The notes below the pieces were generated by a model. It was not told the origin of the DNA and searched no databases. It saw only the letters and a program-made list of their open reading frames with translations. Below are positions 1 through 64,000 of a DNA stretch of 64,000 nucleotides, in pieces. The stretch covers positions 59,219-123,218 of the IMG/VR virus record IMGVR_UViG_3300037851_000461; one strand, given 5' to 3'. Within the stretch, counting starts at the first letter, position 1. Every line of letters begins with the position of its first letter. The position numbers and the translations under genes were made by a program. This DNA comes from a virus. Taxonomy: Duplodnaviria; Heunggongvirae; Uroviricota; Caudoviricetes.

Positions 1-183
1 GAATTTCAGGATGTGGTCGGATTCCTCTACGGAAACGTCACACAGGATACCTTCGTCAAGATAAAGAAACTCAAGGCTCTCTCTCAATCGAAGAATGAGG
101 CTGAAGCATTCTCCGCATATAGAAAGTGCGTCGAAATGTGCAAACAGCACGGGCTTGAATTCGACAAGATTCCAAGCGCATAA
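1..183 (+). CDS. 3' end of a CDS that starts before the window (hypothetical protein, ends ...DKIPSA*)
   Basis: Open frame 1 from base 1 to TAA at 181-183; partial. Confidence 0.35.
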   Translation, partial: EFQDVVGFLYGNVTQDTFVKIKKLKALSQSKNEAEAFSAYRKCVEMCKQHGLEFDKIPSA

Positions 184-185
184 AA

Positions 186-275
186 TGGCGGAAGGCAGAG
201 GTCTCGATCCCCAGCGGCTATTAACCGCCCACATGTTTTCGAAACATGGTCAGCACCCCGGCTGATTTACCTTCC
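186..275 (-). tRNA. tRNA-Ser(CGA), class II, CCA encoded
   Basis: Acceptor GGAAGGT/GCCTTCC pairs; anticodon loop TTCGAAA; long variable arm; T-arm GGTCTCGATCC on + strand. Confidence 0.65.
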
Positions 276-299
276 GTATGAGGAAACTGGTTCTTTTTG

Positions 300-668
300 T
301 TAGTCTCTGGCGCTCTTTTCCGTGGCAAGTTCCTTCGAACTGCCTATGAGCCTGTACAGCTCGATTGGATGATACCCTCTTTCCCATTCCTTTCCATTCG
401 TCATGTGGAAACGTTCTGCTTTCAAATGACATTTGGGGCATAGCGAAATCCCGTTTTCCTTGACGTATCCGCCATTGGGCATTTCGTTTCTGTCAGTTAT
501 GTGATGAGCATCCAAATTTTCCGTGTTCTTGCAACACCGGCATCTATAACCATCTCGCTTGAACACGGAGCATCTGAATTGCTCGCGTACGAGTTGTTTT
601 GTTTTCATAAATGGCGGAAGATAATAGAGTCGAACTATTGCGTTTTTAGGCGCACCATGACTTTCCAA
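300..668 (-). CDS. HNH homing endonuclease (first ATG at 608; ORF-track start is TTG)
   Basis: CxxC...DAHHITDRNEMPNGGY...CPKCH HNH/zinc motifs. Confidence 0.7.
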   Translation of the reverse strand: MESHGAPKNAIVRLYYLPPFMKTKQLVREQFRCSVFKRDGYRCRCCKNTENLDAHHITDRNEMPNGGYVKENGISLCPKCHLKAERFHMTNGKEWERGYHPIELYRLIGSSKELATEKSARD

Positions 669-756
669 GTCATTTACCGAAACCCCCGGCGGTACCTTCC
701 AAGCGAGACACTTCTTTTTGTGCTACCATTACACCACACCGGCATCCCTTGCCGGG

Positions 757-830
757 TCGGGATTCGAACCCGATCCTTTCATTTATACGATGAGTTAGAG
801 TTATTTGCTGTATGTGCCTCTTACGGGAAT
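757..830 (-). other. tRNA-like fragment: canonical T-arm (TCGGG-TTCGAAT-CCCGA) plus 3' acceptor, but no recognisable anticodon or D arms
   Basis: gtcgggattcgaacccga at 757-773; downstream sequence does not fold as a cloverleaf. Confidence 0.25.
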
Positions 831-832
831 TG

Positions 833-1090
833 TTATTCTTTCGCGTCAATGGAGGTTGTGGAACCATCCTTTGATTTGTAGGTTGCGATCATATCGACGC
901 CGGATTGCCCAGCGACGTAGACGCCTGTCAAAAATAGAATTGCTGAAATCATCGAGCCTACCAGTTCACCCGGCACTTTGAGCCAGATAGAAACGAAGTA
1001 AACGATGTTGAGGTTTGCCAGAGAAATCAGAAGTGCTCGGGCTTTCTTGCTTGATGTGAGTTGTGATGGCATACAAATAAGTATATCCAA
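833..1090 (-). CDS. small hydrophobic protein (85 aa), hypothetical
   Basis: ORF with two hydrophobic segments between tRNA elements. Confidence 0.3.
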   Translation of the reverse strand: MDILICMPSQLTSSKKARALLISLANLNIVYFVSIWLKVPGELVGSMISAILFLTGVYVAGQSGVDMIATYKSKDGSTTSIDAKE

Positions 1091-1180
1091 ACTCGCTTAA
1101 AATGGAGCCACCGTAGGGACTTGCACCCTCCTATCTTGTTTACGAAACAAGTACATCGCTATCTATGCGTCGGCGGCATA

Positions 1181-1256
1181 TGGTGGACCGAACCGGGGTC
1201 GAACCGGCAACCTCCACAATGCCATTGTGGCGATCTTCCAATTGATCTATCAGCCC
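1181..1256 (-). tRNA. tRNA-Ala(GGC) with G3:U70, CCA encoded
   Basis: GGGCTGA/TCGGTCC acceptor with G3:U70; D-arm GATCAATTGGAAGATC; anticodon loop ATGGCAT; T-loop TTCGACC. Confidence 0.65.
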
Positions 1257-1993
1257 ATATCCAACACTACAAGTGCTGGGAAAGTTTTCACGTTCAAATA
1301 CTTCAGTGCATCGATTCGATGCGATCCTTCGAGAATGTATGCCATTCCATCGGGATGACCATCGACAACCACAATGAGAGGATTGATTTCACCGCTCTCC
1401 TTGATTTGGTTTGCCAGATTGACCTCACCGGGTCGAAGGGAAAAAATGTCAATAGGAACTTCACGTACTCCCATTACCTCGTAGTTATCCAACGAGGATC
1501 GGATTGAGGAAGTGTTTGGAATCTCCTTGCGAACGATAAGCCCGCTTACGTCGTCGCCTTCCTTAACTCGTCTCCATGATTCAATCGTGGATTTGAGTTC
1601 GTCAGGTGATTTTGTAGATTCAACCAATTGGTCATGTTCCGACCAAATCACCTTATATTCTTCGCCACCATCGGCTACTACTTTGGAAAAACCCTGTTCA
1701 ATTGCCAAATCTTCAAGTTGCTTTTGCTGCTTTCGGTTTGGCATCATGACCTCGTTGTGAGCGTAGATGGTATCTCCATCACGGGCGATTCTCATCCATC
1801 CCTTTTTCCACATGGTCATAACACTATCGCGTTGTTGCGTAATGTTTCCGTGGAGGGATTGATCAAGTTCGCGTGCTGCCCACGAAGCGTGCGTGTCATG
1901 CCCACTAATAGAATGAAATTTTCCAGAAGGGTCTTGCCACGAGTAGGAATCGTCACGAGACAATTCCATCAAGATTTGTTTTAACTTGATCAT
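1250..1993 (-). CDS. ParB/sulfiredoxin-like nuclease-domain protein (C-terminal domain)
   Basis: C-terminal INPLIVVVDGHPDGMAYILEGSHRIDALKYL resembles the ParB N-terminal domain motif; ATG at 1993. Confidence 0.55.
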   Translation of the reverse strand: MIKLKQILMELSRDDSYSWQDPSGKFHSISGHDTHASWAARELDQSLHGNITQQRDSVMTMWKKGWMRIARDGDTIYAHNEVMMPNRKQQKQLEDLAIEQGFSKVVADGGEEYKVIWSEHDQLVESTKSPDELKSTIESWRRVKEGDDVSGLIVRKEIPNTSSIRSSLDNYEVMGVREVPIDIFSLRPGEVNLANQIKESGEINPLIVVVDGHPDGMAYILEGSHRIDALKYLNVKTFPALVVLDMG

Positions 1994-2091
1994 ACTCTAT
2001 AAATATTCGACTGGATGGGATTTCTACCCATAAACCGCAAGCGGAGTTTCCGGGTCAGCCGAACTCATCGCGCTCGTTTCGACCCCAGCAC

Positions 2092-2169
2092 TGGTCAGCG
2101 TGGCGGGATTCGAACCCGCGATCTTATGCTCCCCGAGCATACGTGTTGGCCAGACTACACTACACACTG
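2092..2169 (-). tRNA. tRNA, anticodon GGG (Pro?), unusual position 33
   Basis: CAGTGTG/CACGCTG acceptor (one G-U); T-arm GCGGG-TTCGAAT-CCCGC; CCA encoded. Confidence 0.5.
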
Positions 2170-2231
2170 AAATAGGCAGGGTTATGAGTTTTCCTTCCAA
2201 CTCAGGCTTAACCTGCGGAGCCTTGGTTAAC

Positions 2232-2315
2232 TGGTCCCCTCGGTGGGATTCGAACCCACCTTTTCAACATCCAAATACGATTAAACGCTTAGAAGGCGCA
2301 CTCGGTTACGAGGGG
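2232..2315 (-). tRNA. tRNA, 84 nt, anticodon possibly TCT (Arg); D-arm not resolved
   Basis: CCCCTCG/CGAGGGG acceptor exact; T-arm GTGGG-TTCGAAT-CCCAC; CCA encoded. Confidence 0.45.
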
Positions 2316-2496
2316 AAACTTTCCGATATGTGTCTTTCATCCTGTGAAGGAAGACCGGGATACGGCATCGGTGGCCAACGACAGACCATATTGACACAAT
2401 CCTACAAAGTAGCGAAGGAATCTACGGCTGCAAACCTTGCGACTCCGACGTTCGTTAATTATTCCTCTTGCAGTGGATATCGGAAATTTCTATAGA

Positions 2497-2817
2497 TTAC
2501 TTGACCTTGACGGGAAGCAATGCTTTGACTGCTACCGGAACTCCCTCCGATTTTGCAGGAGCAAACTTCCACTTCAAGATTACGGATTCAAAACCCGACA
2601 ATGCTGGTGGAATCTTTGCGTCCAATACACTTCCGTCTACTCCAATGAGCAATTCAACATAGTAGACGCCTTCTGATGGGAAGGTGTCAAACGTTGGCTC
2701 TACGATATGAACGGCTACAGGCTTCACATCAACGGTCGTTCCAAACGTTGCTGGAACTGATGCGAATAGAAGGCTTGCGCCGAGGATTACTGACTTGATG
2801 ACTGCTGATACTTTCAT
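2497..2817 (-). CDS. small secreted protein with signal peptide (106 aa)
   Basis: N-terminal MKVSAVIKSVILGASLLFASVPA signal-like segment. Confidence 0.35.
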   Translation of the reverse strand: MKVSAVIKSVILGASLLFASVPATFGTTVDVKPVAVHIVEPTFDTFPSEGVYYVELLIGVDGSVLDAKIPPALSGFESVILKWKFAPAKSEGVPVAVKALLPVKVK

Positions 2818-3070
2818 GTTTGTTTTCTCTGTTTAGGTTAATGTTCCAGTGAAGGAACACCCCTATACATCATGAACCGTGCCAACTATCACGTATATAT
2901 GGATTTTACACGTAAGTCGTTAGTAATCAACGTATTTTTTCTAAAGTGGAGCCATCACAGGGATTTGCGCCCTGCTTTCAACATTACCAATGTCGCGTGT
3001 CGCTACCTACACTTTGACGGCATTCATCCAACACAAACGTCGAGCAGACCATTCGCATCAGATGGGTTTT

Positions 3071-3144
3071 TGGTGGGCGATAGTGGAGTCGAACCACTCT
3101 CTCCTCAATGTCACTGAGATATTCTACCGATAAACTAATCACCC
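3071..3144 (-). tRNA. tRNA-Val(GAC)
   Basis: GGGTGAT/ATCGCCC acceptor (one G-U); anticodon loop GTGACAT; T-loop TTCGACT; CCA encoded. Confidence 0.55.
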
Positions 3145-3317
3145 AAAATCTTCAATCTCGGGAGGAGACTTTTTGTATCGAGTCGTTCTCCCGTTTATTC
3201 TTCCACACACCGGACACTTCTTGTCGTTCGAGACCATTGCACGATCACATGCGCACCAGCCTTTACCTCTCTTCGGTCTCTGCATCTTACGTCTATTGAT
3301 GTGTGGAGTTTTCATAA

Positions 3318-3402
3318 TGGTGGTCATAATAGGAGTCGAACCTACACCCCTTTCGGGATATGCACCTCAAGCATACGCGTCTGCCAATTTCGCCATACGA
3401 CC
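3318..3402 (-). tRNA. tRNA-Leu(GAG), class II
   Basis: GGTCGTA/TATGACC acceptor; D-stem GCG/CGC; anticodon loop TTGAGGT; long variable arm; CCA encoded. Confidence 0.65.
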
Positions 3403-3457
3403 ATTGAACGTCAAGTTCCTGTAAGCCTCATCGACGTTCGTTCCTTTCGGAGTGAAG

Positions 3458-3533
3458 TGGCTGAGACAGAGTGAATCGAACACCCATCATTCGGTTCAGA
3501 GCCGAAGGTAATAGACCGTTATACGATGTCTCA
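3458..3533 (-). tRNA. tRNA-Gln(CTG)
   Basis: TGAGACA/TGTCTCA acceptor; anticodon arm TTCGG-CTCTGAA-CCGAA; T-loop TTCGATT; CCA encoded. Confidence 0.6.
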
Positions 3534-3536
3534 ATA

Positions 3537-4034
3537 TTATCGTCTGGCTTTCTTGCCAGAAAAAGTTTCTGTCTGACTGTGGCAATTGGGGCAAATGAAC
3601 CGGAGGTTTGTAAGTCGGTTGTCATTTGGAATACCGTTGCGGTGGTCTAATTGAAGAGATAATGGTTTATTCAACCAAACTCCTTCATTCCCACATTCAC
3701 ACCGATATGGAATCAAATTCCATCGGCGGATAAGCATTTTTACTCGACAACGCACGGTCGTTGAATTTTCAATGAACACCGTTTTCATCGCGTAATCCAG
3801 TGTCACTCTTCGTCTAACGAAAACCCTTCCTCTATTGGAATCGTTTCCGTTTTTTATGTGAGACGAATCTATACCAAACAGAGCGATACGTCGCTTGACG
3901 GTGTTGATGTTTTTATATTCCTCTCCACACTTTCGGAGAATTTCCATGTATGTCTCCGACGTTCTAACATATTCCCTAAATACATCATCGGGAATGGTGT
4001 ACAATCTACTATAACACTTTCTTGGCATATCCAA
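3537..4034 (-). CDS. HNH homing endonuclease (ATG at 4028)
   Basis: C-terminal LDHRNGIPNDNRLTNLRFICPNCHSQ HNH motif. Confidence 0.75.
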   Translation of the reverse strand: MDMPRKCYSRLYTIPDDVFREYVRTSETYMEILRKCGEEYKNINTVKRRIALFGIDSSHIKNGNDSNRGRVFVRRRVTLDYAMKTVFIENSTTVRCRVKMLIRRWNLIPYRCECGNEGVWLNKPLSLQLDHRNGIPNDNRLTNLRFICPNCHSQTETFSGKKARR

Positions 4035-4237
4035 TAAGTATTACACGGAAGCACAAGTGTCAACGAAAATACATGCTTTCGTTATGAAAATTTCCGTAAT
4101 CAAGCTGCCCCACAGCAATCTACCTTTAGCGTTGGAGGATAGGTTAGACCTCCATCTACGCCGACTATTCTCGGGGAGCAACCCCCTACCTTGCGTCAAC
4201 ACGATCATACCGTGCCGGCCCTTTTGTCATTACGAAA

Positions 4238-4314
4238 TGGCTGTCTCGGTAGGAATCGAACCTACAATCTTTCGGGTCAGAACCGAACGCGATGAACCGT
4301 TACGCTACGAGACA
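4238..4314 (-). tRNA. tRNA-Gln(CTG), second copy with different sequence
   Basis: TGTCTCG/CGAGACA acceptor; anticodon arm TTCGG-TTCTGAC-CCGAA; canonical T-arm; CCA encoded. Confidence 0.55.
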
Positions 4315-4480
4315 ATGAAATTGGTGCTGTTCTCTCCGGCCGTCACCGTTCCGAGGACACGCGCTTCACTGCGACCTCGGTATCGTATTGCGGTTTACGT
4401 TAATTGGAGCCGTCAGCATGTTCAAAGTGCATTTCCTCCTGATAAGAAGGTGTCCTAGAATTAGACGATAACGGCATAAA

Positions 4481-4557
4481 TGGTCGGATCGGTGAGATTC
4501 GAACTCACACTAATCAAGCTTCGCGGGCTCGGTGACTATCCAGTTGCCGACGATCCG
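4481..4557 (-). tRNA. tRNA, anticodon uncertain (loop CCGCGAA)
   Basis: CGGATCG/CGATCCG acceptor exact; T-arm GTGAG-TTCGAAT-CTCAC; CCA encoded. Confidence 0.5.
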
Positions 4558-4561
4558 AAAT

Positions 4562-4636
4562 TGGCTGGCTAGGTAGGGCTCGAACCTACGGCCCGCGAGT
4601 TAACAGCTCGCCGCTCTGCCACTGAGCTACTAGCCA
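4562..4636 (-). tRNA. tRNA-Asn(GTT)
   Basis: TGGCTAG/CTAGCCA acceptor; D-arm GCTCAGTGGCAGAGC; anticodon loop CTGTTAA; T-loop TTCGAGC; CCA encoded. Confidence 0.75.
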
Positions 4637-4786
4637 ATAAATTGATGGAGTCCCTGTGATGCTATCACTAGCCTTGCCCGTTGTGGCTGGCGGACCCCGT
4701 AAATGGTGGTACCTCTCGGATGTGCGCCGAGTTCGTCATTCTTATGAGGAATGTCCATAACTACACATGGTCAGGTACCATAAAGA

Positions 4787-4880
4787 CCATGAACGCTGGA
4801 ATCGAACCAGACCCCTTGACATGTTTCAAGACTTACAATCCTATTCGCTGGAGAGGTTGGTTATGAGCCATCGTCACAGC
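4787..4880 (-). other. degenerate tRNA-like element with Tyr-type anticodon arm (TTGTAAG), acceptor stem mispaired, no CCA
   Basis: T-arm CTGG-TTCGATT-CCAG; Tyr-like anticodon hairpin plus extra hairpin; 5' acceptor has two mismatches. Confidence 0.3.
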
Positions 4881-4931
4881 GACTTCAGAAATTGCTATCG
4901 TCAGTGCGCTACCATTACGCTACATTCAAAT

Positions 4932-5017
4932 TGGGAGCCGAGGTGGGATTCAAACCCACGAAGCCTTGCGGCGAAACCTTATGAGAGTTCCTGTTTTGTT
5001 CACTTACCTACCCGGCC
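4932..5017 (-). tRNA. tRNA with anticodon loop CTCATAA (CAT) and 14-nt variable arm (GCCGCAAGGC hairpin)
   Basis: GGCCGGG/CTCGGCT acceptor (two G-U); T-loop TTTGAAT; CCA encoded. Confidence 0.45.
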
Positions 5018-5201
5018 ATAAAAATCGAAAGAGTGCTATAGCCGCTGTTTTGTCCGGAGCGTTCTCCTGAACCTACATTTCTCTCATCGTGATTAAACGA
5101 TGGTGAGTTGCTAACCTCACTGCCTCACACCCGCTCAACCTAAACGCCGAAACTACACACGACTTGATTGAGCCTATTTGGAGTTATTGCGGATTTGTGG
5201 T

Positions 5202-5290
5202 ATTAACGACCGGGCTTTGAACCCAATCTTCCAATCAACGAGTTTTGCAACAGCGAACTTCCTCTAATCACCGGCTTTACGGCGACCAGC
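5202..5290 (-). other. tRNA-like element (T-arm TTGGG-TTCAAAG-CCCGG); 5' half not resolved
   Basis: T-arm and 3' acceptor recognisable; no matching 5' acceptor found. Confidence 0.25.
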
Positions 5291-5322
5291 GTAGGTTCAC
5301 ACTCTTTCTGAAATTCTTGAAA

Positions 5323-5396
5323 TGGCTGGTCTACAGGGATTCGAACCCCGACTCTCTGGTTCAAAGCCAGATATGCTGCCGTTACATAATAGACCA
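5323..5396 (-). tRNA. tRNA-Gln(TTG)
   Basis: TGGTCTA/TAGACCA acceptor exact; anticodon arm TCTGG-CTTTGAA-CCAGA; canonical T-arm; CCA encoded. Confidence 0.75.
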
Positions 5397-5404
5397 ATGA
5401 AAAA

Positions 5405-5480
5405 TGGTGAAGCCGACAGGAGTCGAACCTGCAACCTGATCGTTAGGACCGACCTGCACTTCCGTTTGTGCTACGACTTC
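5405..5480 (-). tRNA. tRNA-Arg(CCT)
   Basis: GAAGTCG/CGGCTTC acceptor (one G-U); anticodon arm GGTCG-GTCCTAA-CGATC; T-loop TTCGACT; CCA encoded. Confidence 0.6.
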
Positions 5481-5484
5481 AAAT

Positions 5485-5560
5485 TGGTGGGATGCCGGGG
5501 ACTCGAACCCCGAACGTACTGATTAAGAGTCAGCTACTCTACCAATTGAGTTAGCATCCC
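5485..5560 (-). tRNA. tRNA-Lys(CTT)
   Basis: GGGATGC/GCATCCC acceptor exact; anticodon loop CTCTTAA; T-arm CGGGG-TTCGAGT-CCCCG; CCA encoded. Confidence 0.65.
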
Positions 5561-5568
5561 ATTGAAAT

Positions 5569-5643
5569 TGGTGCGGGATGAGGGAATCGAACCCTCCTCT
5601 GCGACTTGGCAAGCCACCATAATAGCCGATATACGAATCCCGC
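5569..5643 (-). tRNA. tRNA-Gly(GCC)
   Basis: GCGGGAT/ATCCCGC acceptor exact; anticodon loop TTGCCAA; T-arm GAGGG-TTCGATT-CCCTC; CCA encoded. Confidence 0.7.
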
Positions 5644-5910
5644 GTTTGTCGGTCTAATCTCCGACACAAAGAATTGAAGCCCTCATGTGGTCTCGATACA
5701 CCACACTACAATGCCACTCTGTTTCCTTGCAAGAAAGTTTCCAGCGAGGTTGGTCGTTACCCCAACACCTTGGCGTTTACGGCTTGAAGCATAATCGTTG
5801 CAACGATTGGTTCACCACCGAATACCCTGTCTCATTACCACGCACTTTGCGCGGATTCTCGCCGGTTTCAGTCCACCCCTTGTGCGCACGGCACGGGATG
5901 AATCTAAAAG

Positions 5911-5987
5911 TGGTGCCCCCTGCGGGACTCGAACCCGCAACCAATTGCTTAAAAGGCAACGGCTCTGACCGATTGAGCTAAAGAGGC
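5911..5987 (-). tRNA. tRNA-Lys(TTT)
   Basis: GCCTCTT/AGGGGGC acceptor (two G-U); D-arm GCTCAATCGGTCAGAGC; anticodon arm GTTGC-CTTTTAA-GCAAT; T-arm GCGGG-TTCGAGT-CCCGC; CCA encoded. Confidence 0.75.
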
Positions 5988-6105
5988 ATTGAAATGGAGG
6001 TTCTGACATATGTTAGCGCCTATGTCTGCGACGAATGGGACCCGATGAACCGTTGGAGCACGAACTCGGGTCAACGAATCGTGCATTTGTTATCTAACAA
6101 AAACT

Positions 6106-6200
6106 TGGATCGGTCGGGACTCGAACCCGATTCACCGCTTTGCGAGCGGTTCGTCAAAGCCGTTTCCGTTTGTACTTCACGGGCGTATCAGGAGACTACC
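6106..6200 (-). other. tRNA-like element (T-arm TCGGG-TTCGAGT-CCCGA plus acceptor 3' strand); 5' half not canonical, no CCA
   Basis: Good T-arm; internal hairpin ACCGC-TCGCAAA-GCGGT; no matching 5' acceptor. Confidence 0.3.
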
Positions 6201-6397
6201 TTGGTAGGAGCATCGAAACCAATATGCTGCTCGACCCAAAATGGTGGAAGCGACGGGAATTTCACCCTAGTCTCAACGTGGATCATCATACTCCGTGACT
6301 TTTAACGCGTGTATTCCTCATGTTTCCGATGTGTTGATCGACGACATATCTCCAGCCTATGTTCGCTGGTGTTCTGGTATTGAACTACGCTTCCAAA

Positions 6398-6473
6398 TGG
6401 CGGGATGTACCGGTGCTGCCCCGGCTGTCTCTACCTTGACAGGGTAGCGAGTCTGCTGTTCTTCTTACACCCC
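6398..6473 (-). tRNA. tRNA-Asp(GTC) with non-canonical T-loop (GGCAGCA) and weak D-arm
   Basis: GGGGTGT/ACATCCC acceptor (one G-U); anticodon arm CTACC-CTGTCAA-GGTAG; CCA encoded. Confidence 0.5.
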
Positions 6474-6476
6474 AAA

Positions 6477-6551
6477 ATGGTCAGCCCGGAGGGAGTTGCA
6501 CCCTCACTAATACGCCCCGAACGTATTGTGCTGCTGTTCAACACTACGGAC
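6477..6551 (-). tRNA. tRNA-Pro(CGG), T-loop TGCAACT
   Basis: CAGTCCG/CGGGCTG acceptor (one G-U); anticodon arm ATACG-TTCGGGG-CGTAT; CCA encoded. Confidence 0.6.
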
Positions 6552-6636
6552 TGATAACACGCCTTCAGGTCGCTAAGGTGTGGAAGACTTCTCCAACACT
6601 CTTCCCTCAACGAGCGTGATTTTTTTCTTAGCACTA

Positions 6637-6711
6637 ATGGTAGCGGGACACGGAGTTGAACGCGTGCTTGACGGCTTATGAGACCGTTGACCTCCCCGAA
6701 GTCGATCCCGC
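6637..6711 (-). tRNA. tRNA(CAT), Met or Ile2 type, class I; T-stem poorly paired
   Basis: AGCGGGA/TCCCGCT acceptor exact; anticodon arm ACGGT-CTCATAA-GCCGT; CCA encoded. Confidence 0.55.
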
Positions 6712-6716
6712 TATAA

Positions 6717-6799
6717 ATGGATGCAGACCCGAGAATCGAACTCGGCATAGCGTATGCAGAGGTTATGAGCCTCTTCAGCGTCCCTTGGCTTGTGCCTGC
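6717..6799 (-). tRNA. tRNA(CAT) with 12-nt variable loop
   Basis: TGCAGGC/GTCTGCA acceptor (one G-U); anticodon arm AGAGG-CTCATAA-CCTCT; T-arm CCGAG-TTCGATT-CTCGG; CCA encoded. Confidence 0.55.
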
Positions 6800-6940
6800 A
6801 ATAAAATTGTATCCATGTCTGAGCCGACTACCTACGGCAAGGATTGTGCCGTGCCAATCTGGTGCACACCAATGCCTTATCGTGGCACGTATGCATTACC
6901 TTGGCGTGACTCCTTTCTCAAGGGAGCGATGTATTCAAAA

Positions 6941-7017
6941 GTGGCGGGGGCCGTGGGATTCGAACCCACACTAAAACTCGTTCGAAGCGAGTGTGACTTT
7001 CCGGTTGCCGAGACCCC
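6941..7017 (-). tRNA. tRNA-Arg(TCG)
   Basis: GGGGGTC/GGCCCCC acceptor (one G-U); anticodon arm ACTCG-CTTCGAA-CGAGT; T-arm GTGGG-TTCGAAT-CCCAC; CCA encoded. Confidence 0.7.
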
Positions 7018-7127
7018 CATAGTCAAGTAAATCATGTGGCACCACAAATTATCATCTTCGTTCGGCCCACACGGGTAGCGTGGAGAATTTCCTCTCACCG
7101 AGGAACTCATTCTTGTGGATTTTCTTT

Positions 7128-7203
7128 CACGTTTGCCATTACTTGAAATGGTCCCGACCCCCGGTTACGCTCCGGGCTCTCATGCTCTTCAGGCACGCGC
7201 AAT
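7128..7203 (-). tRNA. tRNA-Phe(GAA) with non-canonical T-loop (AGCGTAA)
   Basis: CCCGATC/GGTCGGG acceptor (one G-U); anticodon arm CGTGC-CTGAAGA-GCATG; CCA encoded. Confidence 0.5.
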
Positions 7204-7342
7204 CACTAGGTCTGCCTGATCGGGATAAGTGCTTGTCGAATTTCGCTCCGCTGGGTAATTTCATCCCAGAAGGGAACCGAAGTTCTCCGGATGGAAACTG
7301 TCCATCTGCGTTTTCTTCCGCCACAGATTACTCTCCGACAAA

Positions 7343-7420
7343 TTGGTCGTGCTGGAGGGATTCGAACCCACACTTGATACGGTCTGAACGTATTGCCATC
7401 TCCCAATTGGGCTACAGCAC
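7343..7420 (-). tRNA. class-I tRNA with anticodon CAG (a Leu codon reader on a short-variable-loop scaffold), A73
   Basis: CGTGCTG/CAGCACG acceptor exact; D-arm GCCCAATTGGGAGATGGC; anticodon arm ATACG-TTCAGAC-CGTAT; canonical T-loop; CCA encoded. Confidence 0.6.
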
Positions 7421-7425
7421 GATAA

Positions 7426-7503
7426 TTGGTCGCGTCGGTGGGATTCGAACCCACACTTTGCATGTTTTGAGTATGCTGCCATCTCCCAATTGGGCTACGA
7501 CGC
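7426..7503 (-). tRNA. class-I tRNA with anticodon CAA (a Leu codon reader), paralog of 7343-7420
   Basis: CGCGTCG/CGACGCG acceptor exact; identical D-arm; anticodon loop CTCAAAA; T-arm GTGGG-TTCGAAT-CCCAC; CCA encoded. Confidence 0.6.
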
Positions 7504-7655
7504 GATATTGAGTCAAGACAAATGGTTGATTACTCCATCAAACAACTCGTACGGTATTACTACCGATTGAAGAATTTTTGCTACGTGACCGATCTCGGGT
7601 GTCTATCACGGACACTTGCTCGGGCTGAAGTAGAATTTAGTTTATCTCAACTCAA

Positions 7656-7739
7656 CTGGTGGGCGAGGAGGGACTCGAACCCTCAAGCCTTTCGGCATTG
7701 GCTTCTAAGACCAACGTGTATGCCATTCCACCACTCGCC
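7656..7739 (-). tRNA. tRNA-Leu(TAG), class II
   Basis: GGGCGAG/CTCGCCC acceptor exact; anticodon arm TTGGT-CTTAGAA-GCCAA; long variable arm; T-loop TTCGAGT; CCA encoded. Confidence 0.7.
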
Positions 7740-7744
7740 CATAA

Positions 7745-7820
7745 ATGGTCAGTCCCACGGGATTCGAACCCGCACCGAAGGCTTCCAAAGCCGACACGCT
7801 ACCAAGTTACGCCAAGGACT
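7745..7820 (-). tRNA. tRNA, probably Pro(TGG), weak anticodon stem
   Basis: CAGTCCT/GGGACTG acceptor; D-stem GCGT/GCGT; anticodon loop TTTGGAA; T-arm GCGGG-TTCGAAT-CCCGT; CCA encoded. Confidence 0.5.
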
Positions 7821-7828
7821 GATAAAAA

Positions 7829-7904
7829 ATGGTGGGAAACGAGGGATTCGAACCCCCAACCTTCTCGGTGTAAACGAGCTGCGCTAACCGTTGCGCCAGT
7901 CTCC
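7829..7904 (-). tRNA. tRNA-Val(TAC)
   Basis: GGGAGAC/GTTTCCC acceptor (one G-U); D-arm GCGCAACGGTTAGCGC; anticodon arm GCTCG-TTTACAC-CGAGA; canonical T-arm; CCA encoded. Confidence 0.7.
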
Positions 7905-7956
7905 CAAATCCCACACCTGTACAAGTGTGGGGGCCGGCTGAAAAACCGGGGATGTA

Positions 7957-8040
7957 ATGGTCGGCATGGAGGGATTCGAACCCACAGCGGATAGAACGTT
8001 TTAAGTGTCCCGGTTGTGCCATTTCCCTAATCCACACGCC
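7957..8040 (-). tRNA. tRNA, 84 nt, possibly Leu(TAA); D region atypical
   Basis: CGGCGTG/CATGCCG acceptor (one G-U); anticodon arm GGACA-CTTAAAA-CGTTC with one mismatch; T-loop TTCGAAT; CCA encoded. Confidence 0.4.
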
Positions 8041-8047
8041 GAAAATA

Positions 8048-8120
8048 AATCGTTGAGTGGGATTCGAGCCCACATCACCCGCTTGGAGGCGGAAGCATTC
8101 ACCAGTTATGCTGACCAACG
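8048..8120 (-). tRNA. tRNA-Trp(CCA)-like with 6-nt anticodon loop (CTCCAA); no CCA encoded
   Basis: TCGTTGG/TCAACGA acceptor; anticodon arm TCCGC-CTCCAA-GCGGG; T-arm GTGGG-CTCGAAT-CCCAC. Confidence 0.45.
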
Positions 8121-8206
8121 AAATTCTCATTGACAAGATTACCTGCGTTCCTGTTGGTGCTGCGTCTCTCAGCAGGTGAGTCGTCGGCAGCACACACAAT
8201 GAAATT

Positions 8207-8290
8207 TGGAGCCAGAGTCGGAAGTCGAATCCGATGAAGTGATCTACTTCGTCACCGTAGCAGTAATTCCGCCGGGACAGCCCATGAGAA
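8207..8290 (-). other. tRNA-like element (T-arm TCGGA-TTCGACT-TCCGA, CCA encoded); cloverleaf not resolved
   Basis: T-arm and 3' acceptor only. Confidence 0.3.
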
Positions 8291-8296
8291 AAATGA

Positions 8297-8380
8297 TGGA
8301 CCGAACGGGAGTCGAACCCGATTGCATCTCTGGCATAAAGTTGGTGGGTATTCTCCACATTTCCAGATTACCTCTCGGGT
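8297..8380 (-). other. tRNA-like element (T-arm CGGG-TTCGACT-CCCG); acceptor imperfect
   Basis: T-arm and 3' acceptor; no clean 5' partner. Confidence 0.3.
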
Positions 8381-8395
8381 CTGGCGTCTTGTAGT

Positions 8396-8974
8396 TTAGA
8401 CGACATGCGTGGTAGCCGAGGTGGGACTCGAACCCACAACCCTTTCGGGAGAAGTTTTTGAGACTTCCGTGTATGCCGTTCCACCACTCGGCCACTTACT
8501 TTTTGGTCGCTTCCAACTGTCTGTAAGAGCATGGCAATTACAGCATAGAAGATTCAAATTTTTTTCTTCATTGTTTGTCTTGTCACCGTCAATGTGATGT
8601 ACTTCAAGCGGGATCGGCTCTCCCAACCACTCGGTACCATCACATCCTTCACATCGATGACCTCTCTTACGAATTAGATGCGGTTTGAGATGTGAACCCT
8701 TGGTGTAATCGGACCAATCTTTCAATTGCTGACCGGCGTTCCATCCTTGCCCGGTCCAGTGAGAAGTGTCAACTGAAAGACGTTGGAGGATTCTTTTCAT
8801 ATTTCCATAACTTCCCCCAGCAGGCTTCAAGTTCAATTCTTTTAGCAAACCTGCTAGACTCTTAACTCGTTTAGCCGCTTCTATCACATCATTATCGGTG
8901 TAGTTTCTATAAGTTCTCATACCAATAAGTATATGATAGGAAGACGTGTCTGTAAAGTAAAAAACGTCTTCCAA
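8396..8974 (-). CDS. HNH homing endonuclease; the 3' end reads through tRNA-Leu(CAA) on the same strand; first ATG at 8920
   Basis: HRCEGCDG...EVHHIDGDKTNNEEKNLNLLCCNCH HNH motif. Confidence 0.7.
   Translation of the reverse strand: MEDVFYFTDTSSYHILIGMRTYRNYTDNDVIEAAKRVKSLAGLLKELNLKPAGGSYGNMKRILQRLSVDTSHWTGQGWNAGQQLKDWSDYTKGSHLKPHLIRKRGHRCEGCDGTEWLGEPIPLEVHHIDGDKTNNEEKNLNLLCCNCHALTDSWKRPKSKWPSGGTAYTEVSKTSPERVVGSSPTSATTHVV
8410..8493 (-). tRNA. tRNA-Leu(CAA), class II
   Basis: GGCCGAG/CTCGGCT acceptor (one G-U); anticodon arm GAAGT-CTCAAAA-ACTTC; long variable arm; T-loop TTCGAGT; CCA encoded. Confidence 0.7.
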
Positions 8975-9082
8975 ATTCGTTGAGGAGGCACATCCCCCAA
9001 TCGATCATCGCCGACCGATCTTCCCTTGAACCGCTCAGAGGGTTTTGATGGCGATCCCTCCGCTAGAACGTCCTTTTGAAGT

Positions 9083-9157
9083 TGGTAGTCCCGGAGGGAT
9101 TCGCACCCCCACACTACGCTAATCAGGCATAGGTGCTGCTAATTACACTACGAGACC
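9083..9157 (-). tRNA. tRNA-Ile(GAT), T-loop TGCGAAT
   Basis: GGTCTCG/CGGGACT acceptor (two G-U); anticodon arm TATGC-CTGATTA-GCGTA; CCA encoded. Confidence 0.55.
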
Positions 9158-9253
9158 ATAAATGGAGTACCCAGCCCGTGTTAGGGGCAATTTTGACTTT
9201 ACACTCTTAACCTTTCGGGACGTGTTTTGCACTCAGAGTTAGGGCACATAAAT

Positions 9254-9340
9254 TGGTGCTGATGAGAGGATTCGAACCTCCACGGGTTACCCCACAACCT
9301 TCTCAGGATTGCGCGTGCTACCAAAGTTTCGCCACACCAG
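9254..9340 (-). tRNA. tRNA-Leu(GAG), class II, second copy
   Basis: GCTGGTG/CATCAGC acceptor (one G-U); D-stem GCG/CGC; anticodon arm CAATC-CTGAGAA-GGTTG; long variable arm; canonical T-loop; CCA encoded. Confidence 0.65.
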
Positions 9341-9346
9341 CATAAA

Positions 9347-9422
9347 TGGTACTCCGTGTAGGGATTGCACCTACCTGATGGCTGTGTGTAAGACAACCGT
9401 CCACTCTAGCAGACCCACGGAG
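9347..9422 (-). tRNA. tRNA-Val(TAC)-like, second copy, T-loop TGCAATC
   Basis: GCTCCGT/ACGGAGT acceptor (one G-U); anticodon arm GTTGT-CTTACAC-ACAGC; CCA encoded. Confidence 0.5.
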
Positions 9423-9435
9423 CATAAATTTGAAA

Positions 9436-9525
9436 TGGCGGAAGGCATCGGTCCCGACCCGAAGCGGTTATTAGCCGCCCAAGTGTTTAGCAAACACTGC
9501 CCACATCCCAGCGGGTTTACCTTCC
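9436..9525 (-). tRNA. tRNA-Ser(GCT), class II
   Basis: GGAAGGT/GCCTTCC acceptor; anticodon arm AGTGT-TTGCTAA-ACACT; long variable arm; CCA encoded. Confidence 0.7.
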
Positions 9526-9597
9526 ATTTTCTGCCCATCCGTTTCCGAAGACTGACAAGGGAGCGACCCTATGCTTACCGGTGAATCTGACAGAAAT

Positions 9598-9688
9598 GGC
9601 GGAGACGGTGAGATTCGAACTCACGGGGGCTTTTAGACCCCTTCGGTTTTCAAGACCGATGCAATAAACCACTCTACCACGTCTCCAA
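9598..9688 (-). tRNA. tRNA-Ser(TGA), class II
   Basis: GGAGACG/CGTCTCC acceptor exact; anticodon arm TCGGT-CTTGAAA-ACCGA; long variable arm; T-arm GTGAG-TTCGAAT-CTCAC; CCA encoded. Confidence 0.75.
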
Positions 9689-9691
9689 ATG

Positions 9692-9767
9692 GTGGACCCG
9701 ACAGGACTTGAACCTGCGACATCCTGCTTGCAAAGCAGATGCTCTTCCAACTGAGCTACGAGCCCAA
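9692..9767 (-). tRNA. tRNA-Ala(TGC) with G3:U70
   Basis: GGGCTCG/CGGGTCC acceptor; D-arm GCTCAGTTGGAAGAGC; anticodon arm TCTGC-TTTGCAA-GCAGG; T-loop TTCAAGT; CCA encoded. Confidence 0.7.
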
Positions 9768-9784
9768 ACATAACTAACGAAATG

Positions 9785-9860
9785 GGGTGATGCACGGGCT
9801 TTGCTCCCGTCCCCTCAGCTTCACAGGCTAATGTGCTAGACTACCCACACTCGCACCACC
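9785..9860 (-). tRNA. tRNA-His(GTG) with C73 discriminator; non-canonical T-loop AGCAAAG
   Basis: GTGGTGC/GCATCAC acceptor; anticodon arm TTAGC-CTGTGAA-GCTGA; CCA encoded. Confidence 0.6.
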
Positions 9861-9866
9861 ATAATG

Positions 9867-9942
9867 GTCCTCCGACCGGGATTCGAACCCGGAATTTCAG
9901 TTTCGTAGACTGATGTGATATCCAGTTTCACCATCAGAGGAT
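9867..9942 (-). tRNA. tRNA-Arg(ACG)
   Basis: CCTCTGA/TCGGAGG acceptor (one G-U); anticodon arm TCAGT-CTACGAA-ACTGA; T-arm CCGGG-TTCGAAT-CCCGG; CCA encoded. Confidence 0.7.
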
Positions 9943-9955
9943 TAAATTTGCATTG

Positions 9956-10047
9956 GTAGTTCTGCTCGGACTTGAACCGAGACACGGCCCACATCTAGGG
10001 CATACAGTTTATAAGGCTGTCGGTGCTACATTACACTACAGAACCAT
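9956..10047 (-). tRNA. class-II tRNA (92 nt) with anticodon loop CTTATAA (TAT?); identity unclear
   Basis: GGTTCTG/CAGAACT acceptor; D-stem GTG/CAC; long variable hairpin GCCC/GGGC; T-loop TTCAAGT; CCA encoded. Confidence 0.45.
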
Positions 10048-10176
10048 AAGAAAATCATGGATAGTTTTGTTCGGTCCACGATACTGTACACATACCGTTT
10101 TTCCCCTGTCTGTATCTACCCACATGTGAGCTACCCGACACGGTGCGCATCGTTGAGAGGCGTCGCGAGTCAAATG

Positions 10177-10255
10177 GTCTCCGTTGTAGGCGGTTTCACC
10201 CTACTTACACCACCTGCGTTGGTGGGGATTCCTTCGGCTTCATCTTAACGGAAAT
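10177..10255 (-). other. tRNA-like element with 9-nt T-loop and atypical anticodon loop (AACGCAG); possible pseudo-tRNA
   Basis: TTCCGTT/AACGGAG acceptor pairs; CCA encoded. Confidence 0.3.
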
Positions 10256-10257
10256 TG

Positions 10258-10335
10258 GTCGCCGGTGCACGACTCGCACGTGCTTTCTCCATCCTCCTAT
10301 GGATGGCAATTCGTTTACTTCATCCTCCCAGCGAA
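10258..10335 (-). other. tRNA-like element with 8-nt anticodon loop (CATAGGAG); T-loop TGCGAGT
   Basis: Acceptor pairs 6 of 7; stem CCATC/GATGG; CCA encoded. Confidence 0.3.
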
Positions 10336-10338
10336 ATG

Positions 10339-10416
10339 GTCGGAGTAGAGGGATTCGAACCCACGACCTTCTGCTCCCAAAGCAGACGCACTAGCCAGAC
10401 TGTGCTACACTCCGAA
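10339..10416 (-). tRNA. tRNA-Pro(TGG)
   Basis: CGGAGTG/TACTCCG acceptor (one G-U); D-arm GCACAGTCTGGCTAGTGCG; anticodon arm TCTGC-TTTGGGA-GCAGA; T-loop TTCGAAT; CCA encoded. Confidence 0.6.
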
Positions 10417-10496
10417 ACTATTCGATAGCGGATTGAAGCGCCCGCATTTCCACCTGAAATGGTGGCGTCCTTAACTCTTAGACGATATCGAAATTG

Positions 10497-10572
10497 GTGG
10501 TAGGCGTGGGTGCCGACCCCACTATCTCACGCTTATCAAGCGTGTGCTTTTGCTGCTAAGCTACCCTACCAT
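10497..10572 (-). tRNA. tRNA-Ile(GAT)-like, second copy; non-canonical T-loop GTCGGCA
   Basis: Acceptor pairs 6 of 7; D-stem GCT/AGC; anticodon arm CACGC-TTGATAA-GCGTG; CCA encoded. Confidence 0.45.
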
Positions 10573-10792
10573 TATTGGTCATCTCAGCCAGTTTCAATTA
10601 CCAGCAGCGACCAACAAATTGGAGCCGTCTGTGAGACTTGCACTCACTTTGACCTCGTTACAAGGGAGGTGCCTAACTATTCGAGCCAAGACGGCATATC
10701 AATCAAAACGTGATACCATTTCACTAAGCGCCAGTATAACCCCCGGCGTGGACCGCGATGAATCGAACACCGCAACTTTCTGATTGAAATTG

Positions 10793-10879
10793 GAAGCACG
10801 TACTGGAGTTGCACCAGTTATGGTTAGACCATGCTACTGCTTTGCAGGCAGACCCCTTACTGTTCGGGCAACGCGCTAT
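10793..10879 (-). tRNA. class-II tRNA (87 nt) with Cys-type anticodon loop CTGCAAA; T-loop TGCAACT
   Basis: AGCGCGT/ACGTGCT acceptor (one G-U); long variable hairpin CATGG/CCATA; CCA encoded. Confidence 0.45.
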
Positions 10880-10884
10880 GAATG

Positions 10885-10971
10885 GTGCCCCATGTAGGTA
10901 ACGCTCCTACCCGGCCCGAAGGCGATTGATTTACAGTCAATCCCACGTACTTTAGTGGTCTAATGAGGCGA
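10885..10971 (-). tRNA. tRNA-Tyr(GTA), class II; T-loop AGCGTTA
   Basis: GCCTCAT/ATGGGGC acceptor (one G-U); anticodon arm GATTGA-CTGTAAA-TCAATC; long variable arm GCC-TTCG-GGC; CCA encoded. Confidence 0.65.
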
Positions 10972-10998
10972 AAGTTTTAGGGTCACTTCCTACACACG

Positions 10999-11062
10999 GA
11001 TCATGTGGGAATCGAACCCACCTCTCCGGTTCAACAACCGGTATCCTTCCGATAGACGAATG
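10999..11062 (-). other. tRNA-like element (T-arm GTGGG-TTCGATT-CCCAC) with 6-nt anticodon-type loop; no acceptor partner, no CCA
   Basis: T-arm plus hairpin CCGGT-TGTTGA-ACCGG. Confidence 0.25.
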
Positions 11063-11133
11063 GTCCTCGGTCGCTCCCCTTCGGGTCACACTCGACATGT
11101 AGCTATCACATCAAATCACCCGTTGTACAAATG

Positions 11134-11215
11134 GCAGGAACGTGAGGATTCGAACCCCTTAGCCGAAGCGACTGTTTTGGAGACAGTGTGCAATCCCACT
11201 CGCGAGCGTTCCTAT
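11134..11215 (-). tRNA. tRNA-Trp(CCA), 82 nt with 11-nt variable loop
   Basis: AGGAACG/CGTTCCT acceptor exact; anticodon arm ACTGT-CTCCAAA-ACAGT; T-loop TTCGAAT; CCA encoded. Confidence 0.6.
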
Positions 11216-11221
11216 AAAATG

Positions 11222-11301
11222 GTCCCTCCAGCGGGGTTCGCACCCGCGACCTCCGGGGTTTCAATCCGGCGCTCTACGTTGATTCTGAGCTACAGAGGGA
11301 T
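11222..11301 (-). tRNA. tRNA-Phe(GAA)-like, second copy; T-loop TGCGAAC
   Basis: CCCTCTG/TGGAGGG acceptor (two G-U); D-arm GCTCAGAATCAACGTAGAGC; anticodon loop TTGAAAC; CCA encoded. Confidence 0.55.
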
Positions 11302-11851
11302 AATTTCTTCATTATCGGGGTATGGCACACTCTCAAATGAGTGTTGAATGGCCCATGCGGCGCGTTAGGGTCTCGTGACATGGTGACTCCATTATTAGCC
11401 AATTAACCGATCCAGTCGGACTCTGGTTAACGAAGAAATTGGTGCATCATCCCGGTAACGATCCGAGAACTCAAGTTTGGAAAACTCACGTGTATCCATT
11501 AACACCTATGATGCATATCCGTTGTGGGCATCGACTCCCATCTCTTGAAGGCTCAAATGCGATGTGCGGGGTGCCTTCCGTGCTGCCAGATAAATCTACT
11601 TCCCCTACCCTTTATGATATTGTGTTGTATTTCGACCGAAACGCCTGTCCAACCTTTCTGTTGGTTCACGTTTTTTATGGTTGCCCATCGCATTGTTGCG
11701 GTTCGGTTTACTTCTCAACCTTTACATATACTCTCAGTTACCTTGAAGTATCACATATACACTAAACGAAATTGGCTGCTGTAGTCACCTGTTCGGTAAC
11801 GTGTCGTCGATACTCGCGAGATTGGAAACGACGACTGACTCAGCAATGAAA

Positions 11852-11927
11852 TGGTAGCCCCTCCGGGTCACGATCCCGGCTCTTCTGCTTGAAAGGCAGA
11901 CGAACTCAACCATTATTCTAAGAGGCC
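11852..11927 (-). tRNA. tRNA-Glu(TTC); non-canonical T-loop ATCGTGA
   Basis: GGCCTCT/AGGGGCT acceptor (two G-U); anticodon arm TCTGC-CTTTCAA-GCAGA; CCA encoded. Confidence 0.55.
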
Positions 11928-11944
11928 ATAAAACTAACCGAAAG

Positions 11945-12019
11945 TGGTAGCCCGAGAGGGTTTCGATCCCTCTTCTCATGGGTGAAAACCAAGTATCCTA
12001 GCCACTAGACGACCGGGCC
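11945..12019 (-). tRNA. tRNA-Glu(TTC)-like, second copy; T-loop ATCGAAA
   Basis: GGCCCGG/TCGGGCT acceptor (two G-U); anticodon loop TTTTCAC; CCA encoded. Confidence 0.5.
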
Positions 12020-12031
12020 ACATAAAAGTAT

Positions 12032-12160
12032 TGTCAATCTTGGGACTTGAACCCAAAGGTCTGCCGAAGACTTAACGTGGAGTTGAACCACACACCGCCA
12101 TGGATGAGCGTTAGCTCACATTTGGATTTGAACCAAATCCGGTTCCGATTACCGATTGAC
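12032..12160 (-). other. 129-nt composite tRNA-like element: two T-arms (TTCAAAT and TTCAAGT) between perfectly complementary distal 7-mers (GTCAATC/GATTGAC)
   Basis: Outer acceptor-like pairing exact; internal 7-bp hairpin TGTGAGC-TAAC-GCTCATC; no CCA. Confidence 0.3.
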
Positions 12161-12164
12161 AAAG

Positions 12165-12238
12165 TGGCGGGATATGCGAGACTCGGACTCGCTTCTTTGA
12201 CGTGACAGGCCAATGTAATACCCATATACCAATACCCC
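12165..12238 (-). tRNA. tRNA-Asp(GTC); T-loop TCCGAGT
   Basis: GGGGTAT/ATATCCC acceptor (one G-U); D-stem GTA/TAC; anticodon arm TTGGC-CTGTCAC-GTCAA; CCA encoded. Confidence 0.6.
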
Positions 12239-12442
12239 GTGAAATTCATGATGCTAACGTCGAAGCACCAACCGGCGGGACTACCCACTGTTGTTTTTAA
12301 CCCTCGGGAGGTTAGAAATTAATCCGTGTTCCTTCACTACGCCAGACCACAACCGTCGTTATGCGTGGGCGAGGATTGCTACCAAAAGACGGGTGACAAT
12401 TGATTCCGTCAATAATGAACCCTTCTGCTCAGGAACACGAAA

Positions 12443-12528
12443 TGGTGGGAAAGGCAGGAATCGAACCTGCGATCCGTGCGGATTACATAGTTTACAGCTA
12501 TGCGCCTAGCCATTCGAGCGTCTCTCCC
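12443..12528 (-). tRNA. tRNA-Tyr(GTA), class II, second copy
   Basis: GGGAGAG/CTTTCCC acceptor (one G-U); anticodon arm CATAG-CTGTAAA-CTATG; long variable arm; T-arm GCAGG-TTCGATT-CCTGC; CCA encoded. Confidence 0.65.
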
Positions 12529-12542
12529 ATAAATCAAAAAAT

Positions 12543-12615
12543 TGGTGGACCAGATGGGAGTCGCACCCACCACACGAATCTTGCGAGGATTCATCGCCTC
12601 TACGGAACATGCCAG
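12543..12615 (-). other. tRNA-like element (T-arm GTGGG-TGCGACT-CCCAT, CCA encoded, hairpin GAATC-CTCGCAA-GATTC); 5' acceptor not found
   Basis: 3' two-thirds of a cloverleaf recognisable. Confidence 0.3.
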
Positions 12616-12770
12616 CCCATTGTCGGGGGTGCTTTTGCCCCCTCCGGTTAACCTTTGCGCACCGTGAGGTAGTAGTTTGACAGGGAAGCAGTCGCCGAAT
12701 TTTTGTATTCCCCGAGGTTTCGTTCACCTTATTGCCAAGCAAAGCTCGTGAACCTAACTGCCACTAATGA

Positions 12771-12847
12771 TGGTGGACCGTGCGGGTACCGCCCCCGCCT
12801 GATTTCAGTTTGCAAAACTGACGAACACTCTAGCATTCCCACAGCCC
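12771..12847 (-). tRNA. tRNA-Ala(TGC) with G3:U70, second copy; non-canonical T-loop GGCGGTA
   Basis: GGGCTGT/ACGGTCC acceptor; anticodon arm TCAGT-TTTGCAA-ACTGA; CCA encoded. Confidence 0.55.
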
Positions 12848-12919
12848 ATATAAATAACGTCGATACACAGGGGGTGAGACCTGTGCACGACGCTCACCCT
12901 AGCGAGGATGAGCGAAAAT

Positions 12920-12997
12920 TGGTGCCCCCACCGGGAGTCGAACCCGGTTTCCAAGATTGAGAATCTTGAGTCCTAACCCATCGTAGACGACAGGGGC
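12920..12997 (-). tRNA. tRNA-Glu(CTC)
   Basis: GCCCCTG/TGGGGGC acceptor (two G-U); anticodon arm CAAGA-TTCTCAA-TCTTG; T-arm CCGGG-TTCGACT-CCCGG; CCA encoded. Confidence 0.6.
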
Positions 12998-13197
12998 AGC
13001 GAGACACACTTTGTTTTCCTTGAATAGAAGAAGAAGTTTGCTGTTCGTGTCTCTAAATACTCGACCCGCTTTTGGTTCATGTTTGCGAATGAATTATTGT
13101 GATTGCTGTATGGGTCGAAAATGTTTTGGTGGATGGTCATATCGGCTGACTCGCTTGGTCCCAAGAGCCGATAAGCCCTCTTAGGGTCCACTCAAAC

Positions 13198-13276
13198 TGG
13201 CTGTGCAGGGTGGAATTGAACCACCTACGACGTAGTTTAACAGACTACCGGCATTCACCGATTTGCCTTCCGCACA
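13198..13276 (-). tRNA. tRNA-Asn(GTT), second copy
   Basis: TGTGCGG/CTGCACA acceptor (one G-U); D-arm GGCAAATCGGTGAATGCC; anticodon arm GTAGT-CTGTTAA-ACTAC; T-loop TTCAATT; CCA encoded. Confidence 0.65.
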
Positions 13277-13397
13277 ATGAAATTGGTGGACGCTATCGCG
13301 GCCCGGGCGTCGGTGTGTAATTCCGAAGGATGGGAAATTACTCCACCCCAAACACGTTGTTTTGAGCGCATCGAATGCGCTGTTCGACTAACTCAAA

Positions 13398-13485
13398 TGG
13401 TGCCTCGGAAGGGACTCGCACCCCCGTTGGTCTTTCGACATCCGCTTAAAAGGCGGGACTGATCGCTACTACAGGATACCGAGGC
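13398..13485 (-). tRNA. class-II tRNA (88 nt) with anticodon loop CTTTTAA (TTT?); T-loop TGCGAGT
   Basis: GCCTCGG/CCGAGGC acceptor exact; long variable hairpin GTC-GAAA-GAC; CCA encoded. Confidence 0.45.
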
Positions 13486-13559
13486 ATTGAAAGAAAATGT
13501 GAGGCGACGGCCTCCACGGCGGTCTCTTACGTCGGGAGTGTATGCCCGAACCTCGCGAT

Positions 13560-13635
13560 TGGCTGCCCCGGTTGGACTCGAACCAACGTCCTACGGTTTC
13601 AAAGACCGATATAATAGCCGCTATACGACAGGGCA
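13560..13635 (-). tRNA. tRNA-Gln(TTG), second copy
   Basis: TGCCCTG/CGGGGCA acceptor (one G-U); anticodon loop CTTTGAA; T-arm GTTGG-TTCGAGT-CCAAC; CCA encoded. Confidence 0.6.
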
Positions 13636-13701
13636 ATAAAGTATCTCCGTGAGCGACGGGTTTGCGCCGCCTATCCGCACAGACACGGAACCCACGAAAA
13701 A

Positions 13702-13775
13702 TGGCTGCTCGAACTGGACTCGCACCAATACAAGATGGTTAACAGCCATCCGTGCTACTTTAACACTACCGAGCA
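13702..13775 (-). tRNA. tRNA with anticodon loop CTGTTAA (Asn GTT), third copy; T-loop TGCGAGT
   Basis: TGCTCGG/TCGAGCA acceptor (one G-U); D-stem GTG/CAC; anticodon arm GATGG-CTGTTAA-CCATC; CCA encoded. Confidence 0.55.
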
Positions 13776-13782
13776 ATGAAAG

Positions 13783-13857
13783 TGGTGGACCATCCCGGAA
13801 TCGAACCGAGTTCTCAAGGTTAAGAGCCTAGAGCATCACCATTTATGCTTATGATCC
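13783..13857 (-). tRNA. tRNA-Lys(CTT), second copy
   Basis: GGATCAT/ATGGTCC acceptor (one G-U); anticodon loop CTCTTAA; T-arm CTCGG-TTCGATT-CCGGG; CCA encoded. Confidence 0.6.
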
Positions 13858-14120
13858 ATGTTGGCGTTCACATCGTATTTCTACGGAAAGAACGCCAGAT
13901 TTGTCTGATTGTTCTAAATGCCTACCACAGCGGGTGGCATTGACTGAAACCGAAGTTTCCCGTCAGACGACTAACAAAGAACCTGTCAACCCTTATTCAC
14001 TTTTCGGTTTCCCGATGAAGTGGCGGATTAGGGTTTACCTCATATCCGTTCGTTTATTCGTTGATTGACCTCGGCTCAACGATTATTTGAAAGCCTCTTG
14101 AAAGTGAAAGTGAAATTTTT

Positions 14121-14156
14121 TAGAACAAAAAAGCCCGAAGGTTTTTCTACCTCGGG
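14121..14156 (-). terminator. Rho-independent terminator for minus-strand transcripts
   Basis: 9-bp hairpin GCCCGAAGG...CCTCGGGC followed on the minus strand by a T-run (TTTTTTGTTC). Confidence 0.55.
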
Positions 14157-14502
14157 CTCCAAGAATGAGTGAAATTGAATTTCAGGTCTTCTTAGAACCC
14201 GGTTCCTTTTGGTTGATTATCTTCGGCGATAAACCCTGCGAGGAACACGGATGCAGCACAGCGATATGGGGCGACCCATAGTGTTGACTGCTTCGACATG
14301 TTGTGCGTGGAGTTCATTGAAGATAATTGTTGGTTGTTATGGATAAATATGGAGGCGATTTGGAAAATGTCAAGGTTCTTTCGAAGATTTTTTGGAAATT
14401 TCTTTTTGAGTTGCTTGGCGCTTTCTACGTCGGTTGTTGATTAACTGATGAGTTGAGATTGCAGGCTTTTCTGGCGTTTGTCAAGACTTTCGACCAAAAA
14501 AG

Positions 14503-16125
14503 TTAGAGCCCATCCGTATCTGGTTCAGTATTAGCATGATACGGAATGTTATTTTTCGCTGCTATCTGTCTCCATGCCTTCTCCAACTTCGACAAAACGT
14601 CATATTCCTTGTCGGAAAGGTTGTTAACGCTGCCCTTTTTCTTTACCAGTTCAAGCATCTGACGGAGGTATCGACGAATCATCTTCTCCTTATCATTAAG
14701 CACGATTTCGGAATCTCCCGATGGAAGACGCTTCTTTTCTACTCCGGGTGCCTTCAAATCCTTTGCCGGTGTGCCAGCCATTTGACCAGAGCCACCTTGA
14801 AATACAAGTTGCACTCCGTTGTCTGGCTTTCTATATGCCACCATTGTCCATCCACCGTCGCTCTTGTAGACCACACGATTTCTCTTTTGTGCTACCGCTG
14901 GAAGAATCATGAAGTAGTTGACCCACTGAAGAAATCTCTTCGGCTGTTCGATGATCTGTGATGAGAGGTATCTAAACTCCACTGTGCCTCGCTCAAAGAA
15001 TGAACCGATGTTCGTTCCCATGAATTTGCCAGATAGAACGTTGATTAGTTTCTGAAACTGGTCTTCATTCAAATCCATCGACTTTCCGATTATGGGAATG
15101 TTTCTGCCCGGAGGTACGGGAGATTTCTTGATGAGGAATTTGATGATCTGTTCGTAGAATGCATTTCGCAACGCGGCCCACTGCTCGAAATTTCTCTTCG
15201 GTCCTGCATCAACTTTGATCGCAGATTCGTCAACGAGTGTAATCATAGCAAGCAAATCGAAGTAATCGAAGTCGGCGGGTAGACCGATGTGAACGTGTGC
15301 ACTTGTATTTCCCGAGGTTTGATATCCGTTGTAGGCTATCATGTTCATGAATCTCTCCATGAGGTTGAAATCCTTCTTCTCCAAGTGAGGAGTTCGGATT
15401 TCCACATTATCACCATCTTCACCTACACCCCATTCAGTTTTAGAGGCTTGACCGGAGTTGCTTACTCTCTGTTGGTCGTTCTTCAACCATCTTGTGATTT
15501 CAGTTCTTATCGAAATTGAGTTGTTATCGTTGGAATCTCCGTCCGAAATCTCATTATACAAATGCTGCGTGTCATGAACGTATCTGGTGATTTCCTCTCG
15601 ATTCTGAAGTTCGTTGACATACTCTTCTTTGTAGTTGTTCGATCCGTTTCGATCCCAATTACGATACTCCCACTCAATGTCAGACTTTGAATCCGACCAT
15701 TTCGACATTGCGTCTTCATATGCTTCTGCGTCTTCGAAGTCGCTTTCATCGGGCTCGGGGTTGTTTTCCAACCACGTGTCTACGTCAATGGGTCCGTGAG
15801 CATCATTCCACATATTTCCGTATGACCTACGATTGTCATTCTCACGCGTTTCTTTCAACCATTCATCGTAATCCCATTGGAACGACTGCTTATCACCAAA
15901 TCGTTCAATGTATCGCAACAGGGTGTATGCGTCAGCATTGGCGATTGCATCGGTAAGGGTTCCATCATCCGGCCCCATGTTCTCCGGTGTCAGTTCTATC
16001 TCAACACCAAATGTGCCCGGTCCGTATGTTTGTTCCGGTCCGTGTTTTTTCAACATGCCTGCTTCCACATCGGGCGCTTTGGCAAACGGAACAACTTCGT
16101 TGACTTTTTTTATAGGTTGGGGCAC
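14503..16125 (-). CDS. glutamine-synthetase-like amidoligase (Amidoligase_2-type), 540 aa
   Basis: Motifs GVEIELTPE, TSAHVHIGL and GTVEFRYLSSQ typical of GS-fold amidoligases; GTG start. Confidence 0.6.
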   Translation of the reverse strand: MPQPIKKVNEVVPFAKAPDVEAGMLKKHGPEQTYGPGTFGVEIELTPENMGPDDGTLTDAIANADAYTLLRYIERFGDKQSFQWDYDEWLKETRENDNRRSYGNMWNDAHGPIDVDTWLENNPEPDESDFEDAEAYEDAMSKWSDSKSDIEWEYRNWDRNGSNNYKEEYVNELQNREEITRYVHDTQHLYNEISDGDSNDNNSISIRTEITRWLKNDQQRVSNSGQASKTEWGVGEDGDNVEIRTPHLEKKDFNLMERFMNMIAYNGYQTSGNTSAHVHIGLPADFDYFDLLAMITLVDESAIKVDAGPKRNFEQWAALRNAFYEQIIKFLIKKSPVPPGRNIPIIGKSMDLNEDQFQKLINVLSGKFMGTNIGSFFERGTVEFRYLSSQIIEQPKRFLQWVNYFMILPAVAQKRNRVVYKSDGGWTMVAYRKPDNGVQLVFQGGSGQMAGTPAKDLKAPGVEKKRLPSGDSEIVLNDKEKMIRRYLRQMLELVKKKGSVNNLSDKEYDVLSKLEKAWRQIAAKNNIPYHANTEPDTDGL

Positions 16126-16138
16126 AACCTATAAATAT

Positions 16139-16348
16139 TCACTTGTAAACGATTTCCACCGAACCACGCTTCACATATTGAAGCCAATCGGATCGATCAC
16201 CGGCAGTAATCGCAAGAAACAAGTTTGCCATGGCTATTTCTTTAGTCTTTCCATCGCCACAAGGAGGCGATCCCGGCAAATCCAAACAATCGGCACGATA
16301 CATCACACCGGTTTCCCGGGTACGGTATTTTTCAATTTGGATTTTCAC
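16139..16348 (-). CDS. HicB-like (UPF0150) small protein, 69 aa
   Basis: YRADCLDLPGSPPCGDGKTKEIAMANLFLAI matches the HicB/UPF0150 core pattern. Confidence 0.5.
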   Translation of the reverse strand: MKIQIEKYRTRETGVMYRADCLDLPGSPPCGDGKTKEIAMANLFLAITAGDRSDWLQYVKRGSVEIVYK

Positions 16349-16754
16349 TCTTCTGTCTTTCCCGTGCGGCGTGATACCACTTGTAGTTAGTCAGAAGCAT
16401 CTTGATGTTCTCTCTTCCAATAGGATTCATTGAGTGAACATTGAAATCGGGGAGAGCCAATTGCCGGTCATCACAATAATGAACTAACCACTTGGCTGCA
16501 TCCATACCCGTTTTCTCTTTGTACGATTCGTAGGGGATTGTGCGGGGGTTGGTGGTGCCTCCCTTGGGTTCGTTAAAGGGATAGTGCTCGTCGGCTAGAT
16601 CGTGGTCAAACGACACGATTTCGGGAAGACCGTTCTCTGTGATGATCTGAACAAATTGTGCATAGTTTCGGGCAATCTTCCACTGTGCGTCAAATGTGAG
16701 AGGAAACACAACTGACGGTCTGCGCACATCATCTAAAAATAGCATGTAGCTCAT
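16332..16754 (-). CDS. hypothetical protein (140 aa from ATG at 16754); ATGA overlap with the upstream gene stop
   Basis: N-terminal MLFLDDVRRPS; ORF-track start extended to 16805. Confidence 0.45.
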   Translation of the reverse strand: MSYMLFLDDVRRPSVVFPLTFDAQWKIARNYAQFVQIITENGLPEIVSFDHDLADEHYPFNEPKGGTTNPRTIPYESYKEKTGMDAAKWLVHYCDDRQLALPDFNVHSMNPIGRENIKMLLTNYKWYHAARERQKSENPN

Positions 16755-17266
16755 ACAGGATAGTCGGGATGAACTTCCTTGAGAGCACGGTCGATTTCCG
16801 CCCAATCAGTCTTCCAATTGAATCCTGCCTTGTCGTCAAGGAGGATGTTGAAGTAAAACTTTCTCTCGAAGTCGCAGAGTTCCGTGTTCGGGCACTCCGG
16901 ATTCTCGTTCACGTAGTCGAACTTGATGCCTTCGCTTTCAAGCCACTTCAGGATATCCGCCACCGGCTCTTCATGGCTGCTCGTCCAGAGAATCAGCCCG
17001 GAATCTTCGCGTCGAAGACCATCAGCCTCGCCGGTCAGAAAGCGTAGAACGCGACCGGCATAGGGTGCCAACTTGCGACCTTCATTGAACTTGCTGTAAG
17101 TGCCCTCGATGATAACATCGTGTAAGTCGATGCACCAGAACAAGGTCTTCCAGCCGCGAACGTTCTTCTGCTCGTAAGTTCTCTTGATTAGATCGTAGTA
17201 TGTGCTCATGTGGGTAGATTGCCGTCGTTTTTCTATTCTGTCAAGCGATTTCTTCAATCGCTCCAC
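16751..17266 (-). CDS. putative HAD-like hydrolase (divergent); ATG at 17209, GTG at 17266
   Basis: CIDLHDVII, LILWTSSH and NILLDDK segments resemble HAD motifs I, II and IV. Confidence 0.4.
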   Translation of the reverse strand: MERLKKSLDRIEKRRQSTHMSTYYDLIKRTYEQKNVRGWKTLFWCIDLHDVIIEGTYSKFNEGRKLAPYAGRVLRFLTGEADGLRREDSGLILWTSSHEEPVADILKWLESEGIKFDYVNENPECPNTELCDFERKFYFNILLDDKAGFNWKTDWAEIDRALKEVHPDYPV

Positions 17267-17453
17267 TATCCAGCCAAAAGTGAAGGGCGGAAATCATCTC
17301 AATGGATTCTTTGCGACTGCCGTCTTTTCCAATGAGCCAAATCGTGTGCTCATTCGCTTCAATGATTGTTCCTTCGCCATACATGAAGGATTGTGAATCC
17401 TGCGGAGTCAAAAAAGTGAGGAGAATCTTGCCGATTACTTTGTATCTTTTCAT
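17241..17453 (-). CDS. small hypothetical protein, 70 aa
   Basis: ORF positioned between the NADAR and HAD-like genes. Confidence 0.3.
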   Translation of the reverse strand: MKRYKVIGKILLTFLTPQDSQSFMYGEGTIIEANEHTIWLIGKDGSRKESIEMISALHFWLDSGAIEEIA

Positions 17454-18004
17454 AGTGGTGTCAGCCCGTTTTCCGGAACATGCTTTACCGAATCTCTGAT
17501 ATACATCAGGATGCTTCCGAGTTTGTTCTGCCCGCCCTTGCGAACGTCAACGCCCCAATAGGTATCGCCCCAATGGTTTGTTTCTTCGAGGTGCTTCTTT
17601 CCGGTTTCAAGGAGTTTCTTGCGAAGGTCATTATTTCGCATGAACTTGTCAAAGACGACATAAAACATTACCGAGTATTTGACCTTATCCCACTCATCGG
17701 CGGTGTATCGCTTAGTGAATCGCTCTTCCTGCCAGAGATTCTTGCTCTCGTATGGAGTACAAAGTTGGAAAGGCTCACGCTGGTCTTCGACGACCTTCGC
17801 TGCTTGATAAGCATTCTCAGAGGAGACGAATCCCAAAAAGTCATAGTGAACTTCGCATACGTGGAAATTGGAGAGCCAGCGGTAATCTCCAAAGAATCCC
17901 TTGATCTGCTTGTCGTCGTGAACGGCATAGGATCGCCAGTCACCTTTCTTGTATGTGCCCTTCGTTCCGTCAACTCCGATTTCGTCGAATAGCCAATCGC
18001 TCAT
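17450..18004 (-). CDS. NADAR (YbiA-like, DUF1768) domain protein
   Basis: FFGDYRWLSNFHVCEVHYDFLGFVSSENAYQAAK...HWGDTYWGVD...NKLGSILMYIR. Confidence 0.75.
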   Translation of the reverse strand: MSDWLFDEIGVDGTKGTYKKGDWRSYAVHDDKQIKGFFGDYRWLSNFHVCEVHYDFLGFVSSENAYQAAKVVEDQREPFQLCTPYESKNLWQEERFTKRYTADEWDKVKYSVMFYVVFDKFMRNNDLRKKLLETGKKHLEETNHWGDTYWGVDVRKGGQNKLGSILMYIRDSVKHVPENGLTPL

Positions 18005-18492
18005 GGTTTGAAAATCTCCTCAAGTTTACGCCAGTGAGAAACCTGAATGCCTTCGTCAAAACGGGTGTGAACGAACACATCCATCTGATTTTCCAGCATG
18101 TCAGAATCGTCATCAATGATGGCGTATTTCTTTACTTCCGGGTGTCTCGACAACCATTCAGCAATCTCGTCGCCACGAACCTTTCCGTCGCAATGGCGAT
18201 AGATATCCTTCGTTCTCCAATCCGGATGGATGTAATTCATCAAGTCATACTGCTCCAGATTCCGGCGAAGGTCGGAGTTGTAATGACACCTCTCCTCTTC
18301 GGTCTTTGCACAATTCAAGTCGGAGAAAAATCTCCACGTTGAAGAAATGACGATCTTAACGTCAAACTCTTCACAAATGCGAGCGATAATTTTCGCACCG
18401 ATGGGATCGAATCCATGCCGGTCTTCCAGACGAGCGAGAAACGTTCTCGTCGTAACCATCACGCCGTCGATATCTAGGAAAATGACATTCAT
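18001..18492 (-). CDS. HAD-family phosphatase
   Basis: Motif I FLDIDGVM and motif IV IIDDDSDM. Confidence 0.7.
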   Translation of the reverse strand: MNVIFLDIDGVMVTTRTFLARLEDRHGFDPIGAKIIARICEEFDVKIVISSTWRFFSDLNCAKTEEERCHYNSDLRRNLEQYDLMNYIHPDWRTKDIYRHCDGKVRGDEIAEWLSRHPEVKKYAIIDDDSDMLENQMDVFVHTRFDEGIQVSHWRKLEEIFKP

Positions 18493-18493
18493 A

Positions 18494-19243
18494 TCAGCAC
18501 CAGTAGGTATAGATCATTGGAACGAGGTTGTTGACTTCCAGAGGGTCTTTGAAAACGTTGAATGTTTTGCAGAACTGACGGATTGAATATGGAACCATGG
18601 GAACCATATCTGTGTAAAGTTGCTCCATCGTAGTAATTCCAGATGCATTCAGGTCTGCAATTGCTTTGTCGTTGAAGATTTCCTCAAGCGTCTTGGTTAA
18701 TCCCTCACGCTTGTACATATCTCTGATGCGGCATATCTCAGTTGAATGATAAATCAACTTTCCATTCTTTCTGTTGACGTATAGAGCATGTGGATAGATG
18801 GGGCAAGGATACCCACTTCCATCCGTGATAATTTCCACATTATCCTTCGGGCATCTTCCCGCCTTGTAGTAATCGATAATATCGTCATGACGATACCAAT
18901 CATCACACTCAATCGGAACGAAAACCAGCGGTGCAAGTCGGCGACCTTCAAAAGCGTATCCAGACATATGAATGACATCGTACACCGTGAGATGTGTCAT
19001 CGGCTTTTTCTGCTCGTACCAACCCGTTCCATTGATTCTCTGAAGAATCATGCTGGCATCCGTTTGTGTAAACGAATCATCATCCTTAGTGGATGCCACC
19101 TTTTCAATGTCGGATTTTAATTCTGGCAAGATATCTCCACGATCCTCGTGCCACAATTTCAGAAATTCGTCAGTGAAACGAGGGTCTTTTTGCTTGACCT
19201 TCTCAAACCCCCAACCCATTGCAATGTTGATTCGTATTCCCAT
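18494..19243 (-). CDS. hypothetical protein, 249 aa
   Basis: Long ORF in the operon; no recognised motif. Confidence 0.45.
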   Translation of the reverse strand: MGIRINIAMGWGFEKVKQKDPRFTDEFLKLWHEDRGDILPELKSDIEKVASTKDDDSFTQTDASMILQRINGTGWYEQKKPMTHLTVYDVIHMSGYAFEGRRLAPLVFVPIECDDWYRHDDIIDYYKAGRCPKDNVEIITDGSGYPCPIYPHALYVNRKNGKLIYHSTEICRIRDMYKREGLTKTLEEIFNDKAIADLNASGITTMEQLYTDMVPMVPYSIRQFCKTFNVFKDPLEVNNLVPMIYTYWC

Positions 19244-19244
19244 G

Positions 19245-19574
19245 TTATTCGGCTGTAATAAATTCAGCGGTTATGGTTGTCTTCCAGTGGTTGTCAACTT
19301 TCACGGTCTCTTCTTTGTACGTTCCCTCGACCCATCGCAATCCGACTTCGTGGAATAGATTGAGGGCAAATTTCTTCGACGATTCGGCAGTTTCTCCAAT
19401 CCCGACAAGATGAATTACCATCGTTCGGCTGGGTACGGTGTGAGTTATGGTCGGAACGGGTTCGTCGGCTCTATGGCGGATTACTCCAACCGTAATAACG
19501 ACGGAAACAACCATCGCTATGGCAAAAAAGACGACTTGTGAAATAAAGGTTCGTGCTTGCATTTTAATCCTCAT
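19245..19574 (-). CDS. small membrane protein (ATG at 19574)
   Basis: Predicted transmembrane segment FISQVVFFAIAMVVSVVITVGVI. Confidence 0.35.
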   Translation of the reverse strand: MRIKMQARTFISQVVFFAIAMVVSVVITVGVIRHRADEPVPTITHTVPSRTMVIHLVGIGETAESSKKFALNLFHEVGLRWVEGTYKEETVKVDNHWKTTITAEFITAE

Positions 19575-20202
19575 GGGAGCACAGGCAATTGTGCTCCGGT
19601 GTTCCACAGATATGGCAGAAGCCAATTGTTTGGCAATGGGTATCTACCTTCCTGACATACCATGTCGGAATGTTGTCTTCAGTTGTTGTTTGAATCTCAG
19701 GCTCGTAGAAGAAATCGCGAACTGCCCGTTCTACTTCAACGAGATTCTTACGAACAAATGAATTCTTGAAATCGTGCCCGGCGATGATGCCACCGACTTC
19801 AATCAATGGCCACCAGTTGAATAGGTCGTTTGCCACCGACCGATAATCGTGTCGGGCATCCAAATAAACAAAACTCAGCGGGGCTCGTGATTGAATGAAG
19901 TGCGTAGCCGTGCACATCGGCGAAAATGTGCGAAGGATGACACTCCGCTTTCCAAATCGGCGAAGTTTCTCTTGTGTGATGGAGTAGCAGCGATTGTGTT
20001 CGGCTTGCTCGACATTGCTCTTATCCATCTTCACTTCAGGCTGATAGGTCCACGGGTCAATGGAAATGAGTTCCCGACCATTCCAGTTGTCAAGGATGTG
20101 CTCCGAGAACGAACCCTCGTGGACGCCGACTTCCACCCCAACACCCGTTAATTCAAGGGAGTTAAGTAGTTGTGGAAAGTCGTTGCGGGTCTTGAGGGTC
20201 AT
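19564..20202 (-). CDS. class I SAM-dependent methyltransferase (TylF/MycF-like) with C-terminal Cys cluster
   Basis: VGVEVGVHEGSFS, FVYLDARHDY, GGIIAGHDF; C-terminal CHICGTPEHNCLC. Confidence 0.6.
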   Translation of the reverse strand: MTLKTRNDFPQLLNSLELTGVGVEVGVHEGSFSEHILDNWNGRELISIDPWTYQPEVKMDKSNVEQAEHNRCYSITQEKLRRFGKRSVILRTFSPMCTATHFIQSRAPLSFVYLDARHDYRSVANDLFNWWPLIEVGGIIAGHDFKNSFVRKNLVEVERAVRDFFYEPEIQTTTEDNIPTWYVRKVDTHCQTIGFCHICGTPEHNCLCSHED

Positions 20203-20489
20203 AGGAGAACTTCTCTGGCTAAATTGATGATATGGTTATAGTCGCCTTCTACGGATTTGTCAACATGACAAATGTAGTAAAACTTTCTCTCTCGGCGTTT
20301 ATCACCAGCCCATACCCCGATGGTTTTGCTTTTGGTCAACCATTTGACCAGCCACGCGCCGTTTACAACTTCATCACCACGAATGAGAAGCGAAATATCC
20401 TTCTTATCCCGAGAACCGAACAATCGCCTTCCAGAAGGATTCTTCCGATCTACTGGAAATCGTGCGTCGGTCTTCATATCAGAGCACAC
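20199..20489 (-). CDS. hypothetical protein, 96 aa
   Basis: ORF in operon. Confidence 0.35.
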   Translation of the reverse strand: MCSDMKTDARFPVDRKNPSGRRLFGSRDKKDISLLIRGDEVVNGAWLVKWLTKSKTIGVWAGDKRRERKFYYICHVDKSVEGDYNHIINLAREVLL

Positions 20490-20836
20490 TCAATGGTGTT
20501 GGCGTCGGTAAGTTTGACCCAAAAGCGACCTTTCCACGTCTTTCCGGTGGCGTCTTCAAAGCGACAATAGAACGTCATGCTGTCGTAATCTTTGCAGCCT
20601 TTCTTGATGTAGATGCGGTCAACCTTGAGAATCGTGCCGAGAGGTAGTGTGCACTTTCCAGCCGGACCGGTCATGAAGTATCCATGCTGTGAAACCATGT
20701 TCTTGGGAACGGTGAACAGTTTGGCATCAACGAGTGCTTCGACAAACTTGTTGTTTCTGTGCTCCAAGTGAACGGTGAATGTCCACGGTGCGGCGAGTTG
20801 GAGTTGTGTTCCGATTGATGGTACGAATAGGTTCAT
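20474..20836 (-). CDS. hypothetical protein, 120 aa
   Basis: ORF in operon. Confidence 0.4.
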   Translation of the reverse strand: MNLFVPSIGTQLQLAAPWTFTVHLEHRNNKFVEALVDAKLFTVPKNMVSQHGYFMTGPAGKCTLPLGTILKVDRIYIKKGCKDYDSMTFYCRFEDATGKTWKGRFWVKLTDANTIECALI

Positions 20837-20844
20837 GGTATTGG

Positions 20845-21420
20845 TTATTTGACTTTGACGAATTGACTCCAGAAATAGATGCTTTCGGCAAATTGTTCTG
20901 CTGTGTAGGCTACTGGAGTTCCGCCTTGCTTGGCAAGAAAATTCCGAGCCATGGTAAGCGGAGACATTGGTTCATTATCCCATGGACCAGCCATGATTGC
21001 GACAATTTCCCAATCACAATCTGTAGAGCGTTCTCCACCATTTTCTAATAGCGTGTCGGCAGAATAAAGCACAACCTTTGCGTGCTTGACCTTGAGGCGC
21101 TTTCCCTGACCGTGAACTTCAATGTATGGGTCTTCGCCTTCCTGCCGGGTGACTACTTTGGCGCGAAGGTGATGTGCATCCGCAACGTTTGACCACGGCG
21201 TTGAGAACTTTCGCAAATCGCTTCTTCCAACCGGAACAACGACAACCTGTGTGCAATCGTTTCTTCCAACACCCGGTTGACGGCAATCCCAATTTTTCTT
21301 GACGATCCGAATCAGTTCTTCGGGCGTTCCTCTGAACTTGCTATGGTTGCCCTTCTTGTTTCTCTTGAGGGCAAATGCTGACCAACCTATCGAGAGATTT
21401 TCTTTTTTGCGTTTTTCCAT
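20845..21420 (-). CDS. hypothetical protein, 191 aa
   Basis: ORF in operon. Confidence 0.45.
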   Translation of the reverse strand: MEKRKKENLSIGWSAFALKRNKKGNHSKFRGTPEELIRIVKKNWDCRQPGVGRNDCTQVVVVPVGRSDLRKFSTPWSNVADAHHLRAKVVTRQEGEDPYIEVHGQGKRLKVKHAKVVLYSADTLLENGGERSTDCDWEIVAIMAGPWDNEPMSPLTMARNFLAKQGGTPVAYTAEQFAESIYFWSQFVKVK

Positions 21421-21502
21421 GTTTCAATGGCACATTGTTGTGCTTCTTTTTTAGTGTGTGTTGTGCCACAGGACGGACATATCACTTTACGAGTTTCAAT
21501 CT

Positions 21503-21889
21503 TCATCGACGCCGAAGGTCTGAGGCATAATCACTGTTGGGGGATGGTTCAACGTACCCGTAGCCCAAATCACCACGAGGAACCCCCTGTGGCATGTCAA
21601 TAGGCGTCAGAACCATCGGTTCATCTTTCTTATCGGGCGGTTGACTTACCCGACTACCATCACGAAACGCCTGTGCGGTCAAATCCTTCATTTGGATAAG
21701 ATCGTCAAGTGATAGGTTGTGATGATTCTCGACGTACGCTTCAATGGCTCCGATCAAATCACAGAGTTCGCAGAGAATAAGCATCTTGGCTCCCTGACTG
21801 CTTGCGTCAGAAAGTTCCATATACTCTTCGTCAATCTTGGAAAGTTCTCCCAAGACGCCTTTTGGAATGTCTCGTGTGTGGTATCCCAT
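21503..21889 (-). CDS. MazG-like nucleotide pyrophosphohydrolase
   Basis: LSKIDEEYMEL...KMLILCELCDLIGAIEAY pattern of the all-alpha NTP-PPase fold. Confidence 0.5.
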   Translation of the reverse strand: MGYHTRDIPKGVLGELSKIDEEYMELSDASSQGAKMLILCELCDLIGAIEAYVENHHNLSLDDLIQMKDLTAQAFRDGSRVSQPPDKKDEPMVLTPIDMPQGVPRGDLGYGYVEPSPNSDYASDLRRR

Positions 21890-21890
21890 G

Positions 21891-22472
21891 TTATTTTTCC
21901 TCTATGCCGAATTTCTGTTTCACCATTGTCAAACGGGGTTCGGCAACGCCCGTGCCATAAATCCAGCGAAGGTGGTCGCACTCACGAATGCCGTAACTTC
22001 CGAGTTCGATTCCCTTGTAAACAATGTCGTATGAATGCTTTTCGACCGGAGTTCGGTCAACCAACAAGTCGGGCGTGTCTTTCGACAATCCCAATGAATC
22101 CAAAAAGAACATGTACGCATGGTGAATCATGTTATGAAGGGATTCTTCGTTGACGACTTGGGTATCGATCAACTCCGTCTTGATGAAATACTTTGTGTGA
22201 AGTGAGTCGAAGTTTTCATGACGGAAGCACGGTGTCGTTGCCTGAAACTTTCCTTTCGGCAGAAACCCCTTCAGGTAGAGATACAGAAATGATTGTTCTG
22301 CCGAAGCAACAAGAACCTTACCATTGTCATGAACAAGTTGAAACTCTCGTGCACCCTTGGGCTTTGTGATATCGGAAACTTCCTTGGTCACCGTCCACGG
22401 GGCTTCGATCCGCTTGAACCCGCACTGCTCGTAATGTCGAATTGCGTCTGATATGGTTTCGTAGTTGATCAT
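21891..22472 (-). CDS. class II aminoacyl-tRNA-synthetase-like / AsnA-like catalytic core (193 aa)
   Basis: Motif-2-like TPCFRHENFDSLHTKYFIKTE and motif-3-like GIELGSYGIRECD. Confidence 0.45.
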   Translation of the reverse strand: MINYETISDAIRHYEQCGFKRIEAPWTVTKEVSDITKPKGAREFQLVHDNGKVLVASAEQSFLYLYLKGFLPKGKFQATTPCFRHENFDSLHTKYFIKTELIDTQVVNEESLHNMIHHAYMFFLDSLGLSKDTPDLLVDRTPVEKHSYDIVYKGIELGSYGIRECDHLRWIYGTGVAEPRLTMVKQKFGIEEK

Positions 22473-23200
22473 ACCGCAGTTTCCTCCAGTTCAACTTTGA
22501 CGTTGTTCTTAATCAGCCGGAATCCTGTGATCTTGCTTATGTTCTTGCGACGACGATCATATTCATACGGAAAGTCGGCATACTTCAATGCACGCTCCTT
22601 CATGAGTGCGATTTGCTCTTCGGTTGGCTTCTTTCCAAAGAAGATAGCGACAGACAAGTATGCAGGATACTTTTCAAATGTCTCTGCCGCTTCCGCTTCA
22701 CGAGCAGCCTTCTCGTGCTTTGCAGCGGCTTCCTGAAGTTTTTCCAGAGTCCAGCCCGCATGTTCATACGCCTTGCGCACAGACTCGTCTTCAAGCCATG
22801 CCTTCAAATAAGTGCACTCGTACGAGTTTCTCTCATTTGCGGCAGCGACTTCACGAAAACTCTTCAGAGCCTTTTCATCTTCCCCGTCTCTGAAATGCTC
22901 TCCATACCCGTGATTGAACCAGCCGGGTGTGGGATAGATGACTGTGGGTCGAAGGCATCCGTTGTCTTCATCCGGCTCTTCGACGACATTCTTCAACGGC
23001 TCGCCCACTTCTTTCTCGAAGTGCTCTGCCATTTCATCACCAACGCCACACTCACCGATATGACCGGTGATATAGGCGCAAAGTTCACGCTCAAAGTTTC
23101 CGGAGTAATCCTCCGTGTCAATGACAAATATCCAAGGTGCTGAGTAGGTCATGTTAGTTTTTGATTGGAAATTGAATTTCGTCGCCACGGATTGAATCAA
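22469..23200 (-). CDS. hypothetical acidic protein, 243 aa
   Basis: ORF in operon. Confidence 0.45.
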   Translation of the reverse strand: MIQSVATKFNFQSKTNMTYSAPWIFVIDTEDYSGNFERELCAYITGHIGECGVGDEMAEHFEKEVGEPLKNVVEEPDEDNGCLRPTVIYPTPGWFNHGYGEHFRDGEDEKALKSFREVAAANERNSYECTYLKAWLEDESVRKAYEHAGWTLEKLQEAAAKHEKAAREAEAAETFEKYPAYLSVAIFFGKKPTEEQIALMKERALKYADFPYEYDRRRKNISKITGFRLIKNNVKVELEETAV

Positions 23201-23450
23201 ATGCGTGGTTGCGAATGTGTTTGCAGGTTCGGTAGTAAACTTGACCGATGAGTAAATTGGTGAATTTTTCGAGCGTGATTTTCTCCGATGCTGTCATGGC
23301 AATGACGATATCACCACGCTTCCAATAAACCAAATCAAATTCATGACCCCAACGAACGTCGGGATTGCTCGAATCCTTGACAATAGCAAAGCCAGCGGAT
23401 TTGAAAAATTTCTCCTGTTGAGCGTTAACCTTGTAGGTTTTCTTCTTCAT
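23154..23450 (-). CDS. hypothetical protein, 98 aa
   Basis: ORF in operon. Confidence 0.35.
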   Translation of the reverse strand: MKKKTYKVNAQQEKFFKSAGFAIVKDSSNPDVRWGHEFDLVYWKRGDIVIAMTASEKITLEKFTNLLIGQVYYRTCKHIRNHAFDSIRGDEIQFPIKN

Positions 23451-23454
23451 GGCA

Positions 23455-24129
23455 TCATTCTCCGTATTTCTTGGCTTCTTCTTCGCCGAAACGGCTCTTG
23501 AGTGAATCTAAATACTTCTGTGTCTTGATCTTACACATCCAAACTCCACCGGCAAAGGCTCCGGATCGCTCCGTTCCCTTGCACAGAACGCCTTCTTTAA
23601 CGTCGTAAACTCCTGCACGAACGTCACTTATGAGTTTGTCGGAGAGGTTTCCAGTGTAAATTACCCTTGGCGTTTTGACAATAGTGGCACATTGCTTGAG
23701 AAACTCTTGTGGCGTCAAAAACTTACTGACCTTGTGCCCTATCATCAAATCGAAAAGAACAAATTCCATAGGGTCTCCAGCGGCGTGTATTCCGGCATAG
23801 GAGTTGGGTCCCAGATACTCCCCGAAGGCTATTGCCTCCCGTTCGTTTCTATAGTCATCCCGAAGGAGTTTTTCCAACGGCTCGCTGAACTGGTTCATGA
23901 AAATATCCACCACCCCACCCAAATGCGGATGGGTCTTGTCAATCAATTGGGTTCGACTGCCAAAGAGGTTCCAGCCCTTCTTGGCGGTGTATTTTACCCG
24001 AATGTTTGACCCGTCGAGTTTATCAAAGGCTATGCACGACTTGCGCGGAGCCTTCGACGAGTTGATAATTGATGGATACTCTTTCACTATGCCAGTTTTA
24101 TTGGAACATGTGTCGAACGTCAAGCCCAA
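23455..24129 (-). CDS. ligase-family nucleotidyltransferase (RNA/DNA ligase adenylyltransferase domain), 224 aa
   Basis: Motif I AFDKLDGSN, motif IV EGVLCK, motif V MCKIKT. Confidence 0.55.
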   Translation of the reverse strand: MGLTFDTCSNKTGIVKEYPSIINSSKAPRKSCIAFDKLDGSNIRVKYTAKKGWNLFGSRTQLIDKTHPHLGGVVDIFMNQFSEPLEKLLRDDYRNEREAIAFGEYLGPNSYAGIHAAGDPMEFVLFDLMIGHKVSKFLTPQEFLKQCATIVKTPRVIYTGNLSDKLISDVRAGVYDVKEGVLCKGTERSGAFAGGVWMCKIKTQKYLDSLKSRFGEEEAKKYGE

Positions 24130-24163
24130 AAACCGGAGGATTCTTTAATGTTCCCGGAAATGG

Positions 24164-24511
24164 TTATGGTGCAACTCCCGCTTCGTAGGAATATTTCCCA
24201 TCCTGCTTCATTTCTTCAACCCACGCAAGATAGGCGGCAGAAGGTTCACCAACAGAGATTCGATCTTCCGGCTTGTGGTTATCCCAACGAGCCTGAACGA
24301 CGACGATTGGCGAACCCTTCAGGATGCGGGCAACTTGATCAAGTGCCCATGCCTTGTGCCACGCTCCATCAAACTGACCATAACGTTCGACGAACACCAT
24401 TGCCCAATCAGCCGGTGTGTATTTTGAATAGACAGGATGGGTTGAAATATCAACGGGAAATACCCCGAGATAGTGCTTTTCCGACTCTGCAATCATTTCC
24501 ATGATGTTCAT
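24164..24511 (-). CDS. hypothetical protein, 115 aa
   Basis: ORF in operon. Confidence 0.4.
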   Translation of the reverse strand: MNIMEMIAESEKHYLGVFPVDISTHPVYSKYTPADWAMVFVERYGQFDGAWHKAWALDQVARILKGSPIVVVQARWDNHKPEDRISVGEPSAAYLAWVEEMKQDGKYSYEAGVAP

Positions 24512-24567
24512 TTTGAAATTGGTAGCGGGAGGGATCGGACCTCCCGCAATTGTTTGTAGTTTACCTT

Positions 24568-26136
24568 TTAGACGGCAGCGTTCTTGCGAACTTCGTCGAA
24601 GGTGTATGTCTTGGTGACTTCGCCGTTCTCGAACACGGTTTCAAGAACGTCGGGGCGAGGATCGCTCTCCGGAACGGTATCCCAGCCAAGACCGTGTGCA
24701 CCAGCCACACGAACCAACTTGAGACGACCCTTCTTCGAAGCCTTGCTCAAATCCTTCGGGTTCTTGAAAATATCGAACCAACGGTCGTTGCGCTTCTGTG
24801 CACAACTCTTGAAGGCGAACCTCTGCGTGTCGCGATTGACCTTCTGGAGAAGACCACCACCCATGCCGAAGCACGCGAGGTTGTCTGTGCTCAACTTGGC
24901 ATCCTTGAGAGCCTGAAGAATCTTGGTGATTCCATCAAGATCGATGCCGTCGCCCCAAAGAACACGAACCTTCGGGTTAATTGTGAGGTATCCCTTGTCG
25001 TTGACCGTGTAGCCGAGTTTGTCGGCGAGTTTCTGCACGATCCACACCATCTCGGCTTCCGGCGTCATGTGAGTCGGAGTGATCGAATCGGGGCGAACCA
25101 CGAAGATACCATCACGATTGAGAATCGCATTCTTGAACTTTCCACCAACAAGATTCTCAACGAAGTTGTAGATATCATAACTATCAGCAACGACCGAGAG
25201 AATACCAGTCGGATATTCACGAAGAAGGTTGTCGAGAACTTCCTCCTCACCATTGACACCGAGAGCGGTCATGACCGAGTGCTCAGTAGCAGCGACCGAG
25301 TAGGCAAGCCCCTCGGGATTGGCGCTGTAGTAGAACATCGCGAATTCCATGGCAGGAACCGTGTCGGTGCCCATGAAGTTGACCAAGTGAGCGGCACCAC
25401 CGACACATGCACCTTCGTCGGTGTTGACTCCACGGTAGCCGAAGTCGTGCAACTTGAAGTTGAGAAGGAAATCGACCGTGCCGGTTTCCTCAAGGAACTT
25501 CTTGATAACAACCTTCGTCTGACGGCTCAGAGCGGCGACCGTCGAAGGATACCATACGTGAGTCAAAAGCGACTCAAGTGCGTTGGTGAGCCAGAAGCAC
25601 TTCTCGTCGGTATTTTCAACCGTCATGAGAACGTTTCCGGTCGGCACCGGGGTACCCTCCGGAACTGCCTTGATGCGAACCGGGAGTTTTCCACCGTGAG
25701 CCTTGAGGATATGATTCCAACCGTTGAAGTTGAACATTTCCTTCTGACCCGTCTCGGCGAAGTAACGCTTCCAGTCGATACGGATTTCAGGATTGATAAC
25801 CTGACGGGCACCAATCTGCTGACCATCCGGCGTGAAGGTCGGAGCAACTGTCATAAGCGACAGGTGCTTGTTGAAGATGTACGGCGTGATCTTCTCAATG
25901 GTCGTCTGACCGAAGTGCAGAGCGACGAGAAGACGAGCCTGATTCAGTTTATCCTCCGTGACTCGCACACCTTCAAGGTAAGCCTTGAGGATGTACTGAA
26001 GACCGAAAAACGGGGTCTGGTCGAACTTCGCACCTTTGCGGCTCTCGAAGTAACTATAGACCGCCTGAGTTCCAGCGGGATACTGATTCCAGTGATTCAG
26101 TTTATAACTGTCAGTCTGTGTGATGATGTTAGTCAT
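24568..26136 (-). CDS. nadV: nicotinamide phosphoribosyltransferase (NAMPT/NadV)
   Basis: N-terminal TDSYKLNHW, overall PRTase pattern, 522 aa. Confidence 0.85.
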   Translation of the reverse strand: MTNIITQTDSYKLNHWNQYPAGTQAVYSYFESRKGAKFDQTPFFGLQYILKAYLEGVRVTEDKLNQARLLVALHFGQTTIEKITPYIFNKHLSLMTVAPTFTPDGQQIGARQVINPEIRIDWKRYFAETGQKEMFNFNGWNHILKAHGGKLPVRIKAVPEGTPVPTGNVLMTVENTDEKCFWLTNALESLLTHVWYPSTVAALSRQTKVVIKKFLEETGTVDFLLNFKLHDFGYRGVNTDEGACVGGAAHLVNFMGTDTVPAMEFAMFYYSANPEGLAYSVAATEHSVMTALGVNGEEEVLDNLLREYPTGILSVVADSYDIYNFVENLVGGKFKNAILNRDGIFVVRPDSITPTHMTPEAEMVWIVQKLADKLGYTVNDKGYLTINPKVRVLWGDGIDLDGITKILQALKDAKLSTDNLACFGMGGGLLQKVNRDTQRFAFKSCAQKRNDRWFDIFKNPKDLSKASKKGRLKLVRVAGAHGLGWDTVPESDPRPDVLETVFENGEVTKTYTFDEVRKNAAV

Positions 26137-26195
26137 TGTAGTGATTTCCTTATCTCTATCAGGTTTCTATATTGGCTGAACCCTTATTTGGTATC

Positions 26196-27233
26196 TTAGG
26201 TCTTCGCCGAAGTGTTTGTTTTACGTGCCCATTCGACGAGCATTTCCATCAGAGGAATGTGCTCCGGTACGATCGACCACGGAAGAGGAGTAATCGTCTG
26301 AGTACCGGTGTCGGTCTTGATCGTCTCCTGTTTCTGGAGGAAGTTTGCCAGAGGAAACCAGCGCACTTCCGCAATATCGTCATCTGCCCGAGCCATGCCG
26401 AACAAGCGGTGGGCAAGGTAGAAGTGAGTGATGATCTTGTCAGTCTCGCCGCGATAGCGCCAGTCGTCGATCTTCTTACTACCGATGTAGGTCAAGTCTC
26501 CGACCGAAAGCCCGCCTGCGGTCTCTTCATAGAGTTCACGCTTGGCAGCGGCTTCGTAACTGTCATCATTCGGCGAAACGAATCCACCAATGAAGCGGTA
26601 CAACTGCTCATTGGGTTTGCGAGCCAGAAGGATCGAACCTTCCTTGTCGTCATACACCACGATATCCACGGTCGGGATAGCAGCGGGATAACGCTGGTGT
26701 GTGGCCCAGATTGCACCGGCTCGGAACAAAGGCGAGGATTGTGGAGCCGCAGCGAGTTTGGCTCGTGTCTCCGTTCCCGAAACAAATCGGGTGGCGACCA
26801 ACTCACGGGTCTCGAAATGACCCTTGTAAGCGGTCAGGAAAGAATCACGGCTACCGTAGAGAACGGCGGTGTCATTGGGGGCAAGGTTCTCATGGATAAG
26901 ACCATCGAGTTTCTTGCTCCAATCCTCGTCCGACGCCATATCCTTGATATAGTGGATCGAGAGATTGGGGAAATCCTTGGGAGGATAGACCTCCATAAGC
27001 ATCTGCTTACGAGGATTGAAATCCAGCGGGTTGCTGGTAGTGCCCCGGAGGGGCGAAAGCCCAAGAACGATCATGACCTTGGGATGTGCAGCGATAACGC
27101 TGTCGATTAACTCTTTATGAGCCTCGTGGAGTTCGTGGACCTGAAAACGTCCGACGACTACACCTACGTTGTGTGCTTTTTGTTTCACGTTCATATCTTT
27201 ATCTGAATGTTGATTGTTTGGTGTCTCAGGCAT
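26196..27233 (-). CDS. natV: bifunctional NMN adenylyltransferase / Nudix hydrolase (NadM/NatV-like)
   Basis: GVVVGRFQVHELHEAHKELI NMNAT motif and Nudix box GGFVSPNDDSYEAAAKRELYEETAG. Confidence 0.85.
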   Translation of the reverse strand: MPETPNNQHSDKDMNVKQKAHNVGVVVGRFQVHELHEAHKELIDSVIAAHPKVMIVLGLSPLRGTTSNPLDFNPRKQMLMEVYPPKDFPNLSIHYIKDMASDEDWSKKLDGLIHENLAPNDTAVLYGSRDSFLTAYKGHFETRELVATRFVSGTETRAKLAAAPQSSPLFRAGAIWATHQRYPAAIPTVDIVVYDDKEGSILLARKPNEQLYRFIGGFVSPNDDSYEAAAKRELYEETAGGLSVGDLTYIGSKKIDDWRYRGETDKIITHFYLAHRLFGMARADDDIAEVRWFPLANFLQKQETIKTDTGTQTITPLPWSIVPEHIPLMEMLVEWARKTNTSAKT

Positions 27234-27738
27234 CTAAATCGCCTTTGACATCACCAATAAATAGGGAACAGGCTCGCTTGTCAAGCCGTTTTCCCCACTT
27301 TTTGTATTTTTTACACTAAGGAGGGGGTGGAAAGTCGTCTGATTTGACGTTTTCCATGGGGAGGTTTCCCCGAAGTTTTTTTACAACTTCCCCCGGTCTG
27401 TGTGGAGCCGTGACCGTAACGGAAGCCATTACAATGGCTTCTCCCGTTCTTTTACGATCCCTCCGCGCCTTGGATTCTGCCCAAAGCGCGGAGTTATCTT
27501 CTTTCATGTAGTCTTTTGTCATCCTACCAGCCCACAAACTTTGCGACCGAGTGGGGTAAGGCGTGATATTGGAACTTTTCCCAAAGCGACGGCATCACGT
27601 AGCCGAGCCTCTTCCTTAACTTGTGCTGCCTTGTCGCGACAGTCAACACAATCCATATCAAACTCAACTTCCCAAAATCCGCGAACGTGGCGTTGGCATG
27701 TTGGGCATAATGCTGGAAGTCGGGTGTTTCGCATGAGA

Positions 27739-28512
27739 TTAAAACAATACTCGAAATCCTCCACGAAACTCGTTCCATTCCGAATGAATATCGTCGTTGA
27801 GAAATTGCTCAAACCCGCGAGCAAAGCCAACAAACAGAGCAATCGGTCCGACCGTCACATCAGCATCCGCGCCGACGTAGTAAGTGTCATTCTGCGTTCC
27901 TTCAACGAAGTTGTAGCGGAAGTATGGATTGATCTGAAAGTAATCATTCCCGATAACCACGCCAATTTGCTCGAATCCCACCCACGAAGAATACGAATCC
28001 GATGCACGGAATGGATCGGTGTCGTCATACCACAAGTCGCGAACCGTCACAGTATCCTTACCGAAGGCATGACCAATGCCTACCGTGATATAAGGCGTGA
28101 AGAGATTGCGCTCGGTGTAAGCCGGTGATCCAACAACGGGCGAATACGTTCTTGGAAAGTAGAACGATCCGAACACGGAAATCGTCTGAACCTTGCTTGT
28201 GTAATCAATATCAACCACACTCGGAAAGAGGGGAAGATCAAACGCGCCATCGCTGTAGGAATAGATTCCACCCACATCCGCCCACTCAGCAACCGGAACG
28301 TTTGCGGCGACGGCGAAAGTGTCGATGGAACGGTCGTAGTCAAAACTTCCATCGGGAATATTCAGTTCAAACGAGCCAGCGTTTGAATACATGGCGGAAA
28401 CGGAACGTTCCCCCACGATAGTCTGAGCACTTGCCTTAGAGGCAAAAATGCTGAATGCCGCCATCATGAAGAAGGCGAGAAGTAGATATAGCCATGTCGA
28501 TCTGCTTTTCAT
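27739..28512 (-). CDS. outer-membrane beta-barrel protein with signal peptide
   Basis: Signal peptide MKSRSTWLYLLLAFFMMAAFSIFASKASAQT, alternating aromatic strands, C-terminal ...GGFRVLF. Confidence 0.55.
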   Translation of the reverse strand: MKSRSTWLYLLLAFFMMAAFSIFASKASAQTIVGERSVSAMYSNAGSFELNIPDGSFDYDRSIDTFAVAANVPVAEWADVGGIYSYSDGAFDLPLFPSVVDIDYTSKVQTISVFGSFYFPRTYSPVVGSPAYTERNLFTPYITVGIGHAFGKDTVTVRDLWYDDTDPFRASDSYSSWVGFEQIGVVIGNDYFQINPYFRYNFVEGTQNDTYYVGADADVTVGPIALFVGFARGFEQFLNDDIHSEWNEFRGGFRVLF

Positions 28513-29174
28513 AGTTTGTCTTTCTTTGGATAAGGTTCTGTCAAACGGTAGTGCTTACCATCGTATTTGTGTAATTGGAACATTTGGCAGTTGTCGGGGT
28601 TCTTCATCGTTTCAAATTCCTCGACCGTCAAGTGAAGCCAGCGCATCAGAAGAACGCGAAGGGAGAAGCCGTGAAGAACAATCAACACGTTGCGCGGAAA
28701 CTCGGGATTCTCGAAATCGCGATAAAGCGTGTCAAGGAATCCTGTGCAGCGGTCATACACATCCGCGCCAGATTCTCCAAGCGGAATTCTGAAGAAGAAC
28801 GTGCCGTAGTTGTTTCTATCGAATTCGACCTTTTCACTTCCACCGGAAGTTCCGAGGTTTCCCCATTCCTGCTCTCTCAGGCGAGGGTCTTCACGCTCTC
28901 GTTCAATGTTGTATGAAGGAACATCCATACCGAGTTTCATGTTTTGCCATGTCTCGCGAGTGCGCAGATAAGGAGAAACATAAACGGCAAGACGATCCCG
29001 AAGAAATCCACCAAATTGTAGTTTTCCCCGCAAGAGTTTTCCGGCTTCAACCGATTGCTGTTTTCCAACCTCGGTGAGCGGAATCTTGTAGTCGGGCACC
29101 GTGTAGTTCACAGAGTTGTCAACGTTCGACGCAGATTGCCCGTGTCGAATTAGAAAAATGTTGTCGGGTCTCAT
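28509..29174 (-). CDS. histidine phosphatase (phosphoglycerate-mutase superfamily)
   Basis: FLIRHGQSASN RHG catalytic motif; HGFSLRV. Confidence 0.7.
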   Translation of the reverse strand: MRPDNIFLIRHGQSASNVDNSVNYTVPDYKIPLTEVGKQQSVEAGKLLRGKLQFGGFLRDRLAVYVSPYLRTRETWQNMKLGMDVPSYNIEREREDPRLREQEWGNLGTSGGSEKVEFDRNNYGTFFFRIPLGESGADVYDRCTGFLDTLYRDFENPEFPRNVLIVLHGFSLRVLLMRWLHLTVEEFETMKNPDNCQMFQLHKYDGKHYRLTEPYPKKDKL

Positions 29175-29876
29175 AGTTTGGATTGGTTGGCAAGACGAAA
29201 CATGTCGTCTTCAACGGGTGACGCTTTCACTTCAGATTCAACGACCTTCTGTGGCTCCACCTCTGGTAGAACGTTATTCTTGGAATACTGAATCTGATTC
29301 ATTATGGTGATAAGGTCAGCCTTTTCTTTTAATTTGGTCTCGTGTGTGTCGCCACCCCACGAAATCACATCAAAGATATAGCGATGGTTGGAGTAGACCC
29401 AAGCGAAATCTTTCTTCTCACTCCATTCGAGTGGGTAAATGATGTTCACCGACTTGTCGTCAATGGCACAGAGCGATTTCACCGCTGCCTCGAAGTGAGG
29501 TCGGAAGTGCCAGAAATCGTCTCCACGAATGTATCCCATCTGAAGGTCGAAGTTGACGCCTCGATCTGTTACGAATGGAGGAAGCCCCCGCCCACGCCAT
29601 TGCCTGCGTGCCACCACAAGAATAAATATCCAAAACCGAATTGTAGAATTTGTAGCGCGAGTCGAATCGCGGCTCTCTTACCTTCAGAAGCTCGATGATT
29701 TTATCACGAGCCTCCAAATCCATGCGCATATTCTCAGCATTGGCATTCTTCAATTCAACCGTGATAACACGAATATCGGTGTAGGAAGAAGAGAGTGATT
29801 GTAGTAGAACAGCGGTTGAATCATAACCGCCCGACCACATGATCACAAGAATGTCACTTTGCTTGCGGTCGTTCAT
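29171..29876 (-). pseudogene. PP-loop ATP pyrophosphatase (QueC/ExsB-like) split by a frameshift near 29560-29617
   Basis: N-terminal ILVIMWSGGYDSTAVLL PP-loop in ORF 29460..29876; downstream ORF 29171..29617 in another frame continues the protein; combined length about 235 aa. Confidence 0.5.
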
Positions 29877-30207
29877 ATGATTTTCTCCATAATCTCCGGA
29901 GCCAACGGATCATCTTTACGATTCCGTAAATGAGCAAGCCCAGCACCACCAACAGAAAGACGATGCCGAGTTCTAATGCGACGGCATCATCCATTGACAT
30001 TTCCCACTTAGCAGAAATCTTTCGACCGAAGTAGTAGAACGGATAGCCACACACAAACATGAATCCTCCAACGACCGTCAACGCCACTAAAAGCATTCCC
30101 AACCCCTTGAGAAAGTCTAGGAATCTGTAGAATAGGTCTCCGAAGAGAATTGTGAGGAATCTACCGAAGCGTTTCATCAGAAATCCACCATGATTGTTTG
30201 TTCCCAC
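29854..30207 (-). CDS. small membrane protein (2-3 transmembrane segments)
   Basis: Hydrophobic segments LLVALTVVGGFMFVCGY and IVFLLVVLGLLIYGIV. Confidence 0.4.
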   Translation of the reverse strand: MGTNNHGGFLMKRFGRFLTILFGDLFYRFLDFLKGLGMLLVALTVVGGFMFVCGYPFYYFGRKISAKWEMSMDDAVALELGIVFLLVVLGLLIYGIVKMIRWLRRLWRKSYERPQAK

Positions 30208-30400
30208 TCAACATCGTGAAGATGCTCAATGGCTTCGTCTCTAACATCGAATTGGAATGGGCACACCTCATCATGAACGACGAGATTCCACTTATTGTTG
30301 TTGGCGAGCACAACCTTGACATATTCCACCGATAGATTTCGGCTCTTTGGCTTGCTCGCATCCAACTTTACCAGTTGGTTGATGATGGATTTCTTGATTC

Positions 30401-30970
30401 TCATGGATTGGCAACAAATTGCTGGAGGGCGTTTTCCTTTTGTGGAATCGGCATCGGCTTGAACTTGACGATGATAACATCGCCGGGATAGGTGTCAAAG
30501 GCAACCTCGATGAGCCTGCTGACGATGTTCCAGTCGCCACCGGCTCGGTCGCATCCCATTTTCCATGGAAATCCAACGGTGGGATATCGCCCGGTAGTCG
30601 AGTGTCGATATGAATCCTTGTTGAAGTATTCGTAGATGTACCGGTGCATCTTTTCGAGTGCGGTGTAGAGAGCGTCGTAGTTCGTCTGGCGAGCCTCACG
30701 CCCGAAGAGGTTCTGACCATAGAGATTGAAAATCATCATAAGGTCGTTCGGAACCGGCTTCGATGTAATGTTGCAATAACTCAGATGACCGAGTTTGTTG
30801 TGCCCCATCTTGGCAGCATTTGAATCCGCCTGATATGCCTCGGGATACCACTCTCGTACCGTCTTGGCGATGCCGGAACCCATTGTGTTCTGGCAATTGG
30901 CTTGGTGCCCGACAATGTGAATGTCGGGAAGAAGGAAAATGTCGCCATCAACGTAGGTCAATTCTTTCAT
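30401..30970 (-). CDS. macro domain protein (ADP-ribose binding / hydrolase)
   Basis: YVDGDIFLLPDIHIVGHQANCQNTMGSGIAKTV. Confidence 0.75.
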   Translation of the reverse strand: MKELTYVDGDIFLLPDIHIVGHQANCQNTMGSGIAKTVREWYPEAYQADSNAAKMGHNKLGHLSYCNITSKPVPNDLMMIFNLYGQNLFGREARQTNYDALYTALEKMHRYIYEYFNKDSYRHSTTGRYPTVGFPWKMGCDRAGGDWNIVSRLIEVAFDTYPGDVIIVKFKPMPIPQKENALQQFVANP

Positions 30971-31413
30971 TACGGTAGTGTTTTTTGTGATTTGAGTGCT
31001 GTCTCGATGTTCTCTATGTAAACGTTCATCAGGTCTTTTGTCAAGTGCCGTTCGGTGATTCCCGAAACTTCCATGTGAATGAACGGAGACATGTACTTAT
31101 CCGTTGGGTGATAGCGAGTTGCACCACGAATTTGGAAGGTAGGAAACCACTTAAACTGCCGTTCCCACTTCAAAGTAAGACGAAGCCATAGAGGATCGTC
31201 AGCCCGTGCAAACACGAGTTCGAATCCTTCGCCATATACATGCCAGTGGTCCCAAAAGCACCAACCAAGACTCTCCAATTTTTTACGAAGTTTGTTGTTA
31301 TGTGCTACAATTTTTTGAGCACGTGCCTTATCCACAATGTCGCACATCGGTTGCTGAACCATGTAGTTCTTGACCGTGTTAGACGTTCTCCAAGTTGGCT
31401 TCTTCAAACTCAT
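30970..31413 (-). CDS. hypothetical protein, 147 aa
   Basis: ORF in operon. Confidence 0.45.
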   Translation of the reverse strand: MSLKKPTWRTSNTVKNYMVQQPMCDIVDKARAQKIVAHNNKLRKKLESLGWCFWDHWHVYGEGFELVFARADDPLWLRLTLKWERQFKWFPTFQIRGATRYHPTDKYMSPFIHMEVSGITERHLTKDLMNVYIENIETALKSQKTLP

Positions 31414-31620
31414 GCTCCCATCTCCATTTCATCGTCCCCTTGGTCGGGGTCGTCGTTGTTGAGTGCTTTCCGAGAATGCTTTTTCAATTGTGCAAGCATT
31501 GTCGCTACACGACCGTAAATAGCGCCTCCGACCTTTCCACATTCAAGGTCGTTATCCAGCATGTAGTCGGAAATGTCTTCCAACAACTCTACAATTTCGT
31601 CTTTAGTCGGCATGGTTGTT

Positions 31621-32214
31621 TTATTTCTTCTCGAAGCGTTTCTTCAGAGCGAGGTATTGCTCGTAGTCGCGTTGATGTTGTGACTTTCTCGGCTTCGCTT
31701 TTTTCTCCGCTTTGATTTGTTCGGCTGCGATGAATTCAGCCTTGCGTTGGGTTAGAACTTCAACGATGTAATCTCGGGAGAGAGGAGCGAAAAGTTGAAC
31801 ATAGTTTCCATCGTCTCGGTCGGTGAAGTATTGAACAACCCAACCATCTTCTTGGAGTCTCACGATCTCACCGATCTTCTCAACGAGGTCTTCGAACGTC
31901 GGGCAAGTGGAAAGATATTCCGTCTTTGCCACATCCGGTTTATGCCCCATCGCCAACATCCAACCAAGAAGTTCCCGGAGATTCCACTTCACATCGTCGC
32001 TGACGGTGTTTACGTCAATGTAATTTCCAAGTTCCCATCCACGATGCATGATGGCATAATTGTTTCCAAGAGCCTCCTGAACGATGAAGTGCTTTTTGAT
32101 TTTGCACACTTCACGTTCGGTCAGATCGTGAACAGGGACTATCAGAACATTGTCAACCGTCTTGAGATGGTTGTTGATTTTGGCAATTGACCATTTTGTA
32201 TTCACGACTCTCAC
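31621..32214 (-). CDS. hypothetical protein, 197 aa
   Basis: ORF in operon. Confidence 0.45.
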   Translation of the reverse strand: MRVVNTKWSIAKINNHLKTVDNVLIVPVHDLTEREVCKIKKHFIVQEALGNNYAIMHRGWELGNYIDVNTVSDDVKWNLRELLGWMLAMGHKPDVAKTEYLSTCPTFEDLVEKIGEIVRLQEDGWVVQYFTDRDDGNYVQLFAPLSRDYIVEVLTQRKAEFIAAEQIKAEKKAKPRKSQHQRDYEQYLALKKRFEKK

Positions 32215-32473
32215 GTTAATTCATCACGTTTGGCAACCCGATTTCGCTTCGACGAACGCGTTGCTTACGTCCTTTGAGGTGATATGATGCGGTGCCGCAG
32301 AAGGGCGAATCGTATCGCTTGGAAATTGTGACTTCGCGACCGATTAATTTGCAGACACATCCCACATTGTCACCATGGTCACGGGCTTCACACTGAACTA
32401 CCTTGAATCGCTTTCCGATGATATCCTTATCAGCATCAAGCGGGTTAACTCTTGCGATGTTGTCTTCCATAAA

Positions 32474-32851
32474 TCAATCCTCCTGAAGTTTATAGTCTTG
32501 GTCTTCCGGGGCGAGTTCTTCTACCCTGATGAGTTTGAGGGTTGACTGAACGTATTCAGCAATCGCAAGTTTCTTCTTCAGATACATGTGATGCAACTTT
32601 TGCTCCGCACTCATATCTTCAAAATCACATTTACACCGGGCAAAGTGTTTGGATATTGCACTGAAGCAACTGGTGACCGAATCCTGAAGAACGGTTCCGA
32701 TTATGTCGCTGGCGTGTGTGTCAACGGGAAAGTCGGGATTGTAGGCTCCATCTCCGTAGATGATACCGGATGATTCTTTTGTGTGTGGCACGGCTTTGAC
32801 CGCAATCTCATACACAAACTTCGCGTTTTGAAGTATTTTTGACTTCTTCAT
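32474..32851 (-). CDS. hypothetical protein, 125 aa
   Basis: ORF in operon. Confidence 0.4.
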   Translation of the reverse strand: MKKSKILQNAKFVYEIAVKAVPHTKESSGIIYGDGAYNPDFPVDTHASDIIGTVLQDSVTSCFSAISKHFARCKCDFEDMSAEQKLHHMYLKKKLAIAEYVQSTLKLIRVEELAPEDQDYKLQED

Positions 32852-33041
32852 ATAACGACATCCTCACTGTCGAGCGAATCATCACGAACGATTAAAATCA
32901 AATTGAACGTGCGAGAAATCCACGCTGCGAACCGGAAGGTTGTGGCGTGAAACTCCCACCAGTTATAGGGAAGGTAGTTGAAGGTCTTGTAGTACCAACG
33001 AAAATCCATTACTCGTGCACCTGACCGGATGCCTCTACGTT

Positions 33042-33437
33042 TCATCGGCTCAACTTTCTGTAGAGTTCGGCGAGACGGGAGGAATGCTTCGACATGGCAC
33101 AAACCCATTCAGGAACATCGGAAATTCCCACACCCCTCTCGTGTGCAGTACGTGCCATTTTCACTTCGAGGTCGGTCATGTCGGTGATGATGGCATTCAG
33201 TTCGTCTGCCAAGTCGAGTCGCAGTTTTTCTTTCTTCGTCTCGTCTTTAGGGTCTACAACCTGAACGAGAAATACGTCTCTTCCACGACGTTGGTCGGCG
33301 GTTTCCTTGACCATCTCAAGTTGAGTTTGGGCATCGGAAAAATACGTCAGTGGGCGCGTGTGGGGAGTCAAACGCGGACGGCGTGACGTTGCCCGACAAT
33401 CTTGAACGACGATATACTTTCCTACATGCTGTTCCAT
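33042..33437 (-). CDS. hypothetical protein, 131 aa
   Basis: ORF in operon. Confidence 0.4.
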   Translation of the reverse strand: MEQHVGKYIVVQDCRATSRRPRLTPHTRPLTYFSDAQTQLEMVKETADQRRGRDVFLVQVVDPKDETKKEKLRLDLADELNAIITDMTDLEVKMARTAHERGVGISDVPEWVCAMSKHSSRLAELYRKLSR

Positions 33438-33438
33438 G

Positions 33439-34599
33439 TTAGCGGTCTCCCTTAAAGCAGTTATCCGGATCGATCCGGGCGTAGTTCGGAATGCCGTAAG
33501 CGGTCAATCCCGTGTATTTGTAAGTGACTTCTTTCTTGAGCCACTTGTGTTTTTCCTGCCAACGCTTTTTGGCATCGGGCAGGCTTCCCATGAAGGTGGC
33601 ATCAAAGGTCTTGCCGGTCTTCACATCGCGAAGGGTGGCGGTCTTCATAGCACCAGCCCAATCCCCGGTTCCCTCATGTACCGCTTCGATAATGCCCTCA
33701 GAATCGTGTTCTGGCTTATACTTTAGCAGGAACTTGGAACGCTTACCAACCTGATATGGAGAATTTGGAATGCGGATGATTGCTCCCTCTTGCTTATCTT
33801 CGAGGTAGCGACCATAAATCACATCAACTTCCGCCATGGAGTAAACCAAATCGGTTTTTACGTGGCGATAGTATTTGCTGAACTTCGGTAGAGTGTCGTC
33901 GATCCATGCCTTGCGCTCGATGTAGTCATCTTCCTCACTCCAGCCGTCAAAGCCGAAGCCGTCATAGACGTAGAACTTCACAATCTCCTCACTTCGCTTG
34001 AGAAGGGCGGGAGAGATACTCTTCGCCTTTGTTTTACGAACGATGCTGGTGAGTTCGTTCAGTTTTTCGCGAAGGTCATTGTTGAACAACTCGCCGTCAA
34101 GAACGGCATCGGGATACTTCTGAAAGAAACTGACCAAATCCCGGTTGATGTGGGGAACGGCGATCCAAAGTTCACCCTTACGAGACTTCAGAACGACTTC
34201 CGATCCGTCGAAGGTAGCCGTGCAACGCACGCCATTGTACTTGTTCTGAACAAGCACGCCCTTGCTGAAATCAATCTTCTTGATATACTCGTCAAGTTCC
34301 TTGGCAAGCATGGGCTCAATATATGCCGCACACGAGTCGATTTTGCTTACATCCGTGGTGTAGCCGGTCTTGGCTTTCTTATCCCACTTGGCTTGCGCCT
34401 CAAGTTCGGCTTGCTGCTCGGGTGTCGTCGCGTTTGCGCGACCGACATTCTTTGACTCACAGATTGTCCACTCCGTCTCAACCTTGGCACCGTCAACCTG
34501 ACCGGAAATGGTGCGGAACTTGTTGCCAGACGTTTCAATGGTCCATTGCTGGACGGCTCCGGTGGAGGTGCGTGAATAGAGTGTTGGTAGTGTTTTCAT
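33439..34599 (-). CDS. ATP-dependent DNA ligase
   Basis: Motif I LVQNKYNGVRC; ligase-size ORF of 386 aa. Confidence 0.75.
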   Translation of the reverse strand: MKTLPTLYSRTSTGAVQQWTIETSGNKFRTISGQVDGAKVETEWTICESKNVGRANATTPEQQAELEAQAKWDKKAKTGYTTDVSKIDSCAAYIEPMLAKELDEYIKKIDFSKGVLVQNKYNGVRCTATFDGSEVVLKSRKGELWIAVPHINRDLVSFFQKYPDAVLDGELFNNDLREKLNELTSIVRKTKAKSISPALLKRSEEIVKFYVYDGFGFDGWSEEDDYIERKAWIDDTLPKFSKYYRHVKTDLVYSMAEVDVIYGRYLEDKQEGAIIRIPNSPYQVGKRSKFLLKYKPEHDSEGIIEAVHEGTGDWAGAMKTATLRDVKTGKTFDATFMGSLPDAKKRWQEKHKWLKKEVTYKYTGLTAYGIPNYARIDPDNCFKGDR

Positions 34600-34940
34600 C
34601 AGTTGGAGAATCCCATCAGAGAACGAAACTGACTGGTTGAGATTGAGGTGTCAACCTTTTGTTTACGAACCGGAGCGGGAATGGGATCACGCTCCAGCAC
34701 ATCAACACAACAGCCACACGACCATGCCTTGTGATGAAACGAACCAAGGGTTCGCCCTTCACGCTTTGCGCGGGCATGAGCAACGTCGAGGTTTCGATTT
34801 GCCTCGATCAAATGCTGCCGACTCAGGAAGTAACGGTCGTTCTTCCGAGATGCCTTGGCTGGGAATGATGTTCTCATGCACCCCAACTCTATAAGAAGTC
34901 GGGTGTTTGTCAAGCCCTCAGAAAAGATTTTTGTAAGTTA

Positions 34941-35480
34941 TTACAAACCAGAAACTTGCAAACCTTTATTCTTCAGGTGATTTGCAACTTCCGTCGCCAC
35001 GCTTCTATCTTCAACATACCAAAACTCGCCCTTTTCATTGAAGTAAAAACGCTTCGAAGGGTCGATATTGTTTGGAATGGTACGCTTTGAATTGCTTGCC
35101 TCGAATACATCATCAAACTTTTTGGCATCGCCTGTGAATGCAAACACCAACGGTGCTCCTGATGCTGCCCATGCAGGGGTTTGTTTGATTTCAATCGTCG
35201 ATACTGGAATACCCGTGGGGGTAAGTTCCTCGAAGAGTTTGTGGAGGTAATTACGATTGGTTGTGAGAACGCGACGAATTTCTGCAAGTTCCTTCAAATC
35301 GACGCGACCGGTTTCTTCAAGAAAGTCATTGACCAGCATCTCAGCGGTCGCACGATCCATGTGCCATTTTCTCATCAACTTGTCTATGGTTGTGGAGAAC
35401 TGATCGCCTGATGATGTGGATTGTTGAATGTCAGCAAAGACATCCTTCATAAAAGCCTCTGTCAAAATTTGTTTGTTCAT
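34941..35480 (-). CDS. hypothetical protein (ATG at 35480)
   Basis: ORF; ends at stop shared with the next gene. Confidence 0.4.
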   Translation of the reverse strand: MNKQILTEAFMKDVFADIQQSTSSGDQFSTTIDKLMRKWHMDRATAEMLVNDFLEETGRVDLKELAEIRRVLTTNRNYLHKLFEELTPTGIPVSTIEIKQTPAWAASGAPLVFAFTGDAKKFDDVFEASNSKRTIPNNIDPSKRFYFNEKGEFWYVEDRSVATEVANHLKNKGLQVSGL

Positions 35481-35482
35481 GG

Positions 35483-36235
35483 TTATGAGTACTGCCCGCC
35501 TTCTGATGTACTTCCAGCAGCGTTGCCGGGGAAGTATGTTGCGCTTGCGCCTGTTCCAGTTATCAACGAGTTTGCTGCCGAATTGTATCGTATTCCGGTC
35601 GCTGTTCCTGTGAATGTAAATCCCGTTGCTCGAATCATGGAATTCAAAGATGCTCCGATAAAGTAAGCAGAGAATGCCCTTGATCCGATCAACGCACAAT
35701 TCAAACTGCTCATTCGAACGACACCTTGAAATTGAACGAGCATATGTCGCGGAGCATTACCAACGATTCTGTAATCGTTTTGAAATGCGACTCTTCCACC
35801 GTATAGAACCCAAATATGAGTTGTGGTCGCTTGATTGAACTGAACATTGTTCAGCAGCAACGTTCCCTTGTTTAGAGCAGCAACGCAGTACGCCCCTGCC
35901 GGATTGTTCAATTCTAGGTCTTTGAGAACCCATCTACGGGAATTATCCGAATACACTGACTTGACCACGACCTCTCCGGGTGTTGCGCTTCCTGAAATCG
36001 TAACGTTATTCCACCCGATGTGGGATGGCAAACTGACAGTTTCATCATAACTTCCTGATGCCAGTTGAATAGTCACGATGTAGTTTGTTTGATCGACGTT
36101 GTATGAAACGTAGTTTACGGCTCGCTGCACCGTTGCAAACGCTCCCGCCGATGTATTTGACAATCCACTGTTGGTGTCGTTTCCATCAGGTCGAACGTAG
36201 AACACCGTATTTTGCTTTAGATAATTGCGTGCCAT
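35483..36235 (-). CDS. right-handed beta-helix (pectate-lyase-like) fibre/depolymerase protein, paralog 1
   Basis: YYVRPDGNDTNSGLSNTSAGAFATVQRAV N-terminal signature. Confidence 0.6.
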   Translation of the reverse strand: MARNYLKQNTVFYVRPDGNDTNSGLSNTSAGAFATVQRAVNYVSYNVDQTNYIVTIQLASGSYDETVSLPSHIGWNNVTISGSATPGEVVVKSVYSDNSRRWVLKDLELNNPAGAYCVAALNKGTLLLNNVQFNQATTTHIWVLYGGRVAFQNDYRIVGNAPRHMLVQFQGVVRMSSLNCALIGSRAFSAYFIGASLNSMIRATGFTFTGTATGIRYNSAANSLITGTGASATYFPGNAAGSTSEGGQYS

Positions 36236-36236
36236 G

Positions 36237-37022
36237 TTAAGTGTATAGACCTCCGGATACTGCCGAACCGGTCAAGTTTCCGGGGAACCATGTTGTTGAA
36301 ACTGAATTGATGTATATGGTTCCATTGGTTGCCGCTGACCATCGGGTTCCTGTCGCCGAACCTGAGTATGAGAATGTATCCGCTCTTATACAACCCCCTT
36401 GAGATGCTGCCACAAATCGACTTCCCCATGTTCTAGCACCGACCAATGAGCATGTGAGGTTGGTGAGATGTACGTATGAACCATACGAACAAAGTATGTG
36501 GTGTGAACCGGCACCTGTGTTTCCGGTTATGCGGTAATTTCCGGAGAAGATAACATTTGCTCCATAATACGCTACTACGTGGTGACCAAATGATGAACTG
36601 AATTGTACATTGGTGAGTGTCGCGCCGCCTTCGGCTTGTGTATAAATGCAACTCGCACCTGACGACGTTACAACCGCTCTAACCTCAAAGTCTTTCAATG
36701 TCCACTTATCCGACACAGTGCTTGTGATGGTAACTGGATTGGTGTTGTTTTCGATTACCGTGGCACCAAATGTGGGGCTTCCAGATATAATCATGTTGTT
36801 GGAACCCATGTGCCTTGGAAGTGTGACATCCTCCTTAAACTTTCCTGTTCCTAGATGAACCACAACCACGTATTCCGAAGGATCGATGACTCTTACCGTG
36901 TCGAGTGCCTTGGATATGGTCGCAAATGCACCGCTTGTGCTATTCGACAATCCGTCGTTAACATCAGAACCGTCAGTTCGAACGTAGTATGCTCTATCAC
37001 TTGTTAGTACTTCTCTTGACAT
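36237..37022 (-). CDS. right-handed beta-helix protein, paralog 2
   Basis: YYVRTDGSDVNDGLSNSTSGAFATISKAL. Confidence 0.6.
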   Translation of the reverse strand: MSREVLTSDRAYYVRTDGSDVNDGLSNSTSGAFATISKALDTVRVIDPSEYVVVVHLGTGKFKEDVTLPRHMGSNNMIISGSPTFGATVIENNTNPVTITSTVSDKWTLKDFEVRAVVTSSGASCIYTQAEGGATLTNVQFSSSFGHHVVAYYGANVIFSGNYRITGNTGAGSHHILCSYGSYVHLTNLTCSLVGARTWGSRFVAASQGGCIRADTFSYSGSATGTRWSAATNGTIYINSVSTTWFPGNLTGSAVSGGLYT

Positions 37023-37024
37023 GA

Positions 37025-37867
37025 TTAAATATAGAGTCCTCCGGTTGCTACCGATCCCGCAATTGTTCCGGGGAAGTATGTGGCAGATGCATTTCCTGCG
37101 GTTAATGTTGAAAGTTCACCAACTCTATATCTCGTCGTAGTAGGCGTTGTGCCTGACCAAGTAAATCCAGTTGCTCTGATGGTGGATTCCAATCCAGCAT
37201 AAACAAAGAATGACGAGAATGTTCTACTTCCAACGAATACAATATTCGTATTCGAAAAATCGACGAACGAACCATACGATGCTTGGATCGCAGTTATAGC
37301 ATTTCCAGATATTCTGATATCAGAATTGCCTGCGAAAATGGATGCGCCGTAGTATGCAATAATGTGAGCGGCATTGCTGACAGTCGATCCAAATTGAACT
37401 CCATCTCCGATGGATAGAAATCCAGAGAATTGAGCATACACGTTGGAATATCCTGCCGATACATTTTTCACCTCCACATGACGAATTGTCCACCATCCTT
37501 CGCAGAATATTGTGTGATTCGTCGAACCTTGAATTACTACTGCACCTATTGTGGTCTCGTTTCCTTGGAGAATAATCGAACGGCTTCCTATGTGCCAAGG
37601 TAGGTAAACAAATCCTTCGTCATATGTGCCATCACCAATTTGAATAGTGATGGAATAGTTCATTGGATCAAGATTTACAGCACGATCAACGGCGTATTGG
37701 ATCGTAGCAAATGCACCGGCACTGGTGTTTGAAAGACCGTTGTTCGCATCATTACCATCTGTTCGAACGTAGTAGATACGGTTTGCCGTTAGAGATTCGC
37801 GCTCGGATGGTATATAGCCAACACGAGCGCGATTAACTCGATGGAATGTGCGAAGAATGACTGCCAT
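37025..37867 (-). CDS. right-handed beta-helix protein, paralog 3
   Basis: YYVRTDGNDANNGLSNTSAGAFATIQYAV. Confidence 0.6.
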   Translation of the reverse strand: MAVILRTFHRVNRARVGYIPSERESLTANRIYYVRTDGNDANNGLSNTSAGAFATIQYAVDRAVNLDPMNYSITIQIGDGTYDEGFVYLPWHIGSRSIILQGNETTIGAVVIQGSTNHTIFCEGWWTIRHVEVKNVSAGYSNVYAQFSGFLSIGDGVQFGSTVSNAAHIIAYYGASIFAGNSDIRISGNAITAIQASYGSFVDFSNTNIVFVGSRTFSSFFVYAGLESTIRATGFTWSGTTPTTTRYRVGELSTLTAGNASATYFPGTIAGSVATGGLYI

Positions 37868-38151
37868 TATGATGCAGAAACGTGGCGTCCGATTCTTTGA
37901 TTGAATACTGGATCGTTTGTGAGACCTACAGTGTCACCCTTGTCAGAAATGTATCGTGCTGCACCAGCAAGGGCTGCTTCGATTTCCTGAAGAGTTGTCA
38001 AGTAATTCGAACCTGCTGCATCGGCAACGGGTGTGAATCCGGTTGGGTCTACGACAGGTGAAGATGCCAAGGCATTAACCAAGTCGTGAAGTTGGAGAGA
38101 GCCGCTGGCTGAAGCGGTGAGAACTGCGTCGATTTGTCCGATTGTAATCAT
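37867..38151 (-). CDS. small protein upstream of the beta-helix paralogs (possible fibre adaptor)
   Basis: Stop overlaps the paralog-3 start. Confidence 0.35.
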   Translation of the reverse strand: MITIGQIDAVLTASASGSLQLHDLVNALASSPVVDPTGFTPVADAAGSNYLTTLQEIEAALAGAARYISDKGDTVGLTNDPVFNQRIGRHVSAS

Positions 38152-38257
38152 TTTTCGTGGTTTCCTTTGAAGTTAAAGCGGAACCGCCGAAAAACGACGA
38201 ATCCGCCATAAAATAAGTATGGCGGATTCGGATAAAAAAACCTTGCGATTTGAACTT

Positions 38258-38884
38258 TTAGTGGTGATCCACTTTTCTCGGAACCTTCTTTTTCATAAGG
38301 GCTTCGATTTCCGACCATTCGATCGGACCGTTCTTACGATCCCACGAGGCGTCGAGCCTCATGAGACCCGGATCGTCTTCCAAATTCATATGGCAGTGAC
38401 CGTGAATCATCCACCCACCCTTCGACAAGTGATTCCACGAGGCGATTGGATAATGGCAGACAACAACGTGTCTTCCGTTGATTTGGAACTCCGCATAGTC
38501 TCCGAGGAAGACGAATCTTCCATTCGAGTGAGTAAGCGGATAGGTTTCCGTGTCGGGGTTCTGGTTAATCTCTTCATATATCTGATGCATACCAGCGTTG
38601 TGGTTGCCCCAAACATAATAATGAGCCTTGCACGGAAGGTTGCAGATCATCTGCGCGAACTCCCGGCTGTTTAGTTCTGCACCAACAACGGCATCGCCGA
38701 TGTTGATAACAGTGTCGTTTTCCGTGATCGTGGCAAGCCACTTGTCGCGGAAATCGCGTTTTGCCGTCTCAACGTCTGGATATCCTCTTGGATTCAGAAT
38801 GAACGGCTTGTTGTGCCCGTAATGGATATCGGACACGATGAACACCCTTCCTTCGTGGGTGTTTAGTCTTATTTGCTTTTTCAT
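38258..38884 (-). CDS. calcineurin-like metallophosphoesterase
   Basis: VSDIHYG, GDAV, GNHN, GHCH motifs. Confidence 0.75.
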   Translation of the reverse strand: MKKQIRLNTHEGRVFIVSDIHYGHNKPFILNPRGYPDVETAKRDFRDKWLATITENDTVINIGDAVVGAELNSREFAQMICNLPCKAHYYVWGNHNAGMHQIYEEINQNPDTETYPLTHSNGRFVFLGDYAEFQINGRHVVVCHYPIASWNHLSKGGWMIHGHCHMNLEDDPGLMRLDASWDRKNGPIEWSEIEALMKKKVPRKVDHH

Positions 38885-38924
38885 ATTTCCCCACCATATT
38901 GAAGAAAGTATCGTCGTTTGTCAA

Positions 38925-38962
38925 CAAAAAACCCGCCCCTTTTGAGGGCGGGTTTATTTTAA
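38925..38962. terminator. bidirectional Rho-independent terminator
   Basis: CCCGCCC...GGGCGGG hairpin flanked by an A-run and a T-run. Confidence 0.6.
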
Positions 38963-38974
38963 TTGGTTGGTCGA

Positions 38975-39916
38975 TTACTTCTCAACCGAAACGGCGCTAT
39001 AGGAAGAATCTTCCGGTGGCGTCGGCTTTGACTCGACGGCTGGCATACGAGACAAGTCGATGAACGGCATGGCTGCGCCACCACCAATGAAGGTCGGAAG
39101 AACACCATTCCAACGGGCAACGGCATTCAACTGAATGACTTCAGGATTGGCACGAAGGGCAGCACCACGGATTGTGATAGCCTTCGCCTCGGCTTCAGCA
39201 ATTGAGAGTTTGGCACGGGCTTCACCATCGGCGCGAGCAACTTCCTTATCGGCTTCTGCCTTTGCCTGTGCAACTTCGTTCTCACGCTGTTGAGCCTTCT
39301 GCGTAGCCTCGATCTTGAGGTTCAAAGCGGTAACGACTGACGGAGGAAGGCGGAACGTTCCGATAAGATAAATCTTCTCGATCTTGATCATATCGCCGAC
39401 CGATGCCTGAACATCCTCTTGAACGGATAGAATCAACTTTTGCTTTCCCTCTCCATAAACCGATTCCACAGGAAGAGTCGATGCGCGATTGTTGATTGCA
39501 TCACGAACCATGTTTCGAAGATACGTGTCGGTGATTTCCTCAATGCCACGGCGATACTTCTGGAAGAGAGCGGGTACCTTGTCTTCATTGACGGTGTAAG
39601 TGATGCCGAAGTCGGCACTTACTTCAAGACCTTCCTTCGTCTGGAAGGAAATCGATTCGTCGTTCGGGGAACCCTCAGTCGCATCCTTCGTCCACACATA
39701 ATTCTGCGAGAATGTCGGGAAGATGTACAACTCTTCATTGAATCCCACGTAGTAACGACCGGGTCCGAGAATCTCTGTGTTGGAGACGCCCTTATCCGAT
39801 CCGAGAAGGTAAACCTTCACACCCACATTTCCTGCGGGAACTTTGGTGCATCCGACAAACATGCCGGAAATACCGAGAAGGATAGCCAAGAAGGCGAAGT
39901 GTAGATACTTTTTCAT
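38975..39916 (-). CDS. SPFH/band-7 (stomatin-prohibitin) domain lipoprotein
   Basis: Lipobox MKKYLHFAFLAILLGISGMFVGC; SPFH-like core; Ala/Glu-rich coiled coil. Confidence 0.7.
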   Translation of the reverse strand: MKKYLHFAFLAILLGISGMFVGCTKVPAGNVGVKVYLLGSDKGVSNTEILGPGRYYVGFNEELYIFPTFSQNYVWTKDATEGSPNDESISFQTKEGLEVSADFGITYTVNEDKVPALFQKYRRGIEEITDTYLRNMVRDAINNRASTLPVESVYGEGKQKLILSVQEDVQASVGDMIKIEKIYLIGTFRLPPSVVTALNLKIEATQKAQQRENEVAQAKAEADKEVARADGEARAKLSIAEAEAKAITIRGAALRANPEVIQLNAVARWNGVLPTFIGGGAAMPFIDLSRMPAVESKPTPPEDSSYSAVSVEK

Positions 39917-39954
39917 TTTTGCTTTTGTGTATGTTGTTTTACTGACAGTGGTGA

Positions 39955-40206
39955 TTAACTTTCGCCGCCCGTGCTCTTGTTCTTACGAGCACGAATCTTG
40001 GATTCGGCGTAGTAGAGAACGGCAGCGATATACGCGAGACCGACCAAGCCCCCACCAATCACCGAGAGGGTTGACTTGGCGGAAACGAGTTGAGGAATGA
40101 CCAAGCCCCAAATCGCAAGGGATGCGACGAGGATGCCGAGGTATTTGAGTATCTTTGTAGTAATCATGTGTGTAGTTTTGACGGTTTCTTTAGTGTCTGT
40201 CAACAA
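39955..40206 (-). CDS. small two-transmembrane protein (NfeD-like partner of SPFH?)
   Basis: Two hydrophobic helices; immediately upstream of the SPFH gene. Confidence 0.4.
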   Translation of the reverse strand: MLTDTKETVKTTHMITTKILKYLGILVASLAIWGLVIPQLVSAKSTLSVIGGGLVGLAYIAAVLYYAESKIRARKNKSTGGES

Positions 40207-40217
40207 GAATGAATTTT

Positions 40218-41060
40218 TTAGAGCGTAAGTGCATCTTTACCAAACTTCTGGATGATATCTTCCATCGTAAGGTCGCACAGTTCATCCTTCCAATCGCCAA
40301 TAAAATAGAGGCGACGGGAACGACGGCTGACGCCGAACAGGATCGGGTCTTTCGCACGAGCCTTTTCGGCTTCGGTCATTTCAGTTGAACGACCATTCGG
40401 ATCGTAATGAAGCACAACATAATTGTCGAAAACTTCAAGAAGGTCGGCTTCCTCCTTCTTCTCAAGCACATCACGAGGAATAAGCCGGGTGAAATTCTCA
40501 ATCCAATCCAGCCGAATACCACGCTTGGATTCCTGAACGAATTGAACCAATTTCTCTTCAGTGATGAATGTTCTGAAAGTGGAATGAACCAGTGCCATTT
40601 CCACTTCCATAACATCGCGGTTCTTCTTCAGTTGTTCCGCCAATGCTGTCTGACCATGCTTCTTCGCACGATTGATATACTCGTCAACATCGTTCATCTT
40701 GTTGGTGAATGATACTTGCTGTGCAGCATTCGCAACCTTTCGAAACGTTTCTTCAATCGACGTACGACGGAATTCCTTCCATAGACGGGAAACCTTCTCG
40801 GCGAACGTCTCACGGCTATTCGGGAGAATGTTTTCACCCGAGTTTCTCATTACGAGATTGTTTGTCCACACCGAAGTCGAGTTGGTCGATGTGGTCACGA
40901 ACATGGAATCGGAAATCGTTACGACTCCACCAATCCCCGTCACACCGGGAGTCACAGTCTTCGGTTTGTTCTTCGGAAGGTTGTGGTCAACCTTGAAGTT
41001 TTCGAATATCGCAAGGCGCGTGGTAAACCCGCCGTTAGAGTTAGGAACCTTGGTAAGCAT
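40218..41060 (-). CDS. hypothetical protein, 280 aa
   Basis: ORF in operon. Confidence 0.45.
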   Translation of the reverse strand: MLTKVPNSNGGFTTRLAIFENFKVDHNLPKNKPKTVTPGVTGIGGVVTISDSMFVTTSTNSTSVWTNNLVMRNSGENILPNSRETFAEKVSRLWKEFRRTSIEETFRKVANAAQQVSFTNKMNDVDEYINRAKKHGQTALAEQLKKNRDVMEVEMALVHSTFRTFITEEKLVQFVQESKRGIRLDWIENFTRLIPRDVLEKKEEADLLEVFDNYVVLHYDPNGRSTEMTEAEKARAKDPILFGVSRRSRRLYFIGDWKDELCDLTMEDIIQKFGKDALTL

Positions 41061-41063
41061 GTG

Positions 41064-42125
41064 TTATTCTCCTGTCTTGAGCAGATATTGATTGCTGATG
41101 ACCTTGAAACTGAGACGGTCTCCGTGAAGAATCTTGGATTTTGGTTCTCCCCATGCACGCCAGACGACTCCCTCAGCCGGATGACCGTTGGCGTACTTCT
41201 GAGCATCCGAAAATGCCAGCAATTCTTCAATGGTGTTGAATTCGAATTTTCCGTCAAACACAACAGGCACACTTTCGATTCCGTAAATATTGGAAAACGA
41301 CTGCACGGTGCCGAACGAGAAGTGTCTCCGTTCGGTAATCGACCAAACGTTGAAAAGGAAGAGTTGATTCTTTAGAAGACCGAGACGGTTTGCTTGAATT
41401 CCGGGCCCGCAGAGTTCTCCCTGCACGGCAAAATTTCGAAAGCCGTGATCGCTCTGCCATGTTGCCCAATCTCTCATGCACGCTTCGAGATTGAGCGCAC
41501 GTGCCATGTCCCAGTATTTATTGCCATCGGTATCCTTGAGTTCAAGGTTTCGAGAGCAAATGCCAAACACACCTTCGTTTAGGTATGCTGTGAAACTACT
41601 TCCATCTAGTTTAAGTGTTCCATATGCTCCACCATTCAAACGAGATTGCTCCTTCATTTCCTCAAGAAGACCGGGCTCGGACTGAAGACGAGTCTCGTCG
41701 GTTTTCTTAATGAATGCAGGGAAATTTCCCTTGGCTTCCTGAGAAGCAGGAGCGGGTGGTTCATATTTGGCAACGCCAATCTGCGTGGTGAGGTCATCAC
41801 CGGCAATGATCAAACTTTGCATCAGTTCTGGATAATGCGGAAACACCATTTCAATAGGCAGTGCCACACCCTGAGAAATTTGACCCCTGAGACGAATGGT
41901 ACGAACACGTAGCGGTTTGTCGCTTCCCTTTCTCAGATGGTCATTCCATGGTGCCACTGGAAGGATTGAATCGATTTCAAAAAATACACAACGATCACCG
42001 ACCTTGAATTCATCTGCTTTGACAACAACCTGCCAACCCAATACACGAGCCAGCTTGATCTTGTCCGCACCTTCAATTGGTTGAAGGTCTGTCACGATTT
42101 GCATTGATGCTAGTTTGCGTTCCAT
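41064..42125 (-). CDS. ATP-dependent RNA ligase (N-terminal OB-like domain plus nucleotidyltransferase)
   Basis: Motif I TLKLDGSSF; 353 aa. Confidence 0.6.
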   Translation of the reverse strand: MERKLASMQIVTDLQPIEGADKIKLARVLGWQVVVKADEFKVGDRCVFFEIDSILPVAPWNDHLRKGSDKPLRVRTIRLRGQISQGVALPIEMVFPHYPELMQSLIIAGDDLTTQIGVAKYEPPAPASQEAKGNFPAFIKKTDETRLQSEPGLLEEMKEQSRLNGGAYGTLKLDGSSFTAYLNEGVFGICSRNLELKDTDGNKYWDMARALNLEACMRDWATWQSDHGFRNFAVQGELCGPGIQANRLGLLKNQLFLFNVWSITERRHFSFGTVQSFSNIYGIESVPVVFDGKFEFNTIEELLAFSDAQKYANGHPAEGVVWRAWGEPKSKILHGDRLSFKVISNQYLLKTGE

Positions 42126-42178
42126 AATCCTGTCATTACAGGATGCCTGTTGAGGAAAGTCAATGCTTATTTTTCACT

Positions 42179-42268
42179 CTGTACAATGTACATTACTATT
42201 TCTATAGTACTCAGTACTTTAAGTAATGTACTGTAATTAGTACTTGAAAATGATAATGTTTGTACTGT
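42179..42268. promoter_or_regulatory. divergent intergenic region with seven GTAC-core repeats (AATGTAC, AGTACT, TGTACTG)
   Basis: AT-rich 200-nt spacer between divergent operons; repeated motifs read directly. Confidence 0.4.
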
Positions 42269-42323
42269 GGGGAATTATAGAAACAAGTCAAGTTGAAACA
42301 ACTCTCAGTCGCTATTTATATTC

Positions 42324-42680
42324 ATGTTCACCTATTCAGTTAAAGTAATTCGAGTCGTTGACGGCGACACAATTGAAGTAATGGCAGACCTTGGATTCAG
42401 TGTTTGGATCAAGATCACCGTGCGTTTGTATGGAATCAATACTCCAGAAAGCCGTACCGCGAACCTTGAAGAAAAGAAGCGTGGTATTGCCGCTAAAGAA
42501 AGGCTTCACGAACTGATTGATGGGAAAACCATCATTCTTGTCAGCAAAGAGGTTGATAAGTACGGCAGAGCCTTGGGAGAACTGTTCCTGACCCCACAGG
42601 ATTCAATTTCTATCAATAAGCAACTCATCGAAGAGGGTCACGCTAAAGAATATTTTGGCGTGGGCCCAAAGCCCATCTAA
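42324..42680 (+). CDS. staphylococcal-nuclease-like (thermonuclease) protein
   Basis: VIRVVDGDTIEV...VRLYGINTPES. Confidence 0.7.
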   Translation: MFTYSVKVIRVVDGDTIEVMADLGFSVWIKITVRLYGINTPESRTANLEEKKRGIAAKERLHELIDGKTIILVSKEVDKYGRALGELFLTPQDSISINKQLIEEGHAKEYFGVGPKPI

Positions 42681-42686
42681 CATGTC

Positions 42687-43826
42687 ATGCCTACGAACAG
42701 ACTTTCCAAGTTCATCATTAAAAATACTCTGCGCCTCGGTCGGCAGATACTCAACACCGTTTGGAACTTCCAATCGGATTTTTCAACTACCAGCAATCCG
42801 AATGGATTATGGTCGTATGGTCAGAGTTTCACCACAGGAAGTACGCTAGTCTACTTCGACAAAGTGACTGGAAGTTTATGGCTTCCGAGAGACAGAAATG
42901 TGTCGGGATTTTACCCATGTGTAGGTACCGATGGAAGTTGGTTCGGAATAGTTCCCGCCGACTTTTCTGGTCAAATCGTAGCATCTCCTCAGACCTTAAT
43001 TCGATATACGGTACCGTCAACCGGTCCATATGTCGTGAGTGCATCAATGTATCGCAAATTTAATCAGGGCGATAACAAGTTTTCGGCGTGGTATCGCGTT
43101 GGAAACACTGTGAAATCGTCGCACCAAAATATTGCATTCGGTACGACGGCATCATTCACAACTTCCAGTATTCTCACCAAGGGAACAACAATCGATGCCA
43201 TTGTCAACTCAGCGGGCGCTATGTCGTACGATAGCATCGCTGCCAATTTCACGGTTGTAGGAACGGATTTGCCAGCGACTACCCCACCTGTGGTGTATTC
43301 ATCAAGTGTATGGAACTATGCCACTCAATATTCAACCGTGGCAAATCCATTCGGAGGTGGTGCGTGGGAGGTTGGTCAATCAACCAATTGGGGCGTCACA
43401 TTCAATCGATATACCGTTTACTTTGGAAGCGCATGGTGCTCGTCGTCATTTTACTTCGACGGCGGCACATATAGATTGCCACAAGCAGCCCAAACATATG
43501 TGCACCCCGGAGTAGTAACATCAACCGACGTTCAAACTTGCGTCAGATTCCACGTTAAAACCACCGGTGAATATCGAATCACTGCATCATGTCAAAGAAA
43601 CGGCTCGGCGGGTACAAACCCATATGTAGAGCCAAGAATCACGATTAACAATGTGCCGGTCACCTCTTCCGCTGCCATCTATTTTGGAACAACATTCTCC
43701 TACAGAAACAAACTCTGGCTCCAGTCAGGTTCATTTGTTACGCTATTGGTAGGAAGTGGAAATCTCGACCAAAGCAATGACACCACGGGTCATTCGTTCA
43801 TAGTATCCGCAAGTTTCTACCAGTAA
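42687..43826 (+). CDS. tail-fibre / receptor-binding-like protein (S/T/G-rich), 379 aa
   Basis: Composition and position; terminator immediately downstream. Confidence 0.45.
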   Translation: MPTNRLSKFIIKNTLRLGRQILNTVWNFQSDFSTTSNPNGLWSYGQSFTTGSTLVYFDKVTGSLWLPRDRNVSGFYPCVGTDGSWFGIVPADFSGQIVASPQTLIRYTVPSTGPYVVSASMYRKFNQGDNKFSAWYRVGNTVKSSHQNIAFGTTASFTTSSILTKGTTIDAIVNSAGAMSYDSIAANFTVVGTDLPATTPPVVYSSSVWNYATQYSTVANPFGGGAWEVGQSTNWGVTFNRYTVYFGSAWCSSSFYFDGGTYRLPQAAQTYVHPGVVTSTDVQTCVRFHVKTTGEYRITASCQRNGSAGTNPYVEPRITINNVPVTSSAAIYFGTTFSYRNKLWLQSGSFVTLLVGSGNLDQSNDTTGHSFIVSASFYQ

Positions 43827-43827
43827 A

Positions 43828-43864
43828 CAAAAAACCCCGGAATTTCTTCCGGGGTTTGTTTCAA
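43828..43864. terminator. bidirectional Rho-independent terminator between convergent genes
   Basis: AAAAAACCCCGG-AATTTCTT-CCGGGGTTTGTTT. Confidence 0.65.
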
Positions 43865-44857
43865 TTATCCCTGCCAGCCGGTAGGTGGCTTACAGAATCC
43901 CCCACCAAACGCCTTGGGCATTCCCTCGGCGATCTTCGGCTTGTTGTCAAATTCGATGCCGATTTCTTCAAGGCTTTTTCTACTTGCGTAGTAAATGCCA
44001 AACTCAGCAACGACATTGCCAACCTCAAAGTTGACGAATGAAACGGTGTCGTTCACCTTTTCACCCCAACCCGTGCCAGTGTCGAAGTTTGGAGCAGCAC
44101 CGATACGATCCGATGCCTTTCCTTTTGCCGACACATCGAGACCCTTCGACATGCTGCGCATGGAAGTTCCACCGCCGCGTGGGCTCTCAACAGAAGATTG
44201 AACAACGTCGCCGGTCGAAACCGTAAACGATCTGAGTACGTCGGCGTTTGCGGGTGCCGAATCATTCAGTGAGCAATTGTAAGAAGTGACTTGATCGCCG
44301 ATATTGCCGAGGGTTTGACCGACAGCACCGCTACCGAGACTGCGAATGAGACCATCATCAGTCCACTTCGCCGAACCCCAAGTGATTACCGGGTCCCATG
44401 GATTTTTGTATGGATATTGCGGCCAGTGATGATGTTCGTGAACCACGATTGGCGACGGTTGAGGAATCACCTTTTCTTCAAAGACGCGAATACCGATAAC
44501 ACCACAATTCTGTGTCGTGCCGGTGACTGCCTTGGCATACGTTCCACCATCCTTCTTGCGGAAGAACTTGAACGCTGCCACGTTGTCTTTGTCAACACGA
44601 TATCCCTTGATTGTTTCAGAGGAGTATCCGTTGATAATATAACCACGCTTGCATTCCTCGGCAGGCTTGCCTTCAAGAACGTCGATTCCGTCAACTGACA
44701 GAACGACCATGATTCTCTTCCAGCCGTTATTCTTGACTCGAAGGGTGTACTGCGTACCGCCCTTTGCTTCTACATAAACGCGACCATCGCTATGCGAGTA
44801 CTCGCGGACAGGCTTGCCGTTAACGGCAACGTCTAATTCAAACATACCTTGTTTCAT
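43865..44857 (-). CDS. hypothetical protein (ATG at 44857), 330 aa
   Basis: Long ORF. Confidence 0.45.
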   Translation of the reverse strand: MKQGMFELDVAVNGKPVREYSHSDGRVYVEAKGGTQYTLRVKNNGWKRIMVVLSVDGIDVLEGKPAEECKRGYIINGYSSETIKGYRVDKDNVAAFKFFRKKDGGTYAKAVTGTTQNCGVIGIRVFEEKVIPQPSPIVVHEHHHWPQYPYKNPWDPVITWGSAKWTDDGLIRSLGSGAVGQTLGNIGDQVTSYNCSLNDSAPANADVLRSFTVSTGDVVQSSVESPRGGGTSMRSMSKGLDVSAKGKASDRIGAAPNFDTGTGWGEKVNDTVSFVNFEVGNVVAEFGIYYASRKSLEEIGIEFDNKPKIAEGMPKAFGGGFCKPPTGWQG

Positions 44858-44924
44858 ATTTTTCCTTATTGGTTGTTGTCTAGCTCCCCTACAGGAGACT
44901 TCACCAATACATATGAACGACGAA

Positions 44925-45347
44925 TTACATTTCGTCAAGAATTTTTTGTATCAAATCCCAATCCGTTTTTATAGTCCACGCGAAACCTTCGAGCCAACGT
45001 TTGTCGTTGAGTCGAATGTCTTCAAATTTGATCCACTCGAAAGCATCGTGTTCGTTGGAAAGGTTCGGTGAAAACTCATTCCGAATTACGAAAAGATGGT
45101 TGTGGTAGAACACATCACCATTGTCATTTGCTGTCAATTGGTGAATAGCATCGATGTTTGATTTGAAACCGGTCTCTTCTCGGAATTCACGGATTGCAAC
45201 TTCCTCTGGAGACTCACCCGGATTCATGAGCCCGCCCCACTGAGCCCAAAGGCTTGGGAAGAATCGCATATTCTTCGTACGCTGACCCACCAGAGTACGC
45301 CTCGAACCACGAGATACGATAAGAGCACCTGATGCTACTTTTTTCAT
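44925..45347 (-). CDS. Nudix hydrolase
   Basis: Nudix box GGLMNPGESPEEVAIREFREETG. Confidence 0.7.
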   Translation of the reverse strand: MKKVASGALIVSRGSRRTLVGQRTKNMRFFPSLWAQWGGLMNPGESPEEVAIREFREETGFKSNIDAIHQLTANDNGDVFYHNHLFVIRNEFSPNLSNEHDAFEWIKFEDIRLNDKRWLEGFAWTIKTDWDLIQKILDEM

Positions 45348-45877
45348 CTGTCGATAGCGTTTCGAATGTTTCGGAGACGAGCAGCCATTTCCGAATTGCT
45401 CTGTGAAAGAGTGATAACTTCCGCGCCCAACTTTTGACGGTCTTCAATCACACCGTTGAGAACTTCCTGTGTTTTCTTGGATTCTTCCTTCAGTCTCTCG
45501 TTTTCAGCCTTGAGTTTCTCGACATATTCCGTAAGGGTCTTGTTCTTGTAAAACAAAGCATCTGCTTTATCGGTAAGTGCTTCGTTTGAATGTTCGAGGG
45601 AACCGATTCTTGCATCGACTTCACACAACAACATAGTCAGAGCGCCGTTATCGATAATCAAGGGCTTGTGCACACCTCGAAGTGCATACTCGTTGCACAT
45701 ACTAACAACTTGCGTATTACGACCGGTTCGGTCCTTGAGAAATTTCACTTGTGCTTCGTTTCCTGCGAGAACGAGACAATTGGGATTTTTGCGAGTTGCC
45801 TCCATCAATGCCGTAGTGTGACCAACACCGCGAGTCGCGAGAAGATATTGAAGAACGTTTTGATATGATAGTCTCAT
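45344..45877 (-). CDS. hypothetical protein with C-terminal coiled coil
   Basis: ORF. Confidence 0.45.
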   Translation of the reverse strand: MRLSYQNVLQYLLATRGVGHTTALMEATRKNPNCLVLAGNEAQVKFLKDRTGRNTQVVSMCNEYALRGVHKPLIIDNGALTMLLCEVDARIGSLEHSNEALTDKADALFYKNKTLTEYVEKLKAENERLKEESKKTQEVLNGVIEDRQKLGAEVITLSQSNSEMAARLRNIRNAIDR

Positions 45878-46896
45878 GATTTGATGACGTTTAGGAGTTG
45901 AATGATGGTTGACATGAAGTTGATTTCTTTATCCGCAACAATCGTGCCCTTATATTCCATTTCGGCGAGAACAAGAATACATGGAGCGACGTTGCCCGGT
46001 GCCCACTCTTCGATGTTGTCGTAGAGATAGCGGTAGTAGTCTTCAAACTTGGTAACCGAGTTATCAGCAATCAACTGGCGGATTGAATTGAATGCCGTCT
46101 TTTTATCCTTTGACGATTTCATCAACTCAACCATCTTGATCTTTCCATCACTTTCGATGACGCTGTGTTTGTCAATAGTCAGTTCAGAGCCTACACAACT
46201 CTGTTGAGCCGTGTTGATGATCTTTCGGATATCCGGATAGTAAGCATTGACAAGAAACGCCAAGTCTTCCATCTTGAAAGTTTTCTTCTCAGCCTTCAGG
46301 ATGTTCATCACATGAATGGCAACCATTTCCTTTGAAGGAGGAACGATGCTATCCGCCTGAGAACGCGAGAGAATGGCAGGAATGACTCGCTCATGGTAAT
46401 TGCAAGTCAAGATGAAGCGGGTGTGACGGCTGTATGTCTCCATGACATTGCGCAACGCCGCTTGAGCGTTTGCCGTCATGAAGTCAAATTCGTCAAGAAT
46501 GCAAATCTTCAACGAATAGAATCCCATACCAGCAGCAAAGTTTTTCACCTTTTCACGAATCGCATCAACGCCGTTTTCGTCAGAGGCATTGACGTAAAGA
46601 AGGTCGCATTGAATCAACCCCGCGATGAGTTTGGCTAGAGTTGTCTTACCCGTTCCCGGTTGCCCGTAGAGGAGCATGTGCGGAATATCGCCACTTTCAA
46701 GATACCCCTTGACACGCTTCTTGAGCGCGTCGTTTCCAACGTAATCGTCAAGTCTCGTCGGTCGATATTTCTCGACCCAAAGAGTTACCTCGCGACCACC
46801 CGTAAACTCAACCGGAGCATCACGCTTCGTTTGTTTACGTGCTTTGGGCGCAATATCCCCTGCAATCTCCGTTGCTGCTTCTTCAAAAAAACTCAT
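45874..46896 (-). CDS. clamp loader subunit (AAA+, RFC/gp44-like)
   Basis: YRPTRLDDYVGN...LLYGQPGTGKTTLAKLIA. Confidence 0.8.
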   Translation of the reverse strand: MSFFEEAATEIAGDIAPKARKQTKRDAPVEFTGGREVTLWVEKYRPTRLDDYVGNDALKKRVKGYLESGDIPHMLLYGQPGTGKTTLAKLIAGLIQCDLLYVNASDENGVDAIREKVKNFAAGMGFYSLKICILDEFDFMTANAQAALRNVMETYSRHTRFILTCNYHERVIPAILSRSQADSIVPPSKEMVAIHVMNILKAEKKTFKMEDLAFLVNAYYPDIRKIINTAQQSCVGSELTIDKHSVIESDGKIKMVELMKSSKDKKTAFNSIRQLIADNSVTKFEDYYRYLYDNIEEWAPGNVAPCILVLAEMEYKGTIVADKEINFMSTIIQLLNVIKS

Positions 46897-46902
46897 GGTG
46901 GA

Positions 46903-47643
46903 TTAAGCCTGAACTTCGGGCATGTAATACTCAGCCTTGAAATCACCCTTTTCGAACTTGGCATATGCCAATCCCTTTTCTGCGATGAACAGTGTTGTTG
47001 CATCGACTTCGGAATTCGCTGCAAGGATTTCCTTGAAATACTTCGCGGAGAAATTGATCGGGCGAGTCACCGTATCCTTACCCGCTGCACACTTGACAGC
47101 GAGTTTGATCTTGTTGGAATTCGTGCCTTGGCTGTGACCGATGACCAATTCAACCTTGTTGTCTTTTCCGGGCAACACGGTGAACGAGTTAACGTCGGAA
47201 AGAGCATTCTTCGCCTTGATGAACTTGGTCACGAAATCCTTGTCGAGAGTGATTTCAACCGAGAATGGGGGAAGAGTCTTCAGATTTGGAACACTCGGAA
47301 TCACATCCAAGTCGGCGGAAGCGAAATACACTTCCGTAGCGTCATCGACGATTGAGAGACCGACAACACGATCATCACTCTTCACGGGGGTAATCTCAAT
47401 GTCTTCGCTGAGAACGGCGAGAACGCTCTTGAGTTTGGAGGTGTTGTGTATGCCAACTTCCAAATCTTCGGTTGCATCAAAATTGAGCATCTGAATTTTT
47501 CCGAGGAAACTCTTTTCGTCTGAGATACATCCCACGTTTAGAGACTTGTCACCCGTCTTGGTGACGATCTTGACGGCTTCAACATTGTTGCCGAGAGAAT
47601 ACTTGCTGATGAACGTGAGTAGTTGGGTCTTCTTAATTTTCAT
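46903..47643 (-). CDS. sliding clamp (gp45/PCNA-like), by position and size
   Basis: 246 aa immediately downstream of the clamp loader. Confidence 0.5.
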   Translation of the reverse strand: MKIKKTQLLTFISKYSLGNNVEAVKIVTKTGDKSLNVGCISDEKSFLGKIQMLNFDATEDLEVGIHNTSKLKSVLAVLSEDIEITPVKSDDRVVGLSIVDDATEVYFASADLDVIPSVPNLKTLPPFSVEITLDKDFVTKFIKAKNALSDVNSFTVLPGKDNKVELVIGHSQGTNSNKIKLAVKCAAGKDTVTRPINFSAKYFKEILAANSEVDATTLFIAEKGLAYAKFEKGDFKAEYYMPEVQA

Positions 47644-47646
47644 GTG

Positions 47647-48339
47647 TTATTCGCTTGTAGGGTTGATGTTGGTTGATGTGTTTGGAGAAGTCAAATCAAT
47701 TTCCTTGAAAAAAGGTTCGTGAACATCTCTGAAATGCTCGGTGCCCACCGACCATAGTTTATTTAGGTTCAGGTCGTAGTGATATCCAAAGGGATATGTT
47801 TTCATCTTAAAGAAAGCATCCCACGTGTTTTTTGTACCACCATCTTTCAGTACGTGCCCATTACCAAATGTGAACGCGAGCAGAACATCAGATTCGCGTG
47901 CTACGAGATTGTTTCGTGTGAAGAATCCATTAGAAACATCATAATGCGCACCATGGGCGATGGCTTCCTGAATGTCAGCCATCGTTGAAAAGCCGTTCGT
48001 CTTCGTTGTGAATAGATGATGATAGTAGTTGGAGGTCTTACCCGCATCGGTATTTTCACGATAACATCCAGCCTCAGAATCCCACTCAGCGGGAAGATGG
48101 AGAGATAGTTTCTCACATACCCTGCGATGAAATAAGTCAACTGCTACGTGGTCTGCCCACGCCGCACCTCCCGACACAAGTTTTGTGAATCTATGTCGGG
48201 CAACAACTATTTTCGCAACCTCAAGCATTCTCGTATAAACACCGGTATTCAAACGGATCATATCGGCACCGCGGCCGGCAGTGCCTATGATTCCAAGGCT
48301 CTTGTAGGTTGTATTATCCTCGAAGAATTGCGAGAACAT
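47647..48339 (-). CDS. DprA-like / DUF2493 Rossmann-fold protein (ATG at 48339)
   Basis: GIIGTAGRG and LVSGGAAWADHVAVDLFHR resemble DprA motifs. Confidence 0.45.
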   Translation of the reverse strand: MFSQFFEDNTTYKSLGIIGTAGRGADMIRLNTGVYTRMLEVAKIVVARHRFTKLVSGGAAWADHVAVDLFHRRVCEKLSLHLPAEWDSEAGCYRENTDAGKTSNYYHHLFTTKTNGFSTMADIQEAIAHGAHYDVSNGFFTRNNLVARESDVLLAFTFGNGHVLKDGGTKNTWDAFFKMKTYPFGYHYDLNLNKLWSVGTEHFRDVHEPFFKEIDLTSPNTSTNINPTSE

Positions 48340-48341
48340 GG

Positions 48342-50951
48342 TCAGAACGAGAAAAACTCCTCGGCTTTGGCTGCGTTTTCGTTGAAGATTTCCCACTTGA
48401 GAGCACCGTAGAAATCCACCAACTTGTTTTGAAGTTCGGCTTTGAAGATTTCCTCCGGGTCGATATACGTTTTGATGAAGTCGAGAATTTCCTTGGGATC
48501 GGTGCCGTCATCCTTGAGGGCGAGAACATCCAAACCGAGAGGATTATCCTTCAGGTAAACAAACTTGATCTTGGCACCATCGAAAATCGGTTCGACAATC
48601 TTCTCCTTACCGATCTTCTTGAGAAAGTCGTTGTATGCCAGCGCACCCTTGGTCTGCGCATTGCTTCCTTTGATGAATCGGAACGGCTCACGATCCTTCG
48701 GATCGAAGTTGACCCGCTCCTCACCACTCTTTCCGGTGAAGTGAACACTGGTGTTCTTGGCGATTTCATTTGGCTTCAACTCGTTGATGTGCGACTTGAA
48801 ATCGAGCACATACTTATCCATCTCAGCCTTCGGTGTCTTCTTCAGAATCATCTTGAGGAAGAGCGTCAGGAATTCACCAAACTTCTTCGGGAAACTGGAA
48901 CGTACCGTGTCAATACCCAAGACCTTGAGTTTGTTGTCAACGTCTTTTCCGTCTTCCATGTCAAACACGGTGTTCATGGCATAACGCTTTTTCGCCACCC
49001 AAATTGCGGTCGAGGCGATAACGTCTTCCGCAATCTTGATTTGATTATCCTTGGCGAAGAACATATTCGGCATCATGACGCCATAGAACTTGTTGATGTT
49101 TGTTGCGAACATGGTCGCCGTTTGAACGGTGAATTTCTTCAACGCTTCAAAGTCGTTCTCATCAATACCCATCTTCTTAGCCAGAGGAAGCGCCGTGCTG
49201 TAGTTTGAATCGGTGTCAACGTAAATGACGTAATCAACGCCTTCAGTTTCCATCAACCCGTTGTAAATCTGATTCACGAATCGCTCTGTCGTCTTGATGA
49301 TACTCTGACCCGTCAGTGTAACCGACTCGGCGTTATCCAAGTCATAGAAACGGAAGATTGGAAGACCAAGAACACCATAAAGTGAGTTGAGAAGAATCTT
49401 CTGCACTTGTTGACGGAGACGGTAGAACGCTTCGGTTTTCTTATCACCGGCTTTCTTTGCCTCAACCATCTTGTTCTTAAACTCAACACGTTCGGCGTAC
49501 CACTTGGTAAGAACCGACTTCAAAATTCCATCGTGCGTCTGATCGTAGATGACACCGGCAGAGGAGATGCAATAGTTCCGTTCTTTCAGGAACTTCTTGA
49601 AGTCTTCCAAAGAGATATTTCCCAATTCCCAAGCCAACGTGCTGTCGTCGGTGAATTCGAGTTTTTCTATGCTATCTGACGCAAAAGCATCGGCGTCGAA
49701 GTTCTTGACCTTCAAACCAACCTTCGTTTCCGGGCTGATGTTCAAGGTTCGAATGATCGACGGATAAAGTGAGTTTACGTCGCATGAGAATACCCACTCG
49801 TAAAGACCGGGAACTGGAGGTTTGACGTATGCTCCCTCAAATCCCTCTTCGTCTTCCTCATTCTTTCTTTCCATTTCTTCGCGACCACCAACGGGCTTGT
49901 TCGGTGCCACAAGTTCGTGACGACGTAGATACGTCAGCAGAGCACCTTCTAGGAACCGAGAACTGATGGCGTAATCTTCATAAGCAACGTGCCCAACGTG
50001 GCAAATGGCTCGGGCAAGATCGATGAACTCAAACTTCTTTTCGAGTGCCACGACGATCCTTACGTCATTCAAGTTGTATTCGATGTATTTCAGAAGGTCG
50101 GCTTTCAACAAATCATTGAGAGAACCGTCGTAAGTCAACTTGGCGATGTTGACTTCGAGTTTACCAACCGTATCGAGTCGATAGTTTGGAAGTTTCTTCT
50201 GTGAGAAACGCTTGTAAAGTTCCATATAGTCGAGGCAACTACGACCGGCAATCAACATGCGCTCTTTGTTCTTTTGCCAGTATGCGATTCCAATCGGGCT
50301 CAACTTCTTCGCCGTGCGGTCGCCCTTAACCTTCTTGAGTCGGTTGTAGAGATATGGCATGTCGAATCCATCAATGTGCCATCCCGTGATGATTGTGAAA
50401 TCCAGAGCACTCCACGCAATCAAGAACGCATCCAGCAAATCTTCCTCGGTCTTGAAAATGAAGACCTGAACATTGTCTTTTTGGTAAGGCTGAACCGTTC
50501 CGGTCTCGTCAAGAATGAACGAGTAATACCGGTCATTGTTGAAATCGTAAAGCGCGATAGCGGTGATCTGCTGTTGAGCCTCTTCGACGACTGGAAATCC
50601 ACCGTCAGTCTTACACTCAATGTCGATACATCCGAAACGATGCCCGGTCGAAAGGTCATCGCTATCACCATACGCGTCAATCAAAACACGGGTAACCGCT
50701 GGAACGTCTGCTTCATAGAGACCTTCCTGACCATATCCGAACTTGGTAATCTTCTCCAACTCGTCTCCATACATCGACTTAAACGATCCACCCTTCTTCT
50801 TTCGGTATGCGTAAGGGCGATAAGGCGCACGAATCAAGCCCTTTTTATCATCCCAAAGAAAGATTTCCGACTCGTTTGTTTCCCGGTCGGTTACTACGTG
50901 AATGTTTTGATACATAGGGATATTTCTACCCACCCATGCCCAATCCGTCAA
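48342..50951 (-). CDS. family B DNA polymerase (T4 gp43-like)
   Basis: Exo and polymerase motifs DVNSLYPSII and YVDTDS; 869 aa; TTG at 50951. Confidence 0.9.
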   Translation of the reverse strand: MTDWAWVGRNIPMYQNIHVVTDRETNESEIFLWDDKKGLIRAPYRPYAYRKKKGGSFKSMYGDELEKITKFGYGQEGLYEADVPAVTRVLIDAYGDSDDLSTGHRFGCIDIECKTDGGFPVVEEAQQQITAIALYDFNNDRYYSFILDETGTVQPYQKDNVQVFIFKTEEDLLDAFLIAWSALDFTIITGWHIDGFDMPYLYNRLKKVKGDRTAKKLSPIGIAYWQKNKERMLIAGRSCLDYMELYKRFSQKKLPNYRLDTVGKLEVNIAKLTYDGSLNDLLKADLLKYIEYNLNDVRIVVALEKKFEFIDLARAICHVGHVAYEDYAISSRFLEGALLTYLRRHELVAPNKPVGGREEMERKNEEDEEGFEGAYVKPPVPGLYEWVFSCDVNSLYPSIIRTLNISPETKVGLKVKNFDADAFASDSIEKLEFTDDSTLAWELGNISLEDFKKFLKERNYCISSAGVIYDQTHDGILKSVLTKWYAERVEFKNKMVEAKKAGDKKTEAFYRLRQQVQKILLNSLYGVLGLPIFRFYDLDNAESVTLTGQSIIKTTERFVNQIYNGLMETEGVDYVIYVDTDSNYSTALPLAKKMGIDENDFEALKKFTVQTATMFATNINKFYGVMMPNMFFAKDNQIKIAEDVIASTAIWVAKKRYAMNTVFDMEDGKDVDNKLKVLGIDTVRSSFPKKFGEFLTLFLKMILKKTPKAEMDKYVLDFKSHINELKPNEIAKNTSVHFTGKSGEERVNFDPKDREPFRFIKGSNAQTKGALAYNDFLKKIGKEKIVEPIFDGAKIKFVYLKDNPLGLDVLALKDDGTDPKEILDFIKTYIDPEEIFKAELQNKLVDFYGALKWEIFNENAAKAEEFFSF

Positions 50952-50964
50952 GTTGAAATAAGTG

Positions 50965-51720
50965 TCACAACTCTTCTACGTCGGCTAACCCGAACGTTTT
51001 CGGCTTCACAAAGGTATCTGCCCCAAACTGCTTATTATAGGCGGCACTCTGCTCCTTTGTCTTGAATGAAATATGCAACCCACGCTCACTATCGGCGTGT
51101 CTAAGATATTGAACCATACGGGCAGGAATGATATCCATTTTCAACCGTGCGGCATGAACTCGCTCCAGAAGATTGCTAACATCCATTCCCCAAGACTCTA
51201 TCCGTTCGTCATACCCACCCAAGTTCAAAAAATCCGTCTTGAACATGGCAATCCTTCCAAGCCCGCCGTCATCACACGTGCGGTTTGCCATAAGAATGTT
51301 CTTGCCCTCCACGAGACTTTTCTTAACGAACTCTGAGTGCCCTTTAACAATCCAATTGTCTGCGTCTAGGTTGCACACAATCGGATTACTTGCCTGCATA
51401 TGGGCAACATTCTTTGCGTGAGAAACCCTCCATCGATTTGGAGGATTCATCACTCTAAAAAATCTCACTTGAATGAACTCGGATTTGTGTGTCAAATACC
51501 AATCAATCAAACCATCAGTCGATCCATAATCGACTATGATGACTTCATCTTCCTCGTCTATGCTATCGACTGACTTTCTCAGCGATTCTTGTAGATGGTG
51601 AAGCCTGTTTCTACAAGTTATGCAATACGATATCATGTTTCCTGTTGATCTTCTACTCGTCTCGACAGATAGAAAATTGCAGAACTGGATGCGGGATTCT
51701 GAAACTGCATTCCATAACAC
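50965..51720 (-). CDS. family 2 glycosyltransferase
   Basis: IIVDYGSTDG and NLDADN motifs. Confidence 0.6.
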   Translation of the reverse strand: MLWNAVSESRIQFCNFLSVETSRRSTGNMISYCITCRNRLHHLQESLRKSVDSIDEEDEVIIVDYGSTDGLIDWYLTHKSEFIQVRFFRVMNPPNRWRVSHAKNVAHMQASNPIVCNLDADNWIVKGHSEFVKKSLVEGKNILMANRTCDDGGLGRIAMFKTDFLNLGGYDERIESWGMDVSNLLERVHAARLKMDIIPARMVQYLRHADSERGLHISFKTKEQSAAYNKQFGADTFVKPKTFGLADVEEL

Positions 51721-52268
51721 TGATTGATCGATGATGTTGACGAGAAGATGAACAACTCCATTTGGGGATGTGTGTCGTTTGGTGGTACCGATGCGGTCGC
51801 ATTAACGTAGAAGTTCCCAAAAACGATGCTTCCGGTCTGCCACACGGCTTTCATTTCGGTTGGAATTTCCATCAGAACCGATCCGCTTCCTCCGAGAACT
51901 GTGAAGAAATACGCGCTGTTTGGGGCAGATGCAGTAATCCACATGGAAACATCGAGAATGTCTCCGTCAGTAAACATAGACGAAGAGAAGTTTGTCATCA
52001 AGGTTCGACTTACGTCCGGATTGTCAACGTCATCGACTTTCCATAGCAAAATATTCGTGATCGGGTTTGGTGCCGTCTTCGCGGGACCATATGCATATCC
52101 CGTCTTATTGACAGTCCATTGCGTGAGATTGACCAAACATGTGGTGTCGAGTCGATATACTGGAGGATTGCTAACCACCGGTTCCGCACTGGCAGAAAGT
52201 TGAACGATGAGAGGGGAACCTGAATCGTTGCTGGTAATCGTAAGTGTTCCGAAGAAGGGTGTGGACAT
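51633..52268 (-). CDS. hypothetical protein, 211 aa
   Basis: ORF. Confidence 0.4.
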   Translation of the reverse strand: MSTPFFGTLTITSNDSGSPLIVQLSASAEPVVSNPPVYRLDTTCLVNLTQWTVNKTGYAYGPAKTAPNPITNILLWKVDDVDNPDVSRTLMTNFSSSMFTDGDILDVSMWITASAPNSAYFFTVLGGSGSVLMEIPTEMKAVWQTGSIVFGNFYVNATASVPPNDTHPQMELFIFSSTSSINQCYGMQFQNPASSSAIFYLSRRVEDQQET

Positions 52269-52273
52269 GATGG

Positions 52274-52840
52274 TTATTTGTTGAATTCTACGAGATTAAG
52301 TTCGTCTCGTGCGATGTTGATATTTCCGCGATGAAATACGTCTGACTGTTTATCAGGAACAATGCCCCAACAATTGATTGTCTGTATGACCTTCGCCTTT
52401 AGATTCTGTCGGCGAACCGATTCAGCCAATGCCCAATCTTGAAATACACAGTTTCCTACATACTTTTCGTCTGCCAAAATCTTAATGGCGGCATCACGAG
52501 TGAAGTATTGGAATCCACCCAACCAAATCCACTTACCATGGTGATATCTAAAATCACCGGCTACATCACATTCCCCCGGAATCTCCGGAAACTTTCTGAT
52601 GATTGTGTCGGGATCGATCTTCACCATGGAAGGCTTTCCCGATTCTATGAAGTGCGTCAACATACGCTTTGTCCAATTGACATTGGATTTGTTCATATTG
52701 TCTACCACAACTACTTCCGCATGTTCGAATATTGGAAGTAGATTGGTAAATACAACCAACTGTTTTGGGAATTGAAAATCGAGTTCACAAACGCGATTGC
52801 GCTCAGACTCTCTTGAGAAGTTTATGTAGATTGGTGTCAT
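52274..52840 (-). CDS. hypothetical protein, 188 aa
   Basis: ORF. Confidence 0.4.
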   Translation of the reverse strand: MTPIYINFSRESERNRVCELDFQFPKQLVVFTNLLPIFEHAEVVVVDNMNKSNVNWTKRMLTHFIESGKPSMVKIDPDTIIRKFPEIPGECDVAGDFRYHHGKWIWLGGFQYFTRDAAIKILADEKYVGNCVFQDWALAESVRRQNLKAKVIQTINCWGIVPDKQSDVFHRGNINIARDELNLVEFNK

Positions 52841-53817
52841 CCGGGAATAAAGTCAAATGATGCGGTTAGGCGAGTTCTGTACGGAGAATCTGGTCCTCCG
52901 TGGTACAAATTGATTGATCCATAATTCACTTCCACAAATTGTCTGTCAGCGACGACGTTCAGTTGAAGAATATCGAACATAACTCCACTCATGGTCAGAG
53001 GGAACGATTCTGGATTTCCATTCAACAAAACGTCTACTATATAGAACGGACCAACAACTGCTGCACCCGTGATAAGCAAATCCTGACCTGTCTCATTTGT
53101 GTACACAAATGCGGTCGGAAAAGGTGTCATGATAGGAACACTGCCATAATCGAATGAGGAACTGTTTGGATAACTGCTATAGTTGATGCTCAATGCCAGA
53201 GACGATCCTGTGAATGGTGCTGGACCAGAAGCAGTGGCTTCAGCACGAATAGTGAATAGCGTAAAACTACCTGTGGCAATAGAGGATGAATTGGGAACAA
53301 CAGTTATTGAATATGAACCCGTTCCTGATGTAATGAGAGAGGATGTAAGTTCAAGAGGAGCACTACCACTGTTGAAAATCTTGAACTGAATGTCGGAGAA
53401 CGATCCTTCATTAATGACTCCAAAATCCACCGATCCAGTAACGGCGGCATCATTCAATGCGTAGAGAAGTTGGAGAATTGGGCTCATCGATCCTGTCGGA
53501 ATCACGCCCCCGCCTGCGGCTTCGTTTCCAAATGGGTCGAGACCGAGAAATCTCCATCCATCCATTCTCAACTCATTGGTTGTTTTGATCCATGTCGCAC
53601 CCACATCAACTTGATCGATAGCCATCGGGTCGAGAATCTCATAAATGGTCTTTACCCACGGTTGACCGGGTAGTTTGATCCATAGACCCCATTCATGTCT
53701 TCCGAAAAGAGTTCCGACAGGGGCTTTGACGTACCAATTTGGGTCGCCATCACCGGGAAAGCCGTGCGTTTGACCTCTTAAAAATGAATCGAATGTGAAT
53801 AGGGATGGTGTTGCCAT
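52837..53817 (-). CDS. structural (fibre/baseplate-like) protein, S/T/G-rich
   Basis: Composition; 326 aa. Confidence 0.45.
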   Translation of the reverse strand: MATPSLFTFDSFLRGQTHGFPGDGDPNWYVKAPVGTLFGRHEWGLWIKLPGQPWVKTIYEILDPMAIDQVDVGATWIKTTNELRMDGWRFLGLDPFGNEAAGGGVIPTGSMSPILQLLYALNDAAVTGSVDFGVINEGSFSDIQFKIFNSGSAPLELTSSLITSGTGSYSITVVPNSSSIATGSFTLFTIRAEATASGPAPFTGSSLALSINYSSYPNSSSFDYGSVPIMTPFPTAFVYTNETGQDLLITGAAVVGPFYIVDVLLNGNPESFPLTMSGVMFDILQLNVVADRQFVEVNYGSINLYHGGPDSPYRTRLTASFDFIPG

Positions 53818-54110
53818 ATTTCTATAAATATGTCAACGAAAGCATTATGCCCAGCATATTTTCGCATAGACATTTCCCTATGTTAAAAATAATCGAAGTG
53901 ACTAATCCTTAACGATATCGATTCTCCCGTCGAACGAAAATCCGGATGCTTTAAGAAAATCCTCAATTCGTTCCAGAACGGTTCCAATTCCTTCACACGA
54001 AAACTCTGTCGTGTTGGTGAAATTATGCTCGGTATTTGTGGTGCCTACCCACTCGTGCTTTAATGTAAATTTATCCATGCCCATTAGCGTGGATTAATTC
54101 TATACATCTG

Positions 54111-54854
54111 TCAAGCACAATATTCCCCACGCACTACCTTTAGTGCCTGACCGATAACAGTTCCCGTGCCGGGAGCATGAACGATAAGAGGCGTGGTATT
54201 GGTCAGGGTATTGTAGATTCCATCCTTTGTGTAAGCCAAATCAAAGTTCGCTCCACGACCACCGGTTTCATCCCACAAGTTCTGAAAGATTTTGCATGTC
54301 ATATCAACGGCGATAGGAAATGTTTCCGTTTGTTTGATATACTGCGTTGACCACCAAAGTTGGTCGCTGAAATCGGTTTGATCAAACTCGATACTTTTTA
54401 TGACAGCGGATGTGTAATCCAAGAACGTCTTCTTGTATCCGAAGACTCCACCAACGTTAAGATAACGATACTTGCGATTGTGATAAGGATAGTGAGTACG
54501 GAGAGCCTTCTCCGGGCGACAGCATGTGTCTCCACAAAAAACGATCCGATGTTCATCCAGAAATCGTTCGGCTCGCCGCATGAATGTTTCTTGGTCTCCA
54601 ACGAATAGAACATCGCGAGAATCCACATACAAGAAAAGTTCACGGTCACTGGCGGAAAGATAATCGTGGAGGATTTGAACCTTCGTCTTCCATCCCTCCC
54701 ACGTCATGCCTCCACCGAGCACATTGATGTTCCAATTGAACCTGCCTGCACTGAATATAAGATTTCTCAGACCGACCGGCACCTTACTTGATGCACTCGG
54801 ATAATCCGTTTCGACCGTGACTACATCCCAACTGGCTTTATCCAAAAAATTCAT
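54111..54854 (-). CDS. hypothetical protein (possible glycosyltransferase-like), 247 aa
   Basis: ORF. Confidence 0.4.
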   Translation of the reverse strand: MNFLDKASWDVVTVETDYPSASSKVPVGLRNLIFSAGRFNWNINVLGGGMTWEGWKTKVQILHDYLSASDRELFLYVDSRDVLFVGDQETFMRRAERFLDEHRIVFCGDTCCRPEKALRTHYPYHNRKYRYLNVGGVFGYKKTFLDYTSAVIKSIEFDQTDFSDQLWWSTQYIKQTETFPIAVDMTCKIFQNLWDETGGRGANFDLAYTKDGIYNTLTNTTPLIVHAPGTGTVIGQALKVVRGEYCA

Positions 54855-55212
54855 TACTGTTTACAACGGGGTTGTTCCAAATATTTGGTTGAATGATGAT
54901 GCCTGTACCTTCCCACTTGTCGTTAAATCTCTGTGCACGCTGTTGCAGAACGGTGTCGGTCGCAAAAGAAATCTCGTAGAGCCTGAACCGAAAGTCGCCC
55001 TTGCTTAATGCTTTCTTTAGTTCCTCGGGATATTCGGAAACCATTGGCGTCATGACAACGAGAATTCCATAACGAGTTGCCAATACTGCGTCAAGCAATC
55101 GCTCAATACCGGAAAATGACCGGCAGTACGTGATGAAGAATTTGGAGTCGGAGTTGTTCCGAATCGTTTTCTCGGGTTCGTCTAACTGTGTGATTGGCAG
55201 GTTATTTGTCAT
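54838..55212 (-). CDS. hypothetical protein, 124 aa
   Basis: ORF. Confidence 0.35.
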   Translation of the reverse strand: MTNNLPITQLDEPEKTIRNNSDSKFFITYCRSFSGIERLLDAVLATRYGILVVMTPMVSEYPEELKKALSKGDFRFRLYEISFATDTVLQQRAQRFNDKWEGTGIIIQPNIWNNPVVNSNEFFG

Positions 55213-55714
55213 TCAGTTTGACGAACTTCGACACATCATCGTTTTGACCTACCTTAACGACTTCACTGAAACCTTCCGATTCGTCTGGCATCTGAAACGC
55301 CTTGTCCTGCCGGTCAATCACATGACCGGGAACTACACGATTTCTTGCGCTGTTCAAAACTTTTGCCAACTCCGTTGGAGTTGTCATAACATAAGCGCGG
55401 GCTTCAGCACCATTTCGCTGCGCCGCTTTGATGAAAGGTTTACGTGAGCGTTTGTCAACGTTTGTTGCATCTGCCACAACGTTCTTTCCTGCGCGCAACG
55501 CGTGCTCAATTCGCCCCATGAAAATGCCAAATACTTCGTGGTTTCTTGTCTGGTCGCTGGCGTTGCCAGTCAATTCCTGACGAATGTCATCCATGTTGGC
55601 AATGGTCGCTCCCATATAGTCGGCGATCTTCTTTCCCATGGTCGATTTTCCGGAGCCAGAAACTCCGATCATAACGGCTAAAATTGGCTTTTGTGCGGTG
55701 TCGTTCATTGTCAA
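55202..55714 (-). CDS. P-loop kinase (polynucleotide or nucleoside kinase-like)
   Basis: Walker A VMIGVSGSGKST. Confidence 0.6.
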   Translation of the reverse strand: MTMNDTAQKPILAVMIGVSGSGKSTMGKKIADYMGATIANMDDIRQELTGNASDQTRNHEVFGIFMGRIEHALRAGKNVVADATNVDKRSRKPFIKAAQRNGAEARAYVMTTPTELAKVLNSARNRVVPGHVIDRQDKAFQMPDESEGFSEVVKVGQNDDVSKFVKLNDK

Positions 55715-55723
55715 CCCGATAGG

Positions 55724-56101
55724 TTAGAGGTTCTTTTTCTTCTTGTCAAGTTCTTCCTGCTTCTTGAGTTTTTCCTTGGCATCTTCCTTCGGAACAACTT
55801 GCTTATTAGGCTTGTACGACATTTTGAATTTCCAACCCGTGCGGTTGTCTCGTTCATAATAGTAAATGACGCTATCCTCTGGCAATTGCGTCAGATAGCC
55901 ATCTACAAGAGCCTTCGATCCACAAATCATCGGCGTATTCAACTCATAATCGAAAAGAGAGTAGTTGGCAGGGTCGAGTTTGTAGTAAAAGAAAATCTTG
56001 TTGTCTTTGTCGAGTTTCTTTGGGTATGGAGGTGGGCGCATGTCTATAAATATGGAGCAATCCCATGTTTGCCAAAAAAACAACCCGGTGGAGTGAACCA
56101 C
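55724..56101 (-). CDS. hypothetical protein, 125 aa
   Basis: ORF. Confidence 0.35.
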   Translation of the reverse strand: MVHSTGLFFWQTWDCSIFIDMRPPPYPKKLDKDNKIFFYYKLDPANYSLFDYELNTPMICGSKALVDGYLTQLPEDSVIYYYERDNRTGWKFKMSYKPNKQVVPKEDAKEKLKKQEELDKKKKNL

Positions 56102-56132
56102 CGGGTCATTCGAATTGTTTTAGGTCTACGGA

Positions 56133-56525
56133 TTAGACCGATGCTGAAACGACAACCTCAGAAACCGGAGCGACAGTCGTTGTCTCAACCACTGGAGTAG
56201 CAGGAGCATCAACCTTCACAGAAGTCGAAGGCGTCATGAACTCGTCGAGATTCTGACCGCCCATGGCAACTGCTGCATCGCGCTTTTCTTGCGTAACCGG
56301 AGCGGTGGCGTAGACAAGAGCCGGGCGACCGATTTGGCGAGGAATCTTGGCGATTGCCACGACCTTACCATCTTCGACTGCCTTGTTGATACGGAACCGA
56401 AGGGTAATTTCAACCGATTCGGGATGCTGCTTCTTGATATCCGAGACGGTGAAAACTTCGGGGAAATTGATCACCAACTTGGAACGTGTGGAGACCTTAT
56501 CTGTCTTCTTGATTAGTTTTTTCAT
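56133..56525 (-). CDS. hypothetical protein, 130 aa
   Basis: ORF. Confidence 0.4.
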   Translation of the reverse strand: MKKLIKKTDKVSTRSKLVINFPEVFTVSDIKKQHPESVEITLRFRINKAVEDGKVVAIAKIPRQIGRPALVYATAPVTQEKRDAAVAMGGQNLDEFMTPSTSVKVDAPATPVVETTTVAPVSEVVVSASV

Positions 56526-56558
56526 TTAGTATTGTTGTAACCTCGTGTTGATTGTTGA

Positions 56559-57614
56559 TTATACGTCGTATCCCTTGATGCGGTAACCGTTGCGGTAGCC
56601 GCGTGCCCACTTCTTGCTCACGCCCGTAGGCACCGAGTAAGGAATTCCATCGTCGGCATCTTCCATACCGTGAGCACGACCGATGAAGTACGCCTCTTCG
56701 GTTTCGGAATAAGCCTGATCTTCGCCGCGAGTGCGATCATCGGAAGACTCGTCGCTAGACTCGTCATCGTTGACGCCCCAATCGTCATCGCCATCCTCGA
56801 ATTCATCATCAGCATAAGAATCCGGGGTAGCGGGCTTTGCATCGGCGGTGTAAACCGCACGTGAGAGGATGCTGCGAACGTCATCGATTTCGCCGATAAC
56901 TTCGTAACGGCACACACGGAGTTTGGTGCAGTTGTGGTCGCCCGGAACCGACACGGCATCTGCGGGGTTGACCTTGACAATCAGGAGACGATTGCCGCCA
57001 GCGTGAATCTTCTCTTCGCCGAGGTGACCGTAGAACTTGACATATTCGATGGCACCGACATGGAGACCATGCGAACAGTGAGCGTTCTTGTCCTCGTCAA
57101 CCTGATTGCGCGGAATAGAAACCACCTGACCGATCGAATTATCGAACGTGCCAGAATAGATATCCTTGTAGTCGTTCCGTACCGCCTTGTAGGCGAGGAA
57201 GCAACCATCCTGCGTGATGGGGAGAGCGTGGTGCTGGAGGAAGTCGTAAAGTTCGTTGACCGCACGGAACGACGGATTCTGGTGGAGGTTTCCGATGAAG
57301 TTCAACAGGTTGTCGAACTCGAAACCTTCGCGCATCAACTGCTGGATGCGGGTCGTGATGGTGTTGTGAAGCGGCTTGCCCTGATAGTAAATCATGCCGT
57401 TCTCAACCTTGACGTCCGGGTGGGTGGCGAGATAACTCTTGAGCGGCTTCGCCAAATCCATGAGCGTGTCGAGAAGGTGCCACGCCTTATTGCGAAGAGC
57501 CTCCTTGATGCGATTGAAGTTCGGGTGAGTCGAACGAACGGGTGGGTAAAGCACGCCGTTGAAGTAAACGGAGATACTATCTTCCGTGATGGCAAACGTG
57601 GGTGTCGTATTCAT
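56559..57614 (-). CDS. rIIB: rIIB-like protein
   Basis: Immediately downstream of rIIA; 351 aa with acidic C-terminus. Confidence 0.5.
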   Translation of the reverse strand: MNTTPTFAITEDSISVYFNGVLYPPVRSTHPNFNRIKEALRNKAWHLLDTLMDLAKPLKSYLATHPDVKVENGMIYYQGKPLHNTITTRIQQLMREGFEFDNLLNFIGNLHQNPSFRAVNELYDFLQHHALPITQDGCFLAYKAVRNDYKDIYSGTFDNSIGQVVSIPRNQVDEDKNAHCSHGLHVGAIEYVKFYGHLGEEKIHAGGNRLLIVKVNPADAVSVPGDHNCTKLRVCRYEVIGEIDDVRSILSRAVYTADAKPATPDSYADDEFEDGDDDWGVNDDESSDESSDDRTRGEDQAYSETEEAYFIGRAHGMEDADDGIPYSVPTGVSKKWARGYRNGYRIKGYDV

Positions 57615-57672
57615 TGGTGATATATTGGATGGTTATTTTGGATTTGTCAATCGTTATTTTGAGGCACTTACT

Positions 57673-59841
57673 TTATTTATTGGCAAGTGCGAACTTCGCG
57701 TTGATGTAAGCGGCAAGTTCCGCTGCAACAACCTTGGGAGCAAGGTTTTCCATCGAGGTCTGCAAGACGGCGATCAAGGGATAAGTCGCCATGATGCGCT
57801 TGTATTCCACGAGGATCGCGTTGTCGGGAGACACCGGAGCGAGCGTCGGAACCTTGATATCAAGCAAACGGCACAGGTCGCTATCGATACCAGTGTAGTG
57901 CTTGTTAACATAATCGTAGTCGGTCTTGAGAGCGTCAAGCGCCTTGATGTAATTCTCAATCGACTTGTCGTTGATCTTGGAAAGCACATCAGCGAGAGCG
58001 TTTGAGCGGGTGTCGAGACGATTCGCCGAGTTGTAGAGGCGAGAATTTTCAATCCGCGCCTTATCCCACTTGGCGTAGTGAGCCGCGATCTTTTCCTTGG
58101 CGAACTCGTAGATACTGATCCAGTTCTTGCGCTTCTCGGGCAACTTCGACGTATAGAGCACACGATGAACCGCAGGCATCTTGACATTGATGGCTTCAAG
58201 AGCCGTCTTGATCTGCATCAGAATGTCGAAGTTGTAACTGCTACCGTTCGTGGTATCCTTCGGACCACACGGACTGAAGCCTTCACAGAGAACATAATAA
58301 TGCTTGCCCGCCTTCGGATCGACTTCCTCATCGTTCCAATTGTAGGTGACACGGTAGGAGCGGTGGCGACCATTCCAAACCTTCGACTTGAGCATACCGT
58401 TGCCCTTCGCACGCTGAACCGTGCGCTTCGGGGGCTTGGGCAGGCTGGAAGCCAACTGAATCTGCGTCGGAAGAATGCCGGTCCACTTGATGAACTTCTC
58501 TTCGAGAGAGTCGAACGTCTCGGTGACGGTAGCCTTATCGTTGTGCAACTTCACGCGGTCCGGGTTGTGCGGTCCGACAAGAACGATAATGTCGTTTCGG
58601 TTGGTGAGGAGGTGCTGACGGAAACGGGCCCGGGCACCACGGTCGAGGTCGTTACGGAAGAACTTGACCTTCTTCGACGAGCACTCAATGGAATTGTGCT
58701 CACGGATGCGAATGGTATTCTCACCACGGGCGGTGTAGACCGTCCAGTTCACACCGAGATTCATCAGTTCGCGATTGTAGATGGAATCCTGAGAAACGTC
58801 TTCGCCATTGAAGGTGAGATTCGTGCCGGAAATGAGGCTACGGATGCGGTAGCCGTTGAGCGTGCCACCACCGAGGTTCTCGTGATAGAAGCAACGAGCC
58901 TCCCACAAGGTCTTGCAATCCTTGAACTTCTCCTGAACCTGCTGGCGGATTTCGTCGGCAGCGGTCTTCAACTTCGCCTTGATGGCTGCAACGGTATCGT
59001 TATCGTACTGAAGTTCCTCGCGAGACACGGAAGGTGAAACTTCGCCAATCTCGAAATAAAGGTCGAGACCGGTGCCGAGCAATTCCCTCTCGCGATGATC
59101 GAGACCGTGCATCTTGTAGGCATTCATCGGGTATTCGATGTTGCCCATGACAGCGAAACACTGACGGTCGTCTTCACGGATCGCCCAATTGGTGCCCTTC
59201 ATGAAGTACTCGGTCTTCTCCCACTTGAATTCAGCCGTGCCGACAATCTTCGGCTTGACGGTGAAGCGAGAATAGACACGCTGCGCGGTGTGGATGAACT
59301 TGCTGAAATCTTCCGGCTTGACGGCGAAGGAAACTTCGAGACCGTTCGGAGCGTCGGTGTCTTCCTCGGCGAACTTGGCAATGCACGGCTCACCGTTTTC
59401 GAGGTAAGCGGTGTAGATGTACTTCTTGCCGTTTTGGTAAGAAATCACCGTGAAGGAGTCGGAATAGCAGAAAGGCGTCTTGGAGCCGAGACCGTAGCCA
59501 CCGATCTTGTCAGCCTTCTCGGCGGAAGGGCTCTCGAAGTAAACGGTGTAAACGTCTTCGACCATCTTCTCAGAAAGACCGGTGCCGAAGTCGCGGATGC
59601 TGACATACGGTTCGAGGTTGTTCGGAAGGTGAACGATGAACGGCTGGTCAATCGTGCCTGCCTCCATCTGCGCGTCGATGGCATTGGTGCCCAACTCACG
59701 GAGAGGAGCGGCAACCGGATCGGGATAAAGCGTGCTGGAAAGGATGCGGAACGCCTTGGCAGAAGCCTTGATGCGGAACTTGATTTCCTTACCAATGGCA
59801 GACTTTTCGACGGGCTTGGAGGTAACTTCGCGGATGAGCAT
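57673..59841 (-). CDS. rIIA: rIIA-like protein with GHKL ATPase domain
   Basis: N-box PLRELGTNAIDA, G1 box DFGTGLS, G2 box GGYGLGSK; 722 aa. Confidence 0.7.
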   Translation of the reverse strand: MLIREVTSKPVEKSAIGKEIKFRIKASAKAFRILSSTLYPDPVAAPLRELGTNAIDAQMEAGTIDQPFIVHLPNNLEPYVSIRDFGTGLSEKMVEDVYTVYFESPSAEKADKIGGYGLGSKTPFCYSDSFTVISYQNGKKYIYTAYLENGEPCIAKFAEEDTDAPNGLEVSFAVKPEDFSKFIHTAQRVYSRFTVKPKIVGTAEFKWEKTEYFMKGTNWAIREDDRQCFAVMGNIEYPMNAYKMHGLDHRERELLGTGLDLYFEIGEVSPSVSREELQYDNDTVAAIKAKLKTAADEIRQQVQEKFKDCKTLWEARCFYHENLGGGTLNGYRIRSLISGTNLTFNGEDVSQDSIYNRELMNLGVNWTVYTARGENTIRIREHNSIECSSKKVKFFRNDLDRGARARFRQHLLTNRNDIIVLVGPHNPDRVKLHNDKATVTETFDSLEEKFIKWTGILPTQIQLASSLPKPPKRTVQRAKGNGMLKSKVWNGRHRSYRVTYNWNDEEVDPKAGKHYYVLCEGFSPCGPKDTTNGSSYNFDILMQIKTALEAINVKMPAVHRVLYTSKLPEKRKNWISIYEFAKEKIAAHYAKWDKARIENSRLYNSANRLDTRSNALADVLSKINDKSIENYIKALDALKTDYDYVNKHYTGIDSDLCRLLDIKVPTLAPVSPDNAILVEYKRIMATYPLIAVLQTSMENLAPKVVAAELAAYINAKFALANK

Positions 59842-59939
59842 GTTTCGTGTGTTTGTGAGTGGTTGTTGATTAACTTAACGACACTGACTATAATAACCGT
59901 TTGAAGAAAGTCAAGCCTTTCGAGCAACTTTCTTTAGTT

Positions 59940-62093
59940 TTATGTCTTTTTCAGGAACCGCTGGTTCATCTCCTTCGCAACCTCTACCATGTCAGTAGGA
60001 TTGATCATAATCCCAGCCTTGCCATACATGATTGTAAAAAGGTTCTTCACTTCCTCGATTTTTACAACTGCGCCCGGCGTGTTGATAAAATAACTCATGA
60101 TTTCCACGCCCATATGCGCCATTTTGCGAACTTGTTTGGCGGTGTGCTTTGCAGCAGATTCGCCCATGTAAAGTTCGTTCTTCAAAATATTAGCGAACTC
60201 GGGGATTCCATCGGAGAAGTTAAGAAAGAATACCCTGCGGTCAGGGGTGACCGGAGGAAGCATCTTTGCAATGGCATGGAAGGTGAGACCTTCCGGAGTG
60301 CTACCGTTAGGCAAAACTCGGGAGAAAACGCTCTGAATCTTGGTGAACTTATCCCGGCGAGAGTCGTAGGCAATCGCGACGTAGGGAAGGTTGGTACCAG
60401 TTCTTAAAGAAACTACAACTTCGATGTTCGGAATCATGGCAGCGGCTTTGCAAATGGCGATGACAGAAGTGATCGTTTCCGCCCACTTCGGACCATACTG
60501 CATCGAACCACTGCTATCAATGGAAATGTGAAGGTGGATATTGTCATACTTGTCTTCATCCACGTGGAAGAAGACCTTCTCGTTCCCATGACCCAATTCG
60601 TTGATAAGTCGCCCGTCGATCTTTCCCTTATCCCGGCGTGAAGTTTTCAAGACCTTGGTTTCACCACGCATCTTGAGTTTGCGGGAAAGAGCCTGACCGA
60701 GACGAATTCCACGAGCGATGGCATCGTTCCGAGTATCGCTTGGAATCAACGTGTCGAAGTGACCCTTGAAAGGTGTGGTGTTAGAATCAAGAAGTTCCGG
60801 TGTTAGATTGTGGATAACGACACACTCACAACTGGAAATCGTAACGTCATCGATTGTCTCGGGAATGCTAAGTTCAATCTCGGTCTCCGAATCTTCAATG
60901 TGTTGGAGGATTGATGAATCTTCCTTGGAAAGTTTTCCCTTCTGGAACTTACCTTCAAGAAAGTTCTTCTGCTTTTCGAGAGTTGATTTAATATCCTCGT
61001 GAGCGTCTTCTTCACCTTTCTTATCGGATTTGCAAAGTTCGTCTTCCTTATCTTCCTGAGAAGAAGCAAAATCGCCCGGATCGGAAGCCTTGTCCGCTTC
61101 GGAGTTTTCGCCGCCGAGGAAATCCTCTTCCTGAGTGTCGTCTTTGGTCTTTCCACCCGCTGCCGGATCGTCTCCCTCTTCCTTGGAATTGTCGTCGGGC
61201 TTGCTGTTGGATTTGGAGTCATTACCTTCGGTCTCGTCACCTTCACCGGATTCCCCCTCATCGGATTCTGTAGAGTTTTCCGAGGTCTTGTTCTTTGCTG
61301 GGCTTACATCGGGCTTACCCTTGCGCTTCTTTTCTTTACTTGCCTCATCGACGGGAAGGAGGTTGTCAGCAACAATGCTCACAACCTGCATAGCCACAGC
61401 CAATCGATCCGAGGGTTTTTCCAGACGGAGAATGCAATCCAAATCCACAACTTCGAGAATATCACGAAGACCGGGAAGAGCATCCAAATCACTATGAGCG
61501 TTGGTCAGATTAATAACGCGAAACTCGTAGCACGGAAGAACCTGCGCACGGTAAGCCATGGAAGCGACGCCGATGGAGACCTTTTCAGAGTGCCAGTATT
61601 TGTTATACATGGCGTCATAGTATCCCTGATAACCGGGTGCCTCGTTGTAGGTCCACGCGTCGATGAAACGATCCTCAACCCAATTGAGCATATCACCAGC
61701 GAACTTGGCAAATCGTGCATGTTCAATGCCAGCAGCCTTCGCTTTGTTGACAGCCGTTCCGGGAACCCTGCCCCAAATGGTTTTCTTTAGATCGAAGTCG
61801 CTCTTGACGCAATGAGATGCCTCGTGAAGAGCAACACCGACCGTTGCATCAAACTCTCCCTTGGAAAGTTCGGTGCCGATGATGATTTGTTCGCCATCCG
61901 TGCACGATTTGTCGGTGCCGTCATAGAAGTGAACCGGGATACTCTTCCGGGTAAGAATGCACACGAAGTTGGATACTGCCTTTCGACATTTCGAGAGGTA
62001 GACCAAGTACTCGTGCTTTGACATTTGACTCACATCCCGAACTTCAGGAGTAAGCCAAAAATCAGAGTGCTTTCTTTTGGAAACGATAGCCAT
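59940..62093 (-). CDS. vWA-domain protein (cobaltochelatase CobT-like) with long acidic linker
   Basis: C-terminal MIDAS motif HISIDSSGSM; 717 aa. Confidence 0.6.
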   Translation of the reverse strand: MAIVSKRKHSDFWLTPEVRDVSQMSKHEYLVYLSKCRKAVSNFVCILTRKSIPVHFYDGTDKSCTDGEQIIIGTELSKGEFDATVGVALHEASHCVKSDFDLKKTIWGRVPGTAVNKAKAAGIEHARFAKFAGDMLNWVEDRFIDAWTYNEAPGYQGYYDAMYNKYWHSEKVSIGVASMAYRAQVLPCYEFRVINLTNAHSDLDALPGLRDILEVVDLDCILRLEKPSDRLAVAMQVVSIVADNLLPVDEASKEKKRKGKPDVSPAKNKTSENSTESDEGESGEGDETEGNDSKSNSKPDDNSKEEGDDPAAGGKTKDDTQEEDFLGGENSEADKASDPGDFASSQEDKEDELCKSDKKGEEDAHEDIKSTLEKQKNFLEGKFQKGKLSKEDSSILQHIEDSETEIELSIPETIDDVTISSCECVVIHNLTPELLDSNTTPFKGHFDTLIPSDTRNDAIARGIRLGQALSRKLKMRGETKVLKTSRRDKGKIDGRLINELGHGNEKVFFHVDEDKYDNIHLHISIDSSGSMQYGPKWAETITSVIAICKAAAMIPNIEVVVSLRTGTNLPYVAIAYDSRRDKFTKIQSVFSRVLPNGSTPEGLTFHAIAKMLPPVTPDRRVFFLNFSDGIPEFANILKNELYMGESAAKHTAKQVRKMAHMGVEIMSYFINTPGAVVKIEEVKNLFTIMYGKAGIMINPTDMVEVAKEMNQRFLKKT

Positions 62094-62095
62094 GA

Positions 62096-63055
62096 TCAGT
62101 ACGGAGGCTGATTCTTGCTTGGAGCGGAGAAGGGTTGCTTCTTTGTGGTACCACCGGTAGTACCGGTGTATTTCTGCACCAATTGCTTGACGTAGGTTCG
62201 CTCGGACTCGTTGCCGCCATCCGGAGAATAGTTCGGGTAAACAATTGCCTCGGCAATTTCGGTAAGGTCAAATCCATCGTAGGCAAGCGACGCCATTTCC
62301 ACGCCAAGGCGAGTCGAGAGCCCGGTAGAGATACGAGCACCATCCATCTTGGCATGAACGCGAGTATCCGATGTAATCTTTGAAATGTGCTCAAGCATCT
62401 TCTTCTCGACGCCCGGAAACTTCAACGAAAGGAGGGCATACTCCTGTTCCTGAGTGAGAATGTCTGACTCGATCTTGACGGGAAAGCGATTCAAGAGAGC
62501 GGCATCCATCGTGCGAGTAGAGGTGTATTCCACACCAACGTTGGCAGTTCCGATGAAGCAGACGCCATCAGCAACGCGAACCGTTTCGGAACCTTCCTTT
62601 TCATCCAGACGAACATAACGCTGGAGAGGGTCGAGAACGGAAAGTAAAATATTCCAGCCGTCCGGGTGGCATCGGCTAACCTCGTCGAGAAGAATGACAG
62701 CACCCGGAGTGCGAATGGCACGGATGAATTCAGATTCACCAAAGAGTGTGCCGGTATCCTTCTTGAAGTGGGTATTACCAATGAGAGAAGACCGAGGGTC
62801 TTGCATAGCACCGAGAGAAAAGGGGAAGAAGACGTTCTCTTTACCAAGAACGCGCATGACAGTCTGAGCAGCCAAGGTCTTTCCAGAGCCAGTATCGCCG
62901 AGGAGGAGGATGTTCAAACCGCGCAGAGCCGAGCGTACCAAATACTTCCACTTCAACTCCGTCATAACGAAGTCAGCGGGCTTCAGTTTGTAGCAATCGT
63001 GAACGAAGGTGACGATTTCATCGTGGTTTGTTGGAAGTTTGGGCTTTGAACTCAT
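62096..63055 (-). CDS. MoxR/CobS-like AAA+ ATPase
   Basis: Walker A LLLGDTGSGKTLAAQTV; 319 aa. Confidence 0.75.
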   Translation of the reverse strand: MSSKPKLPTNHDEIVTFVHDCYKLKPADFVMTELKWKYLVRSALRGLNILLLGDTGSGKTLAAQTVMRVLGKENVFFPFSLGAMQDPRSSLIGNTHFKKDTGTLFGESEFIRAIRTPGAVILLDEVSRCHPDGWNILLSVLDPLQRYVRLDEKEGSETVRVADGVCFIGTANVGVEYTSTRTMDAALLNRFPVKIESDILTQEQEYALLSLKFPGVEKKMLEHISKITSDTRVHAKMDGARISTGLSTRLGVEMASLAYDGFDLTEIAEAIVYPNYSPDGGNESERTYVKQLVQKYTGTTGGTTKKQPFSAPSKNQPPY

Positions 63056-63124
63056 GCATCCAACATAGACCTTCGTTAGAAAAAGTCAATACCCAATACG
63101 AAAATAGTTGCAAACCATTGGTGT

Positions 63125-64000
63125 TTAGTATGTAAGGTATCTAACAATGATGATTCCAGAACCACCATCTCCACCTTTTCCGGTAGTTCCTGTGGATTCT
63201 CCACCACCACCGCCACCACCGCCGCCTGTATTGGGGAGACCGTTTGCACCATTTACGCCATCGCCACCATTTCCACCACCACCAAGCCCGCCGGTACCGG
63301 GTGTGTATGCCGATGAATATCCACCACCTCCACCACCACCAGCGAAGTAGGTTGGAGTGCCTGTAATACTGGTAAGGTATCCATTGGCTCCATTTCCGGC
63401 GACAAGGTTTGAAGCATCACCACCATTGGCACTTATCGATCCACCTCCACCACCGACATATCCGGTTCCGCCCGGATCACGATCTGTGTATCCGTATCCA
63501 CCAATACCCGCACCAAACGTCGATCCACCACGAAGAAGAAGAGCGGTTCCTGCCGAATTCAACTTGCCTCCTGCACCACCACCGGTACCTCCGGTTTGTC
63601 CCGATTGTAGTCCTCCACCTCCACCTCCACCTCCGTGTACGTTGTAAATGCTGTATATCGAATTTCCACCGTTGGCTCCCGTGTTCTGCTGGGAACCGGC
63701 ACCACCGAGACCGACCGTGAATGAGTGTGTGGCAACTGACATTGCAAGGTTTGAATTGTACCAAACGGCACCGGCACCACCTCCACCACCGTATCTTCCA
63801 CCACCACCTCCACCTCCACCAACGATGAGCATTTCAACATTCATTGGAATGTTTACGATGAAATTTCCACTTGTTGTGAATGTGTGGATAGTGTATGCGC
63901 CCGAGCGAGAAACCGTGCCTCCAGATGCTTTGTTTGGAGGGGTGAAGTTCGGGGTTCGAATCGATTTTGCGGAAATGATCTTACTGAGTGTTACCTTCAT
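63125..64000 (-). CDS. glycine-rich fibre-like protein whose 5' end lies beyond the window
   Basis: Poly-Gly runs in the visible C-terminal 291 aa. Confidence 0.55.
   Translation of the reverse strand: MKVTLSKIISAKSIRTPNFTPPNKASGGTVSRSGAYTIHTFTTSGNFIVNIPMNVEMLIVGGGGGGGGRYGGGGGAGAVWYNSNLAMSVATHSFTVGLGGAGSQQNTGANGGNSIYSIYNVHGGGGGGGGLQSGQTGGTGGGAGGKLNSAGTALLLRGGSTFGAGIGGYGYTDRDPGGTGYVGGGGGSISANGGDASNLVAGNGANGYLTSITGTPTYFAGGGGGGGYSSAYTPGTGGLGGGGNGGDGVNGANGLPNTGGGGGGGGGESTGTTGKGGDGGSGIIIVRYLTY

Follow-up and report, generated by a model that had tools for sequence, protein, structure and literature searches.

A tRNA array in a T4-like phage

The window, by which we mean the whole stretch of 64,000 nucleotides that was analysed, derives from a T4-like phage and carries on its minus strand an array of about 60 tRNA-like units (612-13857, i.e. 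about 600-13,900). ARAGORN called 46 tRNAs in this array and the Rfam tRNA model RF00005 gave 42 matches at its gathering score; with a relaxed cloverleaf scan added (our own scanner, which takes any loop of 7 nt that 4 or 5 base pairs close) the union comprises 60 units. At a low threshold the scanner also picks up cloverleaves that arise by chance in coding DNA, and at the survey threshold it returned 140 matches in the real sequence versus 3 in shuffled sequence. The spacers are T-rich, follow an encoded CCA in nearly all units and often measure just 4-8 nt. The first-pass annotation had stated that most of the tRNAs carry TTCGAAT-type T-loops, and TTC-type loops were indeed present in 33 of the 52 scanned units; tRNAs with other loops are intermixed with these canonical ones along the array. 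The 20-amino-acid set is complete only when the odd types are counted, and odd types form the sole array copies for His, Phe, Thr, Cys, Ile-GAT, Glu-TTC and Gly-TCC.

The array also contains structured elements that are not tRNAs (e.g. 12024-12162) and degenerate tRNA-like units in which a proper anticodon loop or CCA is missing (10420-10492, 4405-4475, 10175-10253 and 2235-2315). A few units, all outside the nine that are described first below, look like decayed copies.

tRNAs with unusual T-loops

In an ordinary tRNA, G18 of the D-loop sits between the T-loop bases 57 and 58 and bonds with U55 (pseudouridine); C56 is the partner of G19, and A58 that of U54. The first-pass annotation had listed nine units with intact stems, a CCA end and loops that depart from this arrangement. 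All nine were recovered, with the reported loops, by the cloverleaf scan and in the sequence itself, each on the minus strand and each made up of an acceptor stem of 7 bp, anticodon and T stems of 5 bp that each close a loop of 7 nt, the discriminator base and CCA. The positions given for them were the low (3') ends of minus-strand units; that of the Phe unit (7128) was about 21 nt off, and the unit at 10793, taken for Pro, is a Cys tRNA because it combines anticodon GCA with U73.

The first of these, tRNA-Asp GTC (6398-6473), has T-loop GGCAGCA (G54 G55 C56 A57 G58), D-loop AACAGCAG (A18 G19), A8:A14 and a weak D stem; it gave no RF00005 match at E<=10 and no ARAGORN call, and scored 46.0 bits with R1, a covariance model trained solely on G55 tRNAs of other contigs. 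tRNA-Pro CGG (6478-6553; TGCAACT, D-loop TGAACAGCA with A18 G19) reached 42.2 bits with RF00005, and its minimum-energy fold is the cloverleaf (z = -2.7). tRNA-Phe GAA (7149-7224; AGCGTAA, i.e. A54 G55 C56 G57 U58, D-loop ACCTAGTGA with A18 G19) did not match RF00005, scored 54.4 bits with R1 and belongs to a family with members in five other phage contigs in which the stems are fully compensated. The only His tRNA of the array (GTG, 9783-9859; AGCAAAG with A54:A58 and G55, D-loop GGGTAGTCTA with A18 G19) has G-1, C73 and G8:G14; its RF00005 match is partial and amounts to just 16.3 bits, it scored 47.4 bits with R1, and homologues occur in two other loci (L003 and L062). tRNA-Ile GAT (10495-10570) keeps U55 in GTCGGCA (G54:G58), has D-loop AGCAGCAA without GG, reached 46.1 bits with RF00005 and also folds as a cloverleaf at minimum energy (z = -3.2). 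The Cys tRNA (10791-10877; TGCAACT, D-loop AACAGTA with A18 G19) has a variable arm of 17 nt that forms a hairpin and scored 42.5 bits with RF00005. The remaining three are the class II tRNA-Tyr GTA (10883-10969; AGCGTTA with A54:U58 and G55, D-loop ACTAAAGTAC with A18 G19), which was called by ARAGORN, tRNA-Glu TTC (11852-11927; ATCGTGA with A54:U58, U55 kept and GG in the D-loop), found by ARAGORN and RF00005 and with a same-loop homologue in L003 at 12231-12306, and tRNA-Ala TGC (12771-12847; GGCGGTA with G54:G58 and G55, D-loop GCTAGAGT with A18 G19, G8:G14 and G3:U70), which did not match RF00005 and scored 38.5 bits with R1.

The set with G55 is larger than this list and comprises 16 CCA-ended cloverleaves and two weaker units (a Lys-like unit, given below, and 10256-10333). 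Found by both ARAGORN and RF00005 were tRNA-Asn GTT (13702-13775; TGCGAGT, D-loop TAAAGTA), tRNA-Thr TGT (10620-10695; TGCAAGT, D-loop GAATAGTT) and tRNA-Ile GAT (9083-9157; TGCGAAT, D-loop AATTAGCA), and by RF00005 tRNA-Thr GGT (2947-3021; CGCAAAT with C54:A58 and G55, D-loop AGGTAGCG) and tRNA-Thr CGT (1103-1177; TGCAAGT, D-loop AGATAGCG), all with A18 G19 and, like every further unit given here, on the minus strand. RF00005 also matched tRNA-Phe GAA (11220-11299; TGCGAAC with G55), whose 12-nt D-loop AGAATCAACGTA allows no clear call of positions 18-19. No RF00005 match was obtained for tRNA-Val TAC (9347-9423; TGCAATC, D-loop GCTAGAGT with A18 G19, G8:G14; 27.8 bits with R1) or for tRNA-Ala CGC (12543-12618; TGCGACT, D region CA TGTT CCGTAGAG GCGA with A18 G19, G3:U70, weak D stem). 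A tRNA with anticodon CAT (Met or Ile2, 4704-4779; CGCACAT with C54:C58 and G55, D-loop GTGTAGTT with A18 G19) was called by neither ARAGORN nor Rfam, scored 44.8 bits with R1 and has a loop identical to that of a CAT tRNA of L062. The weaker Lys unit (TTT-like, 13398-13485; TGCGAGT, TAGTAG in the D region, long variable region) remained below the gathering score of RF00005 (21.9 bits) and scored 19.2 bits with R1.

Other departures were seen in seven units, two of them among the nine. The other five are tRNA-Glu TTC (11945-12019; ATCGAAA with A54:A58 and U55), tRNA-Gly TCC (11440-11514; ATCGTTA with A54:U58 and U55) and tRNA-Asp GTC (12165-12238; TCCGAGT with C55), all with GG in the D-loop and found by ARAGORN and RF00005, the class II tRNA-Ser GCT (9436-9525; GTCGGGA with G54:G58 and U55, GG in the D-loop, G73), called by neither program, and a Leu-like class II body whose anticodon is CAT (4932-5017; TTTGAAT with U56, D-loop GTGAAC with G18 A19), called by ARAGORN, in which A19 matches U56, i.e. 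an A19:U56 swap.

Seven G55 genes were missed by the Rfam model and by ARAGORN alike. The genes missed by these finders scored 24-54 bits under R1.

Co-variation of D-loop and T-loop

The first-pass annotation had proposed that T54-psi55-C56 is lost and that the contacts made by the D-loop with the T-loop are broken. We observed instead that C56 is kept in all window units except the Met-CAT unit at 4932, and that the change at 55 is matched at 18. A18 G19 takes the place of G18 G19 in 15 of the 16 G55 units, R57 is kept in the G55 units (94 of 94 in the G55 class), and the 54:58 pair of the odd units switches coordinately from U:A to A:U, G:G, A:A or C:A. With positions 18-19 called on D-loops of variable length by a rule of our own that gives priority to GG, the window counts were 34 for G18/U55, 0 for G18/G55, 1 for A18/U55 and 15 for A18/G55 (Fisher p = 7e-12, a value that, like the one for the external loci, overstates the significance in that kin sequences count as independent). 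The combination of GG and G55 is thus absent from every window tRNA counted; the exceptions to the A18/G55 rule are Phe 11220, with G55 and no clear A18, and Ile 10495, with A18 and U55.

Comparison with other phages, which had been suggested as a check, revealed the same rule at 33 further loci of viral or metagenomic origin, which supplied 194 non-redundant tRNAs (search seeds left out). This sample is enriched in carriers of the class because three odd T-arm sequences of the window served as queries. The counts, in the same order, were 121, 1, 2 and 53 (p = 1.5e-41). For 19:56 they were 168 G:C, 5 A:U and 5 C:G, and for 54:58 they were 146 U:A, 14 A:U, 13 G:G, 6 A:A, 5 C:A and 5 C:C. About six homologous pairs from five isoacceptor families show separate switches of exactly these kinds, and these are the honest count of events since the Fisher tests treat related sequences as independent. 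They include paralogous Phe and Ala tRNAs in L196 and L110, the Ala-CGC tRNA of the window versus that of Mycobacterium phage Rey (which has the same D arm but GG and TTCAATT), and pairs of Asn, Pro and Arg tRNAs, the last changing from G18 G19/U55 C56 to A18 C19/G55 G56. In some loci all tRNAs have G55 (12 of 12 in L058, 8 of 8 in L051). No G55-class tRNA turned up in T5, phiKZ, CcrBL9 or Rey, the cultured phages that were inspected.

A proposed compensated elbow

These data suggest that the odd-loop genes are probably working phage tRNAs whose elbow contacts have been rewired, with one change compensating for another. They have the appearance of intact tRNAs built to an unusual design and not of decaying copies. 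The near-universal G18-U55 contact seems to have been exchanged for another and not lost, since 18 changes along with 55, the co-varying pair being A18-G55. Of the roughly 60 tRNA genes in the array, about one in three would have this altered elbow. In this class A18 stands in for G18 and G55 for U55, G19:C56 is retained or exchanged for A:U or C:G, 54:58 is U:A, A:U, G:G, A:A or C:A, and 57 remains a purine. In a yeast suppressor tRNA single changes at 8-14, 18-55, 19-56 and 54-58 cause inactivation (PMC4117946), so that selection should remove isolated elbow changes, in keeping with the paired changes observed here. The T-loops of FMN and cobalamin riboswitches have the consensus YGNRA, an inserted base that is adenosine in 99.96% of cases and that is joined by two hydrogen bonds to the G in position 2 of the loop, and GGAAG is one of the rRNA T-loops (bioRxiv 10.1101/2022.12.26.521914). 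The NGCRA loops and the intercalating adenosine of the odd tRNAs match the riboswitch design; loops such as YGCRA and GGCRG with an inserted adenosine would follow the sequence design of riboswitch and rRNA T-loops, and because of this match the L-shape should be preserved. What is predicted here from the sequences is the three-dimensional geometry of A18-G55, and likewise that the odd tRNAs are transcribed, processed, charged and used on the ribosome.

We consider it unlikely that the odd genes encode tRNA-like RNAs made for use outside translation, for instance as decoys for host tRNA-cleaving defence enzymes, as primers or as regulators. Several 'tRNA-like stable RNAs of unknown function' are annotated between the tRNAs of T5, the array itself holds other structured elements such as that at 12024-12162, and an altered elbow could plausibly hinder binding of the ribosome or RNase P. 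However, the outer G19:C56 pair, on the face that the ribosome and RNase P use, persists or gives way to another Watson-Crick pair, and the anticodon loop is maintained in the G55 class (U33 in 91 of 94, a purine at 37). Synthetase identity marks that match the anticodon, which a decoy would not need, are also present: G3:U70 occurs in 10/10 Ala tRNAs of the class versus 0/84 others and C73 in 5/6 His tRNAs versus 2/88 others. Moreover, without the odd genes the near-complete decoding set would have gaps at His, Phe, Thr and Cys.

Slightly less probable still is the suggestion of the first-pass annotation that the odd genes are pseudogenes, copied from the canonical set and now decaying, with a T-loop consensus that has drifted away and deletion as their fate. 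The degenerate units of the array, the poor D stems of Asp 6398 and Ala-CGC 12543 on folding, and the low scores or absence of many odd units in Rfam and ARAGORN output agree with it, and some odd members may be non-functional on account of these D stems and degenerate units. As a description of the whole set it lacks support, because the loop changes are ordered and paired with D-loop changes, the stems are intact and compensated across phages, identity elements are retained, and no odd gene closely copies a canonical one (about 0.6-0.7 identity to the canonical isoacceptors, the same as between any two tRNAs). The odd genes alone serve several amino acids, their loop types are met again in dozens of unrelated contigs, among them contigs with this type alone, and even the weak D arm of Ala-CGC 12543 is conserved in Rey. 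In the Phe family, which includes 7149-7224, 96% of the cells are paired, and in 16 of the 22 pairs, among them every pair of the acceptor and anticodon stems, both sides have changed; the observed value was attained in 0 of 500 shuffles. The few ordered loop types, their co-variation with the D-loop, their recurrence in many phages, the compensated stems and the identity marks all favour the other option of that annotation, a structurally distinct family. That misdrawn stem boundaries, named there as a possible refutation, or a permissive scanner produced the odd loops is very improbable: although the scanner is lenient, chance matches were rare at the survey threshold, every unit has an acceptor stem that abuts the T stem and is followed by discriminator and CCA, 8 of 12 odd units fold as a cloverleaf at minimum energy without constraint, Rfam and ARAGORN independently give the same boundaries as the scan for 9 of the 16 G55 units, and in slide controls of the Phe family any offset lowers the pairing from 96% to about 40%, with no alternative fold that explains the compensation better.

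The compensated elbow would have consequences for tRNA modification. Pseudouridine-55 is made by TruB, Gm18 by TrmH, m5U54 by TrmA and s4U8 by ThiI. Given the specificity of these enzymes, tRNAs with G55 and A18 could receive neither pseudouridine-55 nor Gm18, those without U54 would have no m5U54 and those without U8 no s4U8. The design could have originated by neutral drift along a compensated path or because it confers an advantage.

The tRNA array and its odd T-loops

The window belongs to a T4-like phage that encodes rIIA, a family B DNA polymerase, a clamp-loader ATPase, DNA and RNA ligases and NAMPT, and a stretch identical to its sequence is present in the Logan assembly of run SRR12687606, in a contig of an uncultured phage. 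The nearest DNA polymerase is that of Microcystis phage Mel-JY01 (41% identity), which has no tRNAs within its first 50 kb. We found no close relative of the region, or of the concatenated odd tRNAs (those whose T-loop departs from the TTCGAAT type), by megablast and blastn in 50,697 phage records, the sole matches being weak ones to ordinary tRNAs, and a protein search with the 540-aa product of a neighbouring gene found no related loci.

The tRNA array is dense and lies on the minus strand between about 600 and 13,900. ARAGORN called 46 genes and the Rfam tRNA model RF00005 called 42 at gathering score; the total came to 60 units once a relaxed cloverleaf scan was added to these calls. In nearly all units CCA is encoded in the gene, and a T-rich spacer comes next. 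An HNH homing-endonuclease gene (8396-8974, minus strand) is inserted mid-array, like the heg genes of T5, the array of which is likewise interspersed with an HNH endonuclease gene. The array covers all 20 amino acids only when the odd genes are counted, as canonical copies for His, Phe, Thr, Cys, Ile-GAT, Glu-TTC and Gly-TCC are absent.

Nine odd tRNAs had been named in the first-pass annotation. All units listed there exist, with intact acceptor, anticodon and T stems, the stated 7-nt T-loop, a discriminator and CCA, although the Phe gene lies at 7149-7224 and not near 7128, and the unit at 10791-10877, first called Pro, carries anticodon GCA and U73 and so reads Cys. This Cys-GCA unit (minus strand) has a 17-nt variable arm with a 5-bp hairpin and thus a class II-like body, unlike the short variable loops of the Cys tRNAs of two other loci compared here (L002 and L003). 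The stem boundaries, where an error might have undone the observation, are not in doubt, because the unconstrained minimum-energy fold was the cloverleaf in 8 of 12 odd units tested. The odd-loop observation holds, and its order goes beyond what the first pass could see. The set also exceeds nine: G replaces U55 in 16 CCA-ended cloverleaves (hereafter the G55 class) and in two weaker units (13398-13485 and 10256-10333), and seven further departures are ATCGAAA, ATCGTGA, ATCGTTA, GTCGGCA, GTCGGGA, TCCGAGT and TTTGAAT.

Matched changes at the elbow

The D-loop of an ordinary tRNA places G18 between positions 57 and 58, where it bonds with U55 (a pseudouridine), and G19 forms a pair with C56. The G18-psi55 and U54-A58 contacts are taught as near-universal in cytoplasmic tRNA and are built into tRNA-finding models. 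The main change in the odd loops is that of U55 to G, with purine 57 retained. It had been expected that loss of T54-psi55-C56 would break the contacts between D-loop and T-loop; U55 is indeed replaced and U54 often changed, but C56 is kept and docking is apparently retained. Of the window units only that at 4932-5017 lacks C56; it has G18 A19 in the D-loop and U56 facing A19, so that an A19:U56 pair results. GG stands in the D-loop of all 33 window units whose T-loop is of the TTC type, whereas 15 of the 16 G55 units lack GG at the allowed D-loop positions and have AG instead (mostly as TAG or CAG). Position 18 (G/A) set against position 55 (U/G) gave 34/0/1/15 in the window (Fisher p = 7e-12). 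The 54:58 pair was more variable (U:A 41, A:U 4, G:G 3, A:A 2, C:A 1 and C:C 1), position 54 being A, G or C in 8 of the 16 G55 members, and several odd window tRNAs have G8:G14 or A8:A14 in place of U8:A14. A plain GNRA tetraloop (G55-C56-R57-A58) was rejected as the main reading because it can account neither for the matched A18 change nor for the 19:56 swaps.

The same rule was found in other phage and metagenome loci, for which the exact 17-nt T arms of the window His, Asp and Phe genes served as seeds in a search of public collections. The His T arm matched inside a tRNA context 21 times, with seven different anticodons and with A18 G19 in all 21. One such T arm was located in a tRNA in 18 of 112 matches to metagenome contigs and in 3 of 4 matches to viral contigs; 185,579 species-representative genomes of bacteria and archaea (GTDB) gave 70 matches to this 17-mer, not one of them in a tRNA. 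The raw GTDB count itself is meaningless, because 70 matches is the chance expectation (~69) for a 17-mer in 596 Gb.

After exclusion of the seeds and removal of duplicates, the survey sample held 194 neighbouring tRNAs from 33 viral or metagenomic loci, and the scanner gave 3 hits on shuffled sequence against 140 on real sequence. Position 18 against 55 gave 121/1/2/53 (p = 1.5e-41). At 19:56 we found G:C 168 times, A:U 5 times and C:G 5 times, with few mismatches, the C:G cases being TGGGATT loops combined with TAC in the D-loop. At 54:58 the counts were U:A 146, A:U 14, G:G 13, A:A 6, C:A 5 and C:C 5. Anticodons for 19 amino acids are represented in the G55 class, several carriers of G55 tRNAs are contigs of 250-280 kb, and in two loci only G55 tRNAs were found (12 of 12 tRNAs in L058 and 8 of 8 in L051). 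These two loci are the metagenome contigs Ga0315288_10021391 and Ga0180082_1001167 (L051 and L058, respectively), on which every detected tRNA is G55; their Arg-TCT, Arg-CCT and Ser-TGA genes have TGGGATT or TGGGAAT T-loops and D-loops with TAC or CAC, and hence a C19:G56 reversal on top of A18/G55. Avoidance of s4U8 as a driver was rejected, because U8:A14 is kept in 43 of 54 external G55 tRNAs.

The Fisher p-values ignore the relatedness of the sequences, and we therefore looked for independent events. Nearest-neighbour pairing across the classes gave about six pairs of homologues, drawn from five isoacceptor families, whose differences are exactly the matched changes: two Phe genes lying 130 nt apart in locus L196 (ATCTAGTGA with AGCGTAA against ATCTGGTGA with ATCGAAA), two Ala genes in locus L110, the window Ala-CGC gene at 12543 and an Ala gene that is not annotated in Mycobacterium phage Rey, and one pair each for Asn, Pro and Arg. 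The Rey gene, a tRNA-Ala with anticodon TGC and G3:U70, lies at 5995-6070 of the stretch compared (L215; 61855-61930 of record NC_041971), and its weak, unusual D arm is that of window unit 12543-12618. In yeast SUP4, single changes at 8-14, 18-55, 19-56 or 54-58 abolished function (PMC4117946), which would explain that only matched changes were seen.

Identity marks, annotation and other units of the array

The first-pass annotation had left open whether the odd genes are a structurally distinct tRNA family or decaying pseudogene copies of the canonical set. CCA is encoded, and 6-7 of the 7 acceptor pairs are formed, in all 16 G55 units and in the seven other variant window units. In an alignment of the window Phe gene (7149-7224) with six homologues from five other contigs, 96% of cells were paired and both sides had changed in 16 of 22 pairs, including all seven acceptor and all five anticodon-stem pairs; these values were not attained by any of 500 shuffles, and pairing dropped to about 40% when the partners were slid by any offset. 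Throughout the G55 class the anticodon arm consists of a 5-bp stem and a 7-nt loop with U33 (91/94) and R37 (93/94), both of which are present in all window units, and the T arm has G53:C61 (88/93) and R57 (94/94). Marks read by the synthetases are kept as well: G3:U70 is found in all ten Ala tRNAs of the class and in none of the 84 others, C73 in 5 of 6 His tRNAs against 2 of 88 others (the window His tRNA also has G-1), Cys has U73 and Phe A73 (8/8). Decayed duplicates would have a close intact parent, which is lacking here, as the odd window genes are about 0.6-0.7 identical to the canonical isoacceptors of the array, the same as any two tRNAs, and the class occurs in unrelated contigs. The compensated stems, the identity marks, the lack of close copies and the otherwise unfilled decoding slots argue against duplicate decay and also against a non-decoding role, even if a pseudogene description does suit a few other units of the array. 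It was the first of the two readings, that of a distinct family, that gained from the ordered loops, the matched D-loop changes, the recurrence elsewhere, the compensated stems and the identity marks. Judged from sequence, the odd genes are a coherent, widespread phage tRNA class with a compensated alternative elbow, largely invisible to current finders, and a function of the G55 tRNAs in translation is strongly suggested.

Covariance scoring with RF00005, the check proposed for the odd units, split the G55 class. Nine of the 16 CCA-ended units passed the gathering threshold of 29 bits (33.8-49 bits) and seven did not: Asp 6398, Phe 7149, Val 9347, Ala 12771 and Ala 12543 gave no RF00005 match at E<=10, even on short stretches, none was listed for Met 4704, and His 9783 scored 16.3 bits. 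The weaker G55-like Lys unit (13398-13485) scored 21.9 bits. ARAGORN called 5 of the 16, and seven G55 genes, among them the sole His tRNA of the array, were missed by both tools. A model trained on 61 G55 tRNAs from other contigs only (R1) gave 54.4 bits for Phe 7149, 47.4 for His 9783, 46.0 for Asp 6398, 44.8 for Met 4704, 38.5 for Ala 12771, 27.8 for Val 9347 and 23.7 for Ala 12543. Phage tRNA counts are underestimates, as standard tools miss part of this class.

R1 also picked up weak units at 10420-10492, 4408-4475, 2235-2315 and 10259-10333, in which CCA is absent or the anticodon loop aberrant. These (the second and fourth taken as 4405-4475 and 10256-10333) form, together with 10175-10253 and 6321-6390 (all minus strand), a group of six weak tRNA-like units with acceptor-like stems and aberrant anticodon or T arms, some of them without CCA, that are scattered among the intact genes and are probably decayed tRNA copies or tRNA-derived RNAs; the array thus holds some pseudogenes, outside the units considered here.

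Several other units of the minus strand are unusual. The unit with A19:U56 (4932-5017), which ARAGORN called 'tRNA-Met', combines a CAT anticodon with C73 and a class II, Leu-like body that is 78% identical to Leu-CAA 8410-8493. Were LeuRS to charge it, the codon misread would be AUG, or AUA in the case of a modified C34; alternatively, the unit may be a copy that has decayed. Two near-identical 78-nt tRNAs with Leu anticodons (CAG at 7344-7421 and CAA at 7427-7504) have a 5-nt variable loop and a class I body, whereas a long variable arm is the norm in Leu tRNAs of bacteria. For two tRNAs with irregular anticodon loops (8049-8121 and 10997-11066) ARAGORN gave a 2-base 'cc' and a 4-base 'gttg' anticodon, and the latter may belong to a tRNA of the frameshift type or to a defective copy. 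Between tRNA-Asp and tRNA-Glu lies a structured element of 139 nt (12024-12162) with a 9-bp closing stem round several hairpins, three of which are T-arm-like (GGTTCAAnTCC). Its minimum free energy is -42.7 kcal/mol (z = -2.8; none of 200 shuffles folded as well), it has no match in Rfam, and it is reminiscent of RNAs in the tRNA region of T5 whose annotation reads 'tRNA-like stable RNAs of unknown function'.

Scans of about 40 neighbouring proteins with Pfam and PHROG found no tRNA-modifying enzyme tied to the G55 class. A 193-aa protein (21891-22472, minus strand) matches PHROG 4806 'histidyl tRNA synthetase' (E = 4e-43), with a faint Pfam tRNA-synt_2 match; it is far below the size of a full synthetase and is encoded 8 kb from the array, in which the sole His tRNA has an odd loop. 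Two RNA ligase genes, one of them with the PHA02142 OB fold and an RNA_ligase domain, NAMPT and two NUDIX genes form a further group (23455-24129, 41064-42125, 24568-27233 and 44925-45347, minus strand), and a NADAR protein is encoded at 17450-18004. This combination suggests tRNA repair and NAD salvage modules, which are typical of phages facing tRNA-cleaving or NAD-depleting defences.

Structural parallels and biological meaning

The window class shares with canonical tRNAs (RF00005 and the 25 of T5) the 7/4/5/5-bp cloverleaf, the 7-nt anticodon loop with U33 and R37, the 7-nt T-loop with G53:C61, C56 and R57, G19, the encoded CCA and the synthetase identity marks. It differs in G for U55 and A for G18, in a 54:58 pair that is often A:U, G:G, A:A or C:A instead of U:A, and sometimes in G:G or A:A for U8:A14. 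We found no G55 tRNA in T5 or in phiKZ, CcrBL9 and Rey, three cultured phages chosen because their tRNAs match G55 arrays by BLAST. The tRNAs of phiKZ are canonical; all 25 annotated T5 tRNAs have U55 and, save Ile1 (TTTAAAT, G18 A19), GG, and one Arg tRNA of CcrBL9 has A19:U56. T5 Ile1 and the CcrBL9 Arg tRNA (TTTRAxT, G18 A19) thus resemble window unit 4932-5017 and an Ala tRNA of L003 in the change of 19:56 to A:U, but in the two phages only 19:56 is altered and 18:55 remains G:U. The A54:U58 type (AGCGU, ATCGU) recurs as well, for instance in the annotated His and Glu tRNAs of Rey (ATCGTAA), and A54:A58 occurs in eukaryotic initiator tRNA (PMC7912444). In the Rey and initiator tRNAs a base other than U54 pairs with 58 (purine-purine or reversed) in an otherwise normal T-loop, but U55 and G18 are kept, whereas the window class alters 18:55 itself. 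Mitochondrial type II tRNAs and tRNA-Pyl lack G18 G19 and the T-psi-C consensus (PMC7609411), and there D/T docking is lost or replaced and loops are shortened or variable. The window class differs from these in its standard loop sizes, the retention and co-variation of 19:56 and the co-variation of 18:55, and because of these features we argue that docking is retained.

A closer parallel comes from outside tRNA. FMN and cobalamin riboswitches carry T-loops with the consensus YGNRA (UGNRA 88.7%, CGNRA 10.9%), adenosine makes up 99.96% of the bases inserted between loop positions 4 and 5 and forms, in the env8 crystal structure, two hydrogen bonds with the position-2 G's sugar edge, an rRNA T-loop is GGAAG, and tRNA is the exception in having U at position 2 (bioRxiv 10.1101/2022.12.26.521914). 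The loops of the G55 class are AGCAA (18), TGCGA (16), TGCAA (15), AGCGT (12), GGCAG (8), TGGGA (5), GGCGG (4) and others. In sequence they agree with a YGNRA-type motif (five-base loop, G or U at position 2, position-4 purine and two bulged bases), except that the AGCGT type, with A:U at 1:5, falls outside the published consensus, as ATCGU does too, and the A18 that accompanies G55 is the sequence correlate of the inserted adenosine. Shared with the riboswitch and rRNA T-loops are the order Y/G, G, N, R, A/G with two flipped-out bases after it, the position-2 G in company with an adenosine (here A18) as the putative inserted base, and the C:A and G:G variants at 1:5; there, however, the receptor is a riboswitch loop or internal loop instead of a tRNA D-loop, and position 3 is not bound to pair with a G19 equivalent. 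Since the window loops and A18 match these features, the TGCRA, CGCAA and GGCRG loops with A18 may be viewed as the common non-tRNA T-loop form placed in a tRNA, with an equivalence in three dimensions drawn by analogy. C56, at loop position 3, would then still be available for the pair with G19.

The A18/G55 form is absent from reviews on T-loop conservation and on non-canonical tRNAs (PMC7912444, PMC7609411). A full-text literature search, with most subscription journals outside its coverage, found no description of A18/G55 phage tRNAs, and the class is apparently undescribed.

Why phages carry this elbow is a separate matter. The repeated two-way switches within single contigs fit nearly neutral, interconvertible designs, and neutral drift along a compensated path is a possible alternative to escape from host factors or independence of host modification. 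Contigs that carry G55 tRNAs alone hint at something beyond neutral interconversion, and both these contigs and the absence of tRNA matches in GTDB (0/70, against 18/112 in metagenome and 3/4 in viral contigs) are hints, not proof, of an adaptive role. That the A18-G55 elbow is a selected, phage-specific architecture and not a neutral variant seems to us rather unlikely. If it is nevertheless true, these phage tRNAs would fold and work without the host core modifications psi55, m5U54, Gm18 and s4U8, or would, alternatively or additionally, escape host enzymes or immune nucleases that read the canonical T-loop or elbow, and a sizeable fraction of phage tRNA genes would also be hidden from current annotation. 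By established enzyme specificities, A18/G55 tRNAs cannot be substrates of TruB (psi55) or TrmH (Gm18), nor can tRNAs without U54 or U8 be substrates of TrmA or ThiI. Toxins that cleave the T-loop are known, and a CdiA-CT of Burkholderia cuts between 54 and 55.

Taken together, this array and some 30 further phage contigs suggest that the tRNA elbow has a second solution, consistent in itself, which covers 19 of the 20 amino acids seen and sometimes the entire tRNA set of a phage. It offers a natural 'mutate and rescue' experiment on the tRNA core, in which the pairing rules of T-loop and receptor can be tested in a translating RNA. The expected lack of psi55 and Gm18 raises the question whether these phages are independent of, or protected against, host factors that read the elbow.

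Follow-up and report, generated by a model that had tools for sequence, protein, structure and literature searches.

A NARP2-type NadV-NatV pair among ADP-ribose-handling and RNA-repair-type genes of a probable T4-like phage

The window, a 64,000-nucleotide stretch of IMG/VR virus record IMGVR_UViG_3300037851_000461 (positions 59,219 to 123,218), contains what is probably an accessory arm, probably early, of a novel and distant T4-like phage, flanked by an ATP-dependent DNA ligase gene and an array of roughly 50 tRNA genes. Its relevant features are as follows.

612..13857, minus strand: array of about 50 tRNA genes (46 genes plus 5 further Rfam-only matches), next to the island on its downstream side, same strand; a tmRNA gene lies past it
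16332..16754, minus strand: cREC, cyclic-phosphate-processing receiver-like domain (76.8 bits; LFLDD and FDHDL aspartates conserved); the likely start, M18 of ORF 16332-16805, overlaps the stop codon of the HAD gene that precedes it
16751..17209, minus strand: BT0820-family HAD-type phosphatase (33.8 bits, under the cut-off); the ORF runs to 17266, with the likely start at M20, and motif I, DLHDT, is atypical yet conserved
17450..18004, minus strand: NADAR domain protein, YbiA-type (Pfam 76.8 bits; best PDB match E. coli YbiA, 2b3w)
18001..18492, minus strand: HAD_SAK_2, a 'Swiss-army-knife' RNA-repair type HAD phosphatase (82.5 bits; DIDGV motif), overlapping the NADAR start by 4 nt
18494..19243, minus strand: u249, a conserved protein of unknown fold, ending 1 nt before HAD_SAK_2; the sole candidate for a 2H phosphoesterase, rejected as such
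21503..21889, minus strand: all-alpha NTP pyrophosphohydrolase of the MazG/PRA-PH superfamily (80-aa domain and 48-aa tail)
23455..24129, minus strand: ATP-dependent RNA ligase, nucleotidyltransferase domain only (KLDGS motif)
24568..26136, minus strand: NadV nicotinamide phosphoribosyltransferase (NAMPT; Pfam NAMPT_N and NAPRTase, NCBIfam NF006629)
26196..27233, minus strand: NatV/NadM-type NMN adenylyltransferase with Nudix ADP-ribose/NAD pyrophosphatase
28509..29174, minus strand: histidine phosphatase, branch 1 (His_Phos_1, E=2e-24)
30401..30970, minus strand: stand-alone macro domain, TARG1/DarG/Poa1p class
38258..42125, minus strand: second RNA-repair-like cluster, made up of the three genes listed next and of unknown genes
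38258-38884, minus strand: calcineurin-like phosphoesterase of this cluster
38975-39916, minus strand: Band-7/SPFH protein of this cluster
41064-42125, minus strand: RNA ligase with PHA02142 OB domain, of this cluster
44925-45347, minus strand: stand-alone Nudix hydrolase, within the replication module (E=2e-16)

All genes named in a preliminary description of this DNA were found on the minus strand with correct coordinates, and their domain assignments hold in Pfam, NCBIfam, PDB and Foldseek comparisons, including those of the two HAD phosphatases, the Nudix gene outside the island and a 'MazG-like' protein, a name that is right at the superfamily level (the match is limited to the N-terminal 80 aa, with PRA-PH at E=0.014, and its homologs go by PRA-PH or NTP pyrophosphatase in name or annotation). 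Except for the outlying Nudix gene, these genes had been placed in one operon; they do form one co-directional chain from 32851 to 14503 with intergenic gaps of at most 82 nt, but promoter and terminator scans gave chance-level results only. Five core NAD/ADPr genes are packed into 14.6 kb, on a contig at least 123 kb long; a uniform placement model gives this a p of roughly 1e-3, which overstates the significance because accessory genes cluster anyway. Unrelated genes (OMP, methyltransferase, amidoligase, aaRS-like protein, DUF3228) are mixed in. The cREC gene, both RNA ligases, the calcineurin phosphoesterase, Band-7 and the downstream tRNA genes had not figured in the preliminary description.

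NadV scores 514 bits against NF006629 (curated cut-off, 405) and has an insertion of 54 aa, specific to its lineage, at residues ~81-134. NatV joins an N-terminal NMNAT part (motifs GRFQ..HEAH and SGTETR) to a C-terminal Nudix part (RELYEET motif; Pfam Nudix E=3e-16), and both parts align in the same order with the NadM-type structure 2qjo and the bifunctional NMNAT/Nudix models of NCBIfam; the protein falls far under the equivalog cut-offs of those models and is very divergent, tblastn matching just 8 phage records at E<=1e-5. NadV lies 59 nt downstream of NatV, and the adjacent pair is the one well-anchored functional unit of the region, matching the NARP2 salvage pathway to which it had been assigned. 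NARP2, shown experimentally with the KVP40 genes, cancels type I Thoeris, DSR2 and aRES (bioRxiv 10.1101/2024.02.11.579819; 10.64898/2026.01.28.702374) and overproduces NAD+ even in cells without a defence system (bioRxiv 10.1101/2024.02.11.579819). Identities to the relatives L101 and L106 are 87% and 66% for NatV and 49% and 82% for NAMPT; the histories of the two genes are mosaic.

Pfam does not detect the macro domain at E<0.01; its identity is backed by PDB sequence matches, by 269 homologs, several annotated with PF01661, and by an AF2 model (pLDDT 88) whose top Foldseek matches are TARG1, DarG and Poa1p. Poa1p gives the best alignment with the family profile, H22/N25/T29 falling opposite Poa1p H23/N26/S30, and an invariant Gln (Q86) stands where DarG has its catalytic Lys, K80 in TaqDarG. 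Because Gln replaces this Lys and the Poa1p His/Asn/Ser(Thr) residues are kept, the residue pattern points to a probable Adpp-like ADPR-1''-phosphate phosphatase (anti-aRES or by-product clearing) and not to a DarG mimic, at odds with the earlier suggestion of activity against DarTG. Adpp is the NARP1-associated Poa1p-like macro protein that converts ADPR-1P to ADPR and defeats aRES (bioRxiv 10.64898/2026.01.28.702374). The same residue pattern has been reported for the NARP1-adjacent Pakpunavirus macro (PMC12846349), and the window family HMM matches the Otagovirus NARP1-adjacent macro (128 bits) and a macro gene beside NAMPT-like and Prs-like genes in Pseudomonas phage UNO-G1W1.

The NADAR protein carries Glu in 'LEET' and is by sequence YbiA-type, neither T4 AdfN type (His) nor DarG1 type (Asp). 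The evidence supports the macro and NADAR proteins as real ADP-ribose-handling enzymes; removal of cyclic ADP-ribose, the Thoeris signal, had also been proposed, and no find bears specifically on its degradation. The best sub-threshold match of the histidine phosphatase is CobC alpha-ribazole phosphatase. HAD_SAK_2, cREC and the MazG-like protein would be at least as much at home in RNA-end repair as in counter-defence, and the literature assigns proteins of these types to phage RNA-end repair. The RNA ligase at 23455-24129, 89% identical in L101, sits between NadV and the MazG-like gene.

The NatV-then-NadV order is kept in 11 of 14 IMG/VR relatives and also occurs in L101, L106 and the unrelated jumbo phage Tunturi_5. 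This pair, usually with Prs, is the only stable linkage among relatives; most encode Prs, of which none was found in the window. The remaining genes recur nearby in shuffled order, and content around NadV differs greatly. Macro and NADAR genes recur near NadV, but the macro, NADAR, cREC and histidine phosphatase genes lie at varying distances and are missing from most relatives' 20-kb neighbourhoods. In 5/14 relatives NadV has a macro gene no more than 10 kb away, as against 0/86 loci seeded with other genes, an enrichment confounded by shared ancestry and by the use of this phage's own sequences as queries. The order is NatV-NadV-macro-Prs in L001 (its Prs is canonical, with 254 bits to solved Prs structures), and one gene separates the histidine phosphatase and macro genes in L101. 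In L106, u249 and HAD_SAK_2 directly adjoin NatV-NadV in an order different from that of the window. BT0820-type HAD homologs are found no farther than 10 kb from NadV in 8/14 relatives. HAD_SAK_2 homologs are near NAMPT in only 5/80 loci; in other viral contigs the neighbours of cREC homologs are dCTP deaminase, dNMP kinase and PolB rather than NAD genes.

We consider it rather probable that the region combines a NARP2 pair restoring NAD+, interleaved hydrolases of ADP-ribose derivatives and an overlapping tRNA/RNA end-healing set. The sequences themselves show that the genes are there, which domain families they belong to, the active-site pattern of the macro protein and how such genes recur around NadV in relatives; the substrates, the way tasks are shared among the enzymes and any effect on host defence are what we infer. 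NadV would convert nicotinamide and PRPP to NMN, and the NMNAT domain of NatV would adenylate NMN to NAD+, together refilling the pool destroyed by host NADase defences. The interleaved hydrolases would most likely turn ADP-ribose derivatives into harmless or reusable products: the Poa1p/Adpp-like macro protein may strip the 1''-phosphate from ADPR-1''-P, produced by RES-type NADases or RNA 2'-phosphate removal; cREC may open cyclic phosphates; the NatV Nudix domain may cleave ADPR to AMP and ribose-5-phosphate, which Prs could return to PRPP; and the YbiA-type NADAR may cut ADP-ribose from an N-glycosidic bond, perhaps that of guanine-ADPr in DNA. HAD_SAK_2, cREC, the MazG-like protein, the two RNA ligases, the calcineurin phosphoesterase and Band-7 would form the second, overlapping set for end-healing and sealing. 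The expanded NAD counter-defence toolkit suggested earlier is only partly supported. Because the region has proteins of RNA-end-repair types and an RNA ligase, and the array of about 50 tRNA genes follows directly downstream, a large share of that toolkit may not be NAD counter-defence.

It is unlikely, in our estimate, that the ADP-ribose enzymes chiefly serve NAD-dependent tRNA/RNA repair. Host anticodon nucleases would leave 2',3'-cyclic phosphates, ligation or healing would follow, and a KptA/Tpt1-like enzyme would move the 2'-phosphate to NAD+, yielding ADPR-1'',2''-cyclic phosphate for cREC to open, the Poa1p-like macro protein to dephosphorylate and Nudix to degrade as ADPR, while NadV and NatV replaced the consumed NAD+. 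Poa1p, which among characterised proteins is closest to the macro protein, acts in exactly that pathway, which is set out in section 3.7.3 of PMC9503650 and in PMC7824862. The window supplies cREC, HAD_SAK_2, two RNA ligases, the calcineurin phosphoesterase, Band-7 and an AAA_33 kinase, with the tRNA array directly downstream and the tmRNA gene beyond; tRNAs are present at 19/80 HAD_SAK_2 loci (at least 6 at 7 of those 19), and PTH2 recurs near NadV in relatives. However, Pfam detected no KptA/Tpt1, sirtuin, ART or 2H phosphoesterase in the scanned window ORFs and 8.7 kb past the left edge, with u249 dismissed as a 2H protein; the repair genes are spread across 40 kb, not gathered in one module; and RNA repair uses little NAD+, which alone would not account for a salvage pathway.

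Were NatV-NadV instead the sole functional unit, the rest would be independent accessory genes that pile up in a hyperplastic region of T4-like genomes, their apparent kinship reflecting how common ADP-ribose and phosphatase domains are in large myoviruses. The variable surroundings of NadV, the interspersed unrelated genes, the mosaic NadV and NatV histories and the uninformative promoter and terminator scans all fit this picture. We nevertheless think it decidedly improbable: the macro gene, near NadV in the relatives counted above, recurs in L101 and is immediately adjacent in L001; the same macro family adjoins NARP1 genes in unrelated Pseudomonas phages; u249 and HAD_SAK_2 stay linked to NatV-NadV in L106 despite rearrangement; and these domains co-occur above expectation in published statistics (PMC9503650). 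Very improbable, finally, is an auxiliary metabolic module supplying NAD+ for phage replication independently of host defence. NARP2 overproduction of NAD+ without a defence system agrees with it, as do the Prs, DHFR and nucleoside deoxyribosyltransferase-like genes next to NadV in relatives, but the DNA ligase encoded in the window depends on ATP and not on NAD, the gain demonstrated by experiment for NARP2 is protection from NADase defences, and the ADPr-hydrolase neighbours are left unexplained.

Among known systems, NARP2 of Vibrio phage KVP40 (Osterman et al., bioRxiv 10.1101/2024.02.11.579819; Nature 2024) likewise pairs an adjacent Nampt-type phosphoribosyltransferase and NMNAT-Nudix without Adps, with the same predicted chemistry (nicotinamide + PRPP + ATP to NAD+). 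The window differs from it in its very divergent NatV and NadV insertion, and from most relatives, where Prs adjoins NadV, in having none. With NARP1-AP of Vibrio phage Gary (Adps-Adpp-Namat; bioRxiv 10.64898/2026.01.28.702374) and the Pakpunavirus/Otagovirus NARP1-adjacent macro, the window shares a Poa1p-like macro protein that has the conserved His/Asn/Thr pattern and a link to phage NAD+ reconstitution. There the partner pathway is NARP1, whereas here it is NARP2, and the window macro, lying 9 genes (3.2 kb) upstream of NatV, therefore misses the 'within two genes' definition. Because NARP2 needs no ADPR substrate, the predicted role of the window phosphatase must differ from that in NARP1-AP, and because NARP2 alone already cancels aRES, the enzyme would be unneeded for rebuilding NAD+; its role may be detoxification, or recycling via the NatV Nudix domain and Prs.

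The stand-alone NADAR resembles AdfN, the antitoxin-like orphan NADAR enzymes of T4-like phages directed against DarTG1 (PMC11825919), but falls outside both the gp30.3/AdfN(T4) His clade and the DarG1 Asp clade. Every NADAR subfamily assayed to date hydrolyses guanine-ADPr in vitro (PMC11125620); antitoxin activity in vivo is subtype-specific (PMC11825919; PMC11125620). The macro fold is similar to those of the DarG antitoxin and the chimallivirus DarG2-like anti-defence protein (PMC5179494; PMC13309987), with a Foldseek E of about 6e-8 and a TM of about 0.77 normalised on the target against DarG; unlike DarG, the window protein has Gln at the catalytic Lys position and no DarT-binding C-terminal domain.

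A further likeness is to the viral NAD+-ADPr network neighbourhoods of Iyer, Burroughs, Anantharaman and Aravind 2022 (PMC9503650) and a jumbo-phage survey (PMC7824862). The shared domain set comprises NadV, NadM, NADAR, Macro, cREC, Nudix, HAD 'Swiss-army-knife', MazG, calcineurin and RNA ligases; PMC9503650 places NADAR, Macro, cREC and Nudix with NadV/NadM alongside RNA-repair components, and NADAR next to NadV/NadM is already stated in both. They offer the same two readings, one in terms of soluble ADPr signals or toxins and one in terms of by-products of RNA repair. The RNA-repair part of the window differs from those neighbourhoods in lacking a sirtuin or KptA anchor, and the window adds the His_Phos_1 phosphatase, the BT0820-type HAD and u249, none of them mentioned in the parts of the two surveys used here; no histidine phosphatase was found in PMC9503650. 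Such neighbourhoods are already covered by published surveys, and because the arrangement has been described for large phages, the region is a good example of it and not a new system.

The NAD/ADP-ribose island belongs to a compact gene block in which all genes from 32851 down to 14503 lie on the minus strand, with intergenic gaps of at most 82 nt and numerous 4-nt start/stop overlaps. A scan for consensus promoters and terminators, performed to test the description of the island as an operon, gave counts no better than chance. The 64-kb window derives from a metagenomic contig (JGI) of at least 123 kb, and Megablast found no close relatives of the island among 50,697 phage records. The family-B DNA polymerase of the phage is 41% identical to PolB of Microcystis phage Mel-JY01, and the window encodes an ATP-dependent DNA ligase, homologs of rIIA and rIIB, and an AAA protein resembling a clamp loader. 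A T4-like lineage is supported by the polymerase and by the rIIB match, and the phage is, judging from these genes, a distant T4-like virus. The following features lie outside the island:

612-13857, minus strand: array of about 50 tRNA genes, directly downstream of the island on the same strand
56559-57614, minus strand: rIIB homolog
57673-59841, minus strand: rIIA-like protein, 722 aa, with a GHKL ATPase match
59940-62093, minus strand: 717-aa protein with no assignment

The tRNA array comprises 46 genes called by ARAGORN and five found by Rfam alone (1106-1177, 2950-3021, 10498-10570, 10794-10877 and 11223-11299). Two calls are odd, one at 8049-8121 with a 2-nt 'anticodon' and one at 10997-11066 with a 4-nt anticodon (gttg), and small ORFs, including an HNH-endonuclease-like one at 3537-4034, are scattered through the array. 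L103, a contig of the same lineage (Logan SRR12687606) that extends beyond the left edge of the window, carries just beyond the array a tmRNA gene predicted by ARAGORN (6972-7353, about 2.8 kb past the edge) with the tag peptide AKSNLVKTNFLTSNVEELAAA.

All genes listed in the preliminary description are present, and every domain call proved right at the superfamily level or better. NadV, the NAMPT at 24568-26136, scores 514 bits against NCBIfam NF006629 (cut-off 405), matches Pfam NAMPT_N and NAPRTase and keeps the HDFGYRG region. NatV, the NMNAT-Nudix protein at 26196-27233, is divergent and scores far under the NCBIfam equivalog cut-offs, so its catalytic competence is a prediction; both of its halves are collinear with the Synechocystis NadM-type structure 2qjo and with NCBIfam bifunctional models, and its motifs GRFQ..HEAH, SGTETR and RELYEET are visible. 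No Prs- or Adps-like sequence was found by tblastn in the 64-kb window; association with Adps would instead define NARP1. With NadV, a NadM/NatV-type protein fused to Nudix and no associated Adps in the window, the pair is predicted to be of the NARP2 type, and this core is well grounded.

The N-terminal domain of NadV carries a 54-aa insertion (residues ~81-134), too short for an intein, that is absent from three related loci (L101, L001 and L008); the 519-aa NadV homolog of a fourth, L106, aligns end to end and appears to share it. Compared with L101, NatV is 87% identical and NadV 49%, while compared with L106, NadV is 82% identical and NatV 66%. The salvage pair is thus mosaic in its history, and these values suggest that one of its genes was swapped by recombination (allelic replacement).

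The macro domain at 30401-30970 required sensitive methods and is borne out by PDB sequence matches and by 269 homologs, some carrying PF01661. Its AF2 model (pLDDT 88) finds TARG1, DarG and Poa1p as best Foldseek matches (E from 1.5e-8 to 6e-7), which places the modelled fold in the Poa1p/TARG1/DarG class, and the family profile retrieves yeast Poa1p, an ADPR-1''-phosphate phosphatase, first (E=1.1e-7), tied with the M. tuberculosis DarG macrodomain. The nearly invariant H22 and the invariant N25 and T29 of the family align to Poa1p His23, Asn26 and Ser30, active-site residues of which the last is Thr in phage homologs (PMC12846349); the identical pattern, with the same Ser-to-Thr change, occurs in the NARP1-adjacent macro protein of Pakpunavirus Adele (PMC12846349). 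In the profile alignment, the Poa1p G33 position is Ser in the macro family, and the 'IFNFPTKKH' of Thermus DarG (5m31) lies opposite the family's 'ifnLYGQnl'. Since 'NFPTKKH' aligns with an invariant 'NLYGQN', the catalytic lysine, which we take to be TaqDarG K80 (a K80A mutant is mentioned in the literature), is swapped for glutamine at Q86. The macro family thus lacks the lysine of TaqDarG K80 and TARG1 K84.

Reversal of DarTG, one of the functions first proposed for the island, is disfavoured for the macro protein by this invariant glutamine and by the domain composition. The protein is a 189-aa stand-alone domain with neither a DarT-binding C-terminal domain nor a neighbouring DarT, no ART was found in the window, and the NCBIfam DarG model matches at residues 6-65 alone, with 27 bits against a cut-off of 250. 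Most likely, on its residue pattern, the macro protein is a Poa1p/Adpp-type ADPR-1''-phosphate phosphatase. Adpp, a macro protein of the Poa1p kind, turns the ADPR-1''-P that the RES-domain defence aRES produces into ADPR and so lets NARP1 beat aRES, which NARP2 alone already cancels (bioRxiv 10.64898/2026.01.28.702374); a phosphatase would therefore not be needed here for NAD+ rebuilding. Plausibly, it would instead remove a toxic metabolite, or pass ADPR on to the Nudix domain of NatV and thereby return ribose-5-phosphate to PRPP synthesis.

The location rule for Adpp, at most two genes from NARP1 (an Adps + Namat operon), does not hold at this locus, as there is no NARP1 in the window; the macro gene sits nine genes upstream of the NARP2 pair. 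In L001, a relative's locus with the gene order NatV-NadV-macro-Prs, the macro gene lies directly between NadV and a canonical Prs. The possibility that Prs-like genes beside NadV in relatives encode Adps, which would make a NARP1 hybrid, was rejected, since the L001 protein matches canonical Prs structures with 254 bits and its DLHSPQVGGF motif is intact. The macro family is widespread, with members in 2,835 phage records; in Pseudomonas phage UNO-G1W1 the macro gene adjoins NAMPT-like and Prs-like genes.

The NADAR protein (17450-18004) scores 76.8 bits against PF08719 (threshold 35.1) and matches 2b3w and 8bau in the PDB, with E. coli YbiA as its best structural relative. The window's 'LEETNHWGDTYWG' aligns with 'LVEHTENDAYWG' of YbiA. 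The clade-defining residue of the last strand is His in T4 gp30.3/AdfN, Asp in DarG1 and Glu in YbiA (PMC11125620); as it is Glu here, the protein falls outside the AdfN(T4) and DarG1 clades and is by this residue YbiA-type. Every NADAR subtype tested has hydrolysed guanine-ADPr in vitro, and DarT1 is neutralised by several phage NADARs that are unrelated (PMC11825919), so an anti-DarT1 role is possible; in-vivo specificity, however, depends on subtype.

Among the phosphatases, the His_Phos_1 protein and HAD_SAK_2 (18001-18492) exceed their Pfam thresholds, and the second HAD protein (16751-17266) is a sub-threshold BT0820-type phosphatase with a conserved atypical 'DLHDT' motif. The 'MazG-like' protein contains an all-alpha NTP-pyrophosphatase domain of 80 aa that is PRA-PH in type (superfamily level), and the distal Nudix gene at 44925-45347 is real. 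Besides a methyltransferase and a DUF3228 protein, the preliminary description had missed the following island genes:

14503-16125, minus strand: 540-aa Amidoligase_2 protein (weak match, 25.7 bits)
16332-16805, minus strand: cREC (76.8 bits), translationally coupled to the BT0820-type HAD gene
21891-22472, minus strand: minimal class-II aaRS-like core, 193 aa
23455-24129, minus strand: ATP-dependent RNA ligase, just downstream of NadV
27739-28512, minus strand: predicted outer-membrane beta-barrel, 257 aa, between NatV and the His phosphatase
29171-29876, minus strand: PP-loop ATPase with an SGGYDS motif and a weak QueC match

The Amidoligase_2 protein, whose N-terminal half is acidic and of low complexity, shows no obvious connection with NAD; its gene is the final one ahead of the tRNA array. 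The aaRS-like protein shows a motif-2-like 'CFRHE' and a motif-3-like 'GTGVAEPR'; its gene lies 1 nt from the PRA-PH/MazG-like gene, a pairing kept in L101. PDB sequence searches with this protein and with the small RNA ligase returned nothing significant. The beta-barrel prediction is based on a signal peptide together with an aromatic residue at the C-terminus, as is usual for outer-membrane beta-barrels, and L101 encodes a 66% identical homolog at the same position; such a protein would imply a Gram-negative (diderm) host. The PP-loop ATPase is encoded by two overlapping ORFs split by a frameshift at a G5 run, which may be programmed, mark a pseudogene or stem from a sequencing error; this block is missing from the syntenic L101, together with a TM protein (29854-30207) and a 75-aa ORF. 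Finally, u249, a conserved protein at 18494-19243, begins with an invariant MGIR and carries a W-x-R-[HY]-D-D-I-I-D-Y motif; its confident model (pLDDT 82, pTM 0.83) matched no structure in the PDB or BFVD.

We compared 14 IMG/VR NadV loci (NadV 56-60% identical, one 31%), counting neighbours within 10 kb of NadV.

Genes found near NadV in the compared loci
NatV: 11 of 14 loci
Canonical Prs: 11 of 13 loci
BT0820-type HAD: 8 of 14 loci
Nucleoside-deoxyribosyltransferase-like protein: 7-8 loci
Calcineurin-like phosphoesterase: 7 loci
PTH2: 6-7 loci
Macro: 5 loci
cREC: 4 loci
NADAR: 3 loci
His phosphatase: 2 loci

The NatV-NadV order is also found in the unrelated jumbo phage Tunturi_5, and non-core genes vary in position among the NadV loci. 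Of two closer relatives, L101 and L106, the former keeps the window's order from DNA ligase to u249, without the PP-loop block and u115. In L106, a single 6-kb run contains u249, the deoxyribosyltransferase-like gene, HAD_SAK_2, an unknown gene, NatV, another unknown gene and NadV; u249 accordingly occurs with HAD_SAK_2 and NatV/NadV in two different arrangements, and both u249 and HAD_SAK_2 have stayed linked to the salvage pair despite rearrangement. The macro family HMM hits 5 of the 14 NadV-seeded loci and none of 86 cREC- or HAD_SAK_2-seeded loci, a contrast confounded by relatedness.

An alternative reading is that the ADP-ribose enzymes serve NAD-dependent RNA repair, which requires an enzyme moving the RNA 2'-phosphate to NAD+. 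A large share of the phosphatases is compatible with tRNA/RNA repair, and a very large tRNA array adjoins; RNA ligases (23455-24129 and 41064-42125) occur together with end-healing phosphoesterase candidates, namely HAD_SAK_2, cREC and a calcineurin-like phosphoesterase. Comparative-genomic studies (PMC9503650, section 3.7.3; PMC7824862) count cREC, HAD_SAK_2, MazG, calcineurin, Band-7 and RNA ligases among the components with which phages repair RNA ends. Two features outside the island bear on this reading:

38258-42125, minus strand: calcineurin-like phosphoesterase, Band-7/SPFH protein, two unknown genes and an RNA ligase with a PHA02142 OB domain
55202-55714: AAA_33/Zeta-toxin-type P-loop kinase, 30 kb away, a possible candidate for a polynucleotide 5'-kinase

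The former cluster resembles the SPFH-associated systems that Burroughs and Aravind predicted to act in RNA repair. Among 80 HAD_SAK_2 loci, tRNA genes are present in 19, seven of which have arrays of at least six, and NadV lies nearby in only 5. The RNA-repair reading is nevertheless weakened, as Pfam detects no KptA/Tpt1, sirtuin, ART or 2H protein in the scanned ORFs of the window and 8.7 kb beyond its left edge, although the host or the rest of the genome could supply a 2'-phosphotransferase. The neighbourhoods of cREC homologs elsewhere, amid nucleotide-metabolism genes (dCTP deaminase, dNMP kinase and PolB), proved uninformative as an arbiter between the RNA-repair and NAD roles.

The NAD/ADPR counter-defence toolkit originally proposed for the island thus stands in part: the NARP2 core and a predicted ADPR-derivative clean-up function are well grounded, while the elements concerning DarTG, the Thoeris signal and a 'single toolkit' are not sustained. 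Extending the NAD reading, we put forward, as a doubtful proposal, an extended NARP2 and associated phosphatase loop returning the products of RES-type or canonical NADases to NAD+. The Poa1p-like macro protein would convert ADPR-1''-P to ADPR, which the NatV Nudix domain would cleave to AMP and ribose-5-phosphate; Prs would turn the latter into PRPP, NadV would combine PRPP with nicotinamide to give NMN, and the NatV NMNAT domain would complete the return to NAD+. The compact NatV-NadV-macro-Prs cluster of L001 would represent the minimal form of such a loop, with HAD_SAK_2, NADAR and the orphan-fold u249 as additional putative steps.

Much of the conflict between phages and bacteria centres on NAD+, and the locus offers an uncultured, divergent T4-like case in which a NARP2 pair lies beside a Poa1p/Adpp-type macro protein, a YbiA-type NADAR, cREC and several phosphatases. 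Should the macro protein act alongside NARP2 as an ADPR-1''-P phosphatase, phosphate-tagged ADPR would be worth clearing or recycling even without a need for ADPR as a substrate, which would extend the aRES/NARP1-AP story. The names of phage 'ADP-ribose' domains alone do not suffice to assign counter-defence, as the same set is predicted for tRNA repair. The practical value is modest, consisting of candidate enzymes (macro, NADAR, cREC, His phosphatase and u249) and no new principle.

Compared with known systems, the locus is a divergent example of an arrangement already described: Iyer et al. 2022 (PMC9503650) report NadV/NadM with NADAR, Macro, cREC and Nudix, together with both functional readings, and NARP2, Adpp and AdfN are already established experimentally. 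The novel angle, moderately novel, is limited to a Poa1p/Adpp-type phosphatase (with u249/HAD_SAK_2) linked to NARP2, not NARP1; a NARP2-linked Adpp would be new because the published NARP1-AP study examined NARP1 operons only (bioRxiv 10.64898/2026.01.28.702374).
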